This document shows positions 1-64,000 of a DNA stretch of 64,000 nucleotides, piece after piece. The stretch is from an uncultured Muribaculaceae bacterium (GTDB lineage: Bacteria; Bacteroidota; Bacteroidia; Bacteroidales; UBA932). Position numbers and translations under genes: made by a program. Under the pieces are notes generated by a model. It was not told the origin of the DNA and searched no databases. It saw nothing but the letters and a program-made list of their open reading frames with translations. Numbering within the stretch: position 1 is the stretch's first letter; every line of letters begins with the position of its first letter. The DNA lies in assembly GCA_964349315.1 (NCBI GenBank), contig CAYGGD010000001.1, positions 758 through 64,757 of the forward strand. The letters are read 5' to 3'.

Positions 1-1
1 T

Positions 2-691
2 GATATTGCTGCAAAACGAATAGCCTGGGGAAAATGCATTAATGCCGGACAAACCTGTATCGCACCCGACTATCTTTTTGTTCATGAGTCGGTGAAAGCG
101 GCATTTGTCGAAAAAATTAAAGAAAGTATAGCCAAAATGTATGGCGAAGATATTAAAAGTAGCCCTTTTTATCCGAGAATTGTAAACGAAAATGCTTTTA
201 AGAGATTATCAGCCCTTTTGGATGAGGGAACAATTTGCTATGGAGGTGAAACAGATATCTCTGACCTGTATATTTCGCCATCAATTATTGAGAATCTTAC
301 TTTTGAATCATCTGCTATGCAGGAGGAAATTTTTGGACCTCTCCTTCCTCTGTTCTCTTTCAGCGAAATTTCAGAGGTGTTAAAATATATTAACTCCGGA
401 GAAAAACCTTTAGCACTCTATTATTTTGGCAAAAGTGAAATCGCAAAAGAGGTTCTGTTAAAAATATCCTCGGGAGGGGCATGTATAAACGACACCATAA
501 TGCACGTTTCTAATCACAATCTCCCTTTTGGAGGTATTGGGAACAGCGGAATGGGCAAGTATCACGGCAAACACAGTTTCGACTCTTTTTCCAATATGCG
601 TGCAGTAGTGTGCACTCCTACCAGAGTTGACTTTCCGTTTAAATATCCTCCCTACAAATACTACAGTTTTATTAAACGCTTTTTTAGCTAA
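2..691 (+). CDS. Aldehyde dehydrogenase (ALDH3/CalB-like), 5' end outside window
   Basis: Frame is open from position 2 (DIAAKRIAWGKCINAGQTCIAPDY, with the catalytic Cys), also EEIFGP and PFGGIGNSGMGKYHG. The ORF-track start at 92 is internal. Confidence 0.92.
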   Translation, partial: DIAAKRIAWGKCINAGQTCIAPDYLFVHESVKAAFVEKIKESIAKMYGEDIKSSPFYPRIVNENAFKRLSALLDEGTICYGGETDISDLYISPSIIENLTFESSAMQEEIFGPLLPLFSFSEISEVLKYINSGEKPLALYYFGKSEIAKEVLLKISSGGACINDTIMHVSNHNLPFGGIGNSGMGKYHGKHSFDSFSNMRAVVCTPTRVDFPFKYPPYKYYSFIKRFFS

Positions 692-702
692 AAGCAACTT
701 TT

Positions 703-733
703 TTTGGTATTTTAAAAAACATCCCTACCTTTG
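703..733 (+). promoter_or_regulatory. Bacteroidota housekeeping promoter for the TetR operon
   Basis: TTTG (703-706), 19-nt spacer, TACCTTTG (726-733); matches the TTTG-N19-21-TAnnTTTG consensus. Confidence 0.8.
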
Positions 734-749
734 ACTGACCGTTCAGTCA
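732..749. promoter_or_regulatory. Palindromic operator, likely TetR autoregulatory site
   Basis: TGACTGA-CCGT-TCAGTCA, a perfect 7-bp inverted repeat overlapping the -7 box and the predicted transcription start. Confidence 0.75.
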
Positions 750-772
750 TTTTTTTTGAACAATTTAATAGT

Positions 773-1318
773 ATGTTAATAGAGAATACAAAAAATAAAA
801 TCATGGATGCAGCTCTGGAGTTGTTTGCCAATAAAGGATTTCACACAACTACTGTTAGTGATATTGCAAAAAAGGCCGGAGTATCAAAAGGGTTGATGTA
901 TAACTATTTCAGAAGTAAAGAAGAGCTGCTGAAAGAGATAATAATGTCAGGGGTAAACAGCACAATGCAATTTCTGGACAAAAACAGAGATGGTGTACTA
1001 ACCAAAGAAGAACTGTTATACTTTATTAAACAGTCGCTAAAGACGATACAAACGAATCGTACATTATGGAAGCTTTACTACACAATTATATACCAACCTG
1101 CAGTAATGTCAATTGTAGAAAAAGAGCTTTACAAAACCTATGAGAGCTATGTGAAGATGGTTCTGAGCTATTTTGAGTCGCAGGGAGCCGAAGATCCGGT
1201 TAATGAGATGCGTTTTCTTAGTGCTATGCTGGATGGTGTTGCGCTGGGCTACCTTATGACAGAGATGGAGTATCCCCTAGATAAATTAGAAGAGAAAATT
1301 TTAAAACTATATTCCTGA
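773..1318 (+). CDS. TetR/AcrR-family regulator with an internal EF-hand-like loop
   Basis: HTH: IMDAALELFANKGFHTTTVSDIAKKAGVSKGLMYNYFRSKEEL. DKNRDGVLTKEE at 977-1012. ATG 773 preferred because TTG 731 lies inside the promoter box. Confidence 0.92.
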   Translation: MLIENTKNKIMDAALELFANKGFHTTTVSDIAKKAGVSKGLMYNYFRSKEELLKEIIMSGVNSTMQFLDKNRDGVLTKEELLYFIKQSLKTIQTNRTLWKLYYTIIYQPAVMSIVEKELYKTYESYVKMVLSYFESQGAEDPVNEMRFLSAMLDGVALGYLMTEMEYPLDKLEEKILKLYS

Positions 1319-1331
1319 AAAAATTAGTGTT

Positions 1332-2075
1332 ATGAAAAAATTGTTAACATTCGCTTTTCTCCTTTCCTACTCTGTGCTCGCTGCTCAGGACGCCACAGAA
1401 ATAATAAGAAAAGCAGACGATAAGTGGAGTGGCGAAATATCAAGTCAAAGCCAAATGACAATGACAATAATCCGGCCTTCGTGGGAACGGACTATTGAAT
1501 TCAAAAGCTGGAGCAAAGGAAGAGATATGGCAATGACATTAATCACTGCTCCTGCGCGGGAGAGAGGTCAGGCTTTTCTGAAGCGAAATAAAGAGATGTG
1601 GAACTGGATGCCCTCTATAGAGAGGATGGTTAAGTTACCCCCATCAATGATGGCAGACGGGTGGATGGGGTCTGACTACACAAACGACGATATTCTTAAC
1701 GAATCGTCGATGGTTACAGACTATACACACACCCTCATGAGATCAGAAAAAATTGATGGTGCAGACTGCTGGGTTATAGAACTCATACCCCATGAAGATG
1801 CTGCCGTTGTTTGGGGTAAAATAATCAAATGGATTGATAAAAAAGAGTATATACAATATCGTTCAGAATACTTCGACGAAGAGGACTTCCTGATTAAAAC
1901 CGAAATTGCCTCTGAGATAAAAACTATGGATGGAAGGGTTATCCCCACAATAATTGAGGTTATTCCGGCAGAGAAGAGAAACCAGAAAACCGTTATTACA
2001 CTCAAGGATATTAAGTTTAACATCCCAATAGAAGACTCTTTCTTTTCGCAACAGAACATGAGAAGAGTGCGATAA
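1332..2075 (+). CDS. LolA-like outer membrane lipoprotein-sorting family protein
   Basis: Signal peptide MKKLLTFAFLLSYSVLAAQ; family-typical GQAFLK..KEMWNWMP and WMGSDYTNDD segments; precedes ABC genes. Confidence 0.8.
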   Translation: MKKLLTFAFLLSYSVLAAQDATEIIRKADDKWSGEISSQSQMTMTIIRPSWERTIEFKSWSKGRDMAMTLITAPARERGQAFLKRNKEMWNWMPSIERMVKLPPSMMADGWMGSDYTNDDILNESSMVTDYTHTLMRSEKIDGADCWVIELIPHEDAAVVWGKIIKWIDKKEYIQYRSEYFDEEDFLIKTEIASEIKTMDGRVIPTIIEVIPAEKRNQKTVITLKDIKFNIPIEDSFFSQQNMRRVR

Positions 2076-2092
2076 CAGTAAATCTATACAAT

Positions 2093-3307
2093 ATGAACTA
2101 CATTAAACTTTCGTGGAGAAACCTCTGGAGAAATAAAAGAAGAACCCTGATTACGGTTGCAAGTATCTTTTTCGGGGTTGTTCTCTCTACTCTGATGAGT
2201 TCTATGATGAATGGAACCTACCAGAATATGATTGATATGATGGTTAAGCTCTCTACAGGGTACATTCAGGTTCAGGATCCCGAATTTAAGGAGACCCGGT
2301 CCGTAAACAATGTTTTTTACCCCGAATCAGCTATGATTCAGGGCATAAAAGATATCCCTCAGGTTACGGTAGTAACCGAACGGATTGAATCTTTTGCCCT
2401 TTTATCCTCCGGGGCAAATACAAGGGGCGGTGCAGTTATAGGATTCGAACCACAATACGACGGCGAAACCTCAAACTTGCGCAACTGGGTAAAAGAGGGC
2501 TCTTTTCTGCAACCCGGCGACAACGGAGTTCTGGTTACGGCCAATATTGCAAAAAGCTTAAATCTCGGGGTAAACGACACAATTATACTAATAAGCCAGG
2601 GGTATCGGGGGGTATCTGCCGCCGGACTCTATCAGGTTAAGGGTATTCTCGAGTTTAGTACCCCACAGCTCAATAATCTCGGAGTTTTCATGGATATCGC
2701 AGAGGCACGGTCTTTTTTTCACACAGATGAAATGATTACCTCTCTTATGATAATGGTCAGCGACTATACTCATGTAAACAGAGTACACCGATCAATAGAA
2801 CCGCTTACCGGAGATTTGCTTGTAAGAGACTGGACAGAACTTAATCCCGAACTGGTAAACTTTATCGAGGGAGACAGAGCTGGAGGGAATTTGATGATTG
2901 GTATTTTATATGTTGTTATTGCTTTCGGAATTTTCGGAACTATAATAATGCTTGTAGCCGAAAGAAAAAAGGAGATGGCTGTAATGACAGCGGTTGGTAT
3001 GAGAAAATACAAGCTTGCACTAATGTTTTTTATAGAGACATTGCTTATTGGAATTACAGGTGTGTTATCTGGTTTTGCTGCAAGTGTACCTATAATAGCA
3101 GCCCTGGTGAAAAACCCTGTTGCACTTCCCGACAATGTGGCCGATGCGTATCTCCAATATGGATTCGACCCATATATGTTTTTTAGTGCCTCTCCATCGG
3201 TATTTATTAATCAGGTTGTTATTGTTTTTATCATAACAATGATAATATCTGTTTACCCGATAATTAAAATAAAAAAATTGTCGGTTGCCGGCTCTTTAAA
3301 ATCGTAA
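2093..3307 (+). CDS. ABC transporter permease (LolC/E, MacB/FtsX family)
   Basis: LSWRNLWRNKRRTLIT N-terminus, one TM, large periplasmic domain, three C-terminal TMs; ERKKEMAVMTAVG motif. Confidence 0.9.
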   Translation: MNYIKLSWRNLWRNKRRTLITVASIFFGVVLSTLMSSMMNGTYQNMIDMMVKLSTGYIQVQDPEFKETRSVNNVFYPESAMIQGIKDIPQVTVVTERIESFALLSSGANTRGGAVIGFEPQYDGETSNLRNWVKEGSFLQPGDNGVLVTANIAKSLNLGVNDTIILISQGYRGVSAAGLYQVKGILEFSTPQLNNLGVFMDIAEARSFFHTDEMITSLMIMVSDYTHVNRVHRSIEPLTGDLLVRDWTELNPELVNFIEGDRAGGNLMIGILYVVIAFGIFGTIIMLVAERKKEMAVMTAVGMRKYKLALMFFIETLLIGITGVLSGFAASVPIIAALVKNPVALPDNVADAYLQYGFDPYMFFSASPSVFINQVVIVFIITMIISVYPIIKIKKLSVAGSLKS

Positions 3308-3324
3308 TTTAAAACCTCTACAAA

Positions 3325-4545
3325 ATGATTTATTCTGTATCGTGGCGCAATGTATGGAGAAATAAAACCCGAAGTATGGTTATTATAACCGCTGTTGGGT
3401 TGGGAATATTTGCCGGGGTATACACAATTGCCTTTATGTTTGGCATGGTAAACCAACGCATTGAGACAGTAATCTCCACTGAAATCTCTCATATTCAAAT
3501 TCATACGCCTAAATATTTAGAAACAACTGAAATAAACGACTTTATTAGTGGTACCGATAATGTTGTGAGTCATATTCAGAGCAACCCAAATGTGGCGGCA
3601 GTATCGTCAAGGATAATCAGCAACTGTATGATAGCTTCGGCCGAGAGTGGGTCAGGAGTACAACTTGTTGGTATAGATCCGGAGAGAGAGATGGAGGTGA
3701 CAAATATTCACTCAAAAATTACCGAGGGTTCTTATTTCGAAGGAGAGTCTGCCAATCAGATAGTGATCGGACAAAAACTGGCCGAAAAGCTAAATGTCGG
3801 AATAAGATCGAGGGTTGTTGTAACCCTTACAGAGTCTGATGGTACAATTACAGGAGGAGCATTCAGGGTTGCCGGCATATTCACCACATCCAATGTCGAT
3901 TTTGACGAAAGCCGGGCCTATGTAAAAACAGAAAGGCTTAAACAGATGCTTCAAACTGAGCCTGATATTGCACACCAAATTGCAGTTTTGCTAACTGAAA
4001 ACGATAAAGAGAAGGAGGTTGCCGATTATATAAAAGCAGGCTTTCCCGAATTAAGCGTAATGACCTGGGACGAAATTCTTCCCGATATGAAAATGATGAA
4101 CGAGTCGATGGCTTTTATGATGTATATAATTGTGGGAATAATTTTACTGGCACTTGGTTTCGGAATTGTAAACACAATGCTTATGGTAATACTCGAAAGG
4201 GTAAAAGAGTTTGGAATGCTTATGGCTGTGGGGATGAGCAAAACCAGAATTTTCTCAATGGTGGTTCTTGAATCAGTATTTCTTTCTTTAACCGGAGGGA
4301 CTGCCGGAATTGTACTGGCTTCGGTTTTAACAGCAATAACTGCTAAAAGTGGACTGAATATGGCCTTTTGGGCCGAAGGATTAAACTCAATGGGATTCGA
4401 TTCGGTAATTTACCCCGAAATTGGAGCAGACTCCTTAATAATTGTTACCCTTCTGGTAATTTTTACCGGAATTGCTGCTGCAATTTACCCGGCAAAAAAA
4501 GCTATTTCGCTTAACCCGGCAGAATCACTTAGGATAGATATGTAA
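3325..4545 (+). CDS. ABC transporter permease (LolC/E, MacB/FtsX family)
   Basis: SWRNVWRNKTRS; ERVKEFGMLMAVG; PAKKAISLNPAESLR C-terminus. Confidence 0.9.
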   Translation: MIYSVSWRNVWRNKTRSMVIITAVGLGIFAGVYTIAFMFGMVNQRIETVISTEISHIQIHTPKYLETTEINDFISGTDNVVSHIQSNPNVAAVSSRIISNCMIASAESGSGVQLVGIDPEREMEVTNIHSKITEGSYFEGESANQIVIGQKLAEKLNVGIRSRVVVTLTESDGTITGGAFRVAGIFTTSNVDFDESRAYVKTERLKQMLQTEPDIAHQIAVLLTENDKEKEVADYIKAGFPELSVMTWDEILPDMKMMNESMAFMMYIIVGIILLALGFGIVNTMLMVILERVKEFGMLMAVGMSKTRIFSMVVLESVFLSLTGGTAGIVLASVLTAITAKSGLNMAFWAEGLNSMGFDSVIYPEIGADSLIIVTLLVIFTGIAAAIYPAKKAISLNPAESLRIDM

Positions 4546-4564
4546 ACCTGTAAAAACAAAATAT

Positions 4565-5251
4565 ATGCAAGTATTGAAACTAAAAGATCTTGTAAAAATT
4601 TACAACGACTCAGAAATAAAGGTCAAAGCAGTTGATAATGTTAATATCAATTTCGACCAGGGAGAATTCTCTGCAATAGTCGGACCTTCGGGAAGTGGAA
4701 AAACCACCCTTCTTAACCTTATCGGAGGTTTAGACTCCATTACTCAGGGCGAAATTATAATAAACGGAACCAATATAGGTGCGCTGAAACCGAGCGAACT
4801 AATAAACTTCCGGCTACTCAATATTGGTTTTGTTTTTCAGGCCTATAATCTTATCCCTGTAATGACAGCCCTTGAGAATGTAGAGTTTATTATGCAACTA
4901 CAGGGAGTAAGTAAAGAACTACGGGAGAAAAGAGCAATGGAGCTGCTTGATGCGGTAGGCTTGGCAGACAGGGCCAACAGCAGACCCGCCAGACTCTCGG
5001 GAGGACAACAGCAAAGAGTAGCAGTTGCAAGGGCTTTGGCCTCTAAGCCTAAGTTTATCCTGGCCGACGAACCCACAGCAAACCTCGACTCCAAATCGGC
5101 AGAATCACTGCTGAATATTATGGAAAAACTCAACCAAGAGGAGAAGATTACATTTATTTTCTCAACCCACGATATGAGAGTTGTAAATAAGGCAAAAAGA
5201 GTAATTACTGTAGAGGACGGACATGTTGTATCTGACAATTGGAAAGCATAA
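4565..5251 (+). CDS. ABC transporter ATP-binding protein (LolD-like)
   Basis: Walker A GPSGSGKT, signature LSGGQQQRV, Walker B ILADEPT, H-loop STHD. Confidence 0.95.
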   Translation: MQVLKLKDLVKIYNDSEIKVKAVDNVNINFDQGEFSAIVGPSGSGKTTLLNLIGGLDSITQGEIIINGTNIGALKPSELINFRLLNIGFVFQAYNLIPVMTALENVEFIMQLQGVSKELREKRAMELLDAVGLADRANSRPARLSGGQQQRVAVARALASKPKFILADEPTANLDSKSAESLLNIMEKLNQEEKITFIFSTHDMRVVNKAKRVITVEDGHVVSDNWKA

Positions 5252-5252
5252 A

Positions 5253-6401
5253 ATGAAACTTATATTAATCATAGTCGCTGCAATTTTGGTTTTACCCGCA
5301 AAAGGGTCTGATCGTATTAAGACCGGAGGGTATGTTAAGTATATGAACTCAGTTATGTTCGGTGAGTATGACTCTCCATGGATGATAGACAACCTTATCC
5401 ATAACCGAATAAATTTCAACTGGTTTGCCGGCGACAATCTCACTTTTAACGCAGGGATGCGTAACAGATTAATATATGGAGATTTTGTCCGTTTTGTGCC
5501 GGAATACGATAAGCTGATATCTCAAGACAACGGCCTTCTCCATTTTTTATCGGCAAAAATCGGCTCTGCCGAATCTTCGGTTCTATTAACCACTTTTGAC
5601 AGGTTTAATTTTGAATATAATAAGGGCAGAACATCAATAACTGCAGGCAGACAAAGAATTAACTGGGGACAATCTTTTGCATGGAACCCAAACGACATAT
5701 TTAATGCCTACTCCTTTTTAGACTTCGACTACGAAGAGCGTTCGGGCAGTGATGCTGTAAGAGTTCGTTTTTTCCCCGATTTCACATCTGTTATAGATGT
5801 TGCAGTTAAAATGGATCGAGAGAATAATATTACAGCAGCAGGGCTATACCGCTTTAACAAATGGGGATATGATATTCAGTTTTTAGCCGGGGTAATTGGG
5901 AATCAAGACTATGTTGCAGGAACAGGACTATCGGGAAGCATCGGCAAAATGGGTGTAACAGGAGAGGCAAGCTACTTTCACCCCAAAAAAAACTACAGGG
6001 ATACAACGGGGATTTTCATGATTAATGCAGGACTAAACTATATGTTTAGCAATTCACTGATGATAAACTTCGAAGCGATTTACAACGGATATTTCCGTCA
6101 CATATCAATGGATAGCTATACTGATATCTACTATTCATCGATGTCGGTAAAAACAATAGCATTCAGCAAGTTCTCATGGTTCGGACAACTTTCATATCCA
6201 TTACACCCTCTGCTTAACGCCTCTCTTGCAACAATGTACCTACCTTCGCTGGGAAACGGTTTCATTGTAATGCCCTCAATTGCATACTCTGCAAGTAATG
6301 ATCTGGAAATATCCCTCCGTGGACAACAATTCAGCGGAGAGTTTGGGGAAATTAGCGAAAAGCTTAATATGCTCTTTTTAAGATTCCGTTACAGCTTTTA
6401 G
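5253..6401 (+). CDS. Predicted outer-membrane beta-barrel protein of unknown function
   Basis: Signal peptide from ATG 5253 (MKLILIIVAAILVLPAKG), amphipathic strands, C-terminal BAM-type LRFRYSF; 1 nt after the ATPase stop. Confidence 0.75.
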   Translation: MKLILIIVAAILVLPAKGSDRIKTGGYVKYMNSVMFGEYDSPWMIDNLIHNRINFNWFAGDNLTFNAGMRNRLIYGDFVRFVPEYDKLISQDNGLLHFLSAKIGSAESSVLLTTFDRFNFEYNKGRTSITAGRQRINWGQSFAWNPNDIFNAYSFLDFDYEERSGSDAVRVRFFPDFTSVIDVAVKMDRENNITAAGLYRFNKWGYDIQFLAGVIGNQDYVAGTGLSGSIGKMGVTGEASYFHPKKNYRDTTGIFMINAGLNYMFSNSLMINFEAIYNGYFRHISMDSYTDIYYSSMSVKTIAFSKFSWFGQLSYPLHPLLNASLATMYLPSLGNGFIVMPSIAYSASNDLEISLRGQQFSGEFGEISEKLNMLFLRFRYSF

Positions 6402-6934
6402 TTTTGCACGGCACTCTCAAGCGATTCAATCAACTCTTTTACCCGAACATCAAGCTGCTCAAAAAATCGTGTTCTGTTATTATTACGACCCTGATTCCAG
6501 TTCTCAATATCGTAGTTTAAAGTAGTTCTGTATGCGTTCTCGCTGTTTGTTAGTGAATATTTAAGTCTGAAACCTGTAATTTCATAGGAAATTCTTGCCC
6601 TGTGCGCAACAATTCTTATCTTTTGCCAAACTTCTACCCTTTCCGTTGTAAAAGCAGTACTAATCCATGAATCTACAAAAAACCCGTCGCCAATAAGTTC
6701 AAAATTGTCAAAATCATCTAATTGCAGTATGTTTTTATCCGACTGATAAGTCATAATAATCCATCTTCTTGCATTTTGATATAAATCTTTCATAGCAACA
6801 CCGGGTGCTTCAATTACTCCGGAATAGGTTACTTTTTCTGCCTTTAACGGCAATATTCCGTCTAAATAATTCTGAGCATTAATTGAAGCTGAAACACTAA
6901 AAATGGTAATCAATAATAAAACAGCTTTTCTCAT
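6398..6934 (-). CDS. Secreted hypothetical protein, DUF4468-like
   Basis: Signal peptide ending INA-Q; VTYSGVIEAPG..KDLYQNARRW pattern resembles DUF4468 proteins. Confidence 0.6.
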   Translation of the reverse strand: MRKAVLLLITIFSVSASINAQNYLDGILPLKAEKVTYSGVIEAPGVAMKDLYQNARRWIIMTYQSDKNILQLDDFDNFELIGDGFFVDSWISTAFTTERVEVWQKIRIVAHRARISYEITGFRLKYSLTNSENAYRTTLNYDIENWNQGRNNNRTRFFEQLDVRVKELIESLESAVQN

Positions 6935-6950
6935 TTTAATGTAATAAGTT

Positions 6951-6958
6951 TATATTTG
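6951..6958 (+). promoter_or_regulatory. -7 promoter box upstream of thyA
   Basis: TATATTTG, 40 nt upstream of the thyA ATG. Confidence 0.55.
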
Positions 6959-6998
6959 TAATTGTATCAATACCCTAAAGTTAGCAATAACATTAATT

Positions 6999-7793
6999 AT
7001 GAAAGAATATATTTCTCTTCTCAACCATATTATAAATAACGGAGCATACAAAAGCGACCGGACAGGAACCGGTACAAAAAGTGTGTTCGGGTACCAAATG
7101 CGCTTTGATCTTTCAAAAGGATTCCCGCTGCTAACTACAAAGAAAGTACACCTCCGGTCTATTATATACGAACTTCTCTGGTTTATCAAGGGTGATACAA
7201 ACATTAAATACCTTAACGATAACGGAGTTACCATCTGGGACGAATGGGCTGATGAGAGTGGTAATCTAGGTCCGGTTTACGGCTCACAATGGCGAAGCTG
7301 GGGCTGTCCCGATGGGATAGTAATTGATCAGCTTTCTTTGTTGATTGAGGGGATAAAAAAAAATCCTGATTCTCGACGTCATATTATAAGTGCTTGGAAT
7401 CCGTGTGAGTTAAATAAAATGGCACTCCCTCCATGCCATACTATGTTCCAATTTTATGTGGCGGACGGTAAACTTAGCTGCCAGCTTTATCAACGAAGCG
7501 CCGATGTATTTCTCGGGGTCCCTTTTAATATTGCTTCGTATGCTCTACTTACAATGATGATCGCCCAGGTTTGTAATTTAAAACCCGGAGAATTTGTTCA
7601 TACATTGGGTGACGCGCATATTTACCAAAACCACTTCGATCAGGTTGCAATTCAGCTTTCAAGGGAACTTCGTCCACTTCCCGTTATGAGAATTGACCCT
7701 GCAGTAAAATCTATTTTCGATTTTAAATTCGAGCATTTCTCGCTTGAGGGATACGACCCTCATCCGGGAATAAAAGCACCAATAGCAGTATAG
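6999..7793 (+). CDS. thyA: Thymidylate synthase
   Basis: DRTGTGT, catalytic [25 protein letters not shown]; 264 aa. Confidence 0.98.
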
Positions 7794-7795
7794 AA

Positions 7796-8305
7796 ATGGA
7801 AAGAGAACCTCTGTTATCAATTATAGTTGCAGTATCAGAAAACAATGCAATAGGACGCGACAACAAACTGCTGTGGCATCTGCCCGACGATCTTAAATAC
7901 TTTAAAAAAACAACATCTGGGAGCACTGTTATCATGGGGCGTAAAACCTGGGAATCTATTGGCCGTCCACTGCCCCAACGACGCAACATTGTAGTTAGCA
8001 GTAAAGCCATTATACCGGGAGTTGAGGTTTACGGTTCGTTATACGAAGCCATTGATGCTGCAAAAGCGAGCTCCTCACCTGACCCCGAAAACCCTGGTGA
8101 AATATTTATTATCGGAGGGGCAGAAATCTATAAACAATCCCTCCCATTTGCCGATAAAATATATCTTACGGTTGTTAACCAAACAATAACCGATGCAGAC
8201 ACTTTTTTCCCGGAAATAGACCATTCACAATGGATTCAAATACATTGTGAGCAAGTAGAATACGGCAAACGACTCGTTCTTGTAAAAAAACAGCCCCTTT
8301 TATAG
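7796..8305 (+). CDS. folA: Dihydrofolate reductase
   Basis: NNAIG..NKLLWHLPDDL, VIMGRKTWESI, LPQRRNIV, FIIGGAEIY, ADTFFP; directly follows thyA. Confidence 0.96.
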   Translation: MEREPLLSIIVAVSENNAIGRDNKLLWHLPDDLKYFKKTTSGSTVIMGRKTWESIGRPLPQRRNIVVSSKAIIPGVEVYGSLYEAIDAAKASSSPDPENPGEIFIIGGAEIYKQSLPFADKIYLTVVNQTITDADTFFPEIDHSQWIQIHCEQVEYGKRLVLVKKQPLL

Positions 8306-8390
8306 AAAGATCTTATATCTGCATAAACAGAGTTGATAGAACAATTCTGTCGATTGTTGTGTTACATTCATATAAGTAAATTATAATGTC

Positions 8391-9098
8391 ATGAGACGAT
8401 TTTTAATCACAGCATTGGTAATTGCATTACCTGTAATGGTTATTGCATTTACAAACAATAATAAAACACAAATGAATATGAAAACACTAAATAAGTTTGA
8501 ATTCCCTCAACTTCCCTATGCTTACGACGCACTTGAGCCATACATCGACAAGATGACTATGGAAATCCACTACAGCAGACACCACAAAGCATATTTCGAC
8601 AATTTTGTTGCTGCCATTAAGGGTACAGCAATGGAAGATATGACAATTGAACAAATTTTTGCCAATATCAGCAAATTTCCTGCTGCTGTAAGAAATAACG
8701 GAGGTGGTTTTTACAATCATGTTATTTACTGGGAAAATATGAAACTGAAGGGAGGCGAGCCGTCATCAAAGCTACTGGAAGCTATTAACAAGACTTTCGG
8801 CTCTATAGACGAACTTAAAAAGCAGTTTTCCGATGCCGGCAAAACCCGTTTCGGCAGTGGTTGGGCCTGGCTTAGCGTTAATGAAAAAGGTGAGCTGTTT
8901 GTCTCTTCCACTCCAAATCAAGACAATCCGCTAATGGATGTTGCCGACAAACAAGGAACTCCAATTTTGGGAATGGATGTATGGGAGCATGCATATTATC
9001 TGAAATATCAAAACAAACGCCCAGACTATGTAGAGGCATTCTGGAGTATTATTAACTGGGAGGTTGTATCGCAGAGATACCAGGAGCTAGTTAAATAG
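8391..9098 (+). CDS. sodA: Mn-type (Mn/Fe family) superoxide dismutase with N-terminal signal-like leader
   Basis: LPYAYDALEP, HYSRHH, NNGGGFYNH, RFGSGWAWL, TPNQDNP, DVWEHAYY. The GGG and Q residues are Mn-type discriminators. Confidence 0.93.
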   Translation: MRRFLITALVIALPVMVIAFTNNNKTQMNMKTLNKFEFPQLPYAYDALEPYIDKMTMEIHYSRHHKAYFDNFVAAIKGTAMEDMTIEQIFANISKFPAAVRNNGGGFYNHVIYWENMKLKGGEPSSKLLEAINKTFGSIDELKKQFSDAGKTRFGSGWAWLSVNEKGELFVSSTPNQDNPLMDVADKQGTPILGMDVWEHAYYLKYQNKRPDYVEAFWSIINWEVVSQRYQELVK

Positions 9099-9107
9099 GA
9101 TTATTAT

Positions 9108-10034
9108 TTAAATAAGATCTTTAATTATATCGGCTGCAGACTCTTCTTGCTTAATCATAGAAGAGATCTGCCCGATTTCCAGTTCTCCCTCTGCAAGATC
9201 GCCTTCGAATATTCCTTTTTTCGATCTTCCCTTTCCCAACAGTGATGTTAACTCTTGTTCGGATGCTCCTCTCATTTCTGCCTGGAGCACCTCATTAAAA
9301 AAGTTATTTTCAGCCATACGGGTAGGGCCTATTCTTTTAAATAACAGCTTGGTGTCACCCTCTTTAAGACCTCTGCAGTACTCTTTAAACAAAGGATGAG
9401 CAGAACTCTCTTTACACAAAGCAAAGCGAGTCCCAATCTGCACTCCTTCGGCACCAAGGGCAAAAGCAGCATTGTAGGAGGCTCTCGAGGCAACTCCTCC
9501 GGCTGCAATAAGCGGTATAGAGATGGCCTCTCTCACCTGAGGTATAAGACAAAATGTGGTGGTCTCCTCTTTTCCGTTGTGTCCCCCAGCTTCAAATCCC
9601 TCTGCAACCACAGCATCTACTCCGGCATCCATACATTTTACAGCAAAAAGCGAACTTGACACAACATGCGCAACCACAATCCCATGTTGTTTAAGGTAGG
9701 ATGTCCATTTTTTAGGACTTCCAGCACTTGTAAAAACCACAGGAACTCGCTCTTCAGTAATTATTTTCATAATTTCCTCTACTTGAGGATATAGCAATGG
9801 CACATTAACCCCAAAAGGAAATAATGCCTGATTATCGCTGTCGGTTAGTGCTTCTCTGCACTTTTGAATATGATATCGCAGATTATCGGGGTGCAAAGAC
9901 CCCGCTCCTATTAAACCGAGGCCTCCGGCCCTGCTAACTGCAGAGGCAAGTTTCCAGCCGCTGCACCAAACCATTCCTCCTTGAATAATCGGATACTCAA
10001 TGCCAAATAGTTTACAAACTCTGTTCTCTTTCAT
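9108..10034 (-). CDS. fabK: FMN-dependent enoyl-ACP reductase II (often auto-annotated nitronate monooxygenase)
   Basis: PIIQGGMVWCSGWKLASAVS, EGFEAGGHNG, GVQIGTRF; closely resembles Porphyromonas gingivalis FabK as recalled. ATG 10034 preferred over TTG 10043, which lies in the promoter box. Confidence 0.85.
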   Translation of the reverse strand: MKENRVCKLFGIEYPIIQGGMVWCSGWKLASAVSRAGGLGLIGAGSLHPDNLRYHIQKCREALTDSDNQALFPFGVNVPLLYPQVEEIMKIITEERVPVVFTSAGSPKKWTSYLKQHGIVVAHVVSSSLFAVKCMDAGVDAVVAEGFEAGGHNGKEETTTFCLIPQVREAISIPLIAAGGVASRASYNAAFALGAEGVQIGTRFALCKESSAHPLFKEYCRGLKEGDTKLLFKRIGPTRMAENNFFNEVLQAEMRGASEQELTSLLGKGRSKKGIFEGDLAEGELEIGQISSMIKQEESAADIIKDLI

Positions 10035-10040
10035 AATTGA

Positions 10041-10048
10041 CAAATTTA
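10041..10048 (-). promoter_or_regulatory. -7 promoter box of fabK
   Basis: TAAATTTG on the minus strand, 6 nt before ATG 10034. Confidence 0.55.
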
Positions 10049-10068
10049 TGTAAAAAGGAACATTTTTT

Positions 10069-10076
10069 TACCTTTG
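10069..10076 (+). promoter_or_regulatory. -7 promoter box of the NSS transporter (divergent from fabK)
   Basis: TACCTTTG, 27 nt upstream of ATG 10104. Confidence 0.6.
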
Positions 10077-10103
10077 TTCAAACTTATATATAAAACTTAA
10101 CCT

Positions 10104-11453
10104 ATGGCAGATTTACAAAGAGACGGCTTCGGCAGCCGGTTTGGGGTTTTGGTGGCAGTAGCCGGTTCGGCAGTTGGTCTTGGTAATTTATGGCGATTTC
10201 CTTATATGGTGGGAAACAACGGTGGTGCCGCCTTTATTATTCTCTATCTCTCTTTTGTTATTTTACTCTGTTTGCCTATAATGTTTTCGGAATTTGTCAT
10301 AGGCCGACGCACTCAGTCCAATGCTTTTGGTGCAATAAAAAAAATCGCCCCCAAATCGGGATGGCTTTCAATAGGGGTTATCAGCGTTGTAGCATCAATT
10401 TCTATTATGTCTTTTTACAGCGTAGTGGGTGGCTGGACCCTGGAGTATATCTTTAAATCTCTATCCCCCTCATTCTTAACATCCGACAGCTCCTCTCTCT
10501 CTCAACAATTCTCTGGTTTTTCGGAGTCGTCGTTTATGCCGGTTGTTATGCACCTGCTTTTTCTGACAATATCGGCACTTATTGTGGTTGCAGGAGTAAA
10601 AAACGGCATCGAAAAGTATTCGAAAATACTGATGCCTGTTCTATTTATTCTCGTTCTTTTGCTGGCAATACGCTCTCTTACGCTCGAAGGGGCATCGGAG
10701 GGTGTGCGTTTTCTCTTTTATCCCGACTTCTCTAAAATTACCGGCGAAACGGCGCTTGCAGCTCTCGGGCAGGCCTTTTTCTCTTTAAGTTTAGGGATGG
10801 GGTGTATCATTACATACGGATCGTATGTAAACAAAAAGGAGAATCTTTTTAAAATATCTTTTATGTCGGCCGCTGCCGATACCGGATTTGCGATATTGGC
10901 AGGGCTTGCCGTTGTTCCTGCAGTATTTGCTTTCGGAATTTCACCTACAGAGGGGCCGAGCCTTGTTTTTATAACCCTACCCCAGGTTTTTGCCCAACTT
11001 CCCTTCGGGTACATAATATCAATTGCCTTCTTCTTTATCCTTTTAATTGCCGCCTTAACCTCATCAATCTCACTTCTCGAAGTTGTGGTGGCCTACTTTA
11101 CCGAAGAGCTTAAATGGAGCAGAAAGCTGGCTGTTGTAGTTACCTTTATGATAATTGGTGTATTCGGTACCTTCAGCTCTCTTTCGCAGGGAATTTTAAG
11201 CGATATTAAACTATTCGGCAAAACCTTTTTCGACTTGTTCGACTACACCTCCTCCAACATCTTGCTACCGGTAGGAGGGCTACTGGTTGTTCTTTTTGCC
11301 GGATGGAGAATGAACCGTTCCGATGTTCTTGACGAGCTCACCAGCGGCGGAACCATCTCCTTAAAAAGAAGTTTATTTAAAGCAATAATGTTTATTATTA
11401 GATATATCGCCCCGATTGCAATTTCAATAGTGCTCCTAAACAGCATTTTGTAA
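10104..11453 (+). CDS. Sodium-dependent transporter, NSS/SNF (LeuT-fold) family
   Basis: AGSAVGLGNLWRFPY, GQAFFSLSLG, EGPSLVFITLP, TSSISLLE; about 11 TM segments. Confidence 0.93.
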   Translation: MADLQRDGFGSRFGVLVAVAGSAVGLGNLWRFPYMVGNNGGAAFIILYLSFVILLCLPIMFSEFVIGRRTQSNAFGAIKKIAPKSGWLSIGVISVVASISIMSFYSVVGGWTLEYIFKSLSPSFLTSDSSSLSQQFSGFSESSFMPVVMHLLFLTISALIVVAGVKNGIEKYSKILMPVLFILVLLLAIRSLTLEGASEGVRFLFYPDFSKITGETALAALGQAFFSLSLGMGCIITYGSYVNKKENLFKISFMSAAADTGFAILAGLAVVPAVFAFGISPTEGPSLVFITLPQVFAQLPFGYIISIAFFFILLIAALTSSISLLEVVVAYFTEELKWSRKLAVVVTFMIIGVFGTFSSLSQGILSDIKLFGKTFFDLFDYTSSNILLPVGGLLVVLFAGWRMNRSDVLDELTSGGTISLKRSLFKAIMFIIRYIAPIAISIVLLNSIL

Positions 11454-11463
11454 AGAGTAACGT

Positions 11464-11730
11464 TTAGCTCTTACTAACAATATACTCTGCAATAGTTCTG
11501 ACAGAGCGGAAAACCTCTTTATTAGCTTTCGGGTCCTCCATTCTGATACCATACTCTCTCTCTAACAGAATCACAAGTTCCAGGGCATCGATTGAATCCA
11601 GACCCAAACCCTCTCCAAACAGAGGGGCGTCAGCATCTATATCTTCAGGAGATATCTCCTCCAGATTGAGGGCTGCAATAATCTGATGTTTAAGCTGATC
11701 AATAATCTGGTCTACAGTCTTTTGTTCCAT
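11464..11730 (-). CDS. Acyl carrier protein (cluster ACP 2)
   Basis: 88 aa, acidic, GLGLDSIDALEL phosphopantetheinylation motif. Confidence 0.92.
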   Translation of the reverse strand: MEQKTVDQIIDQLKHQIIAALNLEEISPEDIDADAPLFGEGLGLDSIDALELVILLEREYGIRMEDPKANKEVFRSVRTIAEYIVSKS

Positions 11731-11754
11731 AATTTCAAGTGTAAAATTATAATA

Positions 11755-13056
11755 TTATTTTGCTGATTTATTTTTATACAACAGTGCTGCAATAAAACAT
11801 ATTACTCCAAAAAGCAGAAGAGCTCCGCCGTAAGGCAGAACAGATATCAGCCCCTCATCTCTTAAAAATATTTGATAAAAACCCGACATTCCCCAGTTAA
11901 GAGGAGATAATTTGCTTATAATCTGCATTAAAGGAGACATAATAAAAATTGGAATCCAGATGCCGCCAATAGCAGCAAAAATCACAACAGATACTGCACC
12001 AAAGACAGATGCCTGCTGATGAGTTCTTGCAATATTGCCTATTGCAATTCCATATCCGATTGCAGCCACCGCGGCCGAGAGAGCCATAAAGATAAGCGCC
12101 GATATTGAGTGCCCGGTTTCAAGAGCCGGAAGACCGATGTAGGGTATCAGGTAAATACCTATAAGCAGCATTATTGCAAACTGTAAAAGAGCTACTATCA
12201 TATACATTAGTGCTTTGCTTAAAAGGTACTCGACATAGGTGCAAGGCATTGTCAAAAGGCGAGTGAAGCTTCCACTCTCCCTCTCTTTAATGATATTTCC
12301 GGCAAGCGACACAACTATAAAGAATACCGCAAAAAGACTCCACGCCGGAATGTTGTGCTGAACAGCATTTGGGACAATATTACTCTCATCCGGAATAGCA
12401 AATTTAGCGTCAACTGTAAACTGCTCACCTGAGAAATTATCTGCAGAAATAACCACCGGAGATAAATCATTAACCTGTGAAGTTATCTCATTCATTATAA
12501 AATCAAATTGAACTTTTTGAGCTTTCTCTTGTATTGTGCTCATAATAAGAGAATAAAAAGACCCGTTTGCTGTCGGATCAACTACAATCGTAAGCTTTAC
12601 ATCCTCTTTAAACGGAGCCCTTTCAATCCCGTTAAAGGCACTCACAACATAACGTTGAACATTCCCCTTTATCATCTCTGTGGCCTCTTCCGGAATAAAT
12701 ATTCCAAGGAGATATTCACTTACAGATATTTTTATCTCCATATCGGATACCGCACTTCCCTCTCCCCTGGTAATCTCAAAAATACCAGAGCTTTCTATCT
12801 CTCGCTCAATAGCCGAGCCCAATTCTCCGGCATCGTTATTAATTAGAAGGAGGGGGATCTTCACCCCCTTTACAACATTGAATGTACTCTCCTGAAGATT
12901 CGCCATTAGAACAACAAGAACAATGGGCATAACAAACATCAGTATAATTCCGCCTATATCCCTCTTAAGCAATATAAAGTCCTTAAGCAGAAGGTATTTC
13001 ATCCTGTATGCAATGTCTGTAAAAGAGCTCTTCTCACTTGTCTTAAATTTACTCAT
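11755..13056 (-). CDS. ABC-2 type exporter permease
   Basis: LMFVMPIVL TM1, periplasmic domain, IIKERESGSFTRLLTMP, C-terminal TMs. Confidence 0.88.
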   Translation of the reverse strand: MSKFKTSEKSSFTDIAYRMKYLLLKDFILLKRDIGGIILMFVMPIVLVVLMANLQESTFNVVKGVKIPLLLINNDAGELGSAIEREIESSGIFEITRGEGSAVSDMEIKISVSEYLLGIFIPEEATEMIKGNVQRYVVSAFNGIERAPFKEDVKLTIVVDPTANGSFYSLIMSTIQEKAQKVQFDFIMNEITSQVNDLSPVVISADNFSGEQFTVDAKFAIPDESNIVPNAVQHNIPAWSLFAVFFIVVSLAGNIIKERESGSFTRLLTMPCTYVEYLLSKALMYMIVALLQFAIMLLIGIYLIPYIGLPALETGHSISALIFMALSAAVAAIGYGIAIGNIARTHQQASVFGAVSVVIFAAIGGIWIPIFIMSPLMQIISKLSPLNWGMSGFYQIFLRDEGLISVLPYGGALLLFGVICFIAALLYKNKSAK

Positions 13057-13816
13057 AAGTATCCCTCATCTGTTTTCCTGTTAATTTAAAATACAGGGCT
13101 TCAAGATTTTTACAATCGGGGTGTTGTTCAGAAAGTTCACAAGGGTTACCCTCCAGTACAACCCTGCCTCCATCCATTAAAGCAATTTTATCACAAATTG
13201 ACTCTGCCTCCTCAAGGTAATGAGATATAAACATCACAGTTGTTCCCTCTCTGTTAATCTTAACAAGCTCTTCAAGAATAAGGTTTCTCGACTGAGCATC
13301 AACCCCAACCGTGGGCTCATCCAGAATAAGAATCTGCGGACGATGCATCATCCCGGCAACTATATTTATTCGCCTCTTCATCCCTCCCGAGTACTCACTG
13401 ACAAGTTTATCTGCACTGTTAGTTAGTCCAAACTGAGCAAGAAGATTTTTTATCCGGAGTTTAAGCTCCCCCTCCCTGATTCCGCAAATGCCACCAATAA
13501 CCCTAAGGTTCTCCCTTCCTGTAAGAGAAGGAAAAAGAGCAATATCCTGCGGAACAAATCCTATTATTTTCTTAATTGAATTTAGTGAGTCTTTTACAGA
13601 GAGTCCGTTGATATTTACATCTCCGCTATCAAAACCTTTAAGGCCGCACATTATTTCAATGGTTGTAGTTTTGCCTGCTCCGTTAGGGGCCACCAAACCA
13701 AAAAGAGAACCCCTTTCTACTCTTAAAAAGAGCGAGTTAAGAGTAGGATTAACCCTTCCTTTATATCTCTTTACAAGTCCTTTGATATCTATTGCATAAA
13801 CTGCACTATCCAACAT
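13049..13816 (-). CDS. ABC exporter ATP-binding protein
   Basis: APNGAGKTT, YSGGMKRR, LILDEPT, ISHYLEE. Confidence 0.93.
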   Translation of the reverse strand: MLDSAVYAIDIKGLVKRYKGRVNPTLNSLFLRVERGSLFGLVAPNGAGKTTTIEIMCGLKGFDSGDVNINGLSVKDSLNSIKKIIGFVPQDIALFPSLTGRENLRVIGGICGIREGELKLRIKNLLAQFGLTNSADKLVSEYSGGMKRRINIVAGMMHRPQILILDEPTVGVDAQSRNLILEELVKINREGTTVMFISHYLEEAESICDKIALMDGGRVVLEGNPCELSEQHPDCKNLEALYFKLTGKQMRDTYE

Positions 13817-13828
13817 GCTCTCTGGTTT

Positions 13829-14857
13829 TTAATTAGTCTGCCTAAATTTGCTTAGTCTGCAATGCTTGGCCAAATCTCTGAAAATTGCCTCCTCTTTATG
13901 GGAGATTGCTATAAGCTTGTCTGCTAACTGGTTGTAAGTGATTGGTTCGGCATCACGCTTTTTTATAAGGCGGGCTGCATTATAGGAGAAGTCCCGCCAC
14001 ATATCACCTGCAATTGTCATCTCTGCAGATAGTTCACGCAACCCCGGGTCATTCATAAATACAGAGGCCTCCTGCAAAAAAGCTGCATAAATAAAGCGGA
14101 ATCCCGCGCCGCCTGTTCCAATCTCTTCGTTCATTCTCACTATTTGCGCCAGATTAAGTGCTGCTCTTTTTGCACCCATTCTGCTCTCCCATTTTCGCAT
14201 CCTCCCAGCAAGAAATCTTATACCCTTTACACCAAACATTGGAATCGGAATTTTAAGCATCCTGTTGCAATTTTTCAAAATTGCCCTGCGAACCGTATCT
14301 GCAGTAACACCGCACTTGCTACTTACATCAGTTATATGGTACATTCTCCCCTTTGGCGGATAAGTACCACTGGCAAAGCGTACAAGCTTAAGCTCTTCAT
14401 AAGTAAGCCTGCACTTATCCACAACAACAGGATCTGATACAGTATAAACATCCCCATCCTTTCCAGTAACGCAGATATTGTGTGCATTAAAATGGAATCT
14501 GTACTCCTTTGGAAAATATGGCAGATGGTAAACACCCACAAGCATGCCAACAGGAATACCTCTTTCCAGCAGAGAATCCAAAACTCGCATAGCTTTTTCC
14601 TTGTCACTAAACTTATACCGCTTAATCTTTATATTTAACAGCGAAAGTACCCTCGAGAAAATATCTCCGGGAAGCGGACGAAAAGAGGTGACAGCCATAC
14701 CATGAAGACGAATAAAGGGCATATGAGCAAAGAAGAGGCCGGAGCCCAGTCCAAAAACCATTGCCTCACTCATCTCAACTCCATAATATCGTAAAAGATT
14801 GCTTACAACACCATTTTCGCAATGACCGGAAGGTTTGTGAATAAAGTCGAGCTGCAT
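13829..14857 (-). CDS. BtrH-like (papain-fold, BtrH_N + DUF4872-type) putative acyltransferase
   Basis: N-terminal GHCENG Cys, FNAHNI His, EEIGTGGAGFRFIY; family typical of flexirubin-type clusters. Confidence 0.75.
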   Translation of the reverse strand: MQLDFIHKPSGHCENGVVSNLLRYYGVEMSEAMVFGLGSGLFFAHMPFIRLHGMAVTSFRPLPGDIFSRVLSLLNIKIKRYKFSDKEKAMRVLDSLLERGIPVGMLVGVYHLPYFPKEYRFHFNAHNICVTGKDGDVYTVSDPVVVDKCRLTYEELKLVRFASGTYPPKGRMYHITDVSSKCGVTADTVRRAILKNCNRMLKIPIPMFGVKGIRFLAGRMRKWESRMGAKRAALNLAQIVRMNEEIGTGGAGFRFIYAAFLQEASVFMNDPGLRELSAEMTIAGDMWRDFSYNAARLIKKRDAEPITYNQLADKLIAISHKEEAIFRDLAKHCRLSKFRQTN

Positions 14858-14858
14858 A

Positions 14859-15263
14859 TTAATCTAAAGAGGTAAGTTGTTCTACACTAATTCCAAGAGC
14901 AGAAGCCATGCGCTTAAGCTGCTGCTCCTGCAATTTGCTGAAATGCTTTGCTTTGCACCATTTTTTAATCTCCCTTTTAGAGAATCCTGAATAGTCCGAT
15001 AAAATCTCAGGAGTCATAATAAGACGGTGAAGATGGTATACCAGAGGGCTTTTGTCACCTGAGAGAACCTCCTTTTTAATCTCTTCGCACTCCTCATAAA
15101 TTGATTCCCATGTAAAATCGAGAGCCACATTCTTAGCATCCCAGCCAACACTAATAATCTGCTTGTAATCACCATTTTCGTCAGTTGCGTAGCAGACATC
15201 CCGAACGCCTGAACTCTCTAATATTTTGCCATCCTGAGGAACCTCATTAACCTTCATAATCAC
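14859..15263 (-). CDS. Conserved hypothetical protein of flexirubin-type clusters with C-terminal Xre-like HTH
   Basis: EVPQD..CYATDENG..SVGW N-terminus; TPEILSDYSGFSKREIKKW and LKRMASALGISVEQL resemble Cro/Xre helices. Confidence 0.6.
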   Translation of the reverse strand: MIMKVNEVPQDGKILESSGVRDVCYATDENGDYKQIISVGWDAKNVALDFTWESIYEECEEIKKEVLSGDKSPLVYHLHRLIMTPEILSDYSGFSKREIKKWCKAKHFSKLQEQQLKRMASALGISVEQLTSLD

Positions 15264-16398
15264 AAACAGTTAGATAAACAAAAGCGTACGAAAATCTTGC
15301 ACTCTCGGGAACCATCACCAAAATTCTCTCTCCCTTATTTAATTTGCCGCTCTTTAACAGTTCGTCAATCATAATAAAGGCAGATGCAGCTGCTATGTTG
15401 CCCACAGCCGGAAGATTGACAAACCATTTCTCTTCAGGAATTGTAAAACCGAGAGAATCTAACTCCGCAAATATTTTTGAACGGAAATACATAGACGAAA
15501 GGTGAGGCAAAAACCAATCTATCTCTTCCGGCTTAAGCGACCTCTTTTGGACCACCTGCTTTAGAAAACGGCCTCCAAGTTTTACAATATTCTCTCCAAG
15601 TAACTTTGTATCTTGCTTTAAAGCAAAGAGAGATCGCCCGGTCCACTCCCCCTCCTCAAAACCACACCATCCGGAGAGCTTACCCTCATTGTTATAATCT
15701 GCGCCCGCATACATACAGGTGGGCATTGTATTAGCGTAAGAGGTTAGCTCAATCCACTCAACCTTTAGAGATAGCCCCGACTCTGCCGGTCTGTTCTTTA
15801 AAAGCAGGGCAGAGGCACCATCCGAAAGCATAAAGCGTAAAAAATCTTTCTCAAAAGCAATTATGGGATCCTTCTCGAGACGCTTTAGACTCTCATACTC
15901 ATCATTAAAAAAGGAGCTCTTCATCCATGCAGAAAACCTTTCCGAAGCAACTGCAACAGCATTTGATTTATCTCCCGATGCAATTGCCATAAAACCATAT
16001 TTGAGCGCATGAATTCCGCTGCAGCAAGAACCTGCAAATGAGACAACCTCTGCATTTGAGTGGCCGCCCATCTCTCCATGAATCTGCACCCCGTGAGAGG
16101 GCATAATCATCTCCTGAGAGGCAGTTCCGGCAGCAAGAAGTTCTATTGTATCTTCGTTAATATCATAATCGTATAGTTTTTCAATGGCAAGTTTTGCCAT
16201 CTCAAACGAAGAATGTGTTACCCTCTGCTCTTTGTCAATTGCATAATAACGTGCCTTAATCTGATTATTCCTTAATATAAGGTTCCGGGCTTTAGAGGGC
16301 TTCCCTCCAATCATACCAAGATAATCCTCAATATGATCATTGCTAATAGGTTCGTTTGGCAAAAAAGAGGAAGATTTGGTTATATATACAGAATTCAT
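15247..16398 (-). CDS. darB: Dialkylresorcinol cyclase, DarB/StlD-type FabH-like ketosynthase
   Basis: Cys-His-Asn triad (GSCCSG, LPHLSS, VGNIAA), MVPESARFS; adjacent to darA. Start ATG 16398 (MNSVYIT). Confidence 0.88.
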   Translation of the reverse strand: MNSVYITKSSSFLPNEPISNDHIEDYLGMIGGKPSKARNLILRNNQIKARYYAIDKEQRVTHSSFEMAKLAIEKLYDYDINEDTIELLAAGTASQEMIMPSHGVQIHGEMGGHSNAEVVSFAGSCCSGIHALKYGFMAIASGDKSNAVAVASERFSAWMKSSFFNDEYESLKRLEKDPIIAFEKDFLRFMLSDGASALLLKNRPAESGLSLKVEWIELTSYANTMPTCMYAGADYNNEGKLSGWCGFEEGEWTGRSLFALKQDTKLLGENIVKLGGRFLKQVVQKRSLKPEEIDWFLPHLSSMYFRSKIFAELDSLGFTIPEEKWFVNLPAVGNIAAASAFIMIDELLKSGKLNKGERILVMVPESARFSYAFVYLTVCDYEG

Positions 16399-16408
16399 AT
16401 CTCTATTA

Positions 16409-17341
16409 TTAACTCTGTGAAAATAAGATTTTTTGGCCAATTTTCCTTAATCCTGCTCTTCTAAATGGGTATGTGAGCATAAAAAAGAGAGAACCAAAAG
16501 GAGAGACAGCAAATATTACAGTATTAAGATAGTATTTAAACAACTTAAGACGAAAAGCTCTGCGGGGATCTCTGTACCCACCTCTTTTAATTACAAACTT
16601 TGCCCACTTTCCCCAAAGGCGATTCCCATTAGACTCTACAAAGTAGAGCCCCGGATGAAACTGAACTAAACCCCTTTCCACTATCTCTCCCTGCAGTGAA
16701 TTCCAGTTGCCGGAGGTTATTGCCTCAAAGATAACGGGAGCTATAGCTGCAACACTCAAGATATCTGCATCAGAAACCCCTGCCTCCGGAAGAAAACGAG
16801 AGGCCCCCTTTTGTCCCTTTATAAGCCAGCGAAACACAGTAAGAACTCCTATAAGATTGTTGTGTCTGTCCTCCAGAGCAATATTCCCGGTCCATCTGCA
16901 TCCATACTCCCTAAGTCTCTTACCAACACTTAAGTGGGCAGATATCCACATATTCCTGGAACCAACAACCGTGAGCACTATTTTTCCTTTGAGGTAGCTA
17001 CCGGTACTACTCTCCCCTAAAAAAGAGGAGAAGGGGATTGAAGGGGCAAGAAACCACGGCTGATAACCCAGAATAATAAGATCTGCATCTATAACATCAG
17101 AAAAATCGACAGGTTCTATCTCAACGGGAATTTCGAGTCTCGATTCAGGAAAGGATTCATAAAAATCCTGTTCACTCCACGGAAATCCAAAAGGGACTTT
17201 TGGTACTATATCTTTATATGTTACTCTGCAACCCATACTCTCAAGAGGTTTTGTCAATGAGTTGAGAATAGAGGTCAGTTGCCCTGTCTGAGAGTAGTGA
17301 AAAACGGCAATGTGCGGTTTTCTGGTATGGGTCGTTGTCAT
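16409..17341 (-). CDS. darA: DarA dialkylresorcinol condensing enzyme/aromatase (flavodoxin-like N-terminus)
   Basis: HYSQTGQL..PFPWS..FPES, YQPWFLAPSIP, RNMWISA, DRHNNL..TVFRWL; directly upstream of darB. Confidence 0.88.
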   Translation of the reverse strand: MTTTHTRKPHIAVFHYSQTGQLTSILNSLTKPLESMGCRVTYKDIVPKVPFGFPWSEQDFYESFPESRLEIPVEIEPVDFSDVIDADLIILGYQPWFLAPSIPFSSFLGESSTGSYLKGKIVLTVVGSRNMWISAHLSVGKRLREYGCRWTGNIALEDRHNNLIGVLTVFRWLIKGQKGASRFLPEAGVSDADILSVAAIAPVIFEAITSGNWNSLQGEIVERGLVQFHPGLYFVESNGNRLWGKWAKFVIKRGGYRDPRRAFRLKLFKYYLNTVIFAVSPFGSLFFMLTYPFRRAGLRKIGQKILFSQS

Positions 17342-17955
17342 AATTGAAACATTGAAGGTGATACTGCAGAGTTAAGTGATAATCCGGAGAATTTGTATAT
17401 TGTATAATCATTGCTCCTCTCCCATAGAGTAAGTTGCTCCAATGAGTAGTCTGAATAGTTTATAACCATCTCTATCCTGATATAAGGAGATTGAGTGTTA
17501 GTTCCCGAAGGTGTAATCTCTACTATATGTGTGTTATCCCTTAACGAGTACGATATAGTGTATCCGGAAGGAATAGACTTGATATCTCCACCTATACAGG
17601 CCTCCATAACGGCAGCAAGATCAGAAATCCCCTTTTGCGATTCAAGTGAAAATGTATTGGTTTTTCCGGCAGATAGTATATAGAGTTTAAGAGGTGTAAT
17701 AACAATTGACATCTCTTTTGGAGATGTGTAGTCAAATCTCATATTGCCACTTCTCTTATAATAGAAAAGACCACTCGACTCAACACTATCATTTAGAATT
17801 GTTATGAACTTTTTCTGAACAAAGTTTCCCGAAACCGACGAAACAGTTTTCGAGTGCTGTGCAAGTGCCAGAAAAAATTCCTTCTCAGATGATCCGTAGA
17901 TAAACCCTGATGAGAGCACAAGAGAGAGCATTATTATAAGCTTATTCATATTCAT
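17338..17955 (-). CDS. LolA-family periplasmic lipid carrier (cluster copy 2)
   Basis: Signal peptide; SGNFVQKKFI..SSGLFYYKRSGNMRFDYTSP, the LolA FxQ / G-x-F / RWxY pattern. Confidence 0.75.
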   Translation of the reverse strand: MNMNKLIIMLSLVLSSGFIYGSSEKEFFLALAQHSKTVSSVSGNFVQKKFITILNDSVESSGLFYYKRSGNMRFDYTSPKEMSIVITPLKLYILSAGKTNTFSLESQKGISDLAAVMEACIGGDIKSIPSGYTISYSLRDNTHIVEITPSGTNTQSPYIRIEMVINYSDYSLEQLTLWERSNDYTIYKFSGLSLNSAVSPSMFQL

Positions 17956-17963
17956 TTATTAAT

Positions 17964-19268
17964 CTAATCTGATTCACGCATATCTATAAACTTAAGGGGC
18001 TTTCTGCTTATCTCCGGTTGAATTGCTTTGGAGAGCAACTCCACCGGCTCAAACCTGATCTCCGGAGCAACCCTTATCCTGGCACGAAAATGTTCTGTAA
18101 TCATCTTCTCAAAAGAGAGCGAAGGATTAACCGCTCCTATCTTAATAAGAATACCATCTGTACCTATTGAGTTTGTATAGATATGTACCTGATAATTAAT
18201 CACCCCCTCAATGTTGTCCAGAATATCATAAAGAGCAGATGGATACAGAGTTGTGCCTTTGTATTTTATCATCTGGCCCTTTCTGCCAACTATTGGACTC
18301 AAACGTGTACTGTAACGCCCGCATCTGCACTGCTCATAAAAGGCCATACAAAGATCTCCGGTTTTAAATCTTACCAGAGGCATCCCTTCGACACCCAGAG
18401 TTGTGATGACAAGTTCTCCTGTCTCACCATCTTTAACTCTGTTTTCATTTTCGTCAAGTATTTCTATAACAACAAGATCGCTCTGATGATGCGCTCCGCA
18501 TAAGTATTCACACTCTGTAAAAGAGCTCTGCATTTCGGTAGAAGCGTAGGTAGAATGAAGTGTGATGTTCGGCCATTTTTGCATAATCTTTTTATTGAGA
18601 GTGTTTTGTGAAAGATCTACCTCCCTTAGTGGCTCTCCTATACAAATCGCTCTCTTTAGTGAAGAGGAGCTGTAATCAATACCGTTTTTCTCCGCAAACT
18701 CAGCCAATTTAATCAAAAAAGAGGGTACTACAATACAAGCAGATGGAGAGTTGCTCTTGATAGAGCTCCACTGAAGCTCCGGAATGCCATTCCCAACTCT
18801 TATTATTCCGGCTCCTAACTCTCTGGCTCCCAAAAAATAGGCAAGACCGGCCATAAATCTTTTATCAATTGTGGTCATTAGCTGAATAACATCTCCCGGC
18901 AAACAACCCGCAGTTGAGAAAGATATCTTTTCGTTGTATGCAAGTCTCTGCAAATCGCTCTCTGTGAGCATAAAATTTACTGGCTCTCCAAGTGTTCCGG
19001 ATGTTGTTACATAATCCATAACCCTCTCCCTTGGCACACATAAGAAATCGTTGTTATAAATCTGAAGATCCGACTTACATGTTGTTGGAATCTTTGTCAA
19101 ATCTTCAACTCCATTTATAGAATTGACATCAACTCCTGACTCCCTAAACAACCTTTTATAGTAGGGAGAGTTTAAAGATACATATTTAAGACTCTCTCTA
19201 AGGGATTCATCCTGAAAGCGTTTAATCTCTTCTATGCTTTTAAACTGAATCAAGGGATCTCTTTTCAT
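17964..19268 (-). CDS. Phenylacetate-CoA ligase (PaaK)-like aryl-acid adenylating enzyme
   Basis: TTSGTLGEP P-loop, YASTE, GELVITTLG..PLVRFKTGD, GTTLYP. Confidence 0.88.
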   Translation of the reverse strand: MKRDPLIQFKSIEEIKRFQDESLRESLKYVSLNSPYYKRLFRESGVDVNSINGVEDLTKIPTTCKSDLQIYNNDFLCVPRERVMDYVTTSGTLGEPVNFMLTESDLQRLAYNEKISFSTAGCLPGDVIQLMTTIDKRFMAGLAYFLGARELGAGIIRVGNGIPELQWSSIKSNSPSACIVVPSFLIKLAEFAEKNGIDYSSSSLKRAICIGEPLREVDLSQNTLNKKIMQKWPNITLHSTYASTEMQSSFTECEYLCGAHHQSDLVVIEILDENENRVKDGETGELVITTLGVEGMPLVRFKTGDLCMAFYEQCRCGRYSTRLSPIVGRKGQMIKYKGTTLYPSALYDILDNIEGVINYQVHIYTNSIGTDGILIKIGAVNPSLSFEKMITEHFRARIRVAPEIRFEPVELLSKAIQPEISRKPLKFIDMRESD

Positions 19269-20956
19269 CTCTTTATAGATTTTAACTTTTTTGCAATTAT
19301 CTCTCTTGTGGCAGGGTAGGGAATTTCTGATTCTAATGCCTGCCCATAATGTTTAGAAGCAAGTGCGGGTTTTCCTATTGCAAGATAGTAGTCGCCCAAT
19401 AACTCGTAAGTATAATAGTAGTGTGGGTTAGTTTTTAAAAAACTCTCTTTAACATCACTGTCAATCACTCTTTTCTCCTTAACGGCATCCCGGATTGATG
19501 TGGCTCTCTCCCTAAACGCTGTTACAAGTGGAACAATTGTAACTATGGCTGAAGAGTCTGCTTCAATAACAAGCTCTTCACTTAAGGCAGATAGAGGAGA
19601 TTTCTCCTGTGTATCTTTAGCCGAGAACAGTCTGCCCAAATCGTATGCCACCATCTTTCCAAGCTGCCAATCAGAAGAGCTCACCCACATAATTAAACTC
19701 TCCGGCTTAAATATCACTGCATGATGGGCAATAAACTGATTGACAGACATCTCATTGGTCAGGCCAATCTCCTTGTTTTCCAATCCTCTGTGATTACGAA
19801 GAGTGGCCGCAGCCTCCGCAGGAGTAACAGGAGTACTCTCTGAAATGAGCTGATTTAGTCTTTTATACCTGTATAATGAGTGACTCCCCTCGATGATTTC
19901 AATAGATTTTCTGTTTTTTGTATCGTTCAAAAACTCATCGGATTGAAAATGGTTGGTGGAAATAATTATATCTCCCTCAACCCTAAAGAGATGTGTGCCG
20001 CCCGGACTCTTCTCTATAATGGCTACCACCCCATCCTTCGCCGAACCAATCATAATAGATTCCGAAACAAATGCATCCATACTTCCGGCAATTTCAAATG
20101 CCTCATCTATTGTAGAAGCATATTGAAGAATCTCTCTTGCTATAATAGAGATAGGTGTTCTAGAAGCTGTCGGAGGCAGGGATTTTGCTGCATTAAGAGT
20201 TACAGTAAGGCCTGTCTCATTCATACCTGAAAGGACTCCAACCATACCAGCCCAGCTTATTGATGCAAAACGGTATCCCTTATCAGGGTATATAAAAGAG
20301 ACAACCTTCTCTTTTGCAAACTCGTCGCCAACATAAAAATCAAAATTTCTACCAATAAGTAGTGATGAGTCAGCTGTTTCTGCACCCCAAACACCAAAAG
20401 AGCTGCACCCAACCAGCATATACTCCTGCATGGCATGGCCAAGATCGTGGGCAGCATGGTAGTTTAGCTGCCTTTCATATGCGCTTCCAATAAAATCAAA
20501 CTCACTGCTGCAGGCAAATGAGGCGGCATAAATCTCCTGCTTATACTCCAGAGGAATGTTTGAAGAGAGATTTCTGTTAAAGATAATTGTAAAGTATTTT
20601 AGAAAGTTGAGATATCTCTCAGATGGTATCATTCGTCTTATCTCGTTAACAAAAGCTTTCTCTTGTCTGTACATCATCTCCCTGCACAACTCCCCCATTG
20701 CAAGACCCCTTTCTGATGGGTTACCCCTGAGATGCAGCTCCCACAGATCTCCAGGGCCCTTTATTAGCACAGACCTCCCAAAAGATTTATACTCATCAGT
20801 CTCCACCAACTCCGGAGTTGCCCCTGACAGAGCGAGTTCCGGAAGTGATCTGTCTGCTGTTTTATACAAAATCACCCCTGTTACAACAATAAGTGTCACA
20901 AATCCGGTAAAAATCAGTAACAGGTATTTTACAACTTTAATTAAAAAAAATTTCAT
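19265..20956 (-). CDS. Peptidase C45 family Ntn-hydrolase/acyltransferase, N-terminally membrane anchored
   Basis: LVG|CSSF Cys nucleophile, GRNFDF, SGMNETGL, TNHF; TPR-like C-terminus. Confidence 0.82.
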   Translation of the reverse strand: MKFFLIKVVKYLLLIFTGFVTLIVVTGVILYKTADRSLPELALSGATPELVETDEYKSFGRSVLIKGPGDLWELHLRGNPSERGLAMGELCREMMYRQEKAFVNEIRRMIPSERYLNFLKYFTIIFNRNLSSNIPLEYKQEIYAASFACSSEFDFIGSAYERQLNYHAAHDLGHAMQEYMLVGCSSFGVWGAETADSSLLIGRNFDFYVGDEFAKEKVVSFIYPDKGYRFASISWAGMVGVLSGMNETGLTVTLNAAKSLPPTASRTPISIIAREILQYASTIDEAFEIAGSMDAFVSESIMIGSAKDGVVAIIEKSPGGTHLFRVEGDIIISTNHFQSDEFLNDTKNRKSIEIIEGSHSLYRYKRLNQLISESTPVTPAEAAATLRNHRGLENKEIGLTNEMSVNQFIAHHAVIFKPESLIMWVSSSDWQLGKMVAYDLGRLFSAKDTQEKSPLSALSEELVIEADSSAIVTIVPLVTAFRERATSIRDAVKEKRVIDSDVKESFLKTNPHYYYTYELLGDYYLAIGKPALASKHYGQALESEIPYPATREIIAKKLKSIKR

Positions 20957-22428
20957 AGCTCTTCTGTAAGTGCATTTGTTCCTATTATTGCAGAACAGGT
21001 TAAAAGTGATGTTACAGTAACACCCATAACACCATGAAAATTGAGACTTTGCCCTGCCAGATAAAGATTTTGCACCTTGGTCCTGGGTGGAATTATTGAA
21101 GACAAAGGGCTGGAGAAATTTTTCATCAATCCATATGCACTCCCTTGGGGAGTTCCGAGATAGTCACGAAAAGTAAGCGGAGAGGCACTGCTGCTGTTTA
21201 GTATTGCTGCCTTAAGACCCGGCAGACGACTATCTGCAAGAGAGATCATCTCGTTACTTACTCTCTCCTTAAACTCTCTGTACTCCTCTCCTCTCATCTC
21301 CACAATCGTATCCGACCACTTCTCTACCTCACTCCACTCCATTTCTCTTACCAAAGTAATCACCTCTGCAAATCCCTGATCATCTACCGGTGGCTGGAAA
21401 GATGCAAGAATGCCATTTTTGAGGGGAGTAGGAGAGTTATTCGGGTTGGATTCGTCTCCAAAAATATAGTGGTTTTCATTCAAATATGGGAAGGTCTCCG
21501 GTTTCATAACCAGATACAGGCAAAAAAGGCCGGGGCTGTTTCTTAAAGAGTTAATCCTGTTACGGTAAACTTTTCTCAAATCGGAATCGGTCCCTAGCAT
21601 AGATATCGACTGGGCAGGATGACAAGTTGATATTACATACTTTCCTTCAACCACCTCTCCATTATCCAGCGTTACTCCCTTAACTGTTTTGTTGTCAATT
21701 ATTATAGATGTACACCTCACCTTTGTCCTAACAACACCTCCTCCCTCACGGATACGACATGTCAAGGCATCGGTAAGTCTGTCTGCCCCTCCACGGAACC
21801 TGTATGCCCCTTCCAGATAGGAGTTTGTGGTTATTGCGTGCAGATAATAAGGGGTCATTGACCTCTCTCCCGAATAGATCAGAGAGTGTCCTGTAAGAAT
21901 CTGTTGTAATCTTCTGTCCGGAATTGTTCTCTCAATCTCTTCAAATGCACTTACAGAGAGCATCTTCATAGCGCTCGCACTGATTCCTCCTCCGTGAATA
22001 GTGCTCTTTAACGAGTTGATACCATTCTCTTTTAGATTATCAGTATAAAGCTCTATCTCATTTTTCATATGTGGAAACTGTGCACTTAGCGATTGCGCAA
22101 AGTTCTCATGTCCCATTGCATATGAGTATTTCTTACCCAAAATATGAATATTTTCGAAACTCTCCTGGTTAAGCCTTACAAGGTCTATATCTTTCCAGAT
22201 ATCCAGATAGCGAAACACCTTATTAAGAAACATACCTTCATCCAAACTACCGACATAATGAATAGATGTGTCTATCTTTTTTCCGTTTCTATAAAAAGGC
22301 TGAAAAAAGCCACCTGTCCGGCCACTCTGCTCCATAACACATACACTCATCCCCTTTTTACAGAGAATAGCCCCACACTGCAGTCCTGCAAGTCCGCCAC
22401 CAATTATTATCACATCATATTTTCTCAT
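20953..22428 (-). CDS. FAD/NAD(P)-dependent oxidoreductase, phytoene desaturase/retinol saturase family
   Basis: IIIGGGLAGL Rossmann motif, DTSIHYVG, SPLTFRDY...GSAYG, NLYLAGQ...HGVMGV. Confidence 0.88.
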   Translation of the reverse strand: MRKYDVIIIGGGLAGLQCGAILCKKGMSVCVMEQSGRTGGFFQPFYRNGKKIDTSIHYVGSLDEGMFLNKVFRYLDIWKDIDLVRLNQESFENIHILGKKYSYAMGHENFAQSLSAQFPHMKNEIELYTDNLKENGINSLKSTIHGGGISASAMKMLSVSAFEEIERTIPDRRLQQILTGHSLIYSGERSMTPYYLHAITTNSYLEGAYRFRGGADRLTDALTCRIREGGGVVRTKVRCTSIIIDNKTVKGVTLDNGEVVEGKYVISTCHPAQSISMLGTDSDLRKVYRNRINSLRNSPGLFCLYLVMKPETFPYLNENHYIFGDESNPNNSPTPLKNGILASFQPPVDDQGFAEVITLVREMEWSEVEKWSDTIVEMRGEEYREFKERVSNEMISLADSRLPGLKAAILNSSSASPLTFRDYLGTPQGSAYGLMKNFSSPLSSIIPPRTKVQNLYLAGQSLNFHGVMGVTVTSLLTCSAIIGTNALTEEL

Positions 22429-22429
22429 C

Positions 22430-25400
22430 TTAAACTCCTGTTTTTGGTCTTAGGATATAAATTGTGTTGGATGTATAAGTATCATTATTCCTAATTTCAA
22501 CCGAACAACCAAATTCTGCTGCAAATGAAAGAATGTCGCTCTTCCCCAAAAAACAGGGAGATTGTGTCGATTTATTAAAATTAAGCAAATTTATTGAAAA
22601 CCACTCAGATAGCTTTGTAATCCTATGTTTTTGAGGCTTTTCACTATCCCCGTCTCTTATAATAATAAAACCGCCCTCTACAGTGCTCTCTATAACCCTT
22701 TTAAGTACTGCTTTTTGGCTCTCCGGTAAAAGATAGTGAAGAGTGTCACAAAGAATAATAACATCACTATCCGGAATAGGAGAGAGAGTAATATCTCCCT
22801 TTATGAATGAGACTCCTTTTGTATAGCAATTTTTTGCCATCTCAATCTTTTCCTGGTCGTAGTCTATCCCCGTTACGACTCTGGCCGGTGATGTCAATTT
22901 TAACATAAAGCAGAGAGGGCCATACCCACAGCCTAAATCTGTCACCCTTGCGTTTAGCGGAATAAGCTTATGAAACATAGAGTATCTACGCTCCATACTT
23001 ATCTTAATTCTCATATACCACTCAAGAACAGGACCCTTAAAAATAAAATTGGCCATTGTGGCAAAGTAAAAGAAGTCATTCTCCGGAGTATCAAACCTCT
23101 CTCTCAATTTTGAGTACTCATCTCTCATTATAGTGTTCACCTGCTTACAAAGAGCACTATACCCACTGAGAGGCCCCCTCTCTTCAAATGTGACTCTCTC
23201 AAGAATCCTGTAACCGATTGTTCCCGGCTTAATATAAAACGGTTGTCTTTTAGAGAGAAGATTGCCGTTCCCATATATTACAACAGGCACAATATCGAGC
23301 GACAACTCCTCGGCAATCTTAAACGCGCCTTTATGAAACCTGTGAATCTTCATATCGGCAGATCTTGTCCCCTCAGGGAATATCAAAACAGAATACCCCT
23401 CGGCTATCTTCTCTTTAATAACTTCCAGATGGTTACTTACCCCATCTTTGTGGTACAGAAACCCGGCATATCTTACAATATGGCCAAAAAACGGAGAATT
23501 CCATACCCAGCTGTTTGTCATCATAACAATCTTAGGATAAAGAGATAGCATCATAAGAATATCAATAAAAGATTGGTGATTTACAACAATAACAGCCGGC
23601 TTGCAGAAATTTTCATTGAAAGGATTTTCTCTAAAGATTCTGACTGTAGGCGATAACCTAACCGGAATAAAGACAACTGCTTTCAATATTTTACGGAAAA
23701 ACAATCTCTTAGACGTTCTCTTAGCTGGCACAAAAGTCAGAATCACAATAAGTACTCCAAGAAGCAAACACCCTAAAGTAAAAACAGAAAAAGTCAACAA
23801 CATTAGCAAAACTCCGGAAAAAGTAACCGGGGTCTGACCCCCATTTGCAGGCGTGGTGATGAGAAAGCGGTATATAATGGGTTGAATTGTGTAAGCTACA
23901 ATCCATACTGTGCACATTCCAAGCACAGAGACCAGCGCAACAGATTGCAGGGCAGGGTGTTGAGCAAAAAGCATTGCTCCCATGCCTATTATTACGGTTA
24001 ATGTAGAGAAAAAGATTGCAAGTTTATGAGACGATAAAGTTTTTGCTCCTCTCTCATATTCCGACGAAAGACCATCCAAAACAAAGATGCTGAAATCATC
24101 TCCTATCCCAAAGATGAACGTGGCAAGAAGAATGTTTACAATGTTAAACGGTATTCCAAAAAGGGACATCAGCCCCAGAATAATAATCCAGCTGACAAAC
24201 ATAGGAAGGAAAGCCAGCAGAGCAAGTTCTACTCTTCCGTAAGATATCAGCAATGTTACAAATACAAGAAGAGAGGATATAAGAAGAATCAGATTGAAAT
24301 CGCTTTTAATCCCATCGGCCCAAAGAGATGAGAAGTGGGCCCTGTCCACAACCACAATGTCGTTGTAAAGCGCAAGCTCTTCGTAAACCTCCTTTTTGTT
24401 CTCATCTTTTATAAAGAGCTGTGAAACAAGCATAACAGTAGCCGAATCACCTTCTATCCACTCCTTTATGGCAGATGGAAGGTGCAGATAGTTCTGTTCA
24501 TTAATATCGGAGCATTGATAATCGCGTGTTATCATGTCGTAAAAACCAACAAACGACTCACTGTTAAGGCCATATTTCTCGGCACTCTTCTCCAGAGATG
24601 AGATAACCTGTTCTCTTTTACCGTTACCCCAGAACTCACGCCATTTATCGAGCCGTTCTCTCTGCAGCATCAGCGGTGGCAACAAACCGGAGAGTGATGC
24701 GCTTCGCTCTACAGTCCCCTTATTTATATAAGAGTTAATGAGAGAGTCGCTGACACGGTAACTCCCGGCTGCCTTATCAAAGCTCTCACCGGTTGAGAGA
24801 AGCAGAACTCTTGATTCATCTCCTCCAAACAGATAGTCAAACCTTTCTGAGGTGTAAATATGCTCTTTGGGTTCAATGCTCAACTTAAGCATATCACTCT
24901 CAAAGCGCACCTTTGGTGACATCACCACCCCGACAATAAAAAGAGCAGCAATGGCAAAGATCAGCCACCTCCTCTTCTCAAACTCCTGAGAGCTGAATCT
25001 CTCCAGCCAAAGATTAACCTGCCCGACAGAACGCACCTCTCTTATTTTAAGCATATGAGGCAGATAGATTAAAGAGAAGAGAGTAGTACCTATAAGGGTA
25101 AGAGCCGAAAAAAGTCCAAAATCTCTTAGAAGAGTAGATTGAGTAAACTGTAACCCGGCAAAGGCACCAATAGTTGTAAAGCTGCCAACAGTAAGGGGAT
25201 AGGCAAGATCTTTAAGCAACTGCTCAATAGAGCTTACATGACGCAGGTGAGACACAATATGTATAGAGTAGCTGAGAGCTATGCCCAGCACAGCAGCACC
25301 CGCTCCGATAGCTATTGCTGAAACCCCGTCTTTTCCTGACATAAAGGCAAGAGCAAAAAGAGCACCGAATACAGCAGGAACAAGAAGAAGAAAAATGCTT

Positions 25401-26269
25401 CGAATGTCACGAAAGGTAAAAGCAAAGAGAGTAGCAATTATTAAAATGGCAATAGAGAGGGTTATATAAGTATCTTTTTTTATAGTTTCGGCATTATAGA
25501 CTCCCACAATCGGCCCCCCCATACTGCTTATCTTTATATCAGGGGCAAGTTCTGCAAACTCATCTTTTAAGTTGCCAAGAATAGAGGCAAGCTCTCTGTT
25601 TCTCCCACTCTCTCCACTTCCCGATTGTGGAGTAATTATGTACAAAAGAGTTGACTTATCCTGAGAAAAGATATAGTCGTCAACCATTCTGAACTGCATT
25701 CCCATTCTGAGAGAGTCATAGACAGAAAGAAAGCGTGTTCCAATATTTAGGGGATCACGGGCAAAGTGAGTAGAAAATGCTCCGCCTGCAGGAGAGAGCA
25801 GCAGAGAGAGAGCCCCCTTTACCATACCGTCGATAGCTTGGGGCGTAACAGCAGAGTCAAGCCGCAAGTAGTCTTCTCTCTCCAAAAAGATTGGCAGATT
25901 ATTGTATATATAGGATATACTCTTATCCAGTTCATCCGAATCCACTGTAAGCCGACTATTTTTGATAAGCGACTCACCTGCCCGTTTCATCAGCTCCTGG
26001 TCAAAAAGATTTGCAACCTCAATCACTCTCTCTGCATCACCATTTAACTCAAAGAGAGTAACAATCCTATCCTTGGCGCTAAGTCCTGAAAAGAGAGCGG
26101 AAACTCTTCCCCCCTCTTCGCTATCCGGAAAGAATCTCGTCGGATCCTCAACAAGCCTTACCCTTACTGCGAAAAACAGAAGCAGAGTTGTAATTAAACA
26201 CAGTGATCCCCATAAAAGAGCCCTTCTGTTATTGAGATATCTGTATATGGTTATAAATAGTTTTGACAT
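22430..26269 (-). CDS. Fusion: MMPL/RND exporter + PlsC-type acyltransferase + class I SAM methyltransferase
   Basis: Two MMPL halves (GLSVDYSIH-like ALSYSIH, GIGDDFSIF), NHQSFID and FPEGTRS (PlsC), VTDLGCGYG and DVIILCDTLHYL (MTase). Confidence 0.88.
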   Translation of the reverse strand: MSKLFITIYRYLNNRRALLWGSLCLITTLLLFFAVRVRLVEDPTRFFPDSEEGGRVSALFSGLSAKDRIVTLFELNGDAERVIEVANLFDQELMKRAGESLIKNSRLTVDSDELDKSISYIYNNLPIFLEREDYLRLDSAVTPQAIDGMVKGALSLLLSPAGGAFSTHFARDPLNIGTRFLSVYDSLRMGMQFRMVDDYIFSQDKSTLLYIITPQSGSGESGRNRELASILGNLKDEFAELAPDIKISSMGGPIVGVYNAETIKKDTYITLSIAILIIATLFAFTFRDIRSIFLLLVPAVFGALFALAFMSGKDGVSAIAIGAGAAVLGIALSYSIHIVSHLRHVSSIEQLLKDLAYPLTVGSFTTIGAFAGLQFTQSTLLRDFGLFSALTLIGTTLFSLIYLPHMLKIREVRSVGQVNLWLERFSSQEFEKRRWLIFAIAALFIVGVVMSPKVRFESDMLKLSIEPKEHIYTSERFDYLFGGDESRVLLLSTGESFDKAAGSYRVSDSLINSYINKGTVERSASLSGLLPPLMLQRERLDKWREFWGNGKREQVISSLEKSAEKYGLNSESFVGFYDMITRDYQCSDINEQNYLHLPSAIKEWIEGDSATVMLVSQLFIKDENKKEVYEELALYNDIVVVDRAHFSSLWADGIKSDFNLILLISSLLVFVTLLISYGRVELALLAFLPMFVSWIIILGLMSLFGIPFNIVNILLATFIFGIGDDFSIFVLDGLSSEYERGAKTLSSHKLAIFFSTLTVIIGMGAMLFAQHPALQSVALVSVLGMCTVWIVAYTIQPIIYRFLITTPANGGQTPVTFSGVLLMLLTFSVFTLGCLLLGVLIVILTFVPAKRTSKRLFFRKILKAVVFIPVRLSPTVRIFRENPFNENFCKPAVIVVNHQSFIDILMMLSLYPKIVMMTNSWVWNSPFFGHIVRYAGFLYHKDGVSNHLEVIKEKIAEGYSVLIFPEGTRSADMKIHRFHKGAFKIAEELSLDIVPVVIYGNGNLLSKRQPFYIKPGTIGYRILERVTFEERGPLSGYSALCKQVNTIMRDEYSKLRERFDTPENDFFYFATMANFIFKGPVLEWYMRIKISMERRYSMFHKLIPLNARVTDLGCGYGPLCFMLKLTSPARVVTGIDYDQEKIEMAKNCYTKGVSFIKGDITLSPIPDSDVIILCDTLHYLLPESQKAVLKRVIESTVEGGFIIIRDGDSEKPQKHRITKLSEWFSINLLNFNKSTQSPCFLGKSDILSFAAEFGCSVEIRNNDTYTSNTIYILRPKTGV

Positions 26270-26274
26270 CACAC

Positions 26275-27813
26275 TTATCTCCCTTTTCTGAACAGTTTAA
26301 GAAGAATAAAAGATATCAGCCACCCTGCAAGCCCTGCAATAGTAGCAAAAACAATACTTCCTGTAATATATTGGATTAGACTTTCAGATACTGAGGAGAG
26401 AGAGAGAGACGAAGGGATAATAGCTATCGGCTCTCCCAGGATAAGAGCCCCAACCGCAAAACTTACATAAAGAATAAACGGAATCATTGGCGGAATACTA
26501 ATATTTGACGAAACAAGAACAATAACTTTATTCAACTTAAGAAGATGTGCCACAGCAACGGATGTAATCATCTGGTACCCCCACAAAGGAGATATGCCAA
26601 AGAACAGACCCAACCCTACAGATTTAGCTATCTTACCATTACTTTCTACCGATTCAGTAATATATCTTTTTATAAAAATTTTCAGATTATCGCGGCTAAA
26701 CCAGCGGAAAAATGTGATTGGCCACCACCATAATAGTGCAATAAAAACCAGAAAAGTGTTGAGCAGAGATATTCTTGTAAAATCAAGAATAGGTTTGAAG
26801 TGAGAGTTTCTCTCCTCTTTTGGAGGATAATAAACCCTAACAGGTATGTTTTTAACCTTTATACCCCTCCATGCAGCCCTTACAAGAACCTCTAATTCAA
26901 ATTCATATCTGCCGGTTATCCCGTTTTTTTTGCCCATTTTTTTTAGTGGGTATATCCGGAAACCGCTCTGAGTATCCTCTAAAGAGATGCCAGTCTCTAT
27001 CCGGAACCAGAAATTAGAGAACTTATTGGCAAAAGTGTTCTTTCCAGGCATATTTTTACACCCCAACTCTCTTGATCCAACCCATAGAGTATCCGGTTCT
27101 CTTATCGCAGCATCAATAAGAATATCTATCTCCGATGCAAAATGTTGCCCGTCTGAATCAATAGTAACTACATAATCGAACCCCGACTTTGCAGCAAATG
27201 AAAAGCCGGTTTTAAGTGCAGCCCCTTTCCCCATGTTTTTTTTATGAGTTAAGATTGTCAGTCCTTTATGCCCGTCAAGGGCTGTCCGGGAGAGAATCTC
27301 TGCCGTAGAATCGGTCGAACCGTCGTTAACAACCACAATATTTTCACAAATCTCACTCACACCTTTTATAACCTCCTCAAGAGTGGCTGCATTGTTATAT
27401 GTAGGAATTAAAACTATATAATTTAGCTTTTTACACTTTCTGTCAATAGAGATTGTCCCTTTTAGTTTTAGAATAGACCTGCCCTCACAAAGAATCTCAG
27501 CCACTACATCAGCCTCACCCTCCGGGTTGCTTGGTTTCAAGCAAATTACAGCATTTAACAAACTCTCTTGCACAGGATTAACCATACCTGTAAACTTACA
27601 CTGCATAATTTTACACAAATGCACCTCACTGCCAACCATAAGTGAGAGAGACTCTCTTATGATCTCAATTGAGCAGACACCGGGAAGCACCGGCTGACCC
27701 GGAAAATGGCCATGAAAAATTTCACTCTCGCTATTAATGGCAATCTCGAAGAGAGAGTTTCCTTTGGAGTCTTTTCCCTTAAATTCAATAGTATAGAGGT
27801 TCATCTTACTCAT
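26275..27813 (-). CDS. Fusion: ApeI/FabZ-type dehydratase + GT2 glycosyltransferase + DUF2062 membrane domain
   Basis: IFHGHFPGQPVLPGV (dehydratase); LIPTYNNA, NDGSTD, TIDSDGQH, DTQSGFRIY (GT2); GLFFGISPLWGYQ and SNISIPPMIP (DUF2062). Confidence 0.85.
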   Translation of the reverse strand: MSKMNLYTIEFKGKDSKGNSLFEIAINSESEIFHGHFPGQPVLPGVCSIEIIRESLSLMVGSEVHLCKIMQCKFTGMVNPVQESLLNAVICLKPSNPEGEADVVAEILCEGRSILKLKGTISIDRKCKKLNYIVLIPTYNNAATLEEVIKGVSEICENIVVVNDGSTDSTAEILSRTALDGHKGLTILTHKKNMGKGAALKTGFSFAAKSGFDYVVTIDSDGQHFASEIDILIDAAIREPDTLWVGSRELGCKNMPGKNTFANKFSNFWFRIETGISLEDTQSGFRIYPLKKMGKKNGITGRYEFELEVLVRAAWRGIKVKNIPVRVYYPPKEERNSHFKPILDFTRISLLNTFLVFIALLWWWPITFFRWFSRDNLKIFIKRYITESVESNGKIAKSVGLGLFFGISPLWGYQMITSVAVAHLLKLNKVIVLVSSNISIPPMIPFILYVSFAVGALILGEPIAIIPSSLSLSSVSESLIQYITGSIVFATIAGLAGWLISFILLKLFRKGR

Positions 27814-28384
27814 TGGAGAGGTAGTTTGTTTTTTCCAGTTTTATAGAGAGTTTAAGTCCGGGATGGTCCATAAATATCTGGTTAGGATAGCCATCTGAAA
27901 AGTCACTGAATTTCATAATTGTTGCAGTGATTCCTCTGCCCCTTTTAAGAGCATTAATCCTTGATTCAGATCCAAACAAAAACTTAACACCCCTACCGGC
28001 ATATGGATTAAAGAGAGTTTCAAAATCTCTTTTTAGCAGATTTAATATCCGCTTACGGTTAAGCTGCTCAATAGAGTAGTTAAGTTTAAGAGCACTTTCT
28101 GTTAACTCGAAATCCATCAGTGTCATTCCAAAGTGAGTTGTCATTATTATCCTCCTGTGATTTGACTCCGAAACCACAATAATCAACATCCCTGAAACAT
28201 CTTTCCCTTTGTGCGACAGAACAAAATCGAAAGTACTTACAGATGGCAGAGTGTCATACAACATAATCTTTTCACCTTTAGCAAAAGGAGATTCTGAATA
28301 TCTGACACCACCCTTAAGCCCGGGATAGCAACTGCTCAGAAAAAGAGTAAATGTTATTACACTAATTAACCCGGAAAACCTCAT
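27806..28384 (-). CDS. Lipoprotein, possibly LolB-like/DUF3261-like
   Basis: Lipobox LSSC at residue 19; beta-rich SGMLII..RIIMTTHFGMTLMDFEL; directly downstream of a LolA gene. Confidence 0.55.
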   Translation of the reverse strand: MRFSGLISVITFTLFLSSCYPGLKGGVRYSESPFAKGEKIMLYDTLPSVSTFDFVLSHKGKDVSGMLIIVVSESNHRRIIMTTHFGMTLMDFELTESALKLNYSIEQLNRKRILNLLKRDFETLFNPYAGRGVKFLFGSESRINALKRGRGITATIMKFSDFSDGYPNQIFMDHPGLKLSIKLEKTNYLSNE

Positions 28385-29003
28385 CTTTAATTACAATATT
28401 GCGCTTTTGATTACTAAAAACATACTCTGTATACCCTCCGGACCCCTCCTCAATCAACAACCTCTCAATCTCTGCACTTGTCGAATCGAAGGTTATGGTA
28501 ATTTTGCTTATAATGGCCAAAAGCTGCCTGTTAACCGGAGTTACAGCAACTATTACCTTATCCGGCAAAGAGAAGAACTCTACCCCGTAGGAGTTACTCC
28601 TGGCTGAGAGTCTGCCTAAAAATGATGCAGAAATTAGTCCTCTGACCTCTTCCATAACAGGATTATTTTTAAGATCCATAGTGTTATCACTCCCTTCGGA
28701 TACTACTCTTAATTTATTTCCATTGATTATCATTTGATAATCTGCCGGTTCTCTGTATAAAAAAGCAATCTTATCTTCCCTTTTATAAAGGAAAACCCCT
28801 TTTGAAATCATCTTGTTCTTTAACATCGGGATGCTCTTCTCCTGAGTAAAGGCTGCACTTAAGCTCTCTGTTCCGGAAGCAACCTGCGTAAGAAGCTTGT
28901 TAAACTCCTCTCTCTCATTAGCAGGCAAAGTAACGCTCTGAGAAAAAGCAATTTGCACTCCAAACAACAATGTAAGTATCCCAATAAAAATTCTTTTTTT
29001 CAT
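28362..29003 (-). CDS. LolA-family periplasmic lipid carrier (cluster copy 1)
   Basis: Signal peptide ending AFS-Q; SAAFTQEKSIPML..SKGVFLYKREDKIAFLYREP. Confidence 0.8.
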   Translation of the reverse strand: MKKRIFIGILTLLFGVQIAFSQSVTLPANEREEFNKLLTQVASGTESLSAAFTQEKSIPMLKNKMISKGVFLYKREDKIAFLYREPADYQMIINGNKLRVVSEGSDNTMDLKNNPVMEEVRGLISASFLGRLSARSNSYGVEFFSLPDKVIVAVTPVNRQLLAIISKITITFDSTSAEIERLLIEEGSGGYTEYVFSNQKRNIVIKDEVFRVN

Positions 29004-29668
29004 TTTAAAACCGTTGTATTTAACCTCCTGATTTTAATCGTCTCCAAAACCCCCTCCACAACCTCCACAGAGCCAGGCAACGAGTCGTGAAGCAAAATTA
29101 TTCCCCCGGGAGATAGTCTCTTTTCTACCCTCTTAATAATGTTTCTTTTAGATTTTATAATAGTATCAAAGCTTCTTATACTCCAGCCTACACATACCAG
29201 ACCCATCTCTCTTACCGCTTTTGCAATATTGGGGTTGGTAACTCCGTATGGAGGGCGAAACAGTATCACCTCCCGGCCCGAGATCTCCTCAAGCACCTCA
29301 CGGCATCTTGTTAAATCTGCCTTAACTCTCTCTGCCGATAATAGTGTAAACTCAGGCGTGTGATTCATAGAATGAATCCCAATAGTATGACCCTCATCTG
29401 CAACTCTCTTTACCACCTCTGGGTTGGCAACAGCTCTCTCCCCAATCATAAAGAAGAGAGCTTTAACGCCTCTCTTTGCAAGCAAATCCAGCACCTTACC
29501 TGTATAAATAGGATGGGGACCATCGTCAAAGGTAATCATAACCTCCTCTTTTGAACCGGGCAATCTGTTTACCGATCGCAAATAGAGGTTCCACCCGATG
29601 TTAAGAGATCCGGCAAAAAGTACCGTTAAAGAAATCAGTACAACTATTATGATTAACACTATTATCAA
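29000..29668 (-). CDS. Polysaccharide deacetylase (NodB/CE4), N-terminally membrane anchored
   Basis: All five CE4 motifs: TFDDGP, HSMNH, FRPPYG, GWSIRSFD, LLHD. Confidence 0.9.
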   Translation of the reverse strand: MIIVLIIIVVLISLTVLFAGSLNIGWNLYLRSVNRLPGSKEEVMITFDDGPHPIYTGKVLDLLAKRGVKALFFMIGERAVANPEVVKRVADEGHTIGIHSMNHTPEFTLLSAERVKADLTRCREVLEEISGREVILFRPPYGVTNPNIAKAVREMGLVCVGWSIRSFDTIIKSKRNIIKRVEKRLSPGGIILLHDSLPGSVEVVEGVLETIKIRRLNTTVLK

Positions 29669-29699
29669 AATATCTCTCTGTTAAAATTATGCCTTCTGA

Positions 29700-30620
29700 C
29701 TATCTCTGAATTATCATCAGCGATGCTGCCTCGTTAAGATAACTGTTTATTATTAGTACATACTCTCCTATCTCTGAATTTGACAACAGATTTACTCCCC
29801 TCCAGAGTCCATAGGCAGCCGAGGTGGGATACTCTCCGCAGCAGAGTTTATAATACTCTGTATCTATTTTCATATCTTCGAAATAGCTGCATAAAGAGTC
29901 TCTCCCGCAAACAACTGCCCTCAATCGGCTAAACGATAGTCCACAGCTCTGCAGTAACTCTTCGCTTTTTTTAATAATCTCGTTATCAGATAAATTTCTC
30001 CTCAATATTTCCAACGCCACAATCTTTCCCATTGATCTCTCTGCTTTCGCAGGTGAAAGAACAAAAAAAGTAGATCCCTCTCCTCTGATATGTTTTCTCC
30101 ATATACCCATTCTATTAAGAAGATTCTCTTTAGTGGGTGTTAGCTCATCAAACCCACCAGCAAGGATTCGCTCTCTTCCCTCCACTGCAAGCATAGAGGC
30201 ATCAATAATTGCAGCTTCGAATGACCCTCCACCGTGTACAAATGTGTTGTTATAGTGGTTATCGCTCAATATAAGTGCAATCTGAGACCCAATCGTATTG
30301 GAGGTGCTCTGGATAAAGGATGCGGGATTAAGCATCCGCTCGTTGTTATCCAAAATAGAGATCAGAAACTTCTCTGTATCTGCAAGACAACCCCATCCTG
30401 TTGCGGTAACAATTGCATCAATTTTATTGTTCCCGGAACTCTCTAATGCCATTAGGGCAGATGATATTCCCATACGATTTATTCTGCTCATTCTTCTTCT
30501 TACTCCGGCATCAGGAATATAGAGCTTATAGTCCGGCTCCGGTTGCAAGAGTCTCTCCTGAGCTGAACCACTAAAATTTATAGTGGCCATACCATTAATA
30601 TAGAGATTCATGCCTTTCAT
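29700..30620 (-). CDS. Chain-length factor (non-catalytic ketosynthase partner)
   Basis: RRMSRINRMG, ATGWGCL, NPASFIQSTSNTIGSQIAL; no catalytic Cys motif; follows a KS. Confidence 0.85.
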   Translation of the reverse strand: MKGMNLYINGMATINFSGSAQERLLQPEPDYKLYIPDAGVRRRMSRINRMGISSALMALESSGNNKIDAIVTATGWGCLADTEKFLISILDNNERMLNPASFIQSTSNTIGSQIALILSDNHYNNTFVHGGGSFEAAIIDASMLAVEGRERILAGGFDELTPTKENLLNRMGIWRKHIRGEGSTFFVLSPAKAERSMGKIVALEILRRNLSDNEIIKKSEELLQSCGLSFSRLRAVVCGRDSLCSYFEDMKIDTEYYKLCCGEYPTSAAYGLWRGVNLLSNSEIGEYVLIINSYLNEAASLMIIQR

Positions 30621-31822
30621 ATTAAACTCCTTTTATCCTGTTTAAATATTATAGATGAGCAGTTTCCTCCAAAACCGAATGAGTTTGTCAGAACCGCCTT
30701 CATCCCCTCCATTTTTGTAACCTCGGTAACCGGAACCATTCCCGGAACCTCCTCGATACTCTCTTTAAAATTTAAATTAGGCCAATGGTATCCCTGAGTT
30801 AAGCTAAGAATAGCAAAGACAGACTCCACTCCTCCGGCAGCACCAAGCGTATGTCCGGTAAAACCCTTTGTAGAGCTAAAAGGGGGTATATCTCCGTTAA
30901 AGAGTCTGTTTATCGCTACTCCTTCCGAAGCGTCGTTGTTGGGAGTTCCGGTGCCGTGAACATTTATATAATTTATATCACTGATCTTTAAACCACTCAT
31001 CTCCAGAGCCCCACTCATTGCCATATACGATCCGGTGCCATCTGCAGAAGAGGCTGTTTGATGAAAAGCGTCGTTAGCATTGGCGTATCCTCCTATAAAA
31101 CAGTACCTTCGATGAGTCTTAACATTTGCAGAGTGAAGAAAAATATATCCCGCACCCTCTCCAAGATTGAGACCGCATCTGGAAGCATCAAAAGGGCGGC
31201 ATTGCTCTCTATCAAGAATACCCAAAGAGGAGAAGCCGTTAACGGTAAAACGGCATAATGAGTCGGTACCTCCGGCAATTACAGCGTCTAAAAGCCCGGC
31301 CTTAATCATCCTTGCCCCCATCATTATTGCATTGTTGGCAGATGAACAAGCTGTATTTATGGTGGTTACGAAACTCTCTATACCCAATTTTTCTGCGATA
31401 AACTGTGTTGATGCTCCACAATCGTGACCCATAAGTTGTCTTAATCTTCCTCCGTTGCTGTCTTTAATGTAATGACTGTAAAAGTTCTCACTAATATCCA
31501 TCCCCCCTACAGATGTTGCAGATATAAAACCTATCCTGAGTCCTTTAATGTTTACACCGGAATCTTCTAATGCCTCAGCAGCAGCGAGAAGCCCCAGCAA
31601 AGTGGTTCTGGAATACTCTCTGCCTCCGTTGAGCCCTGCCAAAACGGCAAGCTCCCGGTTGGAGTGATTTACCTCCCCAACTATAACATCGTGACTGGTC
31701 TCAAACAGCGTAAGAGGGCCAAGGGCTGTCTCTCCGGCCATAAGCCCGCGTAACTGCGCAGCTTTCCCGACTCCCATAGCTGTAATTGCCCCAAGGCCGC
31801 CAACATAAACTTCTTTAGTCAT
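30617..31822 (-). CDS. Beta-ketoacyl-ACP synthase (polyene KS-alpha)
   Basis: TACSS, HGTGT, GHTLGA triad; NSFGFGG. Confidence 0.93.
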   Translation of the reverse strand: MTKEVYVGGLGAITAMGVGKAAQLRGLMAGETALGPLTLFETSHDVIVGEVNHSNRELAVLAGLNGGREYSRTTLLGLLAAAEALEDSGVNIKGLRIGFISATSVGGMDISENFYSHYIKDSNGGRLRQLMGHDCGASTQFIAEKLGIESFVTTINTACSSANNAIMMGARMIKAGLLDAVIAGGTDSLCRFTVNGFSSLGILDREQCRPFDASRCGLNLGEGAGYIFLHSANVKTHRRYCFIGGYANANDAFHQTASSADGTGSYMAMSGALEMSGLKISDINYINVHGTGTPNNDASEGVAINRLFNGDIPPFSSTKGFTGHTLGAAGGVESVFAILSLTQGYHWPNLNFKESIEEVPGMVPVTEVTKMEGMKAVLTNSFGFGGNCSSIIFKQDKRSLI

Positions 31823-31823
31823 A

Positions 31824-33575
31824 TCAATCTCTTTTACAGAGTTTAAGATCTATATCATATCTCCCTTTAAAAAATTCACACCATCCAATAACAGCCACCT
31901 TAACTGTGCTGTCTCCTGCTAAAATCATAAGTTCTTCCATAGTCTCGCTCCTTCGCTCCGATGTTGTAACAAAAAAAGTATTCTCCCCTTGGAACTTAAA
32001 TCGAATTGCAGACTCTCCCATAAGTATATTGGGCAGAGTATATACAAATATTGCAGGACTAACACTAGTATCCCCTTTTGTCAATATCTCATTCTGGTGA
32101 CGGATATCGGTATCGAGTGATGAGGAGCTGTTCGCTATAAAGAATCCGTAATCAAAGGGATTTCTGTTCTCTTCCATCTCATAATCCTTCAACAGAGAAG
32201 CTGTTGCTATAACACCGGCTTTTGAGAGATTGTCCATTTTAAAAAACTTTATGTCTTTCATTTCAAGCTCTTTATACTTAGCCCTTATCACACTGTCAAA
32301 ATCTCCCTCTCCCTTTAAAACAAAACGAGAGAGCTGTTGCCACTCATTTTCTGAATCTCTCCTGCCTTTGCCATAATGGGTAGTTCCCTTGATAGAGGCA
32401 GACTCCTTTGCAAATACAATTGCCGCATTACATCCGCCAAACCCGGATGCACTCTTAAGGCACCTGCTTAACTCCATCGGAGCATCTTTTGATGTTACTT
32501 GTAGTTTCATCGGAACTCCCGGTTCTTGATACCCCATTGTACCCAGGAGCCGTGAGTTTCTTATCTGCCAAAAAGAGGCGACTGATTCAACAACTCCGGA
32601 GGCTCCGAGAGTATGCCCCCAATATGGTTTAAGGCTCTGTACGGGAACACTGTTTAACGACGCCAGATGGATTGCTTTTGACTCCATCTCATCGTTATAA
32701 GTTGTTGATGTTCCGTGAGCATTAATAAAACTAATGTGAGAGGCAGATAGTCGGGCGCACTCAAGAGCTCGCAGCATGGCTGTCCCAAGCCCGTCACCTG
32801 TGCGTGAGGGGGCAGAGAGGTGGTTAGCGTCGTTAGTTACTGCTCCTCCCTCTATTACAATAGGATCAAAATCTTTTGCATACTCTCTTTTATTGGATAG
32901 AATAACAACTCCTACCGCCTCGCCCAAAGAGAGACCATCTCTTGATGCGTCATAAGGTCTGCAGATAGTCGGACTAATCGAGTGAAAGGCCTCAAAACCA
33001 CTTACAACAAACTTTGTCATTTCATCGGCTCCAACCACTATCACATTGTCGCAGCGAGAGTTTTCAATTAACCGCGCAGCTGTAATCAAGGCATTTACCC
33101 CTGATATACATGCATTTGAAAGAACAAGAGGAGTGCTTTTTAATCCAAGGTAGCGGTTAATACGCTCTGCCGACTCTCCTGGAAAGAGCTCCGCAGGCAA
33201 ATCTGCTTCGCCATCCTTAATAAGAGAGATATTTGCCTTTGTTGTGGCATATACTAATCTTGTGTTCTCTTTAATAAGAGTATCCAGTGACACTCCGCAT
33301 ACAAGTGCTGCATCTTCAACAGCAAAGATAATTCGCCTCTCAAGAGTTGTAAACGAAAGTAATAGCTCATTAACTATACGGGCATCCTCTGATACTCTTG
33401 CTCCGTTAAAGGGAACAGAATATATATCAGAATTATCTACCCTCTTTATTGCAGACACATTGTCTGATACCCTATTCATATTCTCCTTGGTGGAGAACCC
33501 CAGAGGTGAGTATATGGAGTCTGCAACTACATAAACCCTCTCTCTTACTTTATCAGTTTCCATTTTTTCTGCCAT
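31824..33575 (-). CDS. Ketosynthase fused to a C-terminal CLF-like domain
   Basis: NACIS, HGTST, GHTLGA, SASGFGG in the first ~390 aa; C-terminal FFKMDNLSK..SPAIFVYTLPNI CLF-like domain. Confidence 0.87.
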   Translation of the reverse strand: MAEKMETDKVRERVYVVADSIYSPLGFSTKENMNRVSDNVSAIKRVDNSDIYSVPFNGARVSEDARIVNELLLSFTTLERRIIFAVEDAALVCGVSLDTLIKENTRLVYATTKANISLIKDGEADLPAELFPGESAERINRYLGLKSTPLVLSNACISGVNALITAARLIENSRCDNVIVVGADEMTKFVVSGFEAFHSISPTICRPYDASRDGLSLGEAVGVVILSNKREYAKDFDPIVIEGGAVTNDANHLSAPSRTGDGLGTAMLRALECARLSASHISFINAHGTSTTYNDEMESKAIHLASLNSVPVQSLKPYWGHTLGASGVVESVASFWQIRNSRLLGTMGYQEPGVPMKLQVTSKDAPMELSRCLKSASGFGGCNAAIVFAKESASIKGTTHYGKGRRDSENEWQQLSRFVLKGEGDFDSVIRAKYKELEMKDIKFFKMDNLSKAGVIATASLLKDYEMEENRNPFDYGFFIANSSSSLDTDIRHQNEILTKGDTSVSPAIFVYTLPNILMGESAIRFKFQGENTFFVTTSERRSETMEELMILAGDSTVKVAVIGWCEFFKGRYDIDLKLCKRD

Positions 33576-33991
33576 TCTGTATAAAACTCAGGATTATTCC
33601 ACTCCAGCTCACCATTCGGGTTGAGAAAAACCTGCAGAGAGTAGCCGGTAGCAACAAGAGTGCTGTCACTCTCTCTGTAGATATCATATTCGAAGCGTAT
33701 TTTTGCCGCCGGTAAAAAAATATACTTTGTCTCCACAACTGCAATTTCACCGTATGTGAGCGGTTTTAGATAACTACAGTGCAGATCCACAATAGGGGCT
33801 GTGTAACCTGCTCCATAGATATCCAGATACCCAATTCCAAATCTCCTTCCAAAGGCCTCTCTGCCATCTTCAAAATACTTTACATAGTTCCCATGCCAGA
33901 CAATATTCATTGAGTCCACATCGGAAAAACGAACCTTAACGCTCTCCCTGTGAACAAGTGCCGCCTCTCTTAAACCTCTTCTCTTTCTCAT
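33545..33991 (-). CDS. Acyl-CoA/ACP thioesterase (4-HBT/YbgC hotdog fold)
   Basis: VRFSDVDSMNIVWHGNYVKYFEDGRE. Confidence 0.9.
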   Translation of the reverse strand: MRKRRGLREAALVHRESVKVRFSDVDSMNIVWHGNYVKYFEDGREAFGRRFGIGYLDIYGAGYTAPIVDLHCSYLKPLTYGEIAVVETKYIFLPAAKIRFEYDIYRESDSTLVATGYSLQVFLNPNGELEWNNPEFYTEWQKKWKLIK

Positions 33992-34007
33992 ATGATAAAC
34001 TCCTAAA

Positions 34008-34463
34008 CTATTTTTGTAAAAAAATCTTCAGTTCGGCTGAGGCAGCTTTTCTCTCTCCACAATAGAGAACAGCCTCAACAAGAGATATATCCCCAAACTC
34101 TCCCAACTCTCTTATATGAGTAATAATCTCTTTACCCACAAGTGGAAACTCTGTTATCACAAACTTAGATACCGCACCAATGAAACCCACAGGTACACTC
34201 TCACCTCTGCTTATAAATTTATATCCTGTTACTGCAGCTGCAGATTGAGCCATATTCTCTATTACTCCGGGTTCGGTCAAACAAATATCATCAGCTCCGG
34301 AAACAGACTTGGTAAAGAGTGTTTCTGCAACCGGAGTAAAACCGGTAACCTGATTACCATCTATCTCTCCGTAGTAACTCTCCACAAAAACAAAAGGCGC
34401 TCTCTGGGGAATCAGCTTCAATATCTCCTCCCCGGTAACTATGGCTTTCTCAAGTACTCCCAT
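34008..34463 (-). CDS. Hotdog-fold dehydratase partner (ApeP-like)
   Basis: LIPQRAPFVFV, VIENMAQSAAA, VGFIGAV. Confidence 0.8.
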   Translation of the reverse strand: MGVLEKAIVTGEEILKLIPQRAPFVFVESYYGEIDGNQVTGFTPVAETLFTKSVSGADDICLTEPGVIENMAQSAAAVTGYKFISRGESVPVGFIGAVSKFVITEFPLVGKEIITHIRELGEFGDISLVEAVLYCGERKAASAELKIFLQK

Positions 34464-35833
34464 ATTAAACCTTTTTTCTTTTTTAAAACTCTGATTCTGT
34501 CTATATCTGCCGATAAAGGGTCATCCGGAAAAATCCATGCTTTTCCGGTCTCTTTTGCCATCTCCCTGCACCTCTCCAGCGAAAAGTCCTTAGCCAGATA
34601 GTAGGTGGGATCGAGAAGCGAGTCTTCTGCAGATATCGTTCCATCCTCAATTGCCATTCTGTGCAATGGCGTACCCGGATATATCCTCATACCAATATAT
34701 GGGAAAAATACCGAATATCGAATTTTTTTTGAGTTCTCCATTGTCTCTCTGAGCGTCTTCTCTGTCTCACCAATTCCTCCTAATATAAGAAAATGAGCAT
34801 AAAAAATATTGTATTTAAACGCCCTGTGTGAGTTGAGCAACACATCTTCTATGGTAAAATTTTTGCCGTAACGCTGCATCTGTTCTGAACACAGAGACTC
34901 TGTTCCAAATTCTATGTGCTTAAGCCCTGCTCTTTGAAAGAGTGCAAGCAGATCGTCGGTTAGGTTATGGGGAGAGAAGTATGCACCCCAATTGATTTTT
35001 ATCCCGCTTTTAATGATTTTCTCTGCAAGTTGGGCATTGTAACTGTTGTGTATATTAAACACCGAATCTGTAAAAAAGACATAGTTTATCCCCTTATCTC
35101 TGCACAGCCTCTCAAGCGTACCAACAATAAGGTCTGTATCGAGAGTTCTCACACATCTTCCGTCAATTATCGGGTATGAGCAATAAATACAGTTATAGCA
35201 GCACCCTCTTTTTGTCTGAATATTCAACATACCACTACTCTCCCAGTAGAAGTCCGATAGCTTCTCGTCAAACTGCAAATTGAGGTTGTTGAGATATTTG
35301 GTATGAGGATTAACTACCAAACCTCCTGTCTCTTTAGATATAAGCCCCTCTATTTTACTATAATCATTAATCTTATCCTGGCTGCCATCTGCTACATAAT
35401 TGTTAAGGGCAAGTATCAACTGGCGCAGACTCTCCTCCCCCTCCCCTGTAATTCCATAATCGGGGCTCAGCAGTTGAAATAACTTTTCGGGAAAGATTGA
35501 GAAGCCGGCACCACCCATTATTACAGGCGCGTTTGTGCTTGCTCTCACAGCATCCATTATTTCTGAGTATCCGGGAATAAAACTAGTCATGTCCAGAGAG
35601 TTGGCTCCATCGATATTTCTTATCGAAACTCCAACCCAGTCCGGCGAATACTCCTTTATCTCAGTCTCAAGCTCAGAAACCGTTATCAGGTTCATATCTG
35701 ATATCTTAACATCCAGCCAATCTATTTTACTTAATAGATATGTCTTAAGATAAGAGAGGCCCAGGGGATACACCGGACAGGGGTCTGCAAGTCTGTTTGC
35801 AGATATCAGCAGAAATTTTTTCTCTCTTCTCAT
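34439..35833 (-). CDS. B12-binding radical SAM protein (lipid-biosynthesis-associated class)
   Basis: N-terminal cobalamin-binding domain (PVYPLGLSYL, GVSIRNID), CCYNCIYC containing CxxxCxxC, FGTES, RIYPGTPL. ATG 35833 overlaps the upstream TGA (ATGA). Confidence 0.9.
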   Translation of the reverse strand: MRREKKFLLISANRLADPCPVYPLGLSYLKTYLLSKIDWLDVKISDMNLITVSELETEIKEYSPDWVGVSIRNIDGANSLDMTSFIPGYSEIMDAVRASTNAPVIMGGAGFSIFPEKLFQLLSPDYGITGEGEESLRQLILALNNYVADGSQDKINDYSKIEGLISKETGGLVVNPHTKYLNNLNLQFDEKLSDFYWESSGMLNIQTKRGCCYNCIYCSYPIIDGRCVRTLDTDLIVGTLERLCRDKGINYVFFTDSVFNIHNSYNAQLAEKIIKSGIKINWGAYFSPHNLTDDLLALFQRAGLKHIEFGTESLCSEQMQRYGKNFTIEDVLLNSHRAFKYNIFYAHFLILGGIGETEKTLRETMENSKKIRYSVFFPYIGMRIYPGTPLHRMAIEDGTISAEDSLLDPTYYLAKDFSLERCREMAKETGKAWIFPDDPLSADIDRIRVLKKKKGLIWEYLRKP

Positions 35834-36729
35834 TTCCAAAACTTATAATAATTATACCACTGCTCAGGTGCTGTTTTTACAACTCTCTCAAGACCTTTTA
35901 CATAAGTTTCCAAAATAGTGTTCTCCCTTTTTTCAGATGCAAATGCTGACTCCTTTTTGCAGAGCTCGAAATGGAACAGATATCTCTTGTAACCTGTCCT
36001 GATTGCATAATAGAAAACAACAGGTACATCAAAACGGGCTGCAATTACAAACGGACCAATGGGAAACATAGCTTTTGATCCCATAAAATCCATCTCTGCA
36101 CCTCTGCCTCCGGTGTTAATCCGGTCTCCTTGAATAGCAATATACGCTCCCTCTTCAAGAGCATCTCTTATCTCAAAGATGTGTGAGAGAGAATCCTCCT
36201 TAACAGGAATCACAGTAAAAGTTTCTACCCTTTTTTGAGCCTCAAGTATCTGTTTGATCTTCTGATACTCAGAATCTACCATCACTACCCGCATCTTCTT
36301 TCCGTATTTACCAAAATATGGAGCGCCAATTTCCCAGTTTCCAAAATGGGCACCTAAAATAACAGCACCTGTGCTGCTGTTAAGTACATCTTTGACCTCG
36401 CCGGGTTCGTGAAAATCAAATTTAAACTGCTCATACAATCCGGCAGAAGCAGCCGTCTTGTCTATTAGAGCAACCCCTAAATTAAAAAAGCTTTTATAGA
36501 TGAAAACCAATGAAGAGAGAACACCTTTTCCAAGAATCTTACGTGAATAGAACCAGACAGATGCAGTTGCTCCGGGGGCGAAAGGGATATAATAGATAAC
36601 GACAAATGACAACAGCACATATGCCATTGTCACCCCTAAATACTTGATGATAAATACGAATGTGAGATATCCGGCGGCTCCTCCCCTCGATTTACCACTC
36701 CACTCATTTTGGGGTCTCCTTTTTTTCAT
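35830..36729 (-). CDS. LpxL/LPLAT-family acyltransferase
   Basis: WSGKSRGG N-terminus, GAHFGNWE (H-x4-E), IQGDR, FMGSKAMFPIGPF, PEQWYNYY. Confidence 0.88.
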   Translation of the reverse strand: MKKRRPQNEWSGKSRGGAAGYLTFVFIIKYLGVTMAYVLLSFVVIYYIPFAPGATASVWFYSRKILGKGVLSSLVFIYKSFFNLGVALIDKTAASAGLYEQFKFDFHEPGEVKDVLNSSTGAVILGAHFGNWEIGAPYFGKYGKKMRVVMVDSEYQKIKQILEAQKRVETFTVIPVKEDSLSHIFEIRDALEEGAYIAIQGDRINTGGRGAEMDFMGSKAMFPIGPFVIAARFDVPVVFYYAIRTGYKRYLFHFELCKKESAFASEKRENTILETYVKGLERVVKTAPEQWYNYYKFWK

Positions 36730-36967
36730 CTAAGCGAGAATTGATAAAGTGATAAAAGTCATTAAACGTTTTAATGCCTGTAAAATCCTTTGCAACAACA
36801 GTAAATCCGAAATTATGCTCAATAAGAACCACCATATCTACCAGATCAAGACTATCCAGATTAAGTGTTTCCATTAAAGGTGCATCAGGTTGAATCATAT
36901 CTGCATCAACCTCAAATTCATCTGCAAGGACTGTGTTGATTTTTTGAATAAGTGCGGTATCAATCAT
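36704..36967 (-). CDS. Acyl carrier protein (cluster ACP 1)
   Basis: 87 aa, acidic, LNLDSLDLVD motif. Confidence 0.92.
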   Translation of the reverse strand: MIDTALIQKINTVLADEFEVDADMIQPDAPLMETLNLDSLDLVDMVVLIEHNFGFTVVAKDFTGIKTFNDFYHFINSRLDEKKETPK

Positions 36968-36973
36968 AATATT

Positions 36974-38206
36974 TTAATAACTATTTGTATCAATATCTTT
37001 TAGAATCAGTGTAGAGTTTGTGCCCCCAAAACCAAAAGAATTAGAGAGTAAATGATCAAACTTAAAGTCGACAAGTTTATTTGATATTCTGAGTCTTGAT
37101 GAGGCTTCGTCAGCTTTGTTATAGTTTATTGTAGGAGCAATAAATGAGTTTTTCATCATAAGAACAGAATAGACAATCTCGCTTGCACCTGCCATCCACA
37201 TCTCATGTCCGGTAAGACTTTTGGTTGATCCTACATATGGTTTGTGATCTCCGAAGACTTCGTCAATTGCCAGAGCTTCGTTAAAATCACCAATCGGAGT
37301 CGATGTCGCATGGGCATTGATATAACCAATATCTTCTCTCCTGACTCCCGCCAAATCGAGAGCCATTAATAAAGATCGCTTTGGACCTTCAATATTTGGC
37401 ACAGAAATATGGTCTCCGTTTGACGAAAAACCATAAGACAATATCTCGGCTAAAATTGGAGCCCCCCTCTTTATCGCAGATTCGTAACTCTCCAGAATTA
37501 CTGTTGCAGCTCCTCCGCTGGGAACAAGTCCATCTCTGTCGGCGTCAAAGGGCCTTGATGCCTCCAAAGGAGAGTCGTTTCTTACCGAGAAGGCGTTCAA
37601 ACCATCAAAACTGGAAACAGCATACTTGTTCACCTCCTGAGCTCCTCCGCAAATAATACACTCCTGAAGACCATTCTTTATCATCATAAAAGCCATTCCT
37701 ATTGAGTGTGAACCACTTGCACAAGCTCCTGCAATAGTCAGGTTAATACCCTTAAGTCTGAATATTACAGAAAGATTCATTGTTACTGTCGAGTTCATAG
37801 ACTGAAAAACAGAGCCCGACCCAACCAATGTAGTATTCTTCTTTTCTCTTATTAAATCGACCCCCTCAACTACGGCAAGAGCACTGCTGTCATTCCCGTA
37901 CAAAATTCCAACCTCACGACTATCCAGAAAATTATCATTTATGCCCGCATTATTAAGTGCCTCTGCTGTTGCAACATACGCATAGGCCGCCTCCTGTGAC
38001 ATTGATATTCTCTTCCGTCTGTCAAGCACCTTTGTAAGATTAGGTTTGGGCAGAATACCCGTAAGGGATGAGCGAAATCCAAACTCAGCTCTCTCCGGAT
38101 CTATTCCTATTCCGGATTTTCCCTGTTTAAGAGAATCAAGAACATCATTTAAATTTTGTCCGATACATGAGTAGATTCCCATGCCTGTAATAACCACTCT
38201 GGCCAT
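36974..38206 (-). CDS. Beta-ketoacyl-ACP synthase (FabB/FabF-like)
   Basis: GACASG, HATST, TGHEMW, NSFGFGG. Confidence 0.92.
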   Translation of the reverse strand: MARVVITGMGIYSCIGQNLNDVLDSLKQGKSGIGIDPERAEFGFRSSLTGILPKPNLTKVLDRRKRISMSQEAAYAYVATAEALNNAGINDNFLDSREVGILYGNDSSALAVVEGVDLIREKKNTTLVGSGSVFQSMNSTVTMNLSVIFRLKGINLTIAGACASGSHSIGMAFMMIKNGLQECIICGGAQEVNKYAVSSFDGLNAFSVRNDSPLEASRPFDADRDGLVPSGGAATVILESYESAIKRGAPILAEILSYGFSSNGDHISVPNIEGPKRSLLMALDLAGVRREDIGYINAHATSTPIGDFNEALAIDEVFGDHKPYVGSTKSLTGHEMWMAGASEIVYSVLMMKNSFIAPTINYNKADEASSRLRISNKLVDFKFDHLLSNSFGFGGTNSTLILKDIDTNSY

Positions 38207-38234
38207 AAACTATTTATTTCTCTTATATATTTAG

Positions 38235-38963
38235 TTATGTATAAAGTCCTCCGTTTACAGATATCACCTCTCCTGTAATATAGGATGCCTCCTTTGAGGC
38301 AAGGAAAGCAACAACAGCCGCAACCTCTTCCGGCTTTCCAAATCTCTCCATAGGTATCTGCTTTCTGAGTACAGACTCATCCAGGTCGCTTGTCATATCA
38401 CTAATGATAAACCCTGGTGCCACTGCATTCACAGTAATACCCTTCTTTGCCACCTCTTGCGCTAACGCTTTTGTTGCAGCAATGACCCCCCCTTTGGATG
38501 CGGAGTAGTTTGTCTGTCCGGGAAGCCCCTTTATTCCTGATAGTGAAACTATATTTATTATCCTTCCAAATCTCTTTACAATCATATCCTTCAGAAGTGG
38601 TCTGGTAACATAGAACATTCCGCTAAGGTTTGTCTCAATAACACTGTGCCACTCAGACTCCTCCATCCACATCATCAGGTTATCACTGCGTATTCCTGCA
38701 TTGTTCACAACAATTTCAATATACTCTCCGGGGTTAGCCTCGCTCCACCCCTTTATAGCAGCCTCGGTTTGTTCTCTGTCCGAAACATCAAATTTAACGA
38801 GAGTTGATAAACCACCCGCTTGAGAAATAAGCTCAGCGCACTCCTCTGCAGCAATATCGTTAGATTTGTAGTTAATAAGAGTGTGATAACCCATAGCGGC
38901 GAGCTTTATAGCAACCGCCCTTCCAATACCTCTGCCTGCACCCGTAACTAAAGCGTATTTCAT
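38235..38963 (-). CDS. fabG: 3-oxoacyl-ACP reductase (cluster ketoreductase)
   Basis: TGAGRGIG, VNNAG, NYSASK (YxxxK), NAVAPG. Confidence 0.92.
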   Translation of the reverse strand: MKYALVTGAGRGIGRAVAIKLAAMGYHTLINYKSNDIAAEECAELISQAGGLSTLVKFDVSDREQTEAAIKGWSEANPGEYIEIVVNNAGIRSDNLMMWMEESEWHSVIETNLSGMFYVTRPLLKDMIVKRFGRIINIVSLSGIKGLPGQTNYSASKGGVIAATKALAQEVAKKGITVNAVAPGFIISDMTSDLDESVLRKQIPMERFGKPEEVAAVVAFLASKEASYITGEVISVNGGLYT

Positions 38964-38978
38964 TATAATACCTTTTTA

Positions 38979-40502
38979 TTATTTTGTATTTTTCAAGAAA
39001 TTTACAATAGCTTCAATCTCTTTATATTTAGGAGTATCGTCAGAAAATTTCGGAAAAAATTCTCTAATGGCAAAGTAGATCTCCTGACTCTCTTGTGAGA
39101 TTTCATTCTCTATGCCGAGATAATCTATCGCCTGTAAGAGCGCCATAAAGTGAATTGCCATAACCTGATACCCATTCTCAATTACTTTGGCGGCCATAAG
39201 TGCCGAATTTGTACCCATACTTACGATATCCTGGTTATCGTTATTGTTTGGGATTGAGTGGACATAAACAGAGTTTGAGAGAGTCTGAGACTCTGCTGTG
39301 GTGGATGTTGCAGTAAATTGTGCTGCCTGTAGCCCATAGTTAAGACCAAGTACCCCAAGATTTACAAACGGGGGTAGAATCCCGTTTATTTTATCGTGAA
39401 ACAGATAGTTTAGCTGCCTTTCGGTTAACATGGTAAGCTTTGTAATTGCAATTTTTAGCTTATCCATCTCAAAACTGACATAATCGCCGTGAAAATTACC
39501 TCCGTGATAGATATTTTGAGTTTCAGGGTCAACAACCGGATTGTCACATACACTGTTAAACTCCCTCTCAACCACGTCTTTAGCATTGCAAAGAGTATCA
39601 TAAACCGGCCCCAGAATCTGAGGAACGCATCTTAATGAGTAGTATCCCTGTACCTTTTCTTTAAAGATTCGGCTATTGTTACTCCCGTTATAAAGATCAG
39701 ATTCTCTTTTCTTTAATCTGGAAGATGTAGCGAATATCTCTCTCATCTGAGCAGCGATATAGAGCTGACCACTATGTGGCCTGCTATCCATAAGCGGTTC
39801 AGAAACAAAATCGTCATAGGAAAAGGCAATCTCATTCATCATCGCAGATGCCAGGGTTGCCCACTTAATTAGTTGTTGAGAGAAGTGGATATTTACAGCC
39901 GCTATTCCGGTCATTACACTGGTTCCGTTGGCAATGGCGAGCCCCTCTCTTATGTAAATCTCAAGTGGTTTTAAATTGCATTCCTTCAACACCTCTTTGG
40001 TCTCTCTCAACTCCCCTTTATAAAATACTTCTCCCTCTCCAATAAGTGCAAGCCCTATATGTGCCATCTGAACCAAATCTCCACTTGCCCCCACTCCTCC
40101 GTGCTCTGGAATCAGAGGACAGATATCATTGTTAAGGAAAGCAACAAGGAGATCACAAAGTTCTTTGTTCACCCCGGACTTACCCTTGAGAAAGTTTGAA
40201 AGTCTTGCAAGCATGGCAGCCCGAACATAAACAAGAGGTAACGCGTCTCCTGCACCACAAGCATGAGAACGAATAATATTGTACTGAAGGGATTTGAGTT
40301 GCTCATCCTCAACACGAAACTGGGCCATTGGTCCAAATCCGGTATTAATACCGTAAATCACCTTCTTCTTTGAGAAACTCTCGAGAAAATCATAACACTC
40401 AACAACCTTTTTCCGGACAGATTTATCAATAGAGATTCTCTCTATATTCAAAACAATCGAAGTTATATCTTGATAAGATAAATTAAGGCCTAATTCTATC
40501 AC
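38979..40502 (-). CDS. MIO-dependent aromatic amino acid ammonia-lyase, probable tyrosine ammonia-lyase (FlxA/FjTAL-like)
   Basis: YGINTGFG, GVGASGD (ASG forms MIO), NGTS, YSLRC, HGGNFHG, NNDNQDIVSMG. First gene of the cluster. GTG 40502 preferred because the longer ORF runs through the promoter and terminator. Confidence 0.88.
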   Translation of the reverse strand: MIELGLNLSYQDITSIVLNIERISIDKSVRKKVVECYDFLESFSKKKVIYGINTGFGPMAQFRVEDEQLKSLQYNIIRSHACGAGDALPLVYVRAAMLARLSNFLKGKSGVNKELCDLLVAFLNNDICPLIPEHGGVGASGDLVQMAHIGLALIGEGEVFYKGELRETKEVLKECNLKPLEIYIREGLAIANGTSVMTGIAAVNIHFSQQLIKWATLASAMMNEIAFSYDDFVSEPLMDSRPHSGQLYIAAQMREIFATSSRLKKRESDLYNGSNNSRIFKEKVQGYYSLRCVPQILGPVYDTLCNAKDVVEREFNSVCDNPVVDPETQNIYHGGNFHGDYVSFEMDKLKIAITKLTMLTERQLNYLFHDKINGILPPFVNLGVLGLNYGLQAAQFTATSTTAESQTLSNSVYVHSIPNNNDNQDIVSMGTNSALMAAKVIENGYQVMAIHFMALLQAIDYLGIENEISQESQEIYFAIREFFPKFSDDTPKYKEIEAIVNFLKNTK

Positions 40503-40526
40503 AATTAAAATTTTCCAAACAATTCG

Positions 40527-40555
40527 CAAAGATAGAAAAAAAAATGCCCTGACAA
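40527..40555 (-). promoter_or_regulatory. Promoter of the APE-DAR cluster
   Basis: TTG (40555-40553), 18-nt spacer, TATCTTTG (40534-40527), 24 nt before GTG 40502. Confidence 0.65.
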
Positions 40556-40588
40556 CATTATGTTTCCAGTACAAATGTATTCAGGGCA
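40536..40588 (-). terminator. Intrinsic terminator downstream of the 40612-41067 gene
   Basis: Minus strand: TGCCCTGAATACATT...AATGTTGTCAGGGCA stem (15 bp, 2 mismatches) followed by 9 T. Confidence 0.75.
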
Positions 40589-40611
40589 ATGGAAAAATAT
40601 CTTTTATCTCT

Positions 40612-41067
40612 CTATCTCTGACATTTTTTGAGATACTTTGCCAATCTTTTTGCTCTCTCGCCGGAGAACTCTATAAAATCTGAGGTATCTTCGTATTTAT
40701 GAGGAACAAATTTAAGCAACTTGACTACTGCAAACTCCTCATCTTTGGTCATCATTACATCAAGACGGCCGCTTCCGTAGTCATTGAAGTAGATAATCAG
40801 AGTATTCTCATCAATCTCACCTCTCAAGATGTTTTCAAGGGCCGAAATGTTATCCTTATCGAAGTAGAAAGAGCTCCTTTTCACCGGGCTACCTGTCGGG
40901 TTATAAACTTCGTGTTTTATTCTGAATGCAAATAGTACCATTGCCAACAATATCAACAATATACCTGTAGACAGATCGGCAGAGATAAATGCAATAACAG
41001 AAATTGCGGCAATCAAAAAAGAGAGAACCAGTACTTTAATATTAACCTTTTTTATAATCGTATCCAT
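40612..41067 (-). CDS. Conserved hypothetical membrane protein (two N-terminal TMs)
   Basis: Two hydrophobic helices then VYNPTGS and KFVPHKYE; A-rich start context; followed by a terminator. Confidence 0.7.
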   Translation of the reverse strand: MDTIIKKVNIKVLVLSFLIAAISVIAFISADLSTGILLILLAMVLFAFRIKHEVYNPTGSPVKRSSFYFDKDNISALENILRGEIDENTLIIYFNDYGSGRLDVMMTKDEEFAVVKLLKFVPHKYEDTSDFIEFSGERAKRLAKYLKKCQR

Positions 41068-41168
41068 ATTTTTAGTTTTGTATGATTTTAGTTAAGATTA
41101 GATGTGTGCATAGCACAACACCCTGTATCGTTATCAGATACAGAATCATGTTCTTCCTAAAAAGAGGG

Positions 41169-41558
41169 CTAAACGATTATCTCTCTCAGATTATACACAA
41201 AGTAACTCTTACTGTATGTGAAGAAATGTGCTACTCCTTTCTCATTGTGTCCGGGCGTGTTAGCATACCTCTGCTCTAAAAGTCTCTCTCTAAAAAGTGA
41301 GAAGTGAGCATTTTTCCCCGATTTGCAATTGAAATAGTGAAAAGAGTAAGAGAGTCTGCTAAAAGGAATTACAGCCAAAATAGGCGTGGATTCCGAGAGG
41401 GTATATGAAAATTGGTTATTGAGAGGTGGTATTTGAGTATTTTTAGTCTTTGAACCCATCGAGAAATCGAGTAAAGCAAAGATAGTTACAATAGATAGCA
41501 ATGTAACCAGGCCAGTGAGTCCCACTAATCTCTTATTCAATCTATATACTCTTTTCAT
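41169..41558 (-). CDS. Hypothetical protein with a single N-terminal TM segment
   Basis: ATG preceded by TTG-N19-TACCTTCG promoter-like element; LVGLTGLVTLLSIVTIFALL helix; no recognisable family. Confidence 0.4.
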   Translation of the reverse strand: MKRVYRLNKRLVGLTGLVTLLSIVTIFALLDFSMGSKTKNTQIPPLNNQFSYTLSESTPILAVIPFSRLSYSFHYFNCKSGKNAHFSLFRERLLEQRYANTPGHNEKGVAHFFTYSKSYFVYNLREIIV

Positions 41559-41567
41559 TTGAAGGCC

Positions 41568-41597
41568 CGAAGGTAGCTATAATTGTATAATTAGCAA
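41568..41597 (-). promoter_or_regulatory. Promoter-like element upstream of the 41558 ORF
   Basis: TTG (41597-41595), 19-nt spacer, TACCTTCG (41575-41568; one mismatch to consensus). Confidence 0.45.
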
Positions 41598-41611
41598 GAG
41601 CATCTAAAACA

Positions 41612-42268
41612 CTAGGCAACAAGATCTGAGTTGCCTGAGAGGGTGAAGCTATCATTACGGTGCTCTCTCTCGTCAAGACCAATTCGTCTGAACACATCTG
41701 CCCAGTTTTCTACATCGGCATACCTCTTCACAAGAGGGTTCTCAACTTTTTGATTCTCCCACTCCGGATTATCTGAAACCATACCTGCATAAACATGCTC
41801 TGCATGGTCTTCAAACTCACCGTTAAAATGGAATGCCCCTTTTATGTTAATCCGGGCTATAATTTTTGCAATAATAATGTAGGTTAAAACAAAAAAGGCC
41901 GTAAAGAATGGCTTTAAATACCAGGCCTCTTCTATACCATCTTCTTTCATCTTTTCATTAATCACCTGAAGATGATCGAATTCGTTATCCTGAGCATGGC
42001 GGCTCCAATCAATTACCCCCTCGGCACTCGCCACCTTGTCCAGATTGCGGAAAGAGCGGGTTATATTTCTATACTTCCTGATTTCCCATTCGCGGTAAGG
42101 TATAGATGCAAGAATCTCCAAAAGCATTGCTTTTGACAGAGTGTTCTTCTTTCCTGTAACTAAATCCATCGAAAAGAAGAAGAATTGTGCGGCAAAACTA
42201 TATTTTAATCTTGGACGCGAAAGAGTTGCCATCTGTTCTGATCTTAGATCTGCTTGTTGTTTTTCCAT
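41612..42268 (-). CDS. Alternative oxidase/PTOX-like di-iron carboxylate protein
   Basis: LEILASIPY (E51), NEFDHL (E96/H99), FEDHAEHVY (E153, Y160), DEREH (E200/H203); hydrophobic stretch at residues 121-137. Confidence 0.78.
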   Translation of the reverse strand: MEKQQADLRSEQMATLSRPRLKYSFAAQFFFFSMDLVTGKKNTLSKAMLLEILASIPYREWEIRKYRNITRSFRNLDKVASAEGVIDWSRHAQDNEFDHLQVINEKMKEDGIEEAWYLKPFFTAFFVLTYIIIAKIIARINIKGAFHFNGEFEDHAEHVYAGMVSDNPEWENQKVENPLVKRYADVENWADVFRRIGLDEREHRNDSFTLSGNSDLVA

Positions 42269-44754
42269 ATACGTTTATAGTTAATTAGTTGTCCTGTAAT
42301 TGCGGCAATGGTCAATACCAAAAGGATGCCTGAAATTATTCTTGACATAAGCTCCCCTTTTGTAAAAGAATCTGGTTTAAACTCAAACTCAATTATGTTG
42401 TTTCCGGGGGGAACCTTTAATCCCCTTAAAACATAGTTTACACGAATAATCTCTGAAGAAACTCCGTTTACTTTGGCTTTCCAGCCGGCCGGGTAGTAAA
42501 TCTCACTGAAAACCGCAATTCTGGGCACTTCCGAATTGTAGCTGTAAACCAATTTGTTTGGCTCATAACTGACAAGCTCAATCCCCTCTTTGGCAGAGAG
42601 GGAATCAGCAGAGATTCCGGTAATTGCGTCGGCAAACTGAGAGTGAACAACCGCTGTGTTGTTTAAGTTCAATCCTCTGTTTACATCCAGCATTTCAATC
42701 TCCTGAGTGAGACTCTCCACCATATGGACATTGGTGACAAACCAGCTGTTTCCGAAAGCGTAAGTGTTAACCAGTGGCGGATTGTCCGGAGCAATTACGA
42801 TGTACCTGGTGTTAAGCATATTTAAAACCGGGTAAAAACCAAGGGCCTCCTGTGCCTGTTCAATAGTATTGACATCTGACAAATCCTGTGCTAGTGCACC
42901 TATTTCAGAGGTGATATGACGGTCTATAATATCCTGGTAAATCTGAAGTTTTGCAGGACTATAACCCCCGATTGTTTTATGGTGATAGCTGGTATGGGAG
43001 TCGTTAAAGGTATTAACGAATAAATCTAAAACCCTGTAATTAGGGTCTTTATCCTCCTTAATAGCAATATCTACAGGCCTTAGAGAATACTGATTTTCAA
43101 ACTCTGTACGCCTTACAAAATGTGTATCGTTCAAATAGCGTTTTCCTACAACCCATAAATCTAATATAATCAATAGCGCGACAGCTCCATACATCAGCTC
43201 TCTTTTGAGCTTTCCTTTAAATGAAAACCAAACCACACCGGCCGCAATTACAATAAAAGCAAGCGAACGTAAAGCATCTGCTCTTAAAAGAGCGATTCTG
43301 TCTGCTACAAGCGATTGTCTTAGTATGTCGGGCATTCTGGAATCGGCCTGAGATACAAACGAGCCGGCAAGAGAGGGTATAAGTGCAAAGAGAACGCAAA
43401 AACCTGCAGTGAGAGCCAATGCGACAGTAATCCCTTTTTTAAAATCTTTTTTAACGAATTCTCTCTCTTTACCACTTATTTTGTCCAGGACTAAAATTGC
43501 AAGGAGAGGTATGGTTATCTGAAGTATAACCAGAATCATCGACACCGTACGAAACTTGCTGTAAAGTGGAACATTTTTAAAGAAAAACTCTGTTAAAAAG
43601 AGCAGGTTCGATCCCCACGAGAGCAATACCGCCAGCAGTGAGACACCTGCAACCCACCATTTCAAGGGACCTTTGAGCAGAGCTAATCCCAGAACGAAAA
43701 GGAATACCGATATAGCCCCCATATACATCGGGCCTGCCGTAAAGGGCTGCGGCCCCCAGTACAGCGGCAATTGCCTGATAATTTGATCGGCCCCCCGGTA
43801 ACCTTCTGAGGTGAGCGCTCTGTATGTTTCGGAATCTCTTGAAAGTTTGCCTCCTGAGGCACCTCCGTTAAAGTTGGGAATCATAAGATTTGGCATCTCT
43901 TCGGGGCTGTACGACCAACTGGTGGCGTATGATATATCAAGGCCCCGCTGATCTTTTCCCTGTTCAAGTGCCAGCTCCGAGCCACCTCTCATGGTATATT
44001 TGGAATATTCGTAAGTTGGCCAAAGATGATTTACATTTACTGCAATACCGAGTAGCCCCGCAACCAGAAGCATAGCCGATTTTTTTATAAAAAGAGGCAG
44101 GCATCTCTTTTTTACAGCTGTGTACAATTCTGCAATGGCAAAGGCAACCACAATCATAGCCAAATAGTAGGTTATTTGTGGATGATTTGCCTTTATCTGA
44201 AAACTTAATGCAAATGCAAAAAGAACTGAACCCAAAATGCAATTTTTTCGATACGCATAGGTAATTGCAGCCAACACCCATGGCATAAAGGCAATAGCTA
44301 CCATCTTGGAGTTATGTCCCACCTGTATGATTTGCATATTGTATGAGCAAAAAGTGATAGCAAATGCACCTATTGCCGATAGCCATACATTTACTCCAAA
44401 GGCAAGAAAAAGCAAGAAAGCGCCAACCAAACTTATCAGCAGATAGCTTGGCGGACGGGTTCCCGATAGTTTGTGGATCAGCTTGTAAAAATAGTCGGTG
44501 TAGTCTCCCTGATAAATGACAGATATCGCAGTTGCCGGCATCCCTCCAAACATAGAATTTGTCCATAATGTCGGATCTTTCCCGGGGTTGGCCTCATTAT
44601 ACTCGATAATTTCATTTGCCATACCTCTCCAGGCAGCTATATCCGACTGGTTTACAACTTTATTGCTTAAAACCTGAGGTGTAAAAAGATAGGCCACCAC
44701 ATAAAACAGTGCAATAATTACAACATATGGCCAGTATTTTTTTAACGCTTCCAT
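42244..44754 (-). CDS. YfhO-family (GT-C fold) membrane glycosyltransferase
   Basis: LWTNSMFGGMP, ANHPQITYY, FTAGPMY, GGYSPAK, VFSEIYYPAGWKA; polytopic, 836 aa. Confidence 0.85.
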   Translation of the reverse strand: MEALKKYWPYVVIIALFYVVAYLFTPQVLSNKVVNQSDIAAWRGMANEIIEYNEANPGKDPTLWTNSMFGGMPATAISVIYQGDYTDYFYKLIHKLSGTRPPSYLLISLVGAFLLFLAFGVNVWLSAIGAFAITFCSYNMQIIQVGHNSKMVAIAFMPWVLAAITYAYRKNCILGSVLFAFALSFQIKANHPQITYYLAMIVVAFAIAELYTAVKKRCLPLFIKKSAMLLVAGLLGIAVNVNHLWPTYEYSKYTMRGGSELALEQGKDQRGLDISYATSWSYSPEEMPNLMIPNFNGGASGGKLSRDSETYRALTSEGYRGADQIIRQLPLYWGPQPFTAGPMYMGAISVFLFVLGLALLKGPLKWWVAGVSLLAVLLSWGSNLLFLTEFFFKNVPLYSKFRTVSMILVILQITIPLLAILVLDKISGKEREFVKKDFKKGITVALALTAGFCVLFALIPSLAGSFVSQADSRMPDILRQSLVADRIALLRADALRSLAFIVIAAGVVWFSFKGKLKRELMYGAVALLIILDLWVVGKRYLNDTHFVRRTEFENQYSLRPVDIAIKEDKDPNYRVLDLFVNTFNDSHTSYHHKTIGGYSPAKLQIYQDIIDRHITSEIGALAQDLSDVNTIEQAQEALGFYPVLNMLNTRYIVIAPDNPPLVNTYAFGNSWFVTNVHMVESLTQEIEMLDVNRGLNLNNTAVVHSQFADAITGISADSLSAKEGIELVSYEPNKLVYSYNSEVPRIAVFSEIYYPAGWKAKVNGVSSEIIRVNYVLRGLKVPPGNNIIEFEFKPDSFTKGELMSRIISGILLVLTIAAITGQLINYKRIWKNNKQI

Positions 44755-46043
44755 TATTTATTCTCTTTATTATTTACAATCCTGTCTAAAATTGAAGCCA
44801 TTCCGGCTGTAAGCTCCCTTCTCGAATATTTTTCTATATCTCCTTTTATCGACACCAATTTTCCATCAAGGTACCTCTGATACATTTCTCCTATCCACTC
44901 TCTGACACCATCGCGGTTATTGTAAGCAAACATCTTTCCGTGCCCGCTCTCATCCAAAGCTGTGTCCATATCGCCACCTTTTGGGCCAAATCCCAGAATT
45001 GGTCTGCCTGCGGCAAGGTACTCAAAAAATTTTCCTGTCATTATTCCGGCAGACTCCGGCTCCTCACCTCCTGCAAGCAACAGGAGTGCTCCCTTTTTTT
45101 GATAACCTACTACCTGCTCGTGCGAAAGATATCCTTGCTGCTGCAAATAAGGGCTTAATGATTTTTCTTTAATATTCTGAGTAATTGAAGAGTCGATATT
45201 GCCAATTAGGCAAATCTTTAAGTCTTTTGCAAACACCTCATTTTTACTGCACATTTCTGATAGCACATCCCAAAGAATAACGGGATTCTGAGTCTTAACA
45301 AAGAGCCCGGTATACACTATAGAAAAAGAGTTTACCGGCTCACTACTCTGCGTATCAAAATCGGAAGTATCGTATCCATTGGTAATGACATCTACTTTAT
45401 CTCTCCATTGCTGTAGCTCTTTTGCAATTGTGGAGGAAACAGTAACTACTGCATCGGCACCGGCAACTACTCTGCGCTCAAGGCGGGCAAGTATTCTTTT
45501 AACAATACTGGTGTAACCCATGTACTTAAAATTATACATTTTAGTCCAAGGATCTCTGAAATCGGCCAGCCATGGGATACCTGAATCTCTGGACAGTTTT
45601 TCTGCTATTAAATGCATCGAGTGGGGAGGTCCTGTACTGACAACTGCGTCTATCCTGTTATTTATTAGATAGCTCTTGAGGTACCGGACCGAAGGTTTAA
45701 TCCAGAATTTTTTGGGATCTGGAATAAAAAAGTTGCTGCGGATAAAAAGTGAGAGGTACCCTGTATCGCTGATAAAACCTGGTTTAAGAGTCTCTCCTTT
45801 TTTCCCTTTTATAAATTTATAAAGAGAGTAGGGTTCGAAAATTGCTCTTTTAATAACCTCTATCCCCTCCGGAATCTCCTTTTCAAGAGAGCTGTCAACT
45901 GCCATAAACTCTGGATTAGCAGGGGTGTACACTATTGGCTCGTAGCCAAACTCCCTTAGGTATTTGACAAATTTAAGCCACCTTTGCACTCCGGATCCAC
46001 CCGAAGGGGGCCAGTAATAGGTTATTATAAGAACTCTTTTCAT
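44754..46043 (-). CDS. Glycosyltransferase family 4
   Basis: ITYYWPPSGGSGVQRWLKF, STGPPHSMH, DFRDPW, GKFFEYLAAGRPIL. Confidence 0.9.
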   Translation of the reverse strand: MKRVLIITYYWPPSGGSGVQRWLKFVKYLREFGYEPIVYTPANPEFMAVDSSLEKEIPEGIEVIKRAIFEPYSLYKFIKGKKGETLKPGFISDTGYLSLFIRSNFFIPDPKKFWIKPSVRYLKSYLINNRIDAVVSTGPPHSMHLIAEKLSRDSGIPWLADFRDPWTKMYNFKYMGYTSIVKRILARLERRVVAGADAVVTVSSTIAKELQQWRDKVDVITNGYDTSDFDTQSSEPVNSFSIVYTGLFVKTQNPVILWDVLSEMCSKNEVFAKDLKICLIGNIDSSITQNIKEKSLSPYLQQQGYLSHEQVVGYQKKGALLLLAGGEEPESAGIMTGKFFEYLAAGRPILGFGPKGGDMDTALDESGHGKMFAYNNRDGVREWIGEMYQRYLDGKLVSIKGDIEKYSRRELTAGMASILDRIVNNKENK

Positions 46044-46046
46044 TAA

Positions 46047-47237
46047 TTACTTAACAAAAACATCGTAAAGAGCACGGATAACATTGCCCTGAATTTCGGT
46101 GAACCCCTCTGTGTAAACCGGCTCACATCCGTTTGTCATCATAACGAAACCAAACTTTTTATCAGGTTCAAAAAACATTGCGCTAAAGAGTCCGTAGGCC
46201 GATCCTGTGTGTCCCACCATCGTTTCGCCCGGAATAAGTGTTGTTGTAGTTCTTAGAGCAAGTGCATAAAAGTTGCCTTCGCTCATTTCGGCAACAGGAG
46301 TCTGCATAAGCTTAGAACTCTCTTCCGAGATAATTCTTACCCCTGTAGCAGGATCTTGTCCGTAGTACATATGCATTGTCATATATTTTGCAAGATCATG
46401 TGCAGAGATTTTCATACCACCCGTTGGAGAAAACAGAGGTGTGCTGTACCCCATAACATAACCCGACTCAATATCAGCAGCACGACTGGCGTAGGCAGCA
46501 GGTTGCTCTGTAAATACCCTTTCTGCTCCCTCAGTTGTATCTGTTGCTACCAGCGAATAGAGCGGAACATATTTGGATGCGTCCAGAGAATCTACATTAA
46601 AACTGGCAGTTAGTCCGAGAGGTTTAAGCACTACATCGGCCACGTAATTATCGAACCTTACACCGGAAAATTTTTCTACAATGGCTCCGATTGTATTAAA
46701 GCCGAGATTGCAATATTGGTATTTTGATCCCGGCTCATATTGGTTGTAACATTTTCCAAAGTCAGGGTTGGTTGCCGGATTCAATACATTCAGATTAAAA
46801 TAACCCTGAGTATCGTTCATGCTTGATGTATGAGAAAGCAACATTTTAAGAGTAATAACCGTTTCGGGAAATTCCGGATTTCGTACAGTGAACCCTACAA
46901 GGTCGCTGACATCACTGTTCAAATCGACTATCCCTTGTTCAACAAGAGTCATAAGAGCCACTGTTGTAAACGACTTTGAGATTGAGGCAATCCTGAAAAT
47001 ATCATCTTTTGCCAGAAGAGTTTGTTGCTCAATATTTTTGTAGCCGAAACTTTCACTGAAAATAATTTCGCCATCTTTAACCACCGCCAGGGCCAGACCA
47101 ACGGCTCCGGTCTGTTCCATAATCTGGTTTATTTGCTCTCTGGCAATATCCTCTTTTGAGGGTTTATTACAAGCTAAAATCATTGTTGCAACTAATAAAA
47201 ATGAGATAATTTGCTTTAGTTTGAATCCGGTTTTCAT
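46047..47237 (-). CDS. Serine hydrolase, beta-lactamase/class C-like family; lipoprotein
   Basis: Lipobox ILAC; SISK (SxxK), YCN (YxN), HTG motifs. Confidence 0.88.
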   Translation of the reverse strand: MKTGFKLKQIISFLLVATMILACNKPSKEDIAREQINQIMEQTGAVGLALAVVKDGEIIFSESFGYKNIEQQTLLAKDDIFRIASISKSFTTVALMTLVEQGIVDLNSDVSDLVGFTVRNPEFPETVITLKMLLSHTSSMNDTQGYFNLNVLNPATNPDFGKCYNQYEPGSKYQYCNLGFNTIGAIVEKFSGVRFDNYVADVVLKPLGLTASFNVDSLDASKYVPLYSLVATDTTEGAERVFTEQPAAYASRAADIESGYVMGYSTPLFSPTGGMKISAHDLAKYMTMHMYYGQDPATGVRIISEESSKLMQTPVAEMSEGNFYALALRTTTTLIPGETMVGHTGSAYGLFSAMFFEPDKKFGFVMMTNGCEPVYTEGFTEIQGNVIRALYDVFVK

Positions 47238-47265
47238 AATAGTTTAAATTTAAGAGGTCATTATA

Positions 47266-47273
47266 CAAAGATA
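47266..47273 (-). promoter_or_regulatory. -7 box for the hydrolase-GT4-YfhO-AOX operon
   Basis: TATCTTTG on the minus strand, 28 nt before ATG 47237. Confidence 0.6.
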
Positions 47274-47295
47274 GGGTTTTGAACCAAAATATATC

Positions 47296-47303
47296 TATTT
47301 TTG
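47296..47303 (+). promoter_or_regulatory. -7 box of mutS
   Basis: TATTTTTG-CATAG-ATG. Confidence 0.6.
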
Positions 47304-47308
47304 CATAG

Positions 47309-49879
47309 ATGAACAGCAATAAAAAAATAGCGGAAACACCTCTTATGCGTCAATACTTTTCCATTAAGGCAAAGCACCCTGACGCAATTTTGCTGTTCCG
47401 CGTCGGTGATTTTTACGAAACCTTTGGTGAGGATGCAATAACCGCCTCAAAAGTACTGGGGATTGTTCTGACAAAACGGGCCAATGGAGCTGCCTCGTCG
47501 GTTGAGCTTGCAGGGTTTCCTCATCACTCCATAGACAGCTATCTGCCAAAACTGGTTCGTAGCGGATATAAGGTTGCCATTTGCGACCAGCTGGAAGATC
47601 CTAAACTCACAAAAACGATTGTAAAGAGGGGAATAACCGAGCTTGTAACACCGGGGGTTGCCTACAACGACCAACTCTTAAACAACAAGGAAAACAACTT
47701 TCTTTGCGCAATATGTTTTTTTAATGAAAATGCAGGTATTGCCTTTTTAGATATCTCAACCGGGTTTTTTAAAGTTGCAACGGGATCGCACAATTATATA
47801 GAGCTGCTGCTTGCCAGTATGAATCCAAAGGAGTTACTTATCGAACGCTCTTTAAAAAAGGGATTTGAACAAAAATTCGGAACAGAATACTATTTAACTC
47901 TTATCGATGAATGGGCCTTTGCTCCTGCTGCTGCCGAAGAGAAGCTTAAAGAACATTTTGGTACAAATTCGCTCAAAGGTTTCGGTATAGAGAATATGCC
48001 ACTGGCAGTAACTGCCGCCGGAGCCATTCTCTTTTACCTTCAGCTTACCCGCCACGAAGGTCTCAACCACCTTACCTCTATTTCCAGAATTGACGAAAGC
48101 GACTATGTGTGGATTGATAAATTCACATTCCGCAACCTCGAAGTTTTTTCGGGATATCAGGATGGAGCCGCCTCACTTATCTCCACCATTGACCGTTGCT
48201 GCACTCCGATGGGGGCAAGAATGCTTCGCAACTGGCTTGCTCTTCCTGTTAAAAATATTGATGAACTGGAAATACGGCACTCAATTGTAGACTCTTTGTT
48301 ACAGAATCAAAACCTGACAGATACTCTGCGCAACCATCTCAGTGAAATTGGCGATATGGAAAGGGTGGTATCGAAAGCTGCTGCCGGAAGAATATCTCCC
48401 AGGGAGGCAGTTATGCTAAAAAAAGGGTTAAGTAATATAGCCCCCGTAAAAGAGCTCTGCAACACCGTTAGTAACCATCTCTCCAATCTAGCAAAGGAGC
48501 TGGACTGCTGTGATAAACTGCTCTCCTCAATGAGCCGTAAGCTGGTAGCCGAACCTGCTGCAATGGTAGGCAAGGGCGACGTTATCGCTTCCGGAGTCAG
48601 CCAGGAGCTGGATAACTTAAGAAAAATTGCACGACACGGCAAGGATATTCTTGCAGAGATTCAGCGCCGCGAGAGCGACAGAACAGGAATAAGCTCTCTG
48701 CGAATAAGCTATAACAATGTTTTCGGTTACTACCTTGAGGTTCGGAATACACATAAAGATAAGGTTCCCGAAGACTGGATCCGCAAACAGACTCTTGTAA
48801 GCGCAGAAAGGTATATCACAGAAGAGCTGAAAGAGTATGAACACAAAATTCTTGGGGCAGAAGAGAAGATCTTAGCCCTTGAGCAGCAGTTATTTCTGGA
48901 AATAATCTCTGAAATACAGGATAGTATCTCTGTTATTCAGAAAAATGCATCTCTTCTGTCGCGGCTAGATTGTCTTGCCGGCTATGCAGTTATTGCAAAA
49001 GAGAAAAAATACTGTAAACCCATATTGAATACAAACACCTCCCTTGTAATTAAAGGGGGTCGCCATCCGGTTATTGAATCACTTATGCCTCCCGGCGAGC
49101 AGTACATTGCAAACGATCTTTCGCTTGACAATAACTCCCAGCAGATTATTATTTTGACAGGTCCGAATATGTCGGGAAAAAGTGCACTACTCAGACAAAC
49201 CGCGCTTATTGTTCTTATGGCTCAAACCGGCTCCTATGTACCTGCATCATCAGCAGAGATCGGTATTGTTGACAAAATTTTTACACGGGTAGGTGCTTCG
49301 GACAATATCTCTAAGGGCGAATCTACATTTATGGTGGAGATGCTCGAAACCTCAACTATTCTCCATAATTTGTCGTCACGATCACTTGTGCTTTTAGATG
49401 AAATAGGCAGAGGAACAAGTACATACGATGGGATGTCCATTGCTTGGGCAATTGTAGAGTATTTACATGAACACCCCGAACACCGGGCAAAAACTCTTTT
49501 TGCAACGCACTATCACGAACTAAACGACCTTGAACAAAAACTGCCAAGAGTAAAAAATTGGCACATATCTGTAAAAGAGGTCGATAAAAATATTATCTTT
49601 CTGCGCAAATTGTGCAGAGGAGGGGTTGCTCACAGCTTCGGAATTCATGTTGCAAGAATGGCCGGTATGCCTCGCGAGGTTGTTACCAGAGCCGAAAGAG
49701 TACTCAAGCAACTTGAGAGCACACCTAAAAATGAAGCAGTACAGCTCTCTTTTTTTCAGTTAGACGACCCTCTTCTTACAACAATCAGAGATGAGCTGCG
49801 CGATCTGGATATAAACACTGTCTCTCCTCTGGATGCATTTGATAAACTTAGAAATTTAAAAAAGAGACTCGGTCTTTAA
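47309..49879 (+). CDS. mutS: DNA mismatch repair protein MutS
   Basis: TPLMRQY, GDFYETF, TGPNMSGKS, DEIGRGTST, FATHYHEL, C-terminal clamp-binding QLSFF. Confidence 0.98.
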   Translation: MNSNKKIAETPLMRQYFSIKAKHPDAILLFRVGDFYETFGEDAITASKVLGIVLTKRANGAASSVELAGFPHHSIDSYLPKLVRSGYKVAICDQLEDPKLTKTIVKRGITELVTPGVAYNDQLLNNKENNFLCAICFFNENAGIAFLDISTGFFKVATGSHNYIELLLASMNPKELLIERSLKKGFEQKFGTEYYLTLIDEWAFAPAAAEEKLKEHFGTNSLKGFGIENMPLAVTAAGAILFYLQLTRHEGLNHLTSISRIDESDYVWIDKFTFRNLEVFSGYQDGAASLISTIDRCCTPMGARMLRNWLALPVKNIDELEIRHSIVDSLLQNQNLTDTLRNHLSEIGDMERVVSKAAAGRISPREAVMLKKGLSNIAPVKELCNTVSNHLSNLAKELDCCDKLLSSMSRKLVAEPAAMVGKGDVIASGVSQELDNLRKIARHGKDILAEIQRRESDRTGISSLRISYNNVFGYYLEVRNTHKDKVPEDWIRKQTLVSAERYITEELKEYEHKILGAEEKILALEQQLFLEIISEIQDSISVIQKNASLLSRLDCLAGYAVIAKEKKYCKPILNTNTSLVIKGGRHPVIESLMPPGEQYIANDLSLDNNSQQIIILTGPNMSGKSALLRQTALIVLMAQTGSYVPASSAEIGIVDKIFTRVGASDNISKGESTFMVEMLETSTILHNLSSRSLVLLDEIGRGTSTYDGMSIAWAIVEYLHEHPEHRAKTLFATHYHELNDLEQKLPRVKNWHISVKEVDKNIIFLRKLCRGGVAHSFGIHVARMAGMPREVVTRAERVLKQLESTPKNEAVQLSFFQLDDPLLTTIRDELRDLDINTVSPLDAFDKLRNLKKRLGL

Positions 49880-49883
49880 TAAA

Positions 49884-51128
49884 ATGATTTTCAAGCTAGT
49901 TACAGAGAGCATAATTTTTGCTTTCGGCTCTTTAAAGGGCGATAAATTCAGAACCTTTTTATCACTGTTTGGTGTAACAATAGGTATTTTCTCTATCGTA
50001 ACCGTTTTTACGGCTATTGATGCCCTCCGCTCTAATGTAGAGAGCGGACTCAACAGCTTTGGCTCAAACACGGTTTACATACAAGAGTTTCCATTTGCCC
50101 CCGAAGAGGGCGAAGAATACAAATGGTGGGAGTTTCGTACAAGACCAACTCCCAAATACGAAGAGTACCTCTTTTTGCGCAATAATTCCAAGCATGCCGG
50201 GGCAGTTGCCTTTGTTACATTTACAAACATCACAGCAAAATACAAAAGGTACTCATTTAACGACGGATTTATCACTGCCGCAACCTACGAGTGGAACAAT
50301 CTTGCAAATGTCGATCTTGAATCGGGAAGGTATTTTTCTATTTACGAAACACAAACTTCTATTCCTGTTGCAATTCTAGGACACTCGGTAGCAGATAATC
50401 TCTTTTTTGGAGAGGAGCCGGTTAACAAAATTATTAAACTTGGTAACAATAATGTACGGGTTATTGGTGTAATGAAAAAAGCGGGAGAGAGCATCGTTAA
50501 CATTTTTGATACCGATAACTCTATCTTGATTCCTTACAGTTATGCAGGGACACTTTTTAATACCAAAAGCAGTTCGGCGCTTATTTGCATTAAACCAAAT
50601 GACAGTGCAGGCAGAGAAGAGTTTATACAAGAGATCCGGCTTCTTATGAGGGCCATCCGCCGCCTTAAACCCAAGCAAAAAGATAATTTTGCCGTTAACG
50701 AAATGACCTTCCTTTTAGATTCCACTAAACAGATTTTTGCCGGAATATCTCTTGCAGGCTGGATAATAGGGGGATTCTCCATACTAATAGGCGGTTTTGG
50801 AATTGCAAATATTATGTTTGTTTCGGTAAAAGAGAGAACAAACCTTATAGGTATACAAAAAGCTTTGGGAGCCAAAAAATACACCATTCTAACCCAGTTT
50901 TTGGCAGAAGCTGCTGTTTTGGCCCTTTTGGGAGGCATATTCGGAATTTTGTTTGTGGTTCTTGTGGTGGCAACTCTCGGGGGAAACGAGGCATTTCCTA
51001 TGCAACTCAGCGTCTACAATATAATAAGAGGGCTGACTATTGCATCGGTAATTGGAATTGTATCAGGATTTATCCCCGCCTACACCGCCTCTAACCTGAA
51101 TCCGGTAGAGGCAATTAACTCGAAATAA
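49884..51128 (+). CDS. MacB/FtsX-family ABC permease, no adjacent ATPase
   Basis: RTFLSLFGVTIGIFSI, GGFGIANIMFVSVKERT..IGIQKALGA, PAYTASNLNPVEAI. Confidence 0.9.
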   Translation: MIFKLVTESIIFAFGSLKGDKFRTFLSLFGVTIGIFSIVTVFTAIDALRSNVESGLNSFGSNTVYIQEFPFAPEEGEEYKWWEFRTRPTPKYEEYLFLRNNSKHAGAVAFVTFTNITAKYKRYSFNDGFITAATYEWNNLANVDLESGRYFSIYETQTSIPVAILGHSVADNLFFGEEPVNKIIKLGNNNVRVIGVMKKAGESIVNIFDTDNSILIPYSYAGTLFNTKSSSALICIKPNDSAGREEFIQEIRLLMRAIRRLKPKQKDNFAVNEMTFLLDSTKQIFAGISLAGWIIGGFSILIGGFGIANIMFVSVKERTNLIGIQKALGAKKYTILTQFLAEAAVLALLGGIFGILFVVLVVATLGGNEAFPMQLSVYNIIRGLTIASVIGIVSGFIPAYTASNLNPVEAINSK

Positions 51129-51891
51129 GCTTAGTAAGCTCAACAAACTCCTCAACAGAGAGCTGTTCAGGCCTCTTGTCAAACAGATAGCTTGTGGTAA
51201 CTCCCTCTCCTGCTGTTATTGGCTTAATAGAGTTTCTTATGGTTTTCCTTCGTTGATTAAAAGTAGTTTTAACCACTCTTTTAAAAAGCTGCTCATCGCA
51301 TCCCAGTTCAACCCTGCTGTTTTTAGTCAATCGAATCACCGCCGACTTTACCTTTGGAGGGGGAATAAAAGAGTTTTCGTGCACTGTAAACATATACTCT
51401 ATGTTGTACCACACTTGAAGTAAAACTGATAGAATTCCGTAATTTTTGTTCCCGGGAGGAGATGCAAGCCGTTCTGCCACTTCTTTTTGAAGCATCCCCA
51501 CAATTACCGGAATCTTCTCTTTGTAATCCAGTGCCTTAAAGAAAATTTGTGAGGATATGTTGTAGGGAAAATTTCCAATCAGCATAAACTCTCCCTCAAA
51601 TAAATCATTCAAATCCATTTTTAGAAAATCGCCCTCGACAAGAGTACTTCCCAGGTTTGGATAGTGAACTCTCAGATACTGTACAGACTCTGAGTCAATT
51701 TCGACAAGTTTTAAGTTAATTGCCGGTTTCTGAACAAGGTACTGAGTCAGCACCCCAGTTCCCGGGCCCACTTCTAAAACGGCGGCCGACTCTCCTTGCT
51801 CCGGCAGCTTAAGCATATCTACTATTTTGGCAGCTATTTCGTTATCTTTCAAAAAATGCTGTCCCAGTGCTTTTTTCGCTCTTACATACAT
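51115..51891 (-). CDS. rsmA: 16S rRNA m6,2A1518/1519 dimethyltransferase
   Basis: KKALGQHFL, LEVGPGTG, GNFPYNIS, PPPKVKS, FNQRRKT. Confidence 0.97.
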   Translation of the reverse strand: MYVRAKKALGQHFLKDNEIAAKIVDMLKLPEQGESAAVLEVGPGTGVLTQYLVQKPAINLKLVEIDSESVQYLRVHYPNLGSTLVEGDFLKMDLNDLFEGEFMLIGNFPYNISSQIFFKALDYKEKIPVIVGMLQKEVAERLASPPGNKNYGILSVLLQVWYNIEYMFTVHENSFIPPPKVKSAVIRLTKNSRVELGCDEQLFKRVVKTTFNQRRKTIRNSIKPITAGEGVTTSYLFDKRPEQLSVEEFVELTKLISS

Positions 51892-51895
51892 TCTG

Positions 51896-51903
51896 CAAAG
51901 TTA
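51896..51903 (-). promoter_or_regulatory. -7 box of rsmA
   Basis: TAACTTTG-CAGA-ATG on the minus strand. Confidence 0.65.
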
Positions 51904-51909
51904 CTAAAA

Positions 51910-52881
51910 TTACCAGTTTCTGTAGATTTTTACTATTACGGGCAAATGATCGCTTAATCCGCCATGGTATCTTGGCCCGATATAGGTCCTTTTTGGTCTG
52001 TAGCCGGTAAAGTTTCTGTCACGCTCAAGCAATGCAGAATGAGAAATAATTTTAAAACTCCAGATATCGACTGAAACCGGCTCATCTGCATTTAGCATAT
52101 TTGGACTGACGAGAATCTGGTCTATAAGCTCCCATACTCCACGATACTTAATTGTTCCCTCTCTTTTAGGTATCCGGGCACTTAAATTTATAAACATAGC
52201 GAACCTCTTCATAATTTCAGAGTCCGGAGTGTCGTTAAAATCGCCTGCAATAATTACATTAGCCCTTGAATTGCTTAACAGTATGGAATCACACACATAC
52301 AACAGGGCATCGGCAGCAGCCCCTCTTTTGGGAGCCGACTCCTTCTCTCCCCCATATTTAGATGGCCAATGGTTAATAAAAAGGTGCAGAGTGTCTAAAC
52401 GGTGCAGAACACCCTTTGTATAAAGAATATCTCTTAATTGAACAGAGTCGTGGCTAACGCTCAGGTATTTTGTTTCCAACGGATAAAAATGGTCTTTGCG
52501 GTAGAGCAGAGCAACATCAATGCCCCTCCTGTCCGGTGAATCCTTATGCAGAATTCTGTAATTACCGTATGTAAGCGGTGTTTCATAAATCAGTTGATTT
52601 AACACATACCTGTTTTCTATTTCGGCAAGGGCAATAAAGGCGGGTAACTCTCCATTTGTGACATCAATTATTGTCCCGGCAATGCCGTCTCTCTTTTTAA
52701 CAAATCGCTTTCTTGTCCATCGGTTTGTCCCTTGTGGCGTAAACTGATCATCTTCCTTATCGGGGTCGTTTCTTGTATCAAAAAAATTCTCCACATTCCA
52801 AAAAAACAAAGTGTAACCCTCCTGAGCAAACAAAAGAGTGCAAAAAACAGAGAATAACAGCAACAGCAGATATCTTTTCAT
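51910..52881 (-). CDS. Secreted endonuclease/exonuclease/phosphatase (EEP) family protein
   Basis: Signal peptide; WNVENFFD, LAEIEN, NHWPS, GDFND, SDHLPV. Confidence 0.88.
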   Translation of the reverse strand: MKRYLLLLLFSVFCTLLFAQEGYTLFFWNVENFFDTRNDPDKEDDQFTPQGTNRWTRKRFVKKRDGIAGTIIDVTNGELPAFIALAEIENRYVLNQLIYETPLTYGNYRILHKDSPDRRGIDVALLYRKDHFYPLETKYLSVSHDSVQLRDILYTKGVLHRLDTLHLFINHWPSKYGGEKESAPKRGAAADALLYVCDSILLSNSRANVIIAGDFNDTPDSEIMKRFAMFINLSARIPKREGTIKYRGVWELIDQILVSPNMLNADEPVSVDIWSFKIISHSALLERDRNFTGYRPKRTYIGPRYHGGLSDHLPVIVKIYRNW

Positions 52882-52888
52882 TTTTTCT

Positions 52889-52896
52889 CAAACTTA
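52889..52896 (-). promoter_or_regulatory. -7 box of the EEP gene
   Basis: TAAGTTTG-AGAAAAA-ATG on the minus strand. Confidence 0.55.
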
Positions 52897-52989
52897 CCAC
52901 ACTGAGTTTAATTACAGATATTCCGAAAAAATAATTATCTTATATTCAGTATAAAATATATGTTTTTAGATTTATCCCCCTTTTTTTGC

Positions 52990-52997
52990 TAATTTCG
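52990..52997 (+). promoter_or_regulatory. -7 box variant of ychF
   Basis: TAATTTCG followed by CAC, 27 nt before ATG 53025. Confidence 0.45.
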
Positions 52998-53024
52998 CAC
53001 CCTCAAAAATTAAAAGAAAAAAAA

Positions 53025-54128
53025 ATGGCACTTCAATGTGGAATAGTGGGGCTCCCCAATGTAGGTAAATCGACACTATTTAATTGCATAAGCTCGGGTA
53101 AAGCACAATCGGCAAATTTCCCTTTTTGTACAATAGAACCTAACATCGGATCGACAGTGGTTCCCGATGAGCGGTTACAGGTACTGGAAAAGCTTGTTAA
53201 GCCTCAAAGAGTAATACCGGCAACTGTAGAAATAGTTGACATTGCAGGGCTTGTAAAAGGGGCAAGCAAAGGAGAGGGGCTCGGGAACCAGTTTCTGGGT
53301 AATATCCGTGAAACTGACGCCATTATTCATCTCCTCCGGTGTTTTGACGACCCCAACATAGTTCATGTCGACGGCTCGGTAGACCCCGTTAGAGACAAAG
53401 AGATAATAGACACAGAACTTCAGATAAAAGACCTTGATAGTGTAGAAAGCAGAATTACTAAAGTTTACAAACAGGCCCAGACAGGCGGTGACAAAGCTGC
53501 AAAGAGGATGCTGGATATACTTGTTCGCTATAAAGAGGCACTTGTTCAGGGGAAATCGGCACGAACCGTTAAGTTCGACAATGCCGAAGATGCAAAAATG
53601 GCCAAAGAGCTGTTTCTTTTAACCAATAAGCCTGTTTTGTATGTATGCAATGTCGATGAAAAATCGGCAACCAGTGGAAATGACTATGTAAATCAGGTGA
53701 AGGAGGCCATCAAGGACGAAGATGCCGAAATGCTGGTGGTTGCTGCAAAGATAGAGTCTGAAATTGCCGAACTGGATACTTTTGAAGAGAGGGAGATGTT
53801 CCTTAACGAAATAGGTCTCAGCTCTTCGGGTGTTTCACGCCTTATCAGAAGCGCCTACTCACTTTTAAATCTCGAAACCTATTTTACTGCAGGTCCGCAG
53901 GAGGTAAGAGCATGGACATTTCCCAAAGGAATAAAAGCACCTCAGGCAGCCGGTATTATTCATACCGATTTCGAAAAAGGGTTTATCCGGGCAGAGGTTA
54001 TCAAGTACTCCGACTATGTGAAATATAAAAGTGAACCCGCCTGCAAAGAGGCGGGTAAAATGTCGGTTGAAGGGAAAGAATATATAGTTCAGGATGGCGA
54101 CATTATGCATTTTCGCTTTAATGTCTGA
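53025..54128 (+). CDS. ychF: Redox-regulated ATPase YchF
   Basis: GIVGLPNVGKST, NFPFCTIEPN, DIAGLVKGASKGEGLGNQFL, IHTDFEKGFI; start ATG 53025. Confidence 0.97.
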   Translation: MALQCGIVGLPNVGKSTLFNCISSGKAQSANFPFCTIEPNIGSTVVPDERLQVLEKLVKPQRVIPATVEIVDIAGLVKGASKGEGLGNQFLGNIRETDAIIHLLRCFDDPNIVHVDGSVDPVRDKEIIDTELQIKDLDSVESRITKVYKQAQTGGDKAAKRMLDILVRYKEALVQGKSARTVKFDNAEDAKMAKELFLLTNKPVLYVCNVDEKSATSGNDYVNQVKEAIKDEDAEMLVVAAKIESEIAELDTFEEREMFLNEIGLSSSGVSRLIRSAYSLLNLETYFTAGPQEVRAWTFPKGIKAPQAAGIIHTDFEKGFIRAEVIKYSDYVKYKSEPACKEAGKMSVEGKEYIVQDGDIMHFRFNV

Positions 54129-54136
54129 TTCCCTCT

Positions 54137-56236
54137 CTAAAAGAATTTAGCCCTGTTATCTTTAACTCCTGCTTTTTTCTCAAAAATAGAAGGGAGCATC
54201 TGAATCTGGAATGCGAATGACTGGTTCTGGCGATTTTTTGCATCATCCTCAGTGAAAAACGAACCGGTTTCTCTTGAGGTAACCTCAAACATATAAACTC
54301 CTATTGTACCTGCTACAGGACCGTAAAGAGTGTTAAGGTCAGCTCCTGCAACCGATCCGATAAATTTAGGATCGAAACTCTGAGCTCCCGGAGATCCGAA
54401 AGATACTCCTGATTGTCTGCTTACAGTGGTGCCCAATTTATCTGCAATCTCTTCCAGATTAGTTAGTCCAGCTATCTGCTCTCTTACGGTCGCTGCCAAC
54501 TTATCATTGGCCTTCTCTCTTCTGATTTGTGCAGCGATTTCCTTTTCAAGAGCATCCATAGATGGAATTCCTGCCTCTCTAACCTCGGTTAAAGCAACAA
54601 CAAAGAAATACTTATTCTCCAGAGAAATAATCTGCGAAACCTCACCTTTTTTGGCTTGATATGCCCAACGGACAATCTCTCTTGCATTGCTGAAATTTGC
54701 AATGTTTCTTGCTCTTTCAGTAATATTATAAGCCGGCATAGGATAAAGATTCATTTCTGCCGTAACTTTGTGGAAGTTCTCAATTTTTCCGTCAGATCTT
54801 GAAGCTACCTCATTTGCTTTGCCGTAATAGTTTTGGAATGTCTCCCTGCTGGCAATTGCTGCTTTTTCGAGAACAGCAATCTGAACCTTTTTCATTGGCC
54901 TTGTCCTCTCTTTAATATTTAAAATGTGTAGACCATAGGTTGTCTCAAGTTTAAATGGACGACCAACAGGCGCCACAAAACAGGTATCAAAACCTGGTAT
55001 CATATTTTCCTGACTCATCCATCCAAGATCGCCGGGCATCATATTTGGGTTTTGATCCAGAGAGTTATCAGCTGCCAGTTGTGCAAAATCGGCACCCCTT
55101 TGTAACAGGGTTATAAGACTGTCTGCCTGAGCATTCGATCCCACTCTGTCCATATTGGGGAGCAAAATATGCTGAATATAAACTGAATCAGGCATCTGCT
55201 TAATAGAGTTGATTCTCGCAGCGCGGAAAACATCACCATCCTTGAAAGGTTCCAATACATCGGCATATGTTGCTCTGAAAGCAAAACTGTCCAGTTTAGG
55301 AGAAACAGAAGCCATCTCTCCCTGCTTGTAGTAGTAAGTATCAAGAGGTTTGTCAGAGTTTCTGGCAAGGAAATTTCTTATATTTGCTGTAGAAGAAAAC
55401 TCGTTCATTAAATCTTCGATTTCCTGCTCTGCAGCTGCTACATCTTCGAGTGAAGGAACTACCTCTACAACCACATACTCTATATCTCTGCCCGCAGACT
55501 GCTCAAATGAGTGCTTGTGCCTGTTGTAATAATCTCTAACCTCCTGTTTTGTAACTGTTATGGTTGTATCCTCTGCAAAACTGTAGGGCTGAACAACAAA
55601 AGAGACCTCAGAGGTAATATTGTTATCCATAACTGCTCTTCTTAATTGAACAGGATTTTTAATATTACTTTTTGCCAAAAGACTTACGTATTTGCCAACC
55701 ATTTGGTCTACTACCATGTTTTTCTCCAGATAATCCCAGTAAGTGGCTAGATTCCCGGTGTTATCCATAGGAATTGCCCTTATAAACTGAACCAGCAGAT
55801 CTCTGTCAAAAACACCATTTTCTCCAATAAAGGCCTGCTCACGGGCAAGCACCTGCGATATCTGAGAACCCTGGCTTAAATCGAAGAGCTCTTCGTCGCC
55901 AACTACAATACCTGCCTCTTTAATTGAAGGAATAATCACATTATCGCTCAAAAGATCCTGCCACGCACTCTGGTTAAGCATCTCTGATGTTTGTTCGTCC
56001 AGAGCAGTTGTTCCGCTAAGTAGCTGGTGAATTCGGTTAAAATACTCTACTCTTTTTTGAAAATCTTGATAAGATATGGCTTTTCCGTTCATCTCCCCAA
56101 CATCATATTTAGAAGAAAATACAGAAACAGCCGATTGCAATGTGTCTGCGTCGATAATAAATGAAATAAGCGCCAAACCTATAACCGCTGTTATAAAGAC
56201 ACCCATTTTAACGCGGATCTTCTCGAGAACTGCCAT
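54137..56236 (-). CDS. ppiD: PpiD-like periplasmic chaperone (SurA N-terminal + parvulin domain)
   Basis: MAVLEKIR, IGLALISFII TM anchor, QHILL..ADFAQLAADNSLD..GDLGW parvulin domain. Confidence 0.85.
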   Translation of the reverse strand: MAVLEKIRVKMGVFITAVIGLALISFIIDADTLQSAVSVFSSKYDVGEMNGKAISYQDFQKRVEYFNRIHQLLSGTTALDEQTSEMLNQSAWQDLLSDNVIIPSIKEAGIVVGDEELFDLSQGSQISQVLAREQAFIGENGVFDRDLLVQFIRAIPMDNTGNLATYWDYLEKNMVVDQMVGKYVSLLAKSNIKNPVQLRRAVMDNNITSEVSFVVQPYSFAEDTTITVTKQEVRDYYNRHKHSFEQSAGRDIEYVVVEVVPSLEDVAAAEQEIEDLMNEFSSTANIRNFLARNSDKPLDTYYYKQGEMASVSPKLDSFAFRATYADVLEPFKDGDVFRAARINSIKQMPDSVYIQHILLPNMDRVGSNAQADSLITLLQRGADFAQLAADNSLDQNPNMMPGDLGWMSQENMIPGFDTCFVAPVGRPFKLETTYGLHILNIKERTRPMKKVQIAVLEKAAIASRETFQNYYGKANEVASRSDGKIENFHKVTAEMNLYPMPAYNITERARNIANFSNAREIVRWAYQAKKGEVSQIISLENKYFFVVALTEVREAGIPSMDALEKEIAAQIRREKANDKLAATVREQIAGLTNLEEIADKLGTTVSRQSGVSFGSPGAQSFDPKFIGSVAGADLNTLYGPVAGTIGVYMFEVTSRETGSFFTEDDAKNRQNQSFAFQIQMLPSIFEKKAGVKDNRAKFF

Positions 56237-56243
56237 TTGATAA

Positions 56244-57395
56244 TTATTTTAATTTGTTTATTTTCTTGTAAGGCGCGAAGATAGTAATTTTTCTCAAAAC
56301 TACACTATCTAAACGATTTGAACTGGTCTTGAGTATGGTGAATTCAAAATCCTGATAATTCAATACATCCCCTTCGTTTGGAATGTTTTCGTGAAACCAG
56401 GTTATAAAACCGCCAAGAGTTTCGTAGTCGTCACTTTCGGGGAGGTCTAAATCGTATGATTTGTTAAGATATTTTATCTCGTGCCGTCCGGAAAGCAGGT
56501 ATTCGTTTTCAGAAATAACTTTTTCGGTAAGCTCCTCGCGATCGAGTTCGTCTGAAATTTCACCGAATATCTCTTCAATTATATCTTCTAAAGTAACTAT
56601 TCCGGCTGTTCCCCCGTATTCGTCGTTAACTACAGCTATAGACCGCTTGTTTTTAATCATTGTGGTAAGCAGGGCTCTGGCTCCCATCTCTTCCGGCACA
56701 TAGTTAATACTCCTTATAAGCTCCTTTATTGGCTTTCCACCGGTAAAAAGGTCCTTTGAATGAATATAGCCGATAATTTTATCAATATTCTGATGGTACA
56801 CCAATATACGAGAGTACTTCGACTCCGCAAAAAGAGATAGTAACTCGTCAATTGATGCAGTGTCCGGGATAGCACAAATTTCTGTTCTCGGAATCATACA
56901 TTCGCGAACTATTACATCCGAAAAGTTAAGAGCATTCTGCAAAAAAACCATCTCGTGGCTCTCCTCCTTTTCGGGAATATGTCTTTCCGGTTCTTTCCCG
57001 GCAAAGGGAGATAGCACAATATAAACCCCTTTGGCAACATAAATAAGATACTCGGTTATAAAATCGGGGCTTGCTGCAGCAACAGCCATTGGCATCAACT
57101 TGGATATTACAAGAACCGACGCAAGGGCAACGGCAATCCCCAAAAAAATATTGGCAAAAACCGATGCAACAGCCATTCCGAATAATACAAGAAATATGTC
57201 AGAGGCAAGCTTAAGTGATAAAATCACCTCTCCCTCTCTATCTAAAAGATATTCGAGAACCTTTGCATATCTTTTTTCCTGCTTTTTATCTACCTCGTAC
57301 CGAAACTTGCTGAATGTTTCAAAAGAGCTTTCAAGGGCAGTAAAAATTGCAATAAATAATAGAGATACTACTGATACAATAATGGCAGATTCCAT
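56244..57395 (-). CDS. CNNM/CorC-type protein (DUF21 + CBS + CorC_HlyC; 'hemolysin family')
   Basis: VRECMIPRTEI, YSRILVY, VNDEYGGTAGIVTLEDIIEEIFGEISDE, YETLGGFI. Confidence 0.88.
   Translation of the reverse strand: MESAIIVSVVSLLFIAIFTALESSFETFSKFRYEVDKKQEKRYAKVLEYLLDREGEVILSLKLASDIFLVLFGMAVASVFANIFLGIAVALASVLVISKLMPMAVAAASPDFITEYLIYVAKGVYIVLSPFAGKEPERHIPEKEESHEMVFLQNALNFSDVIVRECMIPRTEICAIPDTASIDELLSLFAESKYSRILVYHQNIDKIIGYIHSKDLFTGGKPIKELIRSINYVPEEMGARALLTTMIKNKRSIAVVNDEYGGTAGIVTLEDIIEEIFGEISDELDREELTEKVISENEYLLSGRHEIKYLNKSYDLDLPESDDYETLGGFITWFHENIPNEGDVLNYQDFEFTILKTSSNRLDSVVLRKITIFAPYKKINKLK
56276..56283 (-). promoter_or_regulatory. Possible internal -7 box for ppiD within the upstream CDS
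   Basis: TATCTTCG followed by CGCC, 39 nt before the ppiD ATG; encodes the ...TIFAP... tail of the CNNM protein. Confidence 0.45.
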
Positions 57396-57396
57396 A

Positions 57397-58038
57397 TTAC
57401 AAACCTATTTTAAGTAATGGACCTATAAAATTGGCTGTGTCAATATAAGGAATTTCTGTGGAATCTCTGCTTATTATTGCATAACTATCGAATGGCCTTT
57501 TAATTACAGCATTCCTTGCCATGTCGTCCGACTCCATGCCGTAACCCTGCATAAACATATCCGGAGTGGTAAGTTTTACCCAGGTGTGTGTATATATTCT
57601 TTGAGTGTTACGATTCCAGAAAAGAGTGTCTGTCTCCATTTTTTCTCCCTTTATGTAGTTATTGATAACCACATCTCCGTATGCCTCCCATATCTCCTCA
57701 GTCTCCTGTTTAACATGTTTGGCATAATTGGCAACTATTCTAGTTTCCAGCAACCCTTCAGGAGTGAAGCCTCTCAGCTCAATTCCTCCGGGAAATACAT
57801 CGTAAGGAGCATCTGTCTGTGTATATCTCTCCATTAATGGAGCAGTAACAATAAACTCCGCCTCTCTTCCCGAAAACTGAACTAAACTCATCTGCTTTAC
57901 AACTTGAGAGGGCAACTCCTCAACGCCGGAAAGGTCTGTTTTGGGGATATCATCTTTACATGAATAAAGAAGAGTAGCAACCACCAAAGTGACTGCTACC
58001 TTTTTACTGCATATCAATAATAAAGAGGATAACCTCAT
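57397..58038 (-). CDS. lptC: LPS export ABC transporter periplasmic protein LptC
   Basis: N-terminal anchor; FPGGIEL, WEAYGDVVI, METDTLFWN..IYT, GYGMESD; conserved Bacteroidales gene order. Confidence 0.82.
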   Translation of the reverse strand: MRLSSLLLICSKKVAVTLVVATLLYSCKDDIPKTDLSGVEELPSQVVKQMSLVQFSGREAEFIVTAPLMERYTQTDAPYDVFPGGIELRGFTPEGLLETRIVANYAKHVKQETEEIWEAYGDVVINNYIKGEKMETDTLFWNRNTQRIYTHTWVKLTTPDMFMQGYGMESDDMARNAVIKRPFDSYAIISRDSTEIPYIDTANFIGPLLKIGL

Positions 58039-58042
58039 AAAA

Positions 58043-59359
58043 CTATCTTCTGGTTCTGACTGTTGTAACTGCTCTCATACCACCACAATTGACAGTGTAA
58101 GATGCGCCGTCGATAATATCGTACATAAAAGCATCTTCCTGTGCAGGGAAGTACTGCGAGTAGTTAGAGATATATGAATTGGCCTCGTCGGCTACAGAAG
58201 GATCGGCATTTCTGGCTCTGATTAAAAAGTCTACAGCAACCCAGAATTTAGCCCTTGATTCAATTTCGTTACCGGTGCATCTGAGTGAACCCCAAACCAA
58301 ACCAATAATCAGATTAGCCCTTCCGCTTACTGTCGAACTCTTTTCCATCGCTTGTCTTGCTGTTTCGGCTGCTTTTGGAAGATTCTCCAGTTGCATATAG
58401 TAGTTTGCAAGTGTAATTAGCATATTGGCATCCTCTTCGTCTCCCGACTGATCGCTGTCAATTGCCTGTCTGAGCATTTTAATGGCGTTATCCTGATCAC
58501 CTTTGGCTGCATACAGACGATAAAGATTTCTGATATAAACATAGTTGGTTGGATCCATCCTGTAGAGAGTCTCAACAGTTTCGAGGAAAAGCGGATCTGT
58601 TGTACAATCGGCCTCACTAAGCAAACTTACTATTGTAGATACCAAATCTCTGTCGTCCGGTGTTGCTCTGAAGCGAGGAGTAAACAGCTCTACAATATTT
58701 TCACATGTTGCAACACCACTTGCAGCAAACAGATTATCAATATCTCTCTTCACCCTGTCGGCATCCTGATGGTTTGCCTTAAGATGAGCCTCAACAATCG
58801 GGGTAAGCATAGTATAGGTTTCCATAACCTTCTCGGCCGGAACCTCTCCATTGTTAAACATGCTGTTAACTCTCTGCATAGCAATCACCAAAAGAGCAGG
58901 ATCTGTCTTATCTGCGGAAATTTCTATTGCCTCTTTAATGGCTTCGAATATCTTTCTGTCGTCGCTGCCAACATACTCTACCATGTCAATCACCTTAAAG
59001 GTTGATGCCGATATAGCGTGAGAAGGAAAATGTTCAACTCTTAAATCGTACATCAAAAGCAAAGAATCTACTAGAGCATTTTTCAGTTCAGGATTGTCCT
59101 TATTCTGTTCAATAAAATACTTAAAAATTCTTTGTCCATCCACATAAATACCTTGTCTGATTCCCGGAGGACAAACACGGAATGCTTCTCTCCACAAAGG
59201 TGCCGCCTCAGCAAAGTTGTTTTGCCTTATATAATCCGTGTAAAAAGATACACTTCTTTGACATTCCGGACTAGCGCTGGCCAGACCACCTTGGGCATAG
59301 CCACTCGCGGCAACCATAGTTAGGATTGTAGTAATTAATAAAATGCGCGCTTTTTTCAT
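58043..59359 (-). CDS. Exported tetratricopeptide-repeat protein
   Basis: Signal peptide; helical TPR-like repeats; C-terminal YFPAQEDAFM..TTVR pattern. Confidence 0.75.
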   Translation of the reverse strand: MKKARILLITTILTMVAASGYAQGGLASASPECQRSVSFYTDYIRQNNFAEAAPLWREAFRVCPPGIRQGIYVDGQRIFKYFIEQNKDNPELKNALVDSLLLMYDLRVEHFPSHAISASTFKVIDMVEYVGSDDRKIFEAIKEAIEISADKTDPALLVIAMQRVNSMFNNGEVPAEKVMETYTMLTPIVEAHLKANHQDADRVKRDIDNLFAASGVATCENIVELFTPRFRATPDDRDLVSTIVSLLSEADCTTDPLFLETVETLYRMDPTNYVYIRNLYRLYAAKGDQDNAIKMLRQAIDSDQSGDEEDANMLITLANYYMQLENLPKAAETARQAMEKSSTVSGRANLIIGLVWGSLRCTGNEIESRAKFWVAVDFLIRARNADPSVADEANSYISNYSQYFPAQEDAFMYDIIDGASYTVNCGGMRAVTTVRTRR

Positions 59360-59387
59360 AACTATTTTATATTATTGTATCGAGTAA

Positions 59388-60695
59388 TTAATCGTACCTG
59401 TATTTAACAAACCAAATATCGTGCAAAGAAAAGCTTAAGTTAAACATAACGTACCTTTCTCTTACTAGATTATTCTGCAACGAGCCCCTCTGACCCATAT
59501 CTACCGAAAACCCTACTCCGTTATAGAAGCGTAAAATTGGCAAAGTAGCCCCAAAAGTCAAACCCATCGCATTAATCTGTTTGTCTTCTACTTTCATATA
59601 GGTGTTTTCGTAATAAAGACCACCTCTGTAGGTGACTCTTCTTGAGTAATATCTTATGTCGTACCTGTTTGGAATGTACTCAAAACCCAGCTTAAACGAA
59701 TTGCTTACAGAGGGAGTAAAGCTTACCCCCGGTGTAGGTGCAAAAGATACATTGCTCCAGTCTTGTCTTGTGTAATCGATTCCAACCATCCATTTGTCTC
59801 TTTTTCTGAGTGAGAACCCTAACCCGTATTCAGCAGGTATCTCCATAGCGGTGTTTTCGGCAACATGAAAGTACGATGTGTCGCGGTAACCCTGGGCATT
59901 GGTTGCAAAAGCATATCTTGTAAGATCGCCGGAAAGTTTTGAACCAAGTTGCCATGTGGCCCCTGCAGTCAAGCTGAGGTCATCACCTAAATTATTGCTG
60001 TACTGAAGACCTAGCTTACCGGCAAATGAGCCGATTACATAGTCGCTACCAGTATTCAGAGAACGATAACTCTGGTTTGTGGTAAAAATAACATCTGATT
60101 TTCTGTCAATAGTTCCAAAATAGTAAATTCCTTCGGCTCCGATGGAGAAGTTCTTCAGAAACACCATAGATGCACTCAGAAATGCCTTGTTAATTCCACC
60201 TGTACCATATCTCTGATATCGGATATCTCCCATTTCGGTAATTATGGAAGGATCTGTTTCGAAGGCCTCAAATTTATAACCAACACTGCTGTACGGCATC
60301 ACACCAACAGCAAAGGCCGATTTATCGTAAATAGGAAAACTCATAATAAGGTGGTGCATGTTAAAAACATTATATGCCGAGGAGAGATCCTGTACCCCTT
60401 TGTTGTATATGTTCGATTGGTTAACACCAAAATCGAGCATAAAAGAGAGGGTGTCCCTTTCCGAAATAGCTGCCGGATTAAGGATATTGATAAGTCTGTT
60501 TTCTCTCAATCCAATTCCGATACCGCCCATTGCTTTATTAAATGCTGTTCCGGGCCTGTTAATATCACCTACTCCAAAAACCGAGTAAGGGGTATATGTG
60601 CCTAACGCGTCAGTAAGCTGAGCATAAGAGGGCTTTAACACCAAAAGCAGCATAGCTGCTGCTATAAATATTTTAATTCTGTTTCGGTTTTGCAT
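59388..60695 (-). CDS. Outer-membrane beta-barrel protein (FadL/OMPP1-like)
   Basis: Signal peptide from ATG 60695; TPYSVFGVG, NPAAIS, amphipathic strands, WFVKYRYD end. Confidence 0.72.
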   Translation of the reverse strand: MQNRNRIKIFIAAAMLLLVLKPSYAQLTDALGTYTPYSVFGVGDINRPGTAFNKAMGGIGIGLRENRLINILNPAAISERDTLSFMLDFGVNQSNIYNKGVQDLSSAYNVFNMHHLIMSFPIYDKSAFAVGVMPYSSVGYKFEAFETDPSIITEMGDIRYQRYGTGGINKAFLSASMVFLKNFSIGAEGIYYFGTIDRKSDVIFTTNQSYRSLNTGSDYVIGSFAGKLGLQYSNNLGDDLSLTAGATWQLGSKLSGDLTRYAFATNAQGYRDTSYFHVAENTAMEIPAEYGLGFSLRKRDKWMVGIDYTRQDWSNVSFAPTPGVSFTPSVSNSFKLGFEYIPNRYDIRYYSRRVTYRGGLYYENTYMKVEDKQINAMGLTFGATLPILRFYNGVGFSVDMGQRGSLQNNLVRERYVMFNLSFSLHDIWFVKYRYD

Positions 60696-61404
60696 AATTC
60701 TGAGCAACACGGGCCAAACCCATCAATACTAAATTGTAAACTACAAATATGGAACTTTTCAATTTTTCTGCAAAATAAATCGCATCTCCCCCGGTAAAAA
60801 TATAAATATGGTGAGGATACAATTTTATATATCCTTCAACTTCAAAAATCAGTCCTAAAACATCTCCCGACTCAATTGCCTCTATTGTAGTGCCCCCGGA
60901 GGGTAGTACCAAAGATGGATTTTCAACTAATGGAAGTTGTTGAGTATAATCACTTAAGCTCCTAAATCGGCTTCTTAAACCTGGTGAAATATTTCCACCG
61001 GAAAATTCACCTTTCTTAGTTATAAAATCAATAGTCAGAGCTGTTCCAAAATCAAAAATTATAACATCTTTTCCCGGAAAAAGGGCGTTGGCTGCAATTG
61101 CAGAGACAAGTCTGTCAACCCCCAGGGTATCCGGCGTTTTATAAAGATTATCTATAGGCAGCTTTGTCTTGTTGTCAACCAATAATAATTCTGAGCAAAA
61201 GGCCTTGAGGTCAGAAAAATACCCCTTTTCAAATTTCTTAACAGACGAAATTGCAATAATCTCCGGAGCTCTGTTGCTGGTGAGCTCTTTTATAAAGCCC
61301 AAAACATCATCTCCTGAATACCTTACAGATTGCTCCAAAGAGGTACCCGAGGCATAACATGCCTTTACAGAAGAGTTGCCAATATCAACCAAAAGATTTA
61401 CCAC
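60673..61404 (-). CDS. coaX: Type III pantothenate kinase
   Basis: VDIGNSSVK, LGVDR, DFGTALT, GGNISPG, TGGDA; GTG 61404 preferred. Confidence 0.95.
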   Translation of the reverse strand: MVNLLVDIGNSSVKACYASGTSLEQSVRYSGDDVLGFIKELTSNRAPEIIAISSVKKFEKGYFSDLKAFCSELLLVDNKTKLPIDNLYKTPDTLGVDRLVSAIAANALFPGKDVIIFDFGTALTIDFITKKGEFSGGNISPGLRSRFRSLSDYTQQLPLVENPSLVLPSGGTTIEAIESGDVLGLIFEVEGYIKLYPHHIYIFTGGDAIYFAEKLKSSIFVVYNLVLMGLARVAQNYAKPKQN

Positions 61405-61410
61405 GGAGGG

Positions 61411-61418
61411 CAAAGGTA
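61411..61418 (-). promoter_or_regulatory. -7 box of coaX
   Basis: TACCTTTG-CCCTCC-GTG on the minus strand. Confidence 0.6.
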
Positions 61419-61425
61419 AAAAAAA

Positions 61426-63999
61426 TTACAACTTCATCTCCAAAAAAATGTTAAATGCCTGCTCTACACTTGTTACATTTTCTACTGTGATGTACAATTT
61501 CTCTTTTTGCTCTTTTATTCTGAATCTCTTTCTCTGCTGCTGCAAATAAGTAAGAATAGAGGCGAATTTGCCGGAGCTGTAGTATGCCGACATTTGATTG
61601 CTCACAAAATAGGCAATCAGCAACCCATTTTTAAGAATAATCTTTTCGAATCCTAGTTCAATTGCCAGCCACCTTAATCTGACAATATATGTAAGCTGTA
61701 CCGCCTCTGCAGGCAAAGAACCGAAGCGATCTTCCAGCCCCTGTACAAACTTCTCAAGTTCTCCGGGAGCTTTGATGGCATCAAGCTCTTTATATAACCT
61801 GATTTTTTCTGCTATAACCGACACATAATGGTCTGGTATCAATATCTCAAGATCAGTATCTATTGTGCAGTCTGAAACATACTCCTCACTCTCGCGATGG
61901 CCCTCATCCCCAAAGTCTAAGCCCCTTTCTTGTCTGATCTCTGCAAATGCTTCGCCAAGAATCCTCTGATAGGTTTCAAAGCCCATATCAGCTACAAAAC
62001 CACTCTGCTCAGCACCCAGTAAATTTCCTGCCCCTCTTATATCTAAATCCTGCATAGCTATATTAAACCCGCTGCCCAAATCAGAGAATGTTTCAATTGC
62101 TCTTATCCTGCGTCTTGCATCGTCGGAAAGAGACATCATAGAAGGAATTATCAAATAGCAAAAGGCCTTAATATTAGACCTTCCTACCCTTCCTCTCAGC
62201 TGGTGAAGATCGCTCAGACCAAAATTTTGGGCATGATTAATTATAATTGTATTTGCATTTGGAATATCAATACCATTCTCGATAATGGTGGTAGAGATCA
62301 TAACATCATAATCACCCATCATAAAATCGAGAACCGTTTTTTCCAATGAGGTCGAAACCATTTGTCCGTGACCTACACAGGTTTTAACATTAGGACACAA
62401 TCTTTGTACAATATCCTGTACCGATAAAATATCCTCCACTCTGTTATGGACAAAAAACACCTGTCCTCCTCTCTCCACCTCGTAGTTTATTGCATCTCTG
62501 ATTATCTCTTCATTAAAATTAATTACCTCGGTCTGCACCGGAAGACGGTTGGGGGGAGGCGTATTGATAATGGACAGATCCCTTGCTCCCAGGAGAGAAA
62601 ACTGAAGAGTTCTCGGGATAGGAGTTGCCGACAATGTAAGAGTATCCACATTGAGCTTAAGCTTTCTTAACCTCTCCTTTGCTGCAACCCCGAATTTCTG
62701 CTCTTCGTCAATAACAAGAAGACCCAGATCTTTAAACATAATCTCCTTATTAAGAAGTCGGTGTGTTCCTATTATTATATCTGTTTTTCCATTCTTTACA
62801 GACTCCGATATCTCTTTTATCTCCTTTGAGCTTTTCAGTCGGCTAATATATGATATGTTACAAGGGAAGTTTTTTAGTCTTTCACTAAATGTTTTAAAAT
62901 GCTGTAAAGCAAGTATTGTTGTTGGTACCAAAACTGCAACCTGTTTACTGTCGGCAACCGCTTTAAAGGCAGCTCTTATTGCTACCTCCGTTTTTCCGAA
63001 GCCAACATCTCCGCAAATAAGACGATCCATAGGACAATCTCTCTCCATATCCCCTTTAACAGCTGTTGTTGCTCTTACCTGATCGGGGGTGTCTTCATAA
63101 ATAAAAGAGGCCTCCAGCTCTTGCTGCATAAATGAGTCGGCAGAAAAAGCAAAACCTCTTGCATCCCTTCTTTTAGAATAGAGATCAATTAAATCTCGAG
63201 CAATATCTTTTACCTTCGATTTGGTTTGATTTTTGAGCTTTTGCCATGCTCCCGTACCCAGTTTATAAATTTTAGGAGGCTGAGCATCTTTCGATTTATA
63301 ACGGGAAATTCTATGTAGTGCATGAATAGATACAAAAATAACATCACCGTCTCTGTAAATAAGCTTTACTGCCTCTTGTTGCTTGCCATTTACCTCTGTT
63401 TTAAGAAGCCCACCAAACTGCCCCACGCCGTGATCGATATGAACTATATAATCACCTATTTCGTACGAATTAAGCTCATTAATAGTGAGTCTTTCGCTCT
63501 TATCAACTGTTCTGTGCGCCCTTACTCTGTGGTGTCTCTCAAAAATCTGGTGGTCGGTGTACAGAGCTATTTTTGCATTGTGGTCGGTAAATCCTTCGTG
63601 AATAGAGATGGTTTCGGAATCGAACCTGGTGTTGCCAAGCCCCTCCATCGACGAAAAGATGCTTCGTATCCTCTCTATTTGGTTGGGGTTTTCGCTCAAT
63701 ATTGAGACATCGTATCCCTCAGATATTTTCTGTGAAATGTCTTTCGCAAGCAATTCAAAGTTTTTGTTGAAAACCGGCTGAGGTATGGTATGAAACACCA
63801 CTCTCTGCTCCTCTGAAAACTCTCTCGAAACCGGAGCAAACAAAATTGTATGGTTATTGTTACACCCCTTTAAAAAATCATCTGCACTAAAAACTGCCTC
63901 CTCATCTCCCCTATGATTCTCTATAAGCTTCATCTGACCGTAAAAGTAGTCGAAGTCGGTTATCCAGATAGTGATATTATTTCCGGCAAAAGTGAAAAA
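61426..63999 (-). CDS. mfd: Transcription-repair coupling factor, 5' end outside window
   Basis: CarD-like VHIDHGVG, YEDTPDQ, GDVGFGKT, DEEQKFG, SATPIP, QLRGRVGRS, DLDIRGAGNLLG; frame is open to the window end. Confidence 0.97.
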   Translation of the reverse strand, partial: FFTFAGNNITIWITDFDYFYGQMKLIENHRGDEEAVFSADDFLKGCNNNHTILFAPVSREFSEEQRVVFHTIPQPVFNKNFELLAKDISQKISEGYDVSILSENPNQIERIRSIFSSMEGLGNTRFDSETISIHEGFTDHNAKIALYTDHQIFERHHRVRAHRTVDKSERLTINELNSYEIGDYIVHIDHGVGQFGGLLKTEVNGKQQEAVKLIYRDGDVIFVSIHALHRISRYKSKDAQPPKIYKLGTGAWQKLKNQTKSKVKDIARDLIDLYSKRRDARGFAFSADSFMQQELEASFIYEDTPDQVRATTAVKGDMERDCPMDRLICGDVGFGKTEVAIRAAFKAVADSKQVAVLVPTTILALQHFKTFSERLKNFPCNISYISRLKSSKEIKEISESVKNGKTDIIIGTHRLLNKEIMFKDLGLLVIDEEQKFGVAAKERLRKLKLNVDTLTLSATPIPRTLQFSLLGARDLSIINTPPPNRLPVQTEVINFNEEIIRDAINYEVERGGQVFFVHNRVEDILSVQDIVQRLCPNVKTCVGHGQMVSTSLEKTVLDFMMGDYDVMISTTIIENGIDIPNANTIIINHAQNFGLSDLHQLRGRVGRSNIKAFCYLIIPSMMSLSDDARRRIRAIETFSDLGSGFNIAMQDLDIRGAGNLLGAEQSGFVADMGFETYQRILGEAFAEIRQERGLDFGDEGHRESEEYVSDCTIDTDLEILIPDHYVSVIAEKIRLYKELDAIKAPGELEKFVQGLEDRFGSLPAEAVQLTYIVRLRWLAIELGFEKIILKNGLLIAYFVSNQMSAYYSSGKFASILTYLQQQRKRFRIKEQKEKLYITVENVTSVEQAFNIFLEMKL

Positions 64000-64000
64000 A

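Follow-up and report, generated by a model that had tools for sequence, protein, structure and literature searches.

TetR-family regulators with DNA binding that responds to metals include TetR itself, which acts with Mg2+-tetracycline, SczA from Streptococcus pneumoniae (Zn2+) and ComR from E. coli (Cu). None of these three is known to use an EF-hand loop or to sense Ca2+. The repressor described here is built on the same TetR scaffold and may likewise bind DNA in response to a metal. In contrast to its candidate site, the His/Cys/Glu sites of TetR, SczA and ComR lie inside the ligand domain and bind transition metals or a drug chelate.

The FadR-type TetRs are the other close comparators. 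These comprise B. subtilis FadR/YsiA (1VI0/3WHB), Sulfolobus FadR (6EL2/6EN8), the Clostridium perfringens protein 6AZH, M. tuberculosis FasR (6O6O) and, in addition, B. halodurans FadR. The present repressor shares with them the fold (TM 0.66-0.80), an N-terminal helix-turn-helix (HTH), nine helices and, as predicted here, an autoregulated lipid-related operon with a palindromic operator. They differ at the connection between helices α4 and α5, which in the alignments of the FadR-type proteins lacks D-x-N-x-D-G ligands, and their effector is acyl-CoA, not a cation. No solved TetR with an EF loop was found when the PDB was searched by phmmer or with a profile of the family.

In EF-hands cation binding fixes the angle of the two flanking helices. 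Canonical EF-hands act in pairs, and unpaired sites often bind weakly. The loop considered here resembles site I of calmodulin (DKDGDGTITTKE) in having 12 residues, ligands at positions 1, 3, 5 and 12, Gly at position 6, a hydrophobic residue at position 8 and Thr at position 9, with hydrophobic residues at the usual sites of the flanking helices and an exit helix that is predicted to start from position 10. It differs from the canonical EF-hand in that it is single, unpaired, placed within a TetR helical bundle and apparently built in place, and its metal binding is putative. The loop may therefore be alike in its working but should not be filed in the EF-hand superfamily by descent. Calcium-binding DxDxDG loops in non-EF contexts were reportedly described by Rigden and Galperin in 2004. 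The present case is similar in that these EF-like Ca2+ loops arose convergently in unrelated frameworks, often singly. We know of no TetR regulator among the described DxDxDG-loop contexts. DREAM/KChIP3, a eukaryotic EF-hand repressor with Ca2+-controlled DNA binding, provides a functional analogy only, as its fold is unrelated and it contains four EF-hands. A full-text literature search found no paper on an EF-hand TetR or a Ca2+-binding TetR; the one TetR paper that names an EF-hand only cites CabC in its reference list (PMC6223229).

A TetR-family repressor at the head of an envelope-transport operon

The DNA analysed, a stretch of 64,000 nucleotides from an uncultured Muribaculaceae bacterium (the window), contains six tightly spaced, co-directional genes, of which the TetR gene is the first. 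The features of this locus are as follows.

726 to 733, plus strand: candidate Bacteroidota-type −7 box (TACCTTTG), fitting TAnnTTTG and overlapping the first bases of the putative operator.
732 to 749, no strand assigned: putative 18-bp operator dyad (TGACTGACCGTTCAGTCA, TGAC-N10-GTCA), 24 nt upstream of the ATG at 773.
773 to 1318, plus strand: TetR/AcrR-family repressor gene, 181 aa counted from ATG 773, in a frame that is open from TTG 731.
1332 to 2075, plus strand: LolA-like (TP_0789-like) periplasmic protein (Pfam PF17131, 189 bits), whose gene comes directly after that for TetR in nearly every related locus.
2093 to 3307, plus strand: first FtsX/MacB-type permease (Pfam MacB_PCD and FtsX), conserved in position.
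3325 to 4545, plus strand: second FtsX/MacB-type permease (Pfam FtsX and MacB_PCD), conserved in position.
4565 to 5251, plus strand: ABC ATPase (Pfam ABC_tran, 117 bits), with 57-86% identity in related loci.
5223 to 6401, plus strand: putative outer-membrane β-barrel protein of ~390 aa, the last gene of the operon, with a weak match to OMP_b-brl (E = 0.11).

The first gene had been predicted to encode a TetR regulator, and its product indeed matches Pfam TetR_N (PF00440) at residues 10-56 with 76.2 bits against a cut-off of 24. The AlphaFold2 model of the full-length protein, for which the input alignment held 78 sequences, displays nine helices with a mean pLDDT of 92.6 and a pTM of 0.84. 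Foldseek returned 409 matches to this model in the PDB at E <= 0.001; the best 50 of the 409 are all TetR-family regulators, and the top matches among these 50 are FadR-type TetRs with TM scores of up to 0.80. FadR-type proteins were also the best matches in the family profile search of the PDB, with E ~1e-18. Every defining feature tested, the HTH, the predicted all-α two-domain fold and the putative palindromic operator, was found, and the protein is a member of the TetR/AcrR family. Within the family the modelled fold and the profile place it closest to the acyl-CoA-responsive, FadR-type subgroup, as represented by the solved FadR/FasR proteins.

The start of the TetR gene is ambiguous across 731-805. 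TTG 731 is unlikely to be the start codon because it falls within the −7 box and the operator, and ATG 773 was taken as the putative start. The database cluster P0002 begins at ATG 803 (171 aa), and most homologues have ~10 extra N-terminal residues relative to the ATG 773 product.

The view that the TetR gene heads an operon for envelope transport was also borne out. The order TetR, LolA-like protein, two FtsX permeases, ABC ATPase and barrel recurs in nearly all of 80 related loci, with and without the EF loop, and also beside divergent homologues whose flanks are wholly different. In the window the flanking genes are unrelated to the operon: the operon is preceded by an aldehyde dehydrogenase gene that ends at 691, and it is followed by a DUF4468 gene of opposite orientation and then by thyA-folA. 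The region 6999-9098, which contains thyA-folA (thymidylate synthase and dihydrofolate reductase) and then an Fe/Mn superoxide dismutase gene, consists of ordinary housekeeping genes. A gene whose product is 30-69% identical to the barrel protein occupies the same place in most loci. The barrel gene matches no Pfam family, the OMP_b-brl hit having only the E value listed above, although it is kept in most loci. Its first 29 nt (5223-5251) are shared with the end of the ABC ATPase gene, which suggests translational coupling of the two genes.

The original prediction also placed an operator at 732-749. Of 81 loci, 48 have a near-identical dyad (TGAC-N(8-12)-GTCA) upstream of their TetR gene, and these include loci with the EF loop and loci without it. 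At the level of sequence the dyad is the expected operator of an autoregulated TetR operon. The candidate −7 box at 726-733 was assigned from TAnnTTTG, which we take to be the Bacteroidota-type −7 promoter consensus. The dyad and the T8 run that follows it (732-759) lie 41 nt past the stop of the aldehyde dehydrogenase gene at 691. Because eight T directly follow it, the dyad also scored as terminator-like, and in this genome 732-759 may be both operator and intrinsic terminator.

A predicted EF-hand-type loop between helices α4 and α5

The segment of the repressor on which the analysis centres consists of a loop and two predicted helices.

917 to 967, plus strand: helix α4, residues 49-65, the entering helix of the EF-hand (DSSP on the AlphaFold2 model).
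977 to 1012, plus strand: 12-residue EF-hand loop (DKNRDGVLTKEE), residues 69-80 of the 181-aa TetR counted from ATG 773.
1004 to 1054, plus strand: helix α5, residues 78-94, the exiting helix, which starts from loop position 10 (DSSP on both AlphaFold2 models).

The codons at 977-1012 translate as D-K-N-R-D-G-V-L-T-K-E-E, preceded by F-L and followed by L-L-Y-F, such that D1, N3, D5, G6, L8, T9, E12 and the hydrophobic flanks are all present as had been predicted. The loop, together with the next residue (L), is an exact match to the PROSITE regular expression PS00018 (EF_HAND_1), the scan by which the reading was to be checked. The Pfam EF-hand models matched residues 63-86 of the protein below their cut-offs, EF-hand_5 with E = 2e-4 (21.3 bits against 25.9) and EF-hand_1 (PF00036) with E = 4e-4 (20.3 bits against 25.4). 

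In the full-length AlphaFold2 model residues 49-65 are helical, 66-77 are coil and 78-94 are again helical, with a pLDDT of ~90 over the loop. A single-sequence model of residues 47-96 (pLDDT 84) contains helices at 49-70 and 78-94. Since both models give helix-coil-helix, the motif is predicted to be a loop that joins two helices, with the exit helix leaving from position 10 like that of canonical EF-hands; the continuous helix that would have spoken against an EF-hand appears in neither. When the isolated α4-loop-α5 fragment from the single-sequence model was used to search the PDB, only generic helical hairpins were returned, all with E > 2, and neither an EF-hand protein nor a TetR was among them. 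The EF-hand had been assigned to the ligand-binding domain. The loop itself is real, but it sits in the α4-α5 connection, which forms the hinge from the DNA-binding to the ligand domain. It is also a lone EF-hand without a partner, with one motif per chain and one Pfam stretch in the sequences of the family. A scan of the other operon proteins for further Ca2+ motifs found none. The protein thus displays the loop consensus and a predicted helix-loop-helix, and lacks an EF-hand score above the Pfam cut-off, a paired hand and common descent with EF-hand proteins.

Conservation of the loop

A single match to PS00018 carries little weight. The genome assembly (1.98 Mb in 204 contigs, ~91% complete) yields 646,732 residues in open reading frames (ORFs) of at least 100 aa, in which the TetR loop is the one match to the pattern, while residue-shuffled proteomes are expected to contain about 2. 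Taken alone, the match of the window TetR is within chance expectation.

Position-specific conservation across orthologues is what lifts the loop above chance. The query, a cluster 100% identical to it and 119 homologues at 43-60% identity make up a set of 121 sequences, 109 of which match PS00018 at the same position. The remaining 12 are near-misses; examples of their departures are N, T or G in place of D at position 1 and S, K or E in place of G at position 6. The loop positions 1, 3, 5, 6 and 12, whose conservation had been proposed as a check, are near-invariant: position 1 is D in 111 of the 121 sequences, position 3 is N in 115 and D in the remaining 6, positions 5 and 6 are D in 117 and G in 116, respectively, and no sequence departs from E at position 12. 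L occupies position 8 in 116, and position 9 is T in 112 and S in 8. By contrast, positions 2, 4, 7, 10 and 11 vary freely. Across these sequences the fixed 1/3/5/6/8/9/12 and free 2/4/7/10/11 positions are the classic conservation signature of an EF-hand. Degenerate variants of the loop retain oxygen ligands, such as N at position 1 and D at position 3. Of the 24 best-conserved columns of the regulatory domain, 10 fall in the 29-residue EF segment, which is the best-conserved part of that domain. The poor conservation of the acidic positions that would have undermined the prediction was not encountered.

The codons at the ligand positions were compared over 42 loci. D1 is encoded by GAT in 29 and GAC in 13, N3 by AAT in 17 and AAC in 16, D5 by GAC in 21 and GAT in 20, and E12 by GAA in 28 and GAG in 14, while all four codons are in use for G6. 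As synonymous codons are mixed at every ligand position, selection acts on the amino acids. In the 80 related loci PS00018 is matched at the loop site in 41 TetR orthologues, compared with 3 matches elsewhere in the 534,056 residues of six-frame ORFs, the other residues numbering about 518,000. Pfam EF-hand_1 is found at E <= 0.01 in 66 of 78 family members. Some orthologues exceed the curated cut-offs; P0120 scores 30.2 against 25.4 for EF-hand_1 and 35.7 against 30 for EF-hand_7, and P0052 (28.6) and P0086 (28.2) also pass the Pfam EF-hand cut-off. A chance resemblance of no biological meaning, with which the single match per genome would agree, is ruled out by the conservation of the match at the same site in 41 of 80 loci and 109 of 121 homologues together with purifying selection at the protein level, and the probability that we leave to it is vanishingly small.

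Distribution and origin of the loop

As a trait of the regulator the EF-hand holds for a clade of the Bacteroidales but does not extend to the orthologues in Saprospiraceae, Lewinellaceae, Flavobacteriales, Cytophagales-type genomes and Ignavibacteriota, which keep the operon and the operator and have no EF ligands. In a maximum-likelihood tree of 75 orthologues, obtained by a quick search with the loop columns kept in and with low support at many forks, the EF loops, 35 strict and 6 degenerate, are all confined to one group of 52 rows. The members of this group are mostly Bacteroidales sensu lato (Tenuifilaceae, Marinilabiliaceae, Prolixibacteraceae, Rikenellaceae and Salinivirgaceae), and its 19-row sister group contains no EF loop. 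The tree is compatible with a single origin of the loop, which may have been followed by a few losses or decays.

Anchor residues G60 and F84 stand 23 residues apart in every row with the EF loop and 22-24 apart in nearly all rows without it, which argues that no module was inserted and that the loop was remodelled in place. At the sites that match loop positions 9-12 the non-EF relatives already have a helix-capping D/S/T-P-x-E/Q. By sequence comparison the EF loop is thus a clade-specific acquisition made in place, for the most part with the loop length unchanged, and it is not derived by common descent from EF-hand proteins.

When 36 orthologues with the EF loop were compared with 33 without it, a position being counted as EF-specific if conserved in at least 80% of the former and at most 30% of the latter, the residues conserved in the EF group only were D69, D73, G74, L76, E80 and F84. 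It should be noted that the difference at the loop positions is circular, as the groups were defined by the loop, while the absence of other differences is not. Both groups share the residues of the HTH and, in the core, W99, L101, Q108, P142 and G155. As nothing besides the loop set differs, the two groups would share the same DNA target and probably the same ligand pocket, with one feature added; in these alignments the EF-hand is the sole conserved feature specific to the clade.

The Bacteroidales metagenome-assembled genome CAZDCZ01 has two paralogues of the regulator, L056 and L059. One lies at the operon and has a non-EF loop, and the other has a decayed EF-like loop, G-N-N-K-N-D-I-L-T-K-D-E, and lacks LolA-like and FtsX genes in its neighbourhood. 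Beyond the Bacteroidota, relatives of the regulator without the EF loop also occur, in Sneathiella sp. of the Pseudomonadota (L110) and in Ignavibacteriota (L067, L080, L087 and L091). Of the Ignavibacteriota loci L067, L080 and L087 contain the operon, and L091 is a 2.6-kb contig without operon genes. These relatives hint at old ancestry or transfer of the operon module.

A candidate regulatory cation site

The reading that we favour, to which we assign a probability of about 0.45 on the basis of sequence and predicted structure, is that the loop is a regulatory site for a divalent cation, most likely Ca2+. In TetR and QacR helix α4 is the lever that passes movements of the ligand domain to the DNA-reading heads. 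The loop would be a selectively maintained cation site of the EF-hand type, which likely arose by point substitutions in the existing α4-α5 hairpin of a FadR-like TetR in an ancestor of the Bacteroidales clade. A dimer of the repressor would bind the 18-bp dyad and repress the six-gene operon. Because α4 is the TetR lever, a cation held in the loop, which caps α4 and starts α5, would set the angle between these helices and thereby change the affinity for the operator. The operon would then gain a Ca2+ input besides the hydrophobic, lipid-type ligand of the shared pocket. Ca2+ could act either as inducer or as co-repressor. Several observations count against a sensory role. The window TetR falls below the Pfam EF-hand cut-offs, the EF-hand is unpaired, and T-x-x-E at positions 9-12 is an ordinary helix-capping box with an equivalent cap in the non-EF relatives. 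In addition, free Ca2+ in the bacterial cytoplasm is sub-micromolar and Mg2+ is millimolar, which makes occupancy by Ca2+ in vivo uncertain. The wider proposal of a clade of cytoplasmic one-component Ca2+-sensing transcription factors, which acquired an EF-hand de novo in the α4-α5 hinge and control an envelope-spanning LolA-like/ABC lipid exporter in Bacteroidales, is put forward as tentative and is, on balance, doubtful.

The conservation of the loop would fit equally with a structural site, at which Ca2+ or Mg2+ is constitutively bound and stabilizes the α4-α5 turn, with regulation exerted wholly by a hydrophobic ligand. Many bacterial EF-hand-like loops are structural. The closest folds, among the best 50 of the 409 PDB matches, are acyl-CoA-sensing FadR/FasR proteins, and the core pocket residues are common to the non-EF orthologues, which argues that a small-molecule ligand is probably retained. 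The orthologues elsewhere, however, manage without the site, most of them with a loop of equal length, indicating that the scaffold needs no metal for its stability, and the placement of the loop at the end of the α4 lever suits allostery; a solely structural role is somewhat unlikely. The loop could also function without metal, D-x-N-x-D-G-x-L-T-x-x-E being kept as a tight turn and helix cap, or in order to contact a partner protein or the polar head group of a ligand. A capping box at positions 9-12 would account for part of the motif, as the non-EF relatives have D/S/T-P-x-E/Q at the same site, but leaves unexplained the near-invariant D1, N/D3, D5 and G6 alongside free positions 2, 4 and 7. 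Although the sub-threshold Pfam scores of the window TetR and the resemblance of the fragment model to plain hairpins (matches with E > 2) are in keeping with a loop that binds no cation, the conservation pattern is exactly that of the ligands of a Ca2+ loop and the degenerate variants keep oxygen ligands, and we consider this explanation unlikely.

A further alternative is that the cation links the loop to a negatively charged ligand, such as acyl-CoA or a lipid with a phosphate group, and is part of the inducer rather than the signal. The inducer pocket of TetR, which receives a metal chelate (Mg2+-tetracycline), is bordered by the C-terminal end of α4 and the start of α5. The nearest folds, again among the best 50 of the 409 matches, bind acyl-CoA, and the operon moves what is probably a lipid. 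In a canonical EF loop, however, the seven coordination positions are filled by the protein and one water, which leaves little room for a ligand oxygen, and nothing in this analysis puts the loop at the mouth of the pocket. Such a bridging role thus appears improbable.

Implications

If the structural or the metal-free explanation is correct, the finding shrinks to a curious conserved motif. If, on the other hand, the loop is a regulatory Ca2+ site, the protein would be a direct Ca2+-sensing repressor, which is undescribed for the TetR family, and would be for bacteria the direct equivalent of DREAM and other Ca2+-regulated repressors. The system consists of a small soluble repressor that should be easy to purify, with a defined 18-bp putative operator and, at the allosteric lever, an EF-hand loop of textbook form. 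Natural controls are provided by the loop-free orthologues of this operon, and harmless cultured carriers exist in Labilibacter marinus Y11 and Saccharicrinis sp. FJH62. A functional site would also offer synthetic biology a compact Ca2+-responsive switch of the TetR type.

With respect to the evolution of the family, the loop is a clear example of an EF-hand that was formed within an unrelated fold, in place and through substitutions. Whether intracellular Ca2+ serves bacteria as a signal is an old and unanswered question. Direct sensors of cytoplasmic Ca2+ in these organisms are, to our knowledge, very few, and we know of no one-component Ca2+-binding transcription factor that has been characterized. 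A Ca2+-sensing repressor, if confirmed, would provide a handle on Ca2+ as a second messenger in bacteria.

Follow-up and report, generated by a model that had tools for sequence, protein, structure and literature searches.

A flexirubin-type gene cluster carrying a B12-binding radical SAM gene in a Bacteroidales genome

The locus described here raises the question of whether it encodes an ordinary flexirubin pathway or one that departs from the characterised systems. The window (the whole stretch of DNA analysed, 64,000 nucleotides) belongs to a 2-Mb Bacteroidales MAG, 90.7% complete, of the genus of "Bacteroidales bacterium CF"; its relatives are Bacteroidales MAGs. Gene functions were assigned by Pfam and NCBIfam profile matches, and that of DarA by named homologues.

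Gene content and layout of the cluster

The ORF listing of the window contained 27 consecutive, tightly packed minus-strand ORFs at 11464-40574, in agreement with the 27 co-oriented genes claimed by an earlier sequence-only reading:

38979..40574, minus: FlxA tyrosine ammonia-lyase (TAL; NF053541, 832.9 bits, cut-off 700; PF00221, 535.7 bits)
38235..38963, minus: FlxB SDR ketoreductase (NF053542, 390.7 bits, cut-off 340)
36974..38206, minus: KS, FlxC-like (ketoacyl-synt N and C domains; active-site Cys in AGACASG)
36704..36967, minus: ACP, FlxD-like (PF00550; DSL at residue 38)
35830..36729, minus: LpxL-family acyltransferase, FlxE-like (PF03279, 61 bits)
34439..35839, minus: B12-binding radical SAM enzyme (TIGR04072, 374.4 bits, cut-off 360; PF02310 and PF04055)
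34008..34463, minus: hotdog dehydratase, FlxF-like (weak full-length FabZ match, E 0.001)
33545..33991, minus: 4HBT thioesterase, FlxH-like (PF13279 and PF03061)
31824..33575, minus: KS with C-terminal partial-KS extension, FlxI and FlxL fused (KS domains; Cys in SNACISG; C-terminal 198 aa align to the N-terminal part of FabF)
30617..31822, minus: KS, FlxN-like (PRK09185-type, 304 bits; Cys in NTACSS)
29700..30620, minus: chain-length-factor-like KS, FlxO-like (PF13723)
29000..29668, minus: CE4 polysaccharide deacetylase, FlxP-like (PF01522, 119.8 bits)
28362..29003, minus: LolA2, FlxQ-like (NF053544, 168.5 bits, cut-off 125)
27806..28384, minus: LolB2, FlxR-like (NF053540, 80.9 bits, cut-off 60)
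26275..27813, minus: fusion of FabA-like dehydratase, GT2 and DUF2062, FlxS and FlxT (PF07977, PF00535, PF09835)
22430..26272, minus: MMPL/RND exporter with PlsC-type acyltransferase and class-I methyltransferase, FlxU-like (PF03176, PF01553, PF13847)
20953..22428, minus: FAD enzyme of the CrtD/retinol-saturase family, FlxV-like
19265..20956, minus: C45 Ntn-hydrolase/acyltransferase, FlxW-like (NF040521, 220.5 bits)
17964..19268, minus: FlxY 4-coumarate-CoA ligase (NF053551, 671 bits, cut-off 520)
17338..17955, minus: second LolA2 paralogue (NF053544, 126.8 bits, cut-off 125)
16409..17341, minus: DarA, resorcinol aromatase (homologues at 39-43% identity named 'dialkylresorcinol condensing enzyme DarA')
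15247..16440, minus: DarB, KAS III-type cyclase (NF005293, StlD/DarB family, 536.4 bits, cut-off 450; NF053539, 535.9 bits, slightly below its cut-off of 550)
14859..15263, minus: DarG (NF053536, 123.9 bits, cut-off 70; flexirubin_DarG equivalog, 133 bits, below its cut-off of 170)
13829..14857, minus: DarH, BtrH-related acyltransferase (NF053550, 421.3 bits, cut-off 300)
13049..13816, minus: ABC transporter ATPase, DarI-like (PF00005)
11755..13056, minus: ABC-2 permease, DarJ-like (PF12698, 111 bits)
11464..11730, minus: second ACP, DarC/FlxM-like (NF006617, 83.7 bits, cut-off 70; DSI at residue 45)

All junctions between these ORFs were 31 nt or shorter and 14 of the 26 were overlaps, indicating co-transcription of the 27 genes. 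Of the limits first proposed, 11464 was retained, but 40502 proved to be an internal GTG, the longest ORF beginning with a TTG at 40574. Because the alignment to the FlxA model begins only at residue 33, it is uncertain which of the two codons is the true FlxA start. At residue 163 FlxA has the ASG MIO triad, and its motif 1 is a HAL-like SH, as reported for FlxA (Schoner 2014, PMC3992019). Unlike the three KS with an active-site Cys, the FlxO-like chain length factor (CLF) contained no such motif in its sequence. DarA, encoded directly upstream of DarB, had no Pfam or NCBIfam match.

Every component previously claimed for the aryl-polyene arm (TAL, CoA ligase, three KS, CLF, KR, DH, TE and two ACPs) was recovered with Pfam or NCBIfam. 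For the resorcinol arm, DarB was recovered by model and DarA by its homologues, and the B12-radical SAM enzyme, the desaturase/saturase-family flavoprotein, the GT2 and the CE4 were also found. Both arms lie inside 11464-40574, and nine matches to flexirubin-specific NCBIfam models exceeded the curated cut-offs (FlxA, FlxB, FlxY, LolA2 twice, LolB2, DarH, DarG family and StlD/DarB family). The earlier list was extended by DarG, DarH, the ABC-2 transporter pair, the two LolA2 paralogues, LolB2, the C45 acyltransferase and the LpxL-type acyltransferase. This gene set supports the claim of a complete flexirubin-type APE-DAR cluster and, as judged by sequence, the 27 genes are one operon-like cluster of that type.

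Comparison with characterised clusters

In Chitinophaga pinensis, flxA-flxY (Cpin_1853-1877) together with darA-J (Cpin_6843-6852) supply counterparts to 26 of the 27 genes, and the gene order is almost identical (Schoner et al. 2014, PMC3992019). Collinearity with flxA-flxY extends from 40574 down to 17964, the shared order being TAL, SDR, KS, ACP, LpxL-type acyltransferase, DH, TE, KS, partial KS, KS, CLF, CE4, LolA, LolB2-like protein, DH, GT2, MMPL-acyltransferase-methyltransferase, retinol-saturase-like FAD enzyme, C45 enzyme and CoA ligase; from 17341 to 11464 the genes are ordered as in darA-B-G-H-I-J-C. A B12-radical SAM gene separates the LpxL-type acyltransferase from the dehydratase in the window only. 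Conversely, the window is without flxG (hypothetical), flxJ (methyltransferase), flxK (halogenase), flxX (holo-ACP synthase), darD/E and darF. It also differs in the fusion of FlxI with FlxL and of FlxS with FlxT (relatives of the latter have a separate ORF of ~122 aa ahead of the GT2), in its second LolA2, and in the contiguity of the two arms, which in C. pinensis are at separate loci (PMC3992019). In Flavobacterium johnsoniae UW101 (Fjoh_1074-1110), both arms are in a single contiguous cluster, as in the window, with the same functional classes (CE4, GT2, LolA, ABC-2 pair, C45 and retinol-saturase-like enzymes). Unlike the window, the F. johnsoniae cluster has a halogenase adjoining TAL, a second DarAB-like pair and beta-barrel proteins; it has no radical SAM gene, and between its LpxL-type acyltransferase and its dehydratase lie DarA/DarB instead. 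Proteobacterial ape clusters (E. coli CFT073, Xenorhabdus doucetiae) reportedly resemble the window in their type II PKS-like polyene assembly and their acyltransferase, GT2, LolA-like and MMPL export module; their starter, however, is 4-hydroxybenzoate and not coumarate derived from tyrosine, and they lack the DarA/DarB resorcinol arm.

The sequence-only reading had also called the tailoring set non-canonical. This description did not hold, given that both C. pinensis and F. johnsoniae carry the GT2 (flxT), the CE4 (flxP) and the saturase-like flavoprotein (flxV) as standard genes, along with flxU (MMPL-acyltransferase-methyltransferase) and flxW (C45 enzyme). The reported lack of a flavin halogenase was confirmed, no Trp_halogenase match being present in the whole 90.7%-complete genome. 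The cluster also contains no stand-alone methyltransferase ORF, as had been stated, but a methyltransferase domain does occur, fused to the exporter: a class-I SAM methyltransferase domain occupies residues ~1098-1226 of the 1280-aa MMPL-acyltransferase protein, and FlxU has been described with the same exporter, acyltransferase and methyltransferase domains (PMC3992019). Neither a halogenase nor a stand-alone methyltransferase was found in or near the cluster in 14 of 22 other TAL-bearing Bacteroidota genomes, and their absence is thus common among ordinary flexirubin clusters. Judged by gene content, the sole real addition to the canonical set is the B12-binding radical SAM enzyme (TIGR04072); neither characterised cluster has this gene, and the gene tables published by Schoner 2014 contain neither the word 'radical' nor 'B12' (PMC3992019). 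An undescribed flexirubin relative is possible as the product, and this one gene is what points to it. The enzyme was also considered as a stand-in for the stand-alone methyltransferase FlxJ, a weak candidacy given that most clusters without the radical SAM gene also have no FlxJ.

The radical SAM enzyme, its distribution and its hosts

The enzyme scored above the cut-off of TIGR04072 ('lipid biosynthesis B12-binding/radical SAM protein', rSAM_ladder_B12) and carries CxxxCxxC at residue 213. Its AF2 model (pLDDT 81.8) gave TsrM as the top Foldseek match (TM 0.73), and the best matches were all cobalamin radical SAM enzymes (TsrM, AprD4, MgmA, OxsB and TokK). By model match, motif and predicted fold, it is a genuine radical SAM enzyme. 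After TIGR04072, the best-scoring named model was BzaD (195 bits over residues 21-423, below the cut-off of 450); TsrM scored 109 bits, below its cut-off of 500. All three enzymes have the same two-domain architecture. BzaD methylates an aromatic carbon, as does TsrM, and the window enzyme falls below both family cut-offs. A Glu of TsrM is said to be a cluster ligand that blocks radical chemistry; this residue (TDSEFN) aligns with a Val in the window enzyme (TDSVFN), so that a TsrM-like non-radical mechanism is not expected and radical initiation is.

The radical SAM gene overlaps both of its neighbours, the LpxL-type acyltransferase gene and the dehydratase gene, and is translationally coupled to them. 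Close relatives are encoded in 383 stretches of species genomes, from which 80 species loci were fetched. In most of the 80 the order FlxA-FlxB-KS-ACP-AT-rSAM-DH-TE-KS was retained, as was the slot of the radical SAM gene, with the hotdog dehydratase directly after it; radical SAM identity across related loci was 50-76%, similar to that of neighbouring genes. Among distant homologues were an LpxL-acyltransferase::rSAM fusion (P0249) and an rSAM::hotdog fusion, which suggest functional coupling of the enzyme to both neighbours. The architecture occurred in about half the genus's species and in many other Bacteroidales lineages, ruling out a rarity of one strain. Co-occurrence of TAL, DarB and the radical SAM enzyme across the genus had only two exceptions, both at contig ends.

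The claim of a probable anaerobe was also borne out. No match to heme-copper oxidase (COX1) or cytochrome bd was detected in the host's 90.7%-complete genome, a point of difference from C. pinensis, and the genome encodes PFOR (1903 bits) and a cobalamin riboswitch. The host is, from these genes, very probably an anaerobe. Heme-copper oxidase was missing in 14 of 15 cluster-bearing genus genomes but present in 21 of 22 TAL-positive genomes without the radical SAM enzyme (TIGR04072 above cut-off in none of the 22), which would link this cluster variant to anaerobiosis (14/15 versus 1/22 without the oxidase).

Proposed pathway and competing explanations

A flexirubin-type cluster with the canonical set plus a cobalamin-dependent radical SAM enzyme is likely the best explanation overall, and a flexirubin-like pigment lipid of the outer membrane is, with good confidence, the expected product of the whole cluster. 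By homology, FlxA would convert tyrosine to 4-coumarate and FlxY would form its CoA ester, which a type II FAS/PKS-like set (three KS, the Cys-less CLF, the ketoreductase FlxB, two hotdog dehydratases, two ACPs and a thioesterase) would extend to an aryl-polyenoyl thioester; DarB and DarA, with DarG, DarH, an ACP and the ABC pair, would supply the dialkylresorcinol. Following the C. pinensis model, the C45 enzyme, proposed as the ester-forming enzyme (Schoner 2014, PMC3992019), would join the two halves, and attachment and transport to the outer membrane would involve the CE4, the GT2, the LpxL-type and PlsC-type acyltransferases, the MMPL exporter, two LolA2 and LolB2.

For the radical SAM enzyme itself we tentatively propose a role as a class-B radical SAM C-methyltransferase, whose substrate would be either the aryl-polyene chain on its carrier or whatever the neighbouring acyltransferase produces. 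Other reactions of B12-radical SAM enzymes include ring contraction (OxsB), dehydration (AprD4) and cyclisation. The methylase assignment derives from the nearest named families (BzaD and TsrM), which are methylases, and from the ring methyl of flexirubin, which is derived from methionine (Schoner 2014, PMC3992019). It is a guess from family resemblance, and the cluster is read from the genes of an uncultured MAG. The SAM methyltransferase domain already present in the FlxU-like protein counts against it. More distant TIGR04072-like genes (33-39% identity, on high-GC contigs) belong to ACP-KS-CE4-TE clusters, most of which have neither TAL nor DarAB, so that the conserved partner of the family would be the FAS/PKS core and not the aryl head group; a role in ring methylation is thereby weakened.

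An unlikely alternative is that the product is an ordinary flexirubin, with the radical SAM enzyme providing an O2-independent route for a step done otherwise in aerobes, such as an oxidation, desaturation or aromatisation in polyene or resorcinol formation. The near absence of heme-copper oxidase from genomes with the variant would fit, as would the lack of the enzyme in 21 of 21 aerobic TAL-bearing genomes and the use of its slot for DarA/DarB in F. johnsoniae; other B12-radical SAM enzymes replace O2-dependent enzymes anaerobically, and the BchE model gave a weak match (65.7 bits). Yet the optional halogenase is the only missing canonical gene that could depend on O2; the cluster still has DarA, DarB and the FlxV-like flavoprotein. 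We know of no O2-requiring step established for the core flexirubin pathway, and none is described by Schoner 2014 (PMC3992019).

It is quite improbable that the enzyme instead performs non-methylating radical chemistry on a polyunsaturated chain (C-C bond formation, cyclisation or rearrangement), yielding a new lipid scaffold rather than a flexirubin-type pigment. The name of the TIGR04072 model points this way, and the B12-radical SAM protein Kuste2803 has been proposed to cyclise polyunsaturated chains; the FASII-like clusters of the anaerobes Kuenenia stuttgartiensis and Desulfotalea psychrophila contain many FabF paralogues, ACPs, a phytoene-desaturase-like enzyme, a polysaccharide deacetylase and radical SAM enzymes (Rattray 2009, PMC2649909). 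Membership of Kuste2803 in TIGR04072 is presumed. The distant metagenome contigs share the ACP-KS-rSAM-CE4-ACP-KS-KS-TE core, without an aryl starter, and the expected radical initiation is also compatible with such chemistry. Unlike the window, however, the Kuenenia and Desulfotalea clusters lack both a tyrosine ammonia-lyase start and DarA/DarB, and none of their products (ladderanes, polyunsaturated hydrocarbons) is an aryl-polyene ester. The rest of the window's cluster is the flexirubin set with no other departure, the nearest named relatives are methylases and, to our knowledge, the proposed ladderane cyclisation has never been demonstrated.

It is highly improbable that each arm has its own product, one a proteobacterial APE-type aryl-polyene lipid and the other free dialkylresorcinols, with no flexirubin ester formed: the flx and dar genes of C. 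pinensis are indeed apart (PMC3992019), and one genome of the same order (G141) has a TAL-led aryl-polyene cluster with DarA/DarB absent within 40 kb, but both arms here are in one tightly coupled operon, DarB and TAL occur together in 25 genus genomes (mostly ~23.5 kb apart), and the cluster includes the C45 enzyme, for which a role in joining the halves has been proposed.

Under the preferred reading, a flexirubin-type pathway with an added radical SAM methylase, the pigment would bear one or more methionine-derived methyl groups added without O2. Its distribution and conserved position mark the radical SAM gene as an ancient and fixed component of this cluster variant, predicted to be common to hundreds of oxygen-avoiding Bacteroidales.

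Gene content of the flexirubin-type cluster

The ORF listing of the window contains 27 successive minus-strand ORFs spanning 11464-40574. All of their junctions measure 31 nt or less and overlaps occur at 14 of the 26, so that the block looks like a single transcription unit. Almost all products were named by Pfam and NCBIfam profile searches.

Genes of the cluster (window coordinates, strand, product)
38979-40574, minus, FlxA tyrosine ammonia-lyase (NF053541, 832.9 bits, cut-off 700)
38235-38963, minus, FlxB ketoreductase (390.7 bits, cut-off 340)
36974-38206, minus, ketosynthase (KS)
36704-36967, minus, ACP
35830-36729, minus, LpxL-family acyltransferase
34439-35839, minus, B12-binding radical SAM enzyme (TIGR04072, 374.4 bits, cut-off 360)
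34008-34463, minus, 151-aa hotdog protein (dehydratase, DH; weak FabZ match)
33545-33991, minus, 4HBT thioesterase (TE)
31824-33575, minus, 583-aa KS (C-terminal ~190 aa, partial KS)
30617-31822, minus, KS
29700-30620, minus, Cys-less chain-length-factor-like protein (CLF)
29000-29668, minus, CE4 deacetylase
28362-29003, minus, LolA2
27806-28384, minus, LolB2
26275-27813, minus, FabA-GT2-DUF2062 fusion
22430-26272, minus, 1280-aa MMPL + PlsC-acyltransferase + class-I methyltransferase
20953-22428, minus, CrtD/retinol-saturase-like flavoprotein
19265-20956, minus, C45 acyltransferase
17964-19268, minus, FlxY 4-coumarate-CoA ligase (NF053551, 671 bits, cut-off 520)
17338-17955, minus, second LolA2
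16409-17341, minus, DarA (directly upstream of DarB; 39-43% identical homologues named dialkylresorcinol condensing enzyme DarA)
15247-16440, minus, DarB (NF005293, 536 bits, cut-off 450)
14859-15263, minus, DarG
13829-14857, minus, DarH
13049-13816, minus, ABC ATPase
11755-13056, minus, ABC-2 permease
11464-11730, minus, second ACP

The flexirubin initiation pair was present, with FlxA and FlxY both exceeding their cut-offs. A type II FAS/PKS-like polyene set (three KS, CLF, FlxB, two hotdog dehydratases, two ACPs and the 4HBT thioesterase) was also found; the catalytic Cys was kept in all three KS and missing from the CLF. The dialkylresorcinol pair comprised the cyclase DarB, which scored slightly below the cut-off of the narrower profile NF053539 (535.9 bits, cut-off 550), and the aromatase DarA, which drew no hit in the profile search and was named by its homologues. 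Moreover, the attachment and export module (CE4, LolA2, LolB2, GT2, the MMPL-acyltransferase-methyltransferase protein, C45 and the FAD saturase-like protein) was complete and collinear with flxP-flxW. These results bear out the gene inventory of an earlier sequence-only reading. By gene content, the block forms a full flexirubin-type cluster, and its host is a probable anaerobe.

Two proteins of the cluster have composite structures. The C-terminal partial KS of the 583-aa KS (31824-33575, minus strand) is the counterpart of the separate 'condensing enzyme' FlxL of Chitinophaga pinensis, and several other lineages have a ~210-aa ORF in its place. At 26275-27813 (minus strand), a FabA-like dehydratase is fused to GT2-DUF2062; genus relatives have a separate ~122-aa ORF before the GT2, and the fusion could be genuine or could reflect a lost stop codon.

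Gene lists of the C. pinensis (flxA-flxY, darA-J) and Flavobacterium johnsoniae (Fjoh_1074-1110) clusters were taken from Schoner et al. 2014 (PMC3992019). The window was collinear with C. pinensis flxA-B-C-D-E-F-H-I-L-N-O-P-Q-R-S-T-U-V-W-Y, followed by darA-B-G-H-I-J-C, and C. pinensis FlxU is, like its window counterpart, an exporter with acyltransferase and methyltransferase domains (PMC3992019). The window differs in lacking flxG, flxJ (methyltransferase), flxK (halogenase), flxX (holo-ACP synthase) and darD/E/F, in fusing FlxI with FlxL and FlxS with FlxT, and in having an additional LolA2. The only window gene without any counterpart in the reference clusters is the radical SAM gene; the gene tables of Schoner et al. 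2014 (PMC3992019) contain neither 'radical' nor 'B12'. In F. johnsoniae, LpxL-type acyltransferase and dehydratase genes enclose DarA/DarB, where the window has the radical SAM gene. The tailoring set, previously described as non-canonical, is canonical save for one enzyme, its CE4, GT2 and FAD saturase-like members belonging to the usual gene set of both reference clusters and keeping the flxP-flxW order. The claimed absence of a flavin halogenase was confirmed, with no match in the whole window genome (90.7% complete). That of a stand-alone ring methyltransferase held insofar as the cluster contains no stand-alone methyltransferase gene, but a methyltransferase domain exists, fused to the exporter protein.

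The genes at 40612-47237 (two unknowns followed by AOX-like, YfhO-like, GT4 and beta-lactamase-fold proteins) were excluded from the cluster, as they were not found beside it in loci other than L005, the nearest relative. Among the related loci examined, the AOX-like gene and both unknowns neighbour the cluster in L005 only. The three genes at 42244-47237 (minus strand, co-oriented with the cluster), which encode a membrane protein of 836 aa resembling YfhO, a GT4 glycosyltransferase and a protein with a beta-lactamase fold, were found beside it in none. The AOX-like gene (41612-42268, minus strand), just upstream of the cluster, encodes a 218-aa protein matching the alternative oxidase family (PF01786, 30.8 bits, cut-off 22.7).

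Spread of the variant and its relation to oxygen

Within the genus, 25 of 52 species genomes had a FlxA scoring above cut-off, and 25 of 52 had such a DarB, mostly at a constant distance of ~23.5 kb from FlxA. For TIGR04072, 25 genus genomes were drawn, and 14 of them gave a score exceeding the cut-off. Across the 25 genomes covered by both searches, FlxA and TIGR04072 co-occurred, with two apparent exceptions (G021 and G007); in both, the contig ends before the missing gene. In another genus genome (G045:C1:1660508-1672766), the spacing between FlxA and DarB was ~11 kb versus ~23.5 kb, which suggests that this cluster is shortened or rearranged.

When the species-genome collection was searched, close relatives of the radical SAM enzyme were found in 383 stretches. 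The order FlxA-FlxB-KS-ACP-AT-rSAM-DH-TE-KS-(ACP)-KS-CLF-CE4-LolA-...-GT2-MMPL was kept in most of 80 fetched loci, and additional ORFs of methyltransferase or halogenase size did not appear. The loci bore the labels Alistipes, Rikenellaceae, Prevotellaceae (termite gut), Paludibacteraceae, Marinifilaceae, Dysgonamonadaceae, Breznakibacter, Mucinivorans and Acetobacteroides. 'Bacteroidales bacterium CF' (complete genome CP006772) also encodes a close relative of the enzyme, as do MAGs from groundwater, digesters and sediment that are labelled Bacteroidales or Bacteroidetes. Between lineages, identity of the radical SAM enzyme was 50-76% and tracked that of the neighbouring genes, indicating an old component of the cluster lineage and not a recent insertion.

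A phylum sample of 401 high-quality Bacteroidota genomes was also searched, in which FlxA was above cut-off in 23, the window genome included. None of the 22 others had TIGR04072 above cut-off. Within the same order, G141 alone had FlxA and no radical SAM gene, and this genome too lacked heme-copper oxidase; its aryl-polyene cluster was simpler, with no DarAB nearby. Between the KS and ACP of this TAL-led cluster lies an O-methyltransferase gene with a dimerisation domain (L087:15031-16131, minus strand).

The window belongs to contig 1 of a 1.98-Mb, 204-contig genome. In this 90.7%-complete genome, neither heme-copper oxidase subunit I nor cytochrome bd subunit I had a match, whereas pyruvate:ferredoxin oxidoreductase matched at 1903 bits; with the caveat of genome incompleteness, these data support the earlier description of the host as a probable anaerobe. 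One cobalamin riboswitch was found, and NrdD was not found in the same 90.7%-complete assembly. Of 15 genus genomes with the cluster, 14 lacked heme-copper oxidase, including four that are complete in a single contig, and 21 of the 22 remaining FlxA-bearing genomes in the phylum sample had it; as the genomes are mutually related, these counts describe a pattern and not a statistical test. Among the genus genomes with the cluster, only G008 matched the COX1 family (G008:C36:29643-30977; 214 bits, 767-aa frame). The aerobic genomes have similar frames (~750 aa, ~200 bits) in addition to their true oxidases, and the G008 protein may be of the nitric-oxide-reductase type instead of an oxidase.

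The cluster of the window is typical of a widespread, conserved and chemically uncharacterised anaerobe variant of the flexirubin cluster, one defined by a single cobalamin-dependent radical SAM enzyme. Most of its supposed oddities are standard. Anaerobic Bacteroidales conserve the variant in hundreds of species genomes, among them ones labelled Alistipes, termite-gut Prevotellaceae, Paludibacteraceae and Marinifilaceae. Flexirubins have been regarded as chemotaxonomic pigments of aerobic Bacteroidota; in this case, the full pathway with its resorcinol arm occurs in an organism without a detectable terminal oxidase.

The radical SAM enzyme and its possible chemistry

The enzyme belongs to TIGR04072 (374.4 bits, above the cut-off of 360), with both expected domains present: PF02310 (B12-binding) at residues 23-141 and PF04055 (radical SAM) at residues 209-368. 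The CxxxCxxC cysteines (213/217/220) were invariant among 13 homologues. In structural searches with the AlphaFold model, a confident one (pLDDT 81.8, pTM 0.83), the top matches were all cobalamin radical SAM enzymes, namely TsrM (TM 0.73), AprD4, MgmA, OxsB and TokK. The next-best named profile was BzaD (TIGR04385), at 195.5 bits versus a cut-off of 450. BzaD is a methylase of the anaerobic benzimidazole pathway, whereas the window enzyme lies in a polyketide/lipid cluster with no bza genes, and identity with BzaD was excluded on both grounds. The tryptophan C2-methylase (TsrM) profile scored 109 bits, which like the BzaD score falls far short of its cut-off, and PhpK scored 78 bits, also below its cut-off. 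In the HMMER alignment, the Glu of the TsrM motif TDSEFN faces Val (TDSVFN) in the window enzyme. In TsrM, this Glu is said (in work attributed to Knox et al., 2021) to cap the 4Fe-4S cluster by occupying the unique iron, preventing radical chemistry; with Val in its place, TsrM-like non-radical aromatic methylation was rejected, and ordinary radical initiation is expected.

To one side of the gene lie genes for the LpxL-type acyltransferase, an ACP and a KS, and to the other those for DH, TE and KS, as in most of the 80 loci; the gene overlaps both adjacent genes. Some distant homologues (P0249, P0252, P0258) occur as fusions: with an N-terminal LpxL-type acyltransferase, with a C-terminal 4HBT hotdog domain, and with a second radical SAM-SPASM enzyme. 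Family members of 33-39% identity, which a locus search with a 6-sequence alignment found on high-GC metagenome contigs, lie in ACP-KS-rSAM-CE4-ACP-KS-KS-TE clusters, mostly without TAL and DarAB; these FAS-like clusters resemble those of the Desulfotalea/Kuenenia type (Rattray 2009, PMC2649909). Loci such as L111, L119, L148, L155 and L156, in which TAL and DarAB are absent, often contain a second radical SAM gene, 20-25% identical. The overlaps, fusions and FAS-like clusters connect the enzyme with the acyl-carrier stage. Because the distant members mostly lack TAL and DarAB, we argue that the conserved substrate of the family is the chain or its lipid conjugate and not the phenol ring specifically.

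The enzyme might C-methylate a carrier-bound or lipid-linked aryl-polyene, a reading that we favour tentatively; it would then be a putative class B radical SAM methyltransferase, by resemblance to BzaD, TsrM and PhpK, whose profiles all score below their cut-offs. It appears unlikely that the enzyme provides an oxygen-independent replacement for some step of the pathway. A separate idea is that it replaces the stand-alone methyltransferase FlxJ and the halogenase FlxK. The G141 cluster, without the radical SAM gene, does have an O-methyltransferase, but the idea is weak, because FlxJ and FlxK are often absent where there is no radical SAM gene either: only 8 of the 22 other FlxA-bearing genomes had a Methyltransf_2-type and/or Trp-halogenase gene in or beside the cluster, or an adjacent pair elsewhere, and 14 had neither, so that absence of FlxJ and FlxK is ordinary. 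Non-methylating radical chemistry, of which AprD4 and OxsB are examples among the structural neighbours, is improbable. So is one form of it, in which the enzyme would forge C-C bonds in the carrier-bound polyene, or rearrange it, by radical chemistry, giving a cyclised or cross-linked aryl lipid in anaerobic Bacteroidales. The family is named after ladderane-type lipid clusters, and the name rSAM_ladder_B12 of TIGR04072, with Rattray et al. 2009 (PMC2649909), links it to the unproven ladderane hypothesis, in which Kuste2803 is a possible orthologue.

Literature searches found no description of this variant, no paper connecting flexirubin clusters with radical SAM enzymes, none on flexirubin and aryl polyene in anaerobic Bacteroidales, and nothing relevant on arylpolyene, B12-binding and radical SAM. 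A 2026 gut-microbiome paper likened a Bacteroides xylanisolvens arylpolyene cluster to the C. pinensis flexirubin cluster, and went no further.

Should C-C bond or rearrangement chemistry prove true, the widespread variant, whose carriers include gut MAGs labelled Alistipes (a genus that has cultured members), would offer an experimental handle on a reaction long postulated, but never shown, for the putatively homologous anammox ladderane-cluster enzyme. Once solved, the reaction of the radical SAM enzyme would be a new tailoring step for aryl-polyene lipids, and could inform the role of this family in other anaerobes.

Follow-up and report, generated by a model that had tools for sequence, protein, structure and literature searches.

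A cobalamin-binding radical SAM gene alternates with the methyltransferase gene FlxJ in one operon slot of flexirubin-type clusters

The window, the whole stretch of 64,000 nucleotides that was analysed, carries a flexirubin-type gene cluster in which a B12-binding radical SAM gene of the TIGR04072 family (hereafter rSAM), with its cofactor motifs in place, occupies the operon position held in sister clusters by the class-I methyltransferase FlxJ. The two genes alternate strictly, with repeated switches from one to the other. We give an even chance to the reading that rSAM stands in for FlxJ and, with cobalamin as cofactor, methylates a carbon of the aryl head group. The exchange of rSAM and FlxJ in one operon slot is new here; literature searches found no paper that mentions both 'flexirubin' and 'radical SAM', nor any with 'TIGR04072', and those on aryl-polyenes and radical SAM enzymes returned BGC surveys only.

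Table 1 Positions in the window of the rSAM gene, its motifs and the surrounding cluster genes
Feature	Position	Strand	Basis
Distal half: CrtI-like flavoprotein, C45 acyltransferase, FlxY ligase, LolA2, DarA-position ORF, DarB/DarG/DarH, ABC exporter	11755..22428	-	NCBIfam
MMPL exporter fused to PlsC acyltransferase and class-I methyltransferase	22430..26272	-	Pfam
Thioesterase, KS583 (KS + C-terminal domain), KS401, KS-like chain-length-factor-type protein	29700..33991	-	Pfam, NCBIfam
FabZ-fold hotdog protein, downstream of the slot	34008..34463	-	Profile and Foldseek matches to FabZ
Overlap of rSAM 3' end and FabZ-like gene, 25 nt	34439..34463	-	ORF coordinates
rSAM gene, TIGR04072 family	34439..35833	-	NCBIfam, Pfam, AlphaFold model
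Radical SAM core, residues 207-366	34736..35215	-	PF04055, E 6.6e-16
'GGE-motif' position, D256-S257-V258	35060..35068	-	Aligned to TsrM D271-S272-E273
CxxxCxxC [4Fe-4S] motif, C211-x3-C215-x2-C218	35180..35203	-	Read from sequence
Cobalamin-binding Rossmann domain, residues 21-139	35417..35773	-	PF02310, E 3.8e-12; aligns with TsrM Cbl domain residues 4-158
'Downstream Cbl-binding motif', G68-x-S70-x-R72, Arg under cobalt	35618..35632	-	Aligned to TsrM Gly65-x-Thr67-x-Arg69
ATGA start/stop overlap of rSAM with acyltransferase gene	35830..35833	-	Read from sequence
LpxL/LPLAT-type acyltransferase, upstream of the slot	35830..36729	-	PF03279 (lipid A biosynthesis acyltransferase), E 1.2e-16
Acyl carrier protein	36704..36967	-	NCBIfam ACP models, E 1.7e-16
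Ketosynthase (KS410)	36974..38206	-	FabB/FabF models, E 2.4e-115
FlxB ketoreductase	38235..38963	-	NF053542, 390.7 bits vs cut-off 340
FlxA tyrosine ammonia-lyase	38979..40574	-	NF053541, 832.9 bits vs cut-off 700

The rSAM reading frame is real and encodes a B12-binding radical SAM protein of 464 amino acids (Table 1). The gene starts at the ATG at 35833, in agreement with the starts of the aligned homologues, and the TTG at 35839, two codons further upstream, is a less likely start. Residues 6–461 of the protein match positions 1–441 of the 443 of TIGR04072 (rSAM_ladder_B12, 'lipid biosynthesis B12-binding/radical SAM protein') with 374.4 bits (E 6.2e-112; 372 bits in the genome-wide profile search) against a curated cut-off of 360 bits, a score near the family's lower limit, relatives from the same order reaching 392–434. 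The downstream Cbl-binding, GG and GE motifs of class B enzymes (defined in PMC9204698) can all be located: G68-x-S70-x-R72, with N73 and D75, as well as GG107–108 and G130-E-G-E133, are invariant in the homologue alignment, and all three motifs align with their counterparts in TsrM. The three cysteines C211, C215 and C218 are likewise invariant across the 17 homologues aligned, which share 53–88% identity. Residue 258, in the position of the 'GGE-motif', is Val in rSAM, Ile or Leu in some homologues and Glu in TsrM. The AlphaFold model was obtained with a pLDDT of 84 and a pTM of 0.85. Homologues number in the thousands, with 5025 of the scored candidates at E<=1e-20, and a relative occurs in at least 590 species genomes. 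Other TIGR04072-like matches within the same genome are weak, and the one examined, on contig C55, is MiaB. A cobalamin riboswitch precedes a TonB-dependent receptor in this genome, which we count as cofactor-supply support for a B12 enzyme.

The gene is tied to its neighbours on both sides. Its ATG and the TGA that ends the 299-residue acyltransferase gene upstream overlap in an ATGA, and an acyltransferase adjoins rSAM in 72 of 81 loci; at the other end the rSAM stop codon (34439-34441) lies 25 nt inside the following reading frame, an overlap that recurs identically in another locus (L106). The protein of that following frame has no Pfam match, and the canonical FabZ His stretch is absent from it. 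Its family profile nevertheless finds FabZ dehydratases in the PDB, the best being the anammox amxFabZ (8AYD, E 2e-10), and its model (pLDDT 92) superposes on FabZ with a TM of 0.75–0.80 in Foldseek. The gene order around the orthologue is FlxA-FlxB-KS-ACP-AT-rSAM-DH-TE-KS in about 70 of 80 species genomes; this shared neighbourhood and the thousands of homologues place the gene call far beyond chance. The earlier note, made from the letters alone, had described a B12-binding domain with a CxxxCxxC motif, ATGA coupling to an acyltransferase gene, an overlap with a dehydratase gene, a TIGR04072-type class B enzyme that an HMM search should recognise, and a location among polyene assembly genes. 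Each of these was borne out, 'dehydratase' being right as a statement about the fold.

The surrounding 30 kb are, by gene content, a flexirubin-type aryl-polyene and dialkylresorcinol cluster. The true start of FlxA is probably internal to the frame listed, the model aligning from residue 33. In the distal half, FlxY scores 671 bits against a cut-off of 520, LolA2 127 bits and DarH 421 bits against 300; the cluster also gives a LolA2 match of 168.5 bits against 125 and a LolB2 match of 80.9 bits against 60. DarB, with 535.9 bits, exceeds the StlD/DarB subfamily cut-off of 450 and falls just short of the DarB exception cut-off of 550, while DarG passes the DarG_fam cut-off (124 bits vs 70) and stays below that of flexirubin_DarG (133 bits vs 170). 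This half is syntenic in loci L100–L102, in which the MMPL fusion gene is also kept. The fusion combines PF03176 with PF01553 (residues 891–999) and PF13847 (residues 1107–1223), the last being a class-I methyltransferase domain. The genome, which is 90.7% complete, contains no candidate anywhere for FlxJ, an optional member of such clusters. The methyltransferase domain of the MMPL fusion was rejected as a substitute for FlxJ: it is found in three of five FlxJ-type and four of five rSAM-type genomes, and its presence in both cluster types points to a separate function.

The relation between rSAM and FlxJ becomes apparent when whole genomes of the same order are compared. FlxA is carried by 38 of the 151 genomes in this sample, and every one of these has exactly one of the two genes (rSAM in 14, FlxJ in 24, both in 0, neither in 0). 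Conversely, 14 of the 15 rSAM-positive genomes are FlxA-positive, and rSAM occurs in only 1 of the 113 genomes that lack FlxA. The two genes share a single slot, in the order ACP-acyltransferase-[FlxJ or rSAM]-dehydratase, where either of them is tightly packed against or overlaps the dehydratase gene; AT-FlxJ-DH was seen at 13 loci, and AT-rSAM-DH, besides the window, at 7. The slot holds FlxJ or rSAM or is empty, the empty state being found outside the order, and no third gene type was seen in it. The two states interleave on two trees, one of FlxA and one of the flanking genes. The FlxA tree requires 7 state changes, and all its independent pairs are reciprocal; the KS+AT+DH flank tree requires 6, and in each tree at least 4 changes fall on well-supported branches. 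Even within one genus the states are opposite, one genome (G452) having FlxJ and another (G595) rSAM.

Flanks of 10 kb on either side of 80 rSAM loci contain no FlxJ (0/80), a test superseded by the whole-genome searches, as FlxJ may lie far from FlxA. Among 50 other rSAM-bearing genomes, 5 also hold a FlxJ homologue, and in these five the genes are never in one core operon: in three the FlxJ copy is an orphan, and in two the orphan is rSAM and the cluster FlxJ-type or classical. Some of the MAG records with both genes look mis-binned. A phylum-wide sample with 23 FlxA-positive genomes (rSAM 1, FlxJ 6, neither 16) is uninformative on the exchange, and it is the order-level sample that is decisive. 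Most clusters from other orders of the phylum (16 of 22) have neither gene.

According to the reading that we prefer, rSAM would tailor an outer-membrane pigment lipid of the flexirubin type, acting on its aryl-polyene half. A methyl group derived from SAM would pass to cobalamin and from methylcobalamin, most likely, to the 4-hydroxyphenyl head group, the job performed in sister clusters by FlxJ, which rSAM would thus displace in the slot. That the reaction is a methylation via methylcobalamin is deduced from the exchange with FlxJ only, and the ring carbon ortho to the phenol would be the target. The chemistry may resemble that of TsrM, as heterolytic transfer of a methyl group to an electron-rich sp2 carbon is favoured when an Arg lies under the cobalt. 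With Val258 in place of the TsrM Glu, SAM can presumably bind the iron-sulfur cluster of rSAM, which, judged from the aligned residues, looks free to bind and cleave it. The earlier note had suggested that the enzyme may replace the polar methyltransferase of aerobic producers and act by O2-sensitive radical chemistry on an ACP-bound polyene, giving methyl branching or cyclisation. The replacement itself is strongly backed by the distribution of the two genes, their common slot and the repeated switches. The contrast of aerobic producers with anaerobes fails, in that most clusters of the same Bacteroidales-type order are of the FlxJ type; FlxJ being common in this anaerobic order, there is no simple aerobe/anaerobe split. 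Nor did anything point to branching or cyclisation of the chain: the nearest relatives, TsrM and BzaD, methylate aromatic sp2 carbons, and ring methylation fits accordingly.

Several considerations weigh on the other side. The function of FlxJ is itself assigned by annotation and cluster logic, its product being presumed to be the methionine-derived ring methyl of flexirubin. Polar SAM methyltransferases are independent of O2, and the exchange therefore has no obvious selective reason. Absence of the TsrM Glu makes true radical chemistry possible, which is hard to square with methylation of an aromatic C-H. The either/or pattern would also be expected if rSAM and FlxJ gave different, mutually exclusive decorations. 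Such a difference could be one of site or extent, with rSAM still a cobalamin-dependent methylase and the two cluster types making different products; the methyl group might go to a non-nucleophilic ring position or to the acyl-ACP alpha-carbon, giving a methyl-branched polyene, or be added iteratively to build ethyl or isopropyl groups. Unactivated sp3 carbons are the typical methylation targets of class B enzymes, and the reaction is at times iterative (PMC9204698), TokK and CysS are among the fold matches of rSAM, a cluster site without the TsrM Glu would allow a 5'-deoxyadenosyl radical, and the gene lies in the chain-building core, between the ACP and acyltransferase genes and the dehydratase gene. 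We nonetheless consider a different site or extent unlikely, since equivalence is the best fit to a strict alternation that persisted in one slot through at least 4 switches, and the closest relatives work on aromatic sp2 carbons.

A further departure from ring methylation would make rSAM no methylase at all but a catalyst of radical C-C bond formation, rearrangement or cyclisation on an ACP-bound polyene, and the slot a hot spot for tailoring genes. A radical role has long been proposed for TIGR04072 in ladderane synthesis, and the family takes its name from candidate ladderane clusters of anammox bacteria (PMC2649909, PMC13459092, PMC10139942); the best PDB relative of the neighbouring hotdog protein is the anammox enzyme, a CrtI/PDH-like flavoprotein is present in this cluster as in the anammox cluster, and class B enzymes that are not methylases exist (BchE, OxsB and HpnJ). 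In the slot, however, no gene type besides FlxJ and rSAM was seen; the lack of any FlxA-positive genome of the order without either gene (0/38) argues for one shared requirement, and the top matches by both fold and sequence are methylases. A role other than methylation is in our view improbable. Distinctly improbable is the version in which rSAM is more than a plain replacement methylase, and radical C-C bond formation, cyclisation or iterative alkylation on an ACP-bound aryl-polyene lets the rSAM-type clusters of anaerobic Bacteroidales yield a structurally new class of outer-membrane lipid; if true, radical chemistry on an aryl-polyene would explain the role of the family in anammox 'ladderane' clusters. 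Finally, a decaying or functionless passenger might account for a score only just above the family cut-off (374 vs 360), and nothing else was found in favour of this view. With an intact frame, invariant cofactor motifs, 53–88% identity across many families and coupling on both sides, we regard it as extremely unlikely.

Replacement of FlxJ by rSAM in the slot gives the uncharacterised TIGR04072 family a first testable job. In the literature of the past 15 years the family figures as the candidate for cyclobutane formation in the synthesis of ladderane lipids, an idea that could so far not be tested, as anammox bacteria lack genetics and the enzyme resists expression (PMC10139942). The exchange makes a concrete prediction, the same +14 Da ring methylation, and moves the test to lineages of the Bacteroidales that have relatives in culture, among them Alistipes, Muribaculaceae and Rikenellaceae. 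Should the prediction hold, this would be a clear case in which a cobalamin radical SAM enzyme has displaced a non-orthologous class-I methyltransferase, and it would caution against the ladderane assignment of TIGR04072; should the prediction fail, the product would be a new lipid. Flexirubin-type lipids appear, from the genes present, to be widespread in this gut- and sediment-dwelling order and always tailored at the head group (38/38 FlxA-positive genomes).

Among enzymes of known structure, rSAM is closest to TsrM (PDB 6WTE/6WTF), the cobalamin-dependent tryptophan C2-methyltransferase of thiostrepton biosynthesis, which is its best PDB match by profile (E 1.6e-36) and the best Foldseek match of its model (E 2.9e-29, TM 0.75), at an identity of about 21–23%. 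MgmA follows in Foldseek (E 2.3e-21), and OxsB, CysS and TokK are further matches. Both rSAM and TsrM have the G-x-S/T-x-R motif with an Arg under the cobalt (R72 and Arg69, respectively) as well as the GG and GE motifs, and TsrM acts on an electron-rich aromatic sp2 carbon, like the target proposed for rSAM. In contrast, TsrM owes its non-radical character to Glu273, a ligand of the unique iron, where rSAM has Val258, and the C-terminal domain of rSAM is shorter (464 vs 575 residues for the proteins). Membership in the TsrM type was rejected because this Glu ligand is absent. The second-best HMM, BzaD (TIGR04385), aligns over nearly the whole length (195.5 bits, E 1.8e-57) and was rejected as a family assignment, its cut-off being 450 bits. 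BzaD belongs to B12 lower-ligand biosynthesis, and the pathway and gene context of rSAM differ from this. BzaD is assigned to C-methylation of the aromatic benzimidazole ring, ortho to an oxygen substituent.

FlxJ (NF053543) occupies the identical slot but is unrelated to rSAM in fold and mechanism, as it transfers the methyl group by class-I polar chemistry and uses no metal cofactors; its analogue in proteobacterial aryl-polyene clusters is ApeB (PMC8253772). In Chitinophaga flexirubin the ring methyl is derived from methionine, with the loss of one ring hydrogen (PMC3992019). The classical flexirubin clusters of Chitinophaga pinensis and Flavobacterium johnsoniae (PMC3992019) share the core genes with the window in nearly the same order; this covers the genes between FlxA and the Lol-like and MMPL exporters, together with DarA/B. 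They differ in having no rSAM: the acyltransferase is followed directly by the dehydratase, or FlxJ lies elsewhere. The TIGR04072 family was named for candidate ladderane clusters of anammox bacteria (PMC2649909, PMC13459092, PMC10139942), and reviews give its members a proposed role only, none being characterised (PMC10139942, PMC9204698). The window resembles this family in the full-length match above the cut-off and the same two-domain build of B12-binding and radical SAM domains, and it resembles the family's neighbourhoods in combining an ACP, a FabF-like ketosynthase, a FabZ-like dehydratase and a CrtI/PDH-like flavoprotein. The cluster described here is nevertheless of the flexirubin pigment type rather than a ladderane cluster, since it has tyrosine as its starting point (FlxA/FlxY) and contains dialkylresorcinol genes.

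The B12-binding radical SAM protein (rSAM) comprises a PF02310 B12-binding domain (residues 21–139) and a PF04055 radical SAM core (residues 207–366), both assigned by Pfam. A TTG two codons upstream could serve as start, but alignment places the start of the homologues at the ATG. This start codon shares an ATGA (35833–35830) with the stop of the upstream gene for a 299-aa LpxL-type acyltransferase, and the rSAM stop codon lies 25 nt within the following ORF. The B12 domain, CxxxCxxC motif, ATGA and overlap described in the earlier note were all found where it had placed them, and a search against the family that it named, TIGR04072 ('lipid biosynthesis B12-binding/radical SAM protein' in NCBIfam), gave an end-to-end alignment at 374.4 bits against the curated cut-off of 360. 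The runner-up is BzaD (195 bits), with every other NCBIfam family below 110. By sequence, rSAM is a member of TIGR04072, a named family whose reaction is putative; in reviews up to 2026 it figures solely as a candidate for ladderane catalysis.

Features of the window, with coordinates and strand
Feature	Position (nt)	Strand	Details
ACP2 homologue (second carrier protein)	11473-11715	-	53% identity
Flexirubin-type cluster	11755-40574	-
MMPL exporter + PlsC-type acyltransferase (residues 891-999) + class-I methyltransferase (1107-1223)	22430-26272	-	1280 aa fusion
Ketosynthase, 583 aa	31824-33575	-	C-terminal domain ~190 aa
FabZ-like ORF	34008-34463	-
rSAM ORF	34439-35833	-	464 residues, ATG at 35833
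Cluster motif C211-x3-C215-x2-C218	35180-35203	-	kept in 17/17 rSAM homologues
Alternative-oxidase-like di-iron protein, 218 aa	41612-42268	-	PF01786, E 2.8e-7

Pfam and NCBIfam assignments define a single flexirubin-type cluster around the gene, which is a variant of the flexirubin cluster. It encodes FlxA tyrosine ammonia-lyase (833 bits), FlxB reductase, a ketosynthase (KS), acyl carrier protein (ACP), acyltransferase (AT), rSAM, a FabZ-like protein (DH) and thioesterase (TE), together with three further KS-type proteins, polysaccharide deacetylase, LolA2, LolB2, a dehydratase–glycosyltransferase fusion, an MMPL–acyltransferase–methyltransferase fusion, a CrtI-like flavoprotein, C45 acyltransferase, FlxY ligase, a second LolA2, an ORF at the DarA position, DarB, DarG, DarH and an ABC exporter. 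The alternative-oxidase-like gene lies a short way upstream of FlxA, and in L008, the closest relative, its counterpart (91% identity) also adjoins the cluster. The C-terminal domain of the 583-aa ketosynthase is a separate ORF of ~200–220 aa in many clusters (for example, loci L091, L092, L104 and L121), and the ACP2 homologue, at the far cluster end in the window, sits between the two ketosynthase genes in most other clusters.

The FabZ-like ORF had no match in a Pfam search. Searching the PDB with its family profile brings up FabZ dehydratases, anammox amxFabZ (8AYD, E 2e-10) ranking first, and the protein model (pLDDT 92) superposes on FabZ with TM 0.75–0.80. The central-helix Glu is kept, while the GHFP stretch with the catalytic His aligns to a gap; this is therefore a FabZ-fold protein whose catalysis is putative only, and possibly a partner subunit that is atypical or non-catalytic.

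Homologues of rSAM are numerous, with 5025 at E<=1e-20 among the protein-database candidates scored; those with names are mostly from Bacteroidales MAGs. When genomes were scanned at one per species, at least 590 rSAM-encoding stretches emerged; judged by this protein, the closest relatives of the window's genome are entries under the title Bacteroidales bacterium (93% and 76% identity). The best 80 stretches are spread over Rikenellaceae, Alistipes, Muribaculaceae, Prevotellaceae, Dysgonomonadaceae, Paludibacteraceae, Marinilabiliales and unnamed Bacteroidales, with one complete genome, that of Bacteroidales bacterium CF, included. At about 70 of the 80 loci, rSAM is flanked by the same AT and FabZ-like genes in the order FlxA-FlxB-KS-ACP-AT-rSAM-DH-TE-KS, and all three genomes traced further show synteny with the window over the full 30 kb of the cluster. 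Classical flexirubin clusters in other orders of the phylum, in contrast, are without rSAM, and in them the FabZ-like gene comes immediately after the acyltransferase gene. Bacteroidales-type flexirubin clusters containing rSAM also turn up in L064 and L072, whose record titles read Thiohalospira sp. and uncultured Hyphomicrobiales; these are public MAGs in which the contigs were probably mis-binned. A second, more distant rSAM paralogue scoring 305–350 bits, below cut-off, was seen at another locus in the rSAM-type genomes G568, G553, G504, G492, G490, G520, G432, G437 and G439.

Some classical clusters contain a methyltransferase of the FlxJ family (NF053543), a class-I enzyme with distant resemblance to BchU; a whole-assembly search for FlxJ in the window's genome (2.0 Mb, 204 contigs, 90.7% complete) gave zero candidates. 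Our survey of 151 genomes of the window's order, nearly all of different genera, reveals that rSAM and FlxJ exchange with one another. FlxA scored above cut-off in 38 of the 151; counting related genomes that are not independent, rSAM was above cut-off in 14 of these and FlxJ in 24, with both in none and neither in none, and the 113 FlxA-negative genomes gave rSAM once and FlxJ three times. Opposite states occur within a single genus (FlxJ in G452, rSAM in G595). Across 36 FlxA regions besides that of the window, 13 loci have the order FlxA-FlxB-KS-ACP-AT-FlxJ-DH-TE-KS, and seven loci plus the window have rSAM in that slot in an otherwise identical order, each gene abutting or overlapping the FabZ-like gene. 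The two states are interleaved on the FlxA tree, with 7 changes (bootstrap range 7–8) of which at least 4 are forced by well-supported branches, and a tree of the slot flanks (KS, acyltransferase and FabZ-like protein; 851 columns) gives 6 changes, no fewer than 4 of them on supported branches, these unrooted counts carrying no reading of which gene came first. Independent contrasts on the FlxA tree number 4 (supported) to 7 (all branches), every one reciprocal; a sign test on the 4 supported pairs only gives p 0.125, significance being unreachable at that n. The core idea of the earlier note, that rSAM replaces a methyltransferase, is borne out by this exchange, while its framing of aerobic versus anaerobic producers fails, as FlxJ-type clusters are the majority within the same order. 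Outside the order, the phylum sample held 22 FlxA-positive genomes with rSAM in 0, FlxJ in 6 and neither in 16 (samples being one genome per species or genus, MAGs included). As such, head-group tailoring seems obligatory in the window's order only.

Among 50 further rSAM-bearing genomes reached via loci, five also have a FlxJ homologue, and each has one FlxA. Three of the five carry rSAM in the slot and the FlxJ homologue elsewhere, with ~8 kb around it free of cluster genes; another has a classical cluster with FlxJ at the far end and an orphan rSAM on a separate contig; in the last, 30 kb separate FlxA from rSAM, which is encoded on the opposite strand, and FlxJ is found on a separate contig. 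The mutual exclusion therefore applies to a single core operon and not to a genome as a whole. Implausible labels on some of these records (Thiohalospira, Hyphomicrobiales) suggest binning errors.

The MMPL triple fusion of the window, which is the MMPL part alone in classical flexirubin clusters, is kept in loci L100–L102 and is present in 3/5 FlxJ-type and 4/5 rSAM-type genomes. Its fused class-I methyltransferase domain was rejected as FlxJ counterpart because it is common to both cluster types, and it has a separate function. In the FlxJ-type genome G551, this fusion is read through one in-frame TGA (G551:C1:639691-640383).

The simplest account of the combined evidence from sequence, structure prediction and distribution is that rSAM and FlxJ, its role likewise putative, give the same or equivalent decoration. 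This would fall at the same pathway point and would most likely be C-methylation of the 4-hydroxyphenyl head group, a reading to which we give about an even chance: the putative methylase rSAM would transfer a methyl via methylcobalamin onto a carbon of that ring. BzaD, the B12 lower-ligand radical SAM protein and runner-up family, is credited with methylating an aromatic ring carbon that neighbours an oxygen substituent. In a profile search of the PDB the top relative is TsrM, a cobalamin-dependent methylase of tryptophan C2 (E 1.6e-36), and the rSAM AlphaFold model (pLDDT 84, pTM 0.85) likewise matches TsrM best (E 2.9e-29, TM 0.75), then MgmA, AprD4, OxsB, CysS and TokK. Methylation at a different site, or in repeated rounds, is an unlikely alternative, and a functionless gene is practically excluded. 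A cobalamin riboswitch (70 bits, G000:C55:34-218, L143), the sole riboswitch match in the assembly, precedes a TonB-dependent receptor gene and makes corrinoid uptake plausible. A literature search found no paper linking flexirubin with radical SAM enzymes. The gene itself is another copy of a recurrent feature, but its exchange with FlxJ brings an open question within reach of a simple experiment.

Comparison with TsrM bears on how rSAM may work. Its G68-x-S70-x-R72 aligns with TsrM Gly65-x-Thr67-x-Arg69, the Arg being invariant among rSAM homologues; in TsrM, Arg69 lies under cobalt, where it is proposed to promote heterolytic transfer of methyl to a nucleophilic carbon, and Glu273 keeps SAM off the cluster, making the enzyme non-radical (PMC9204698). 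The position of Glu273 is Val258 in rSAM, so reductive SAM cleavage may still be possible. Radical chemistry that does not methylate, as proposed for ladderanes, is likewise an unlikely alternative. As for head-group C-methylation, the ring methyl of Chitinophaga flexirubin is methionine-derived, with one ring hydrogen lost (PMC3992019), and head-group methylation of proteobacterial aryl polyenes is assigned to the class-I enzyme ApeB (PMC8253772).
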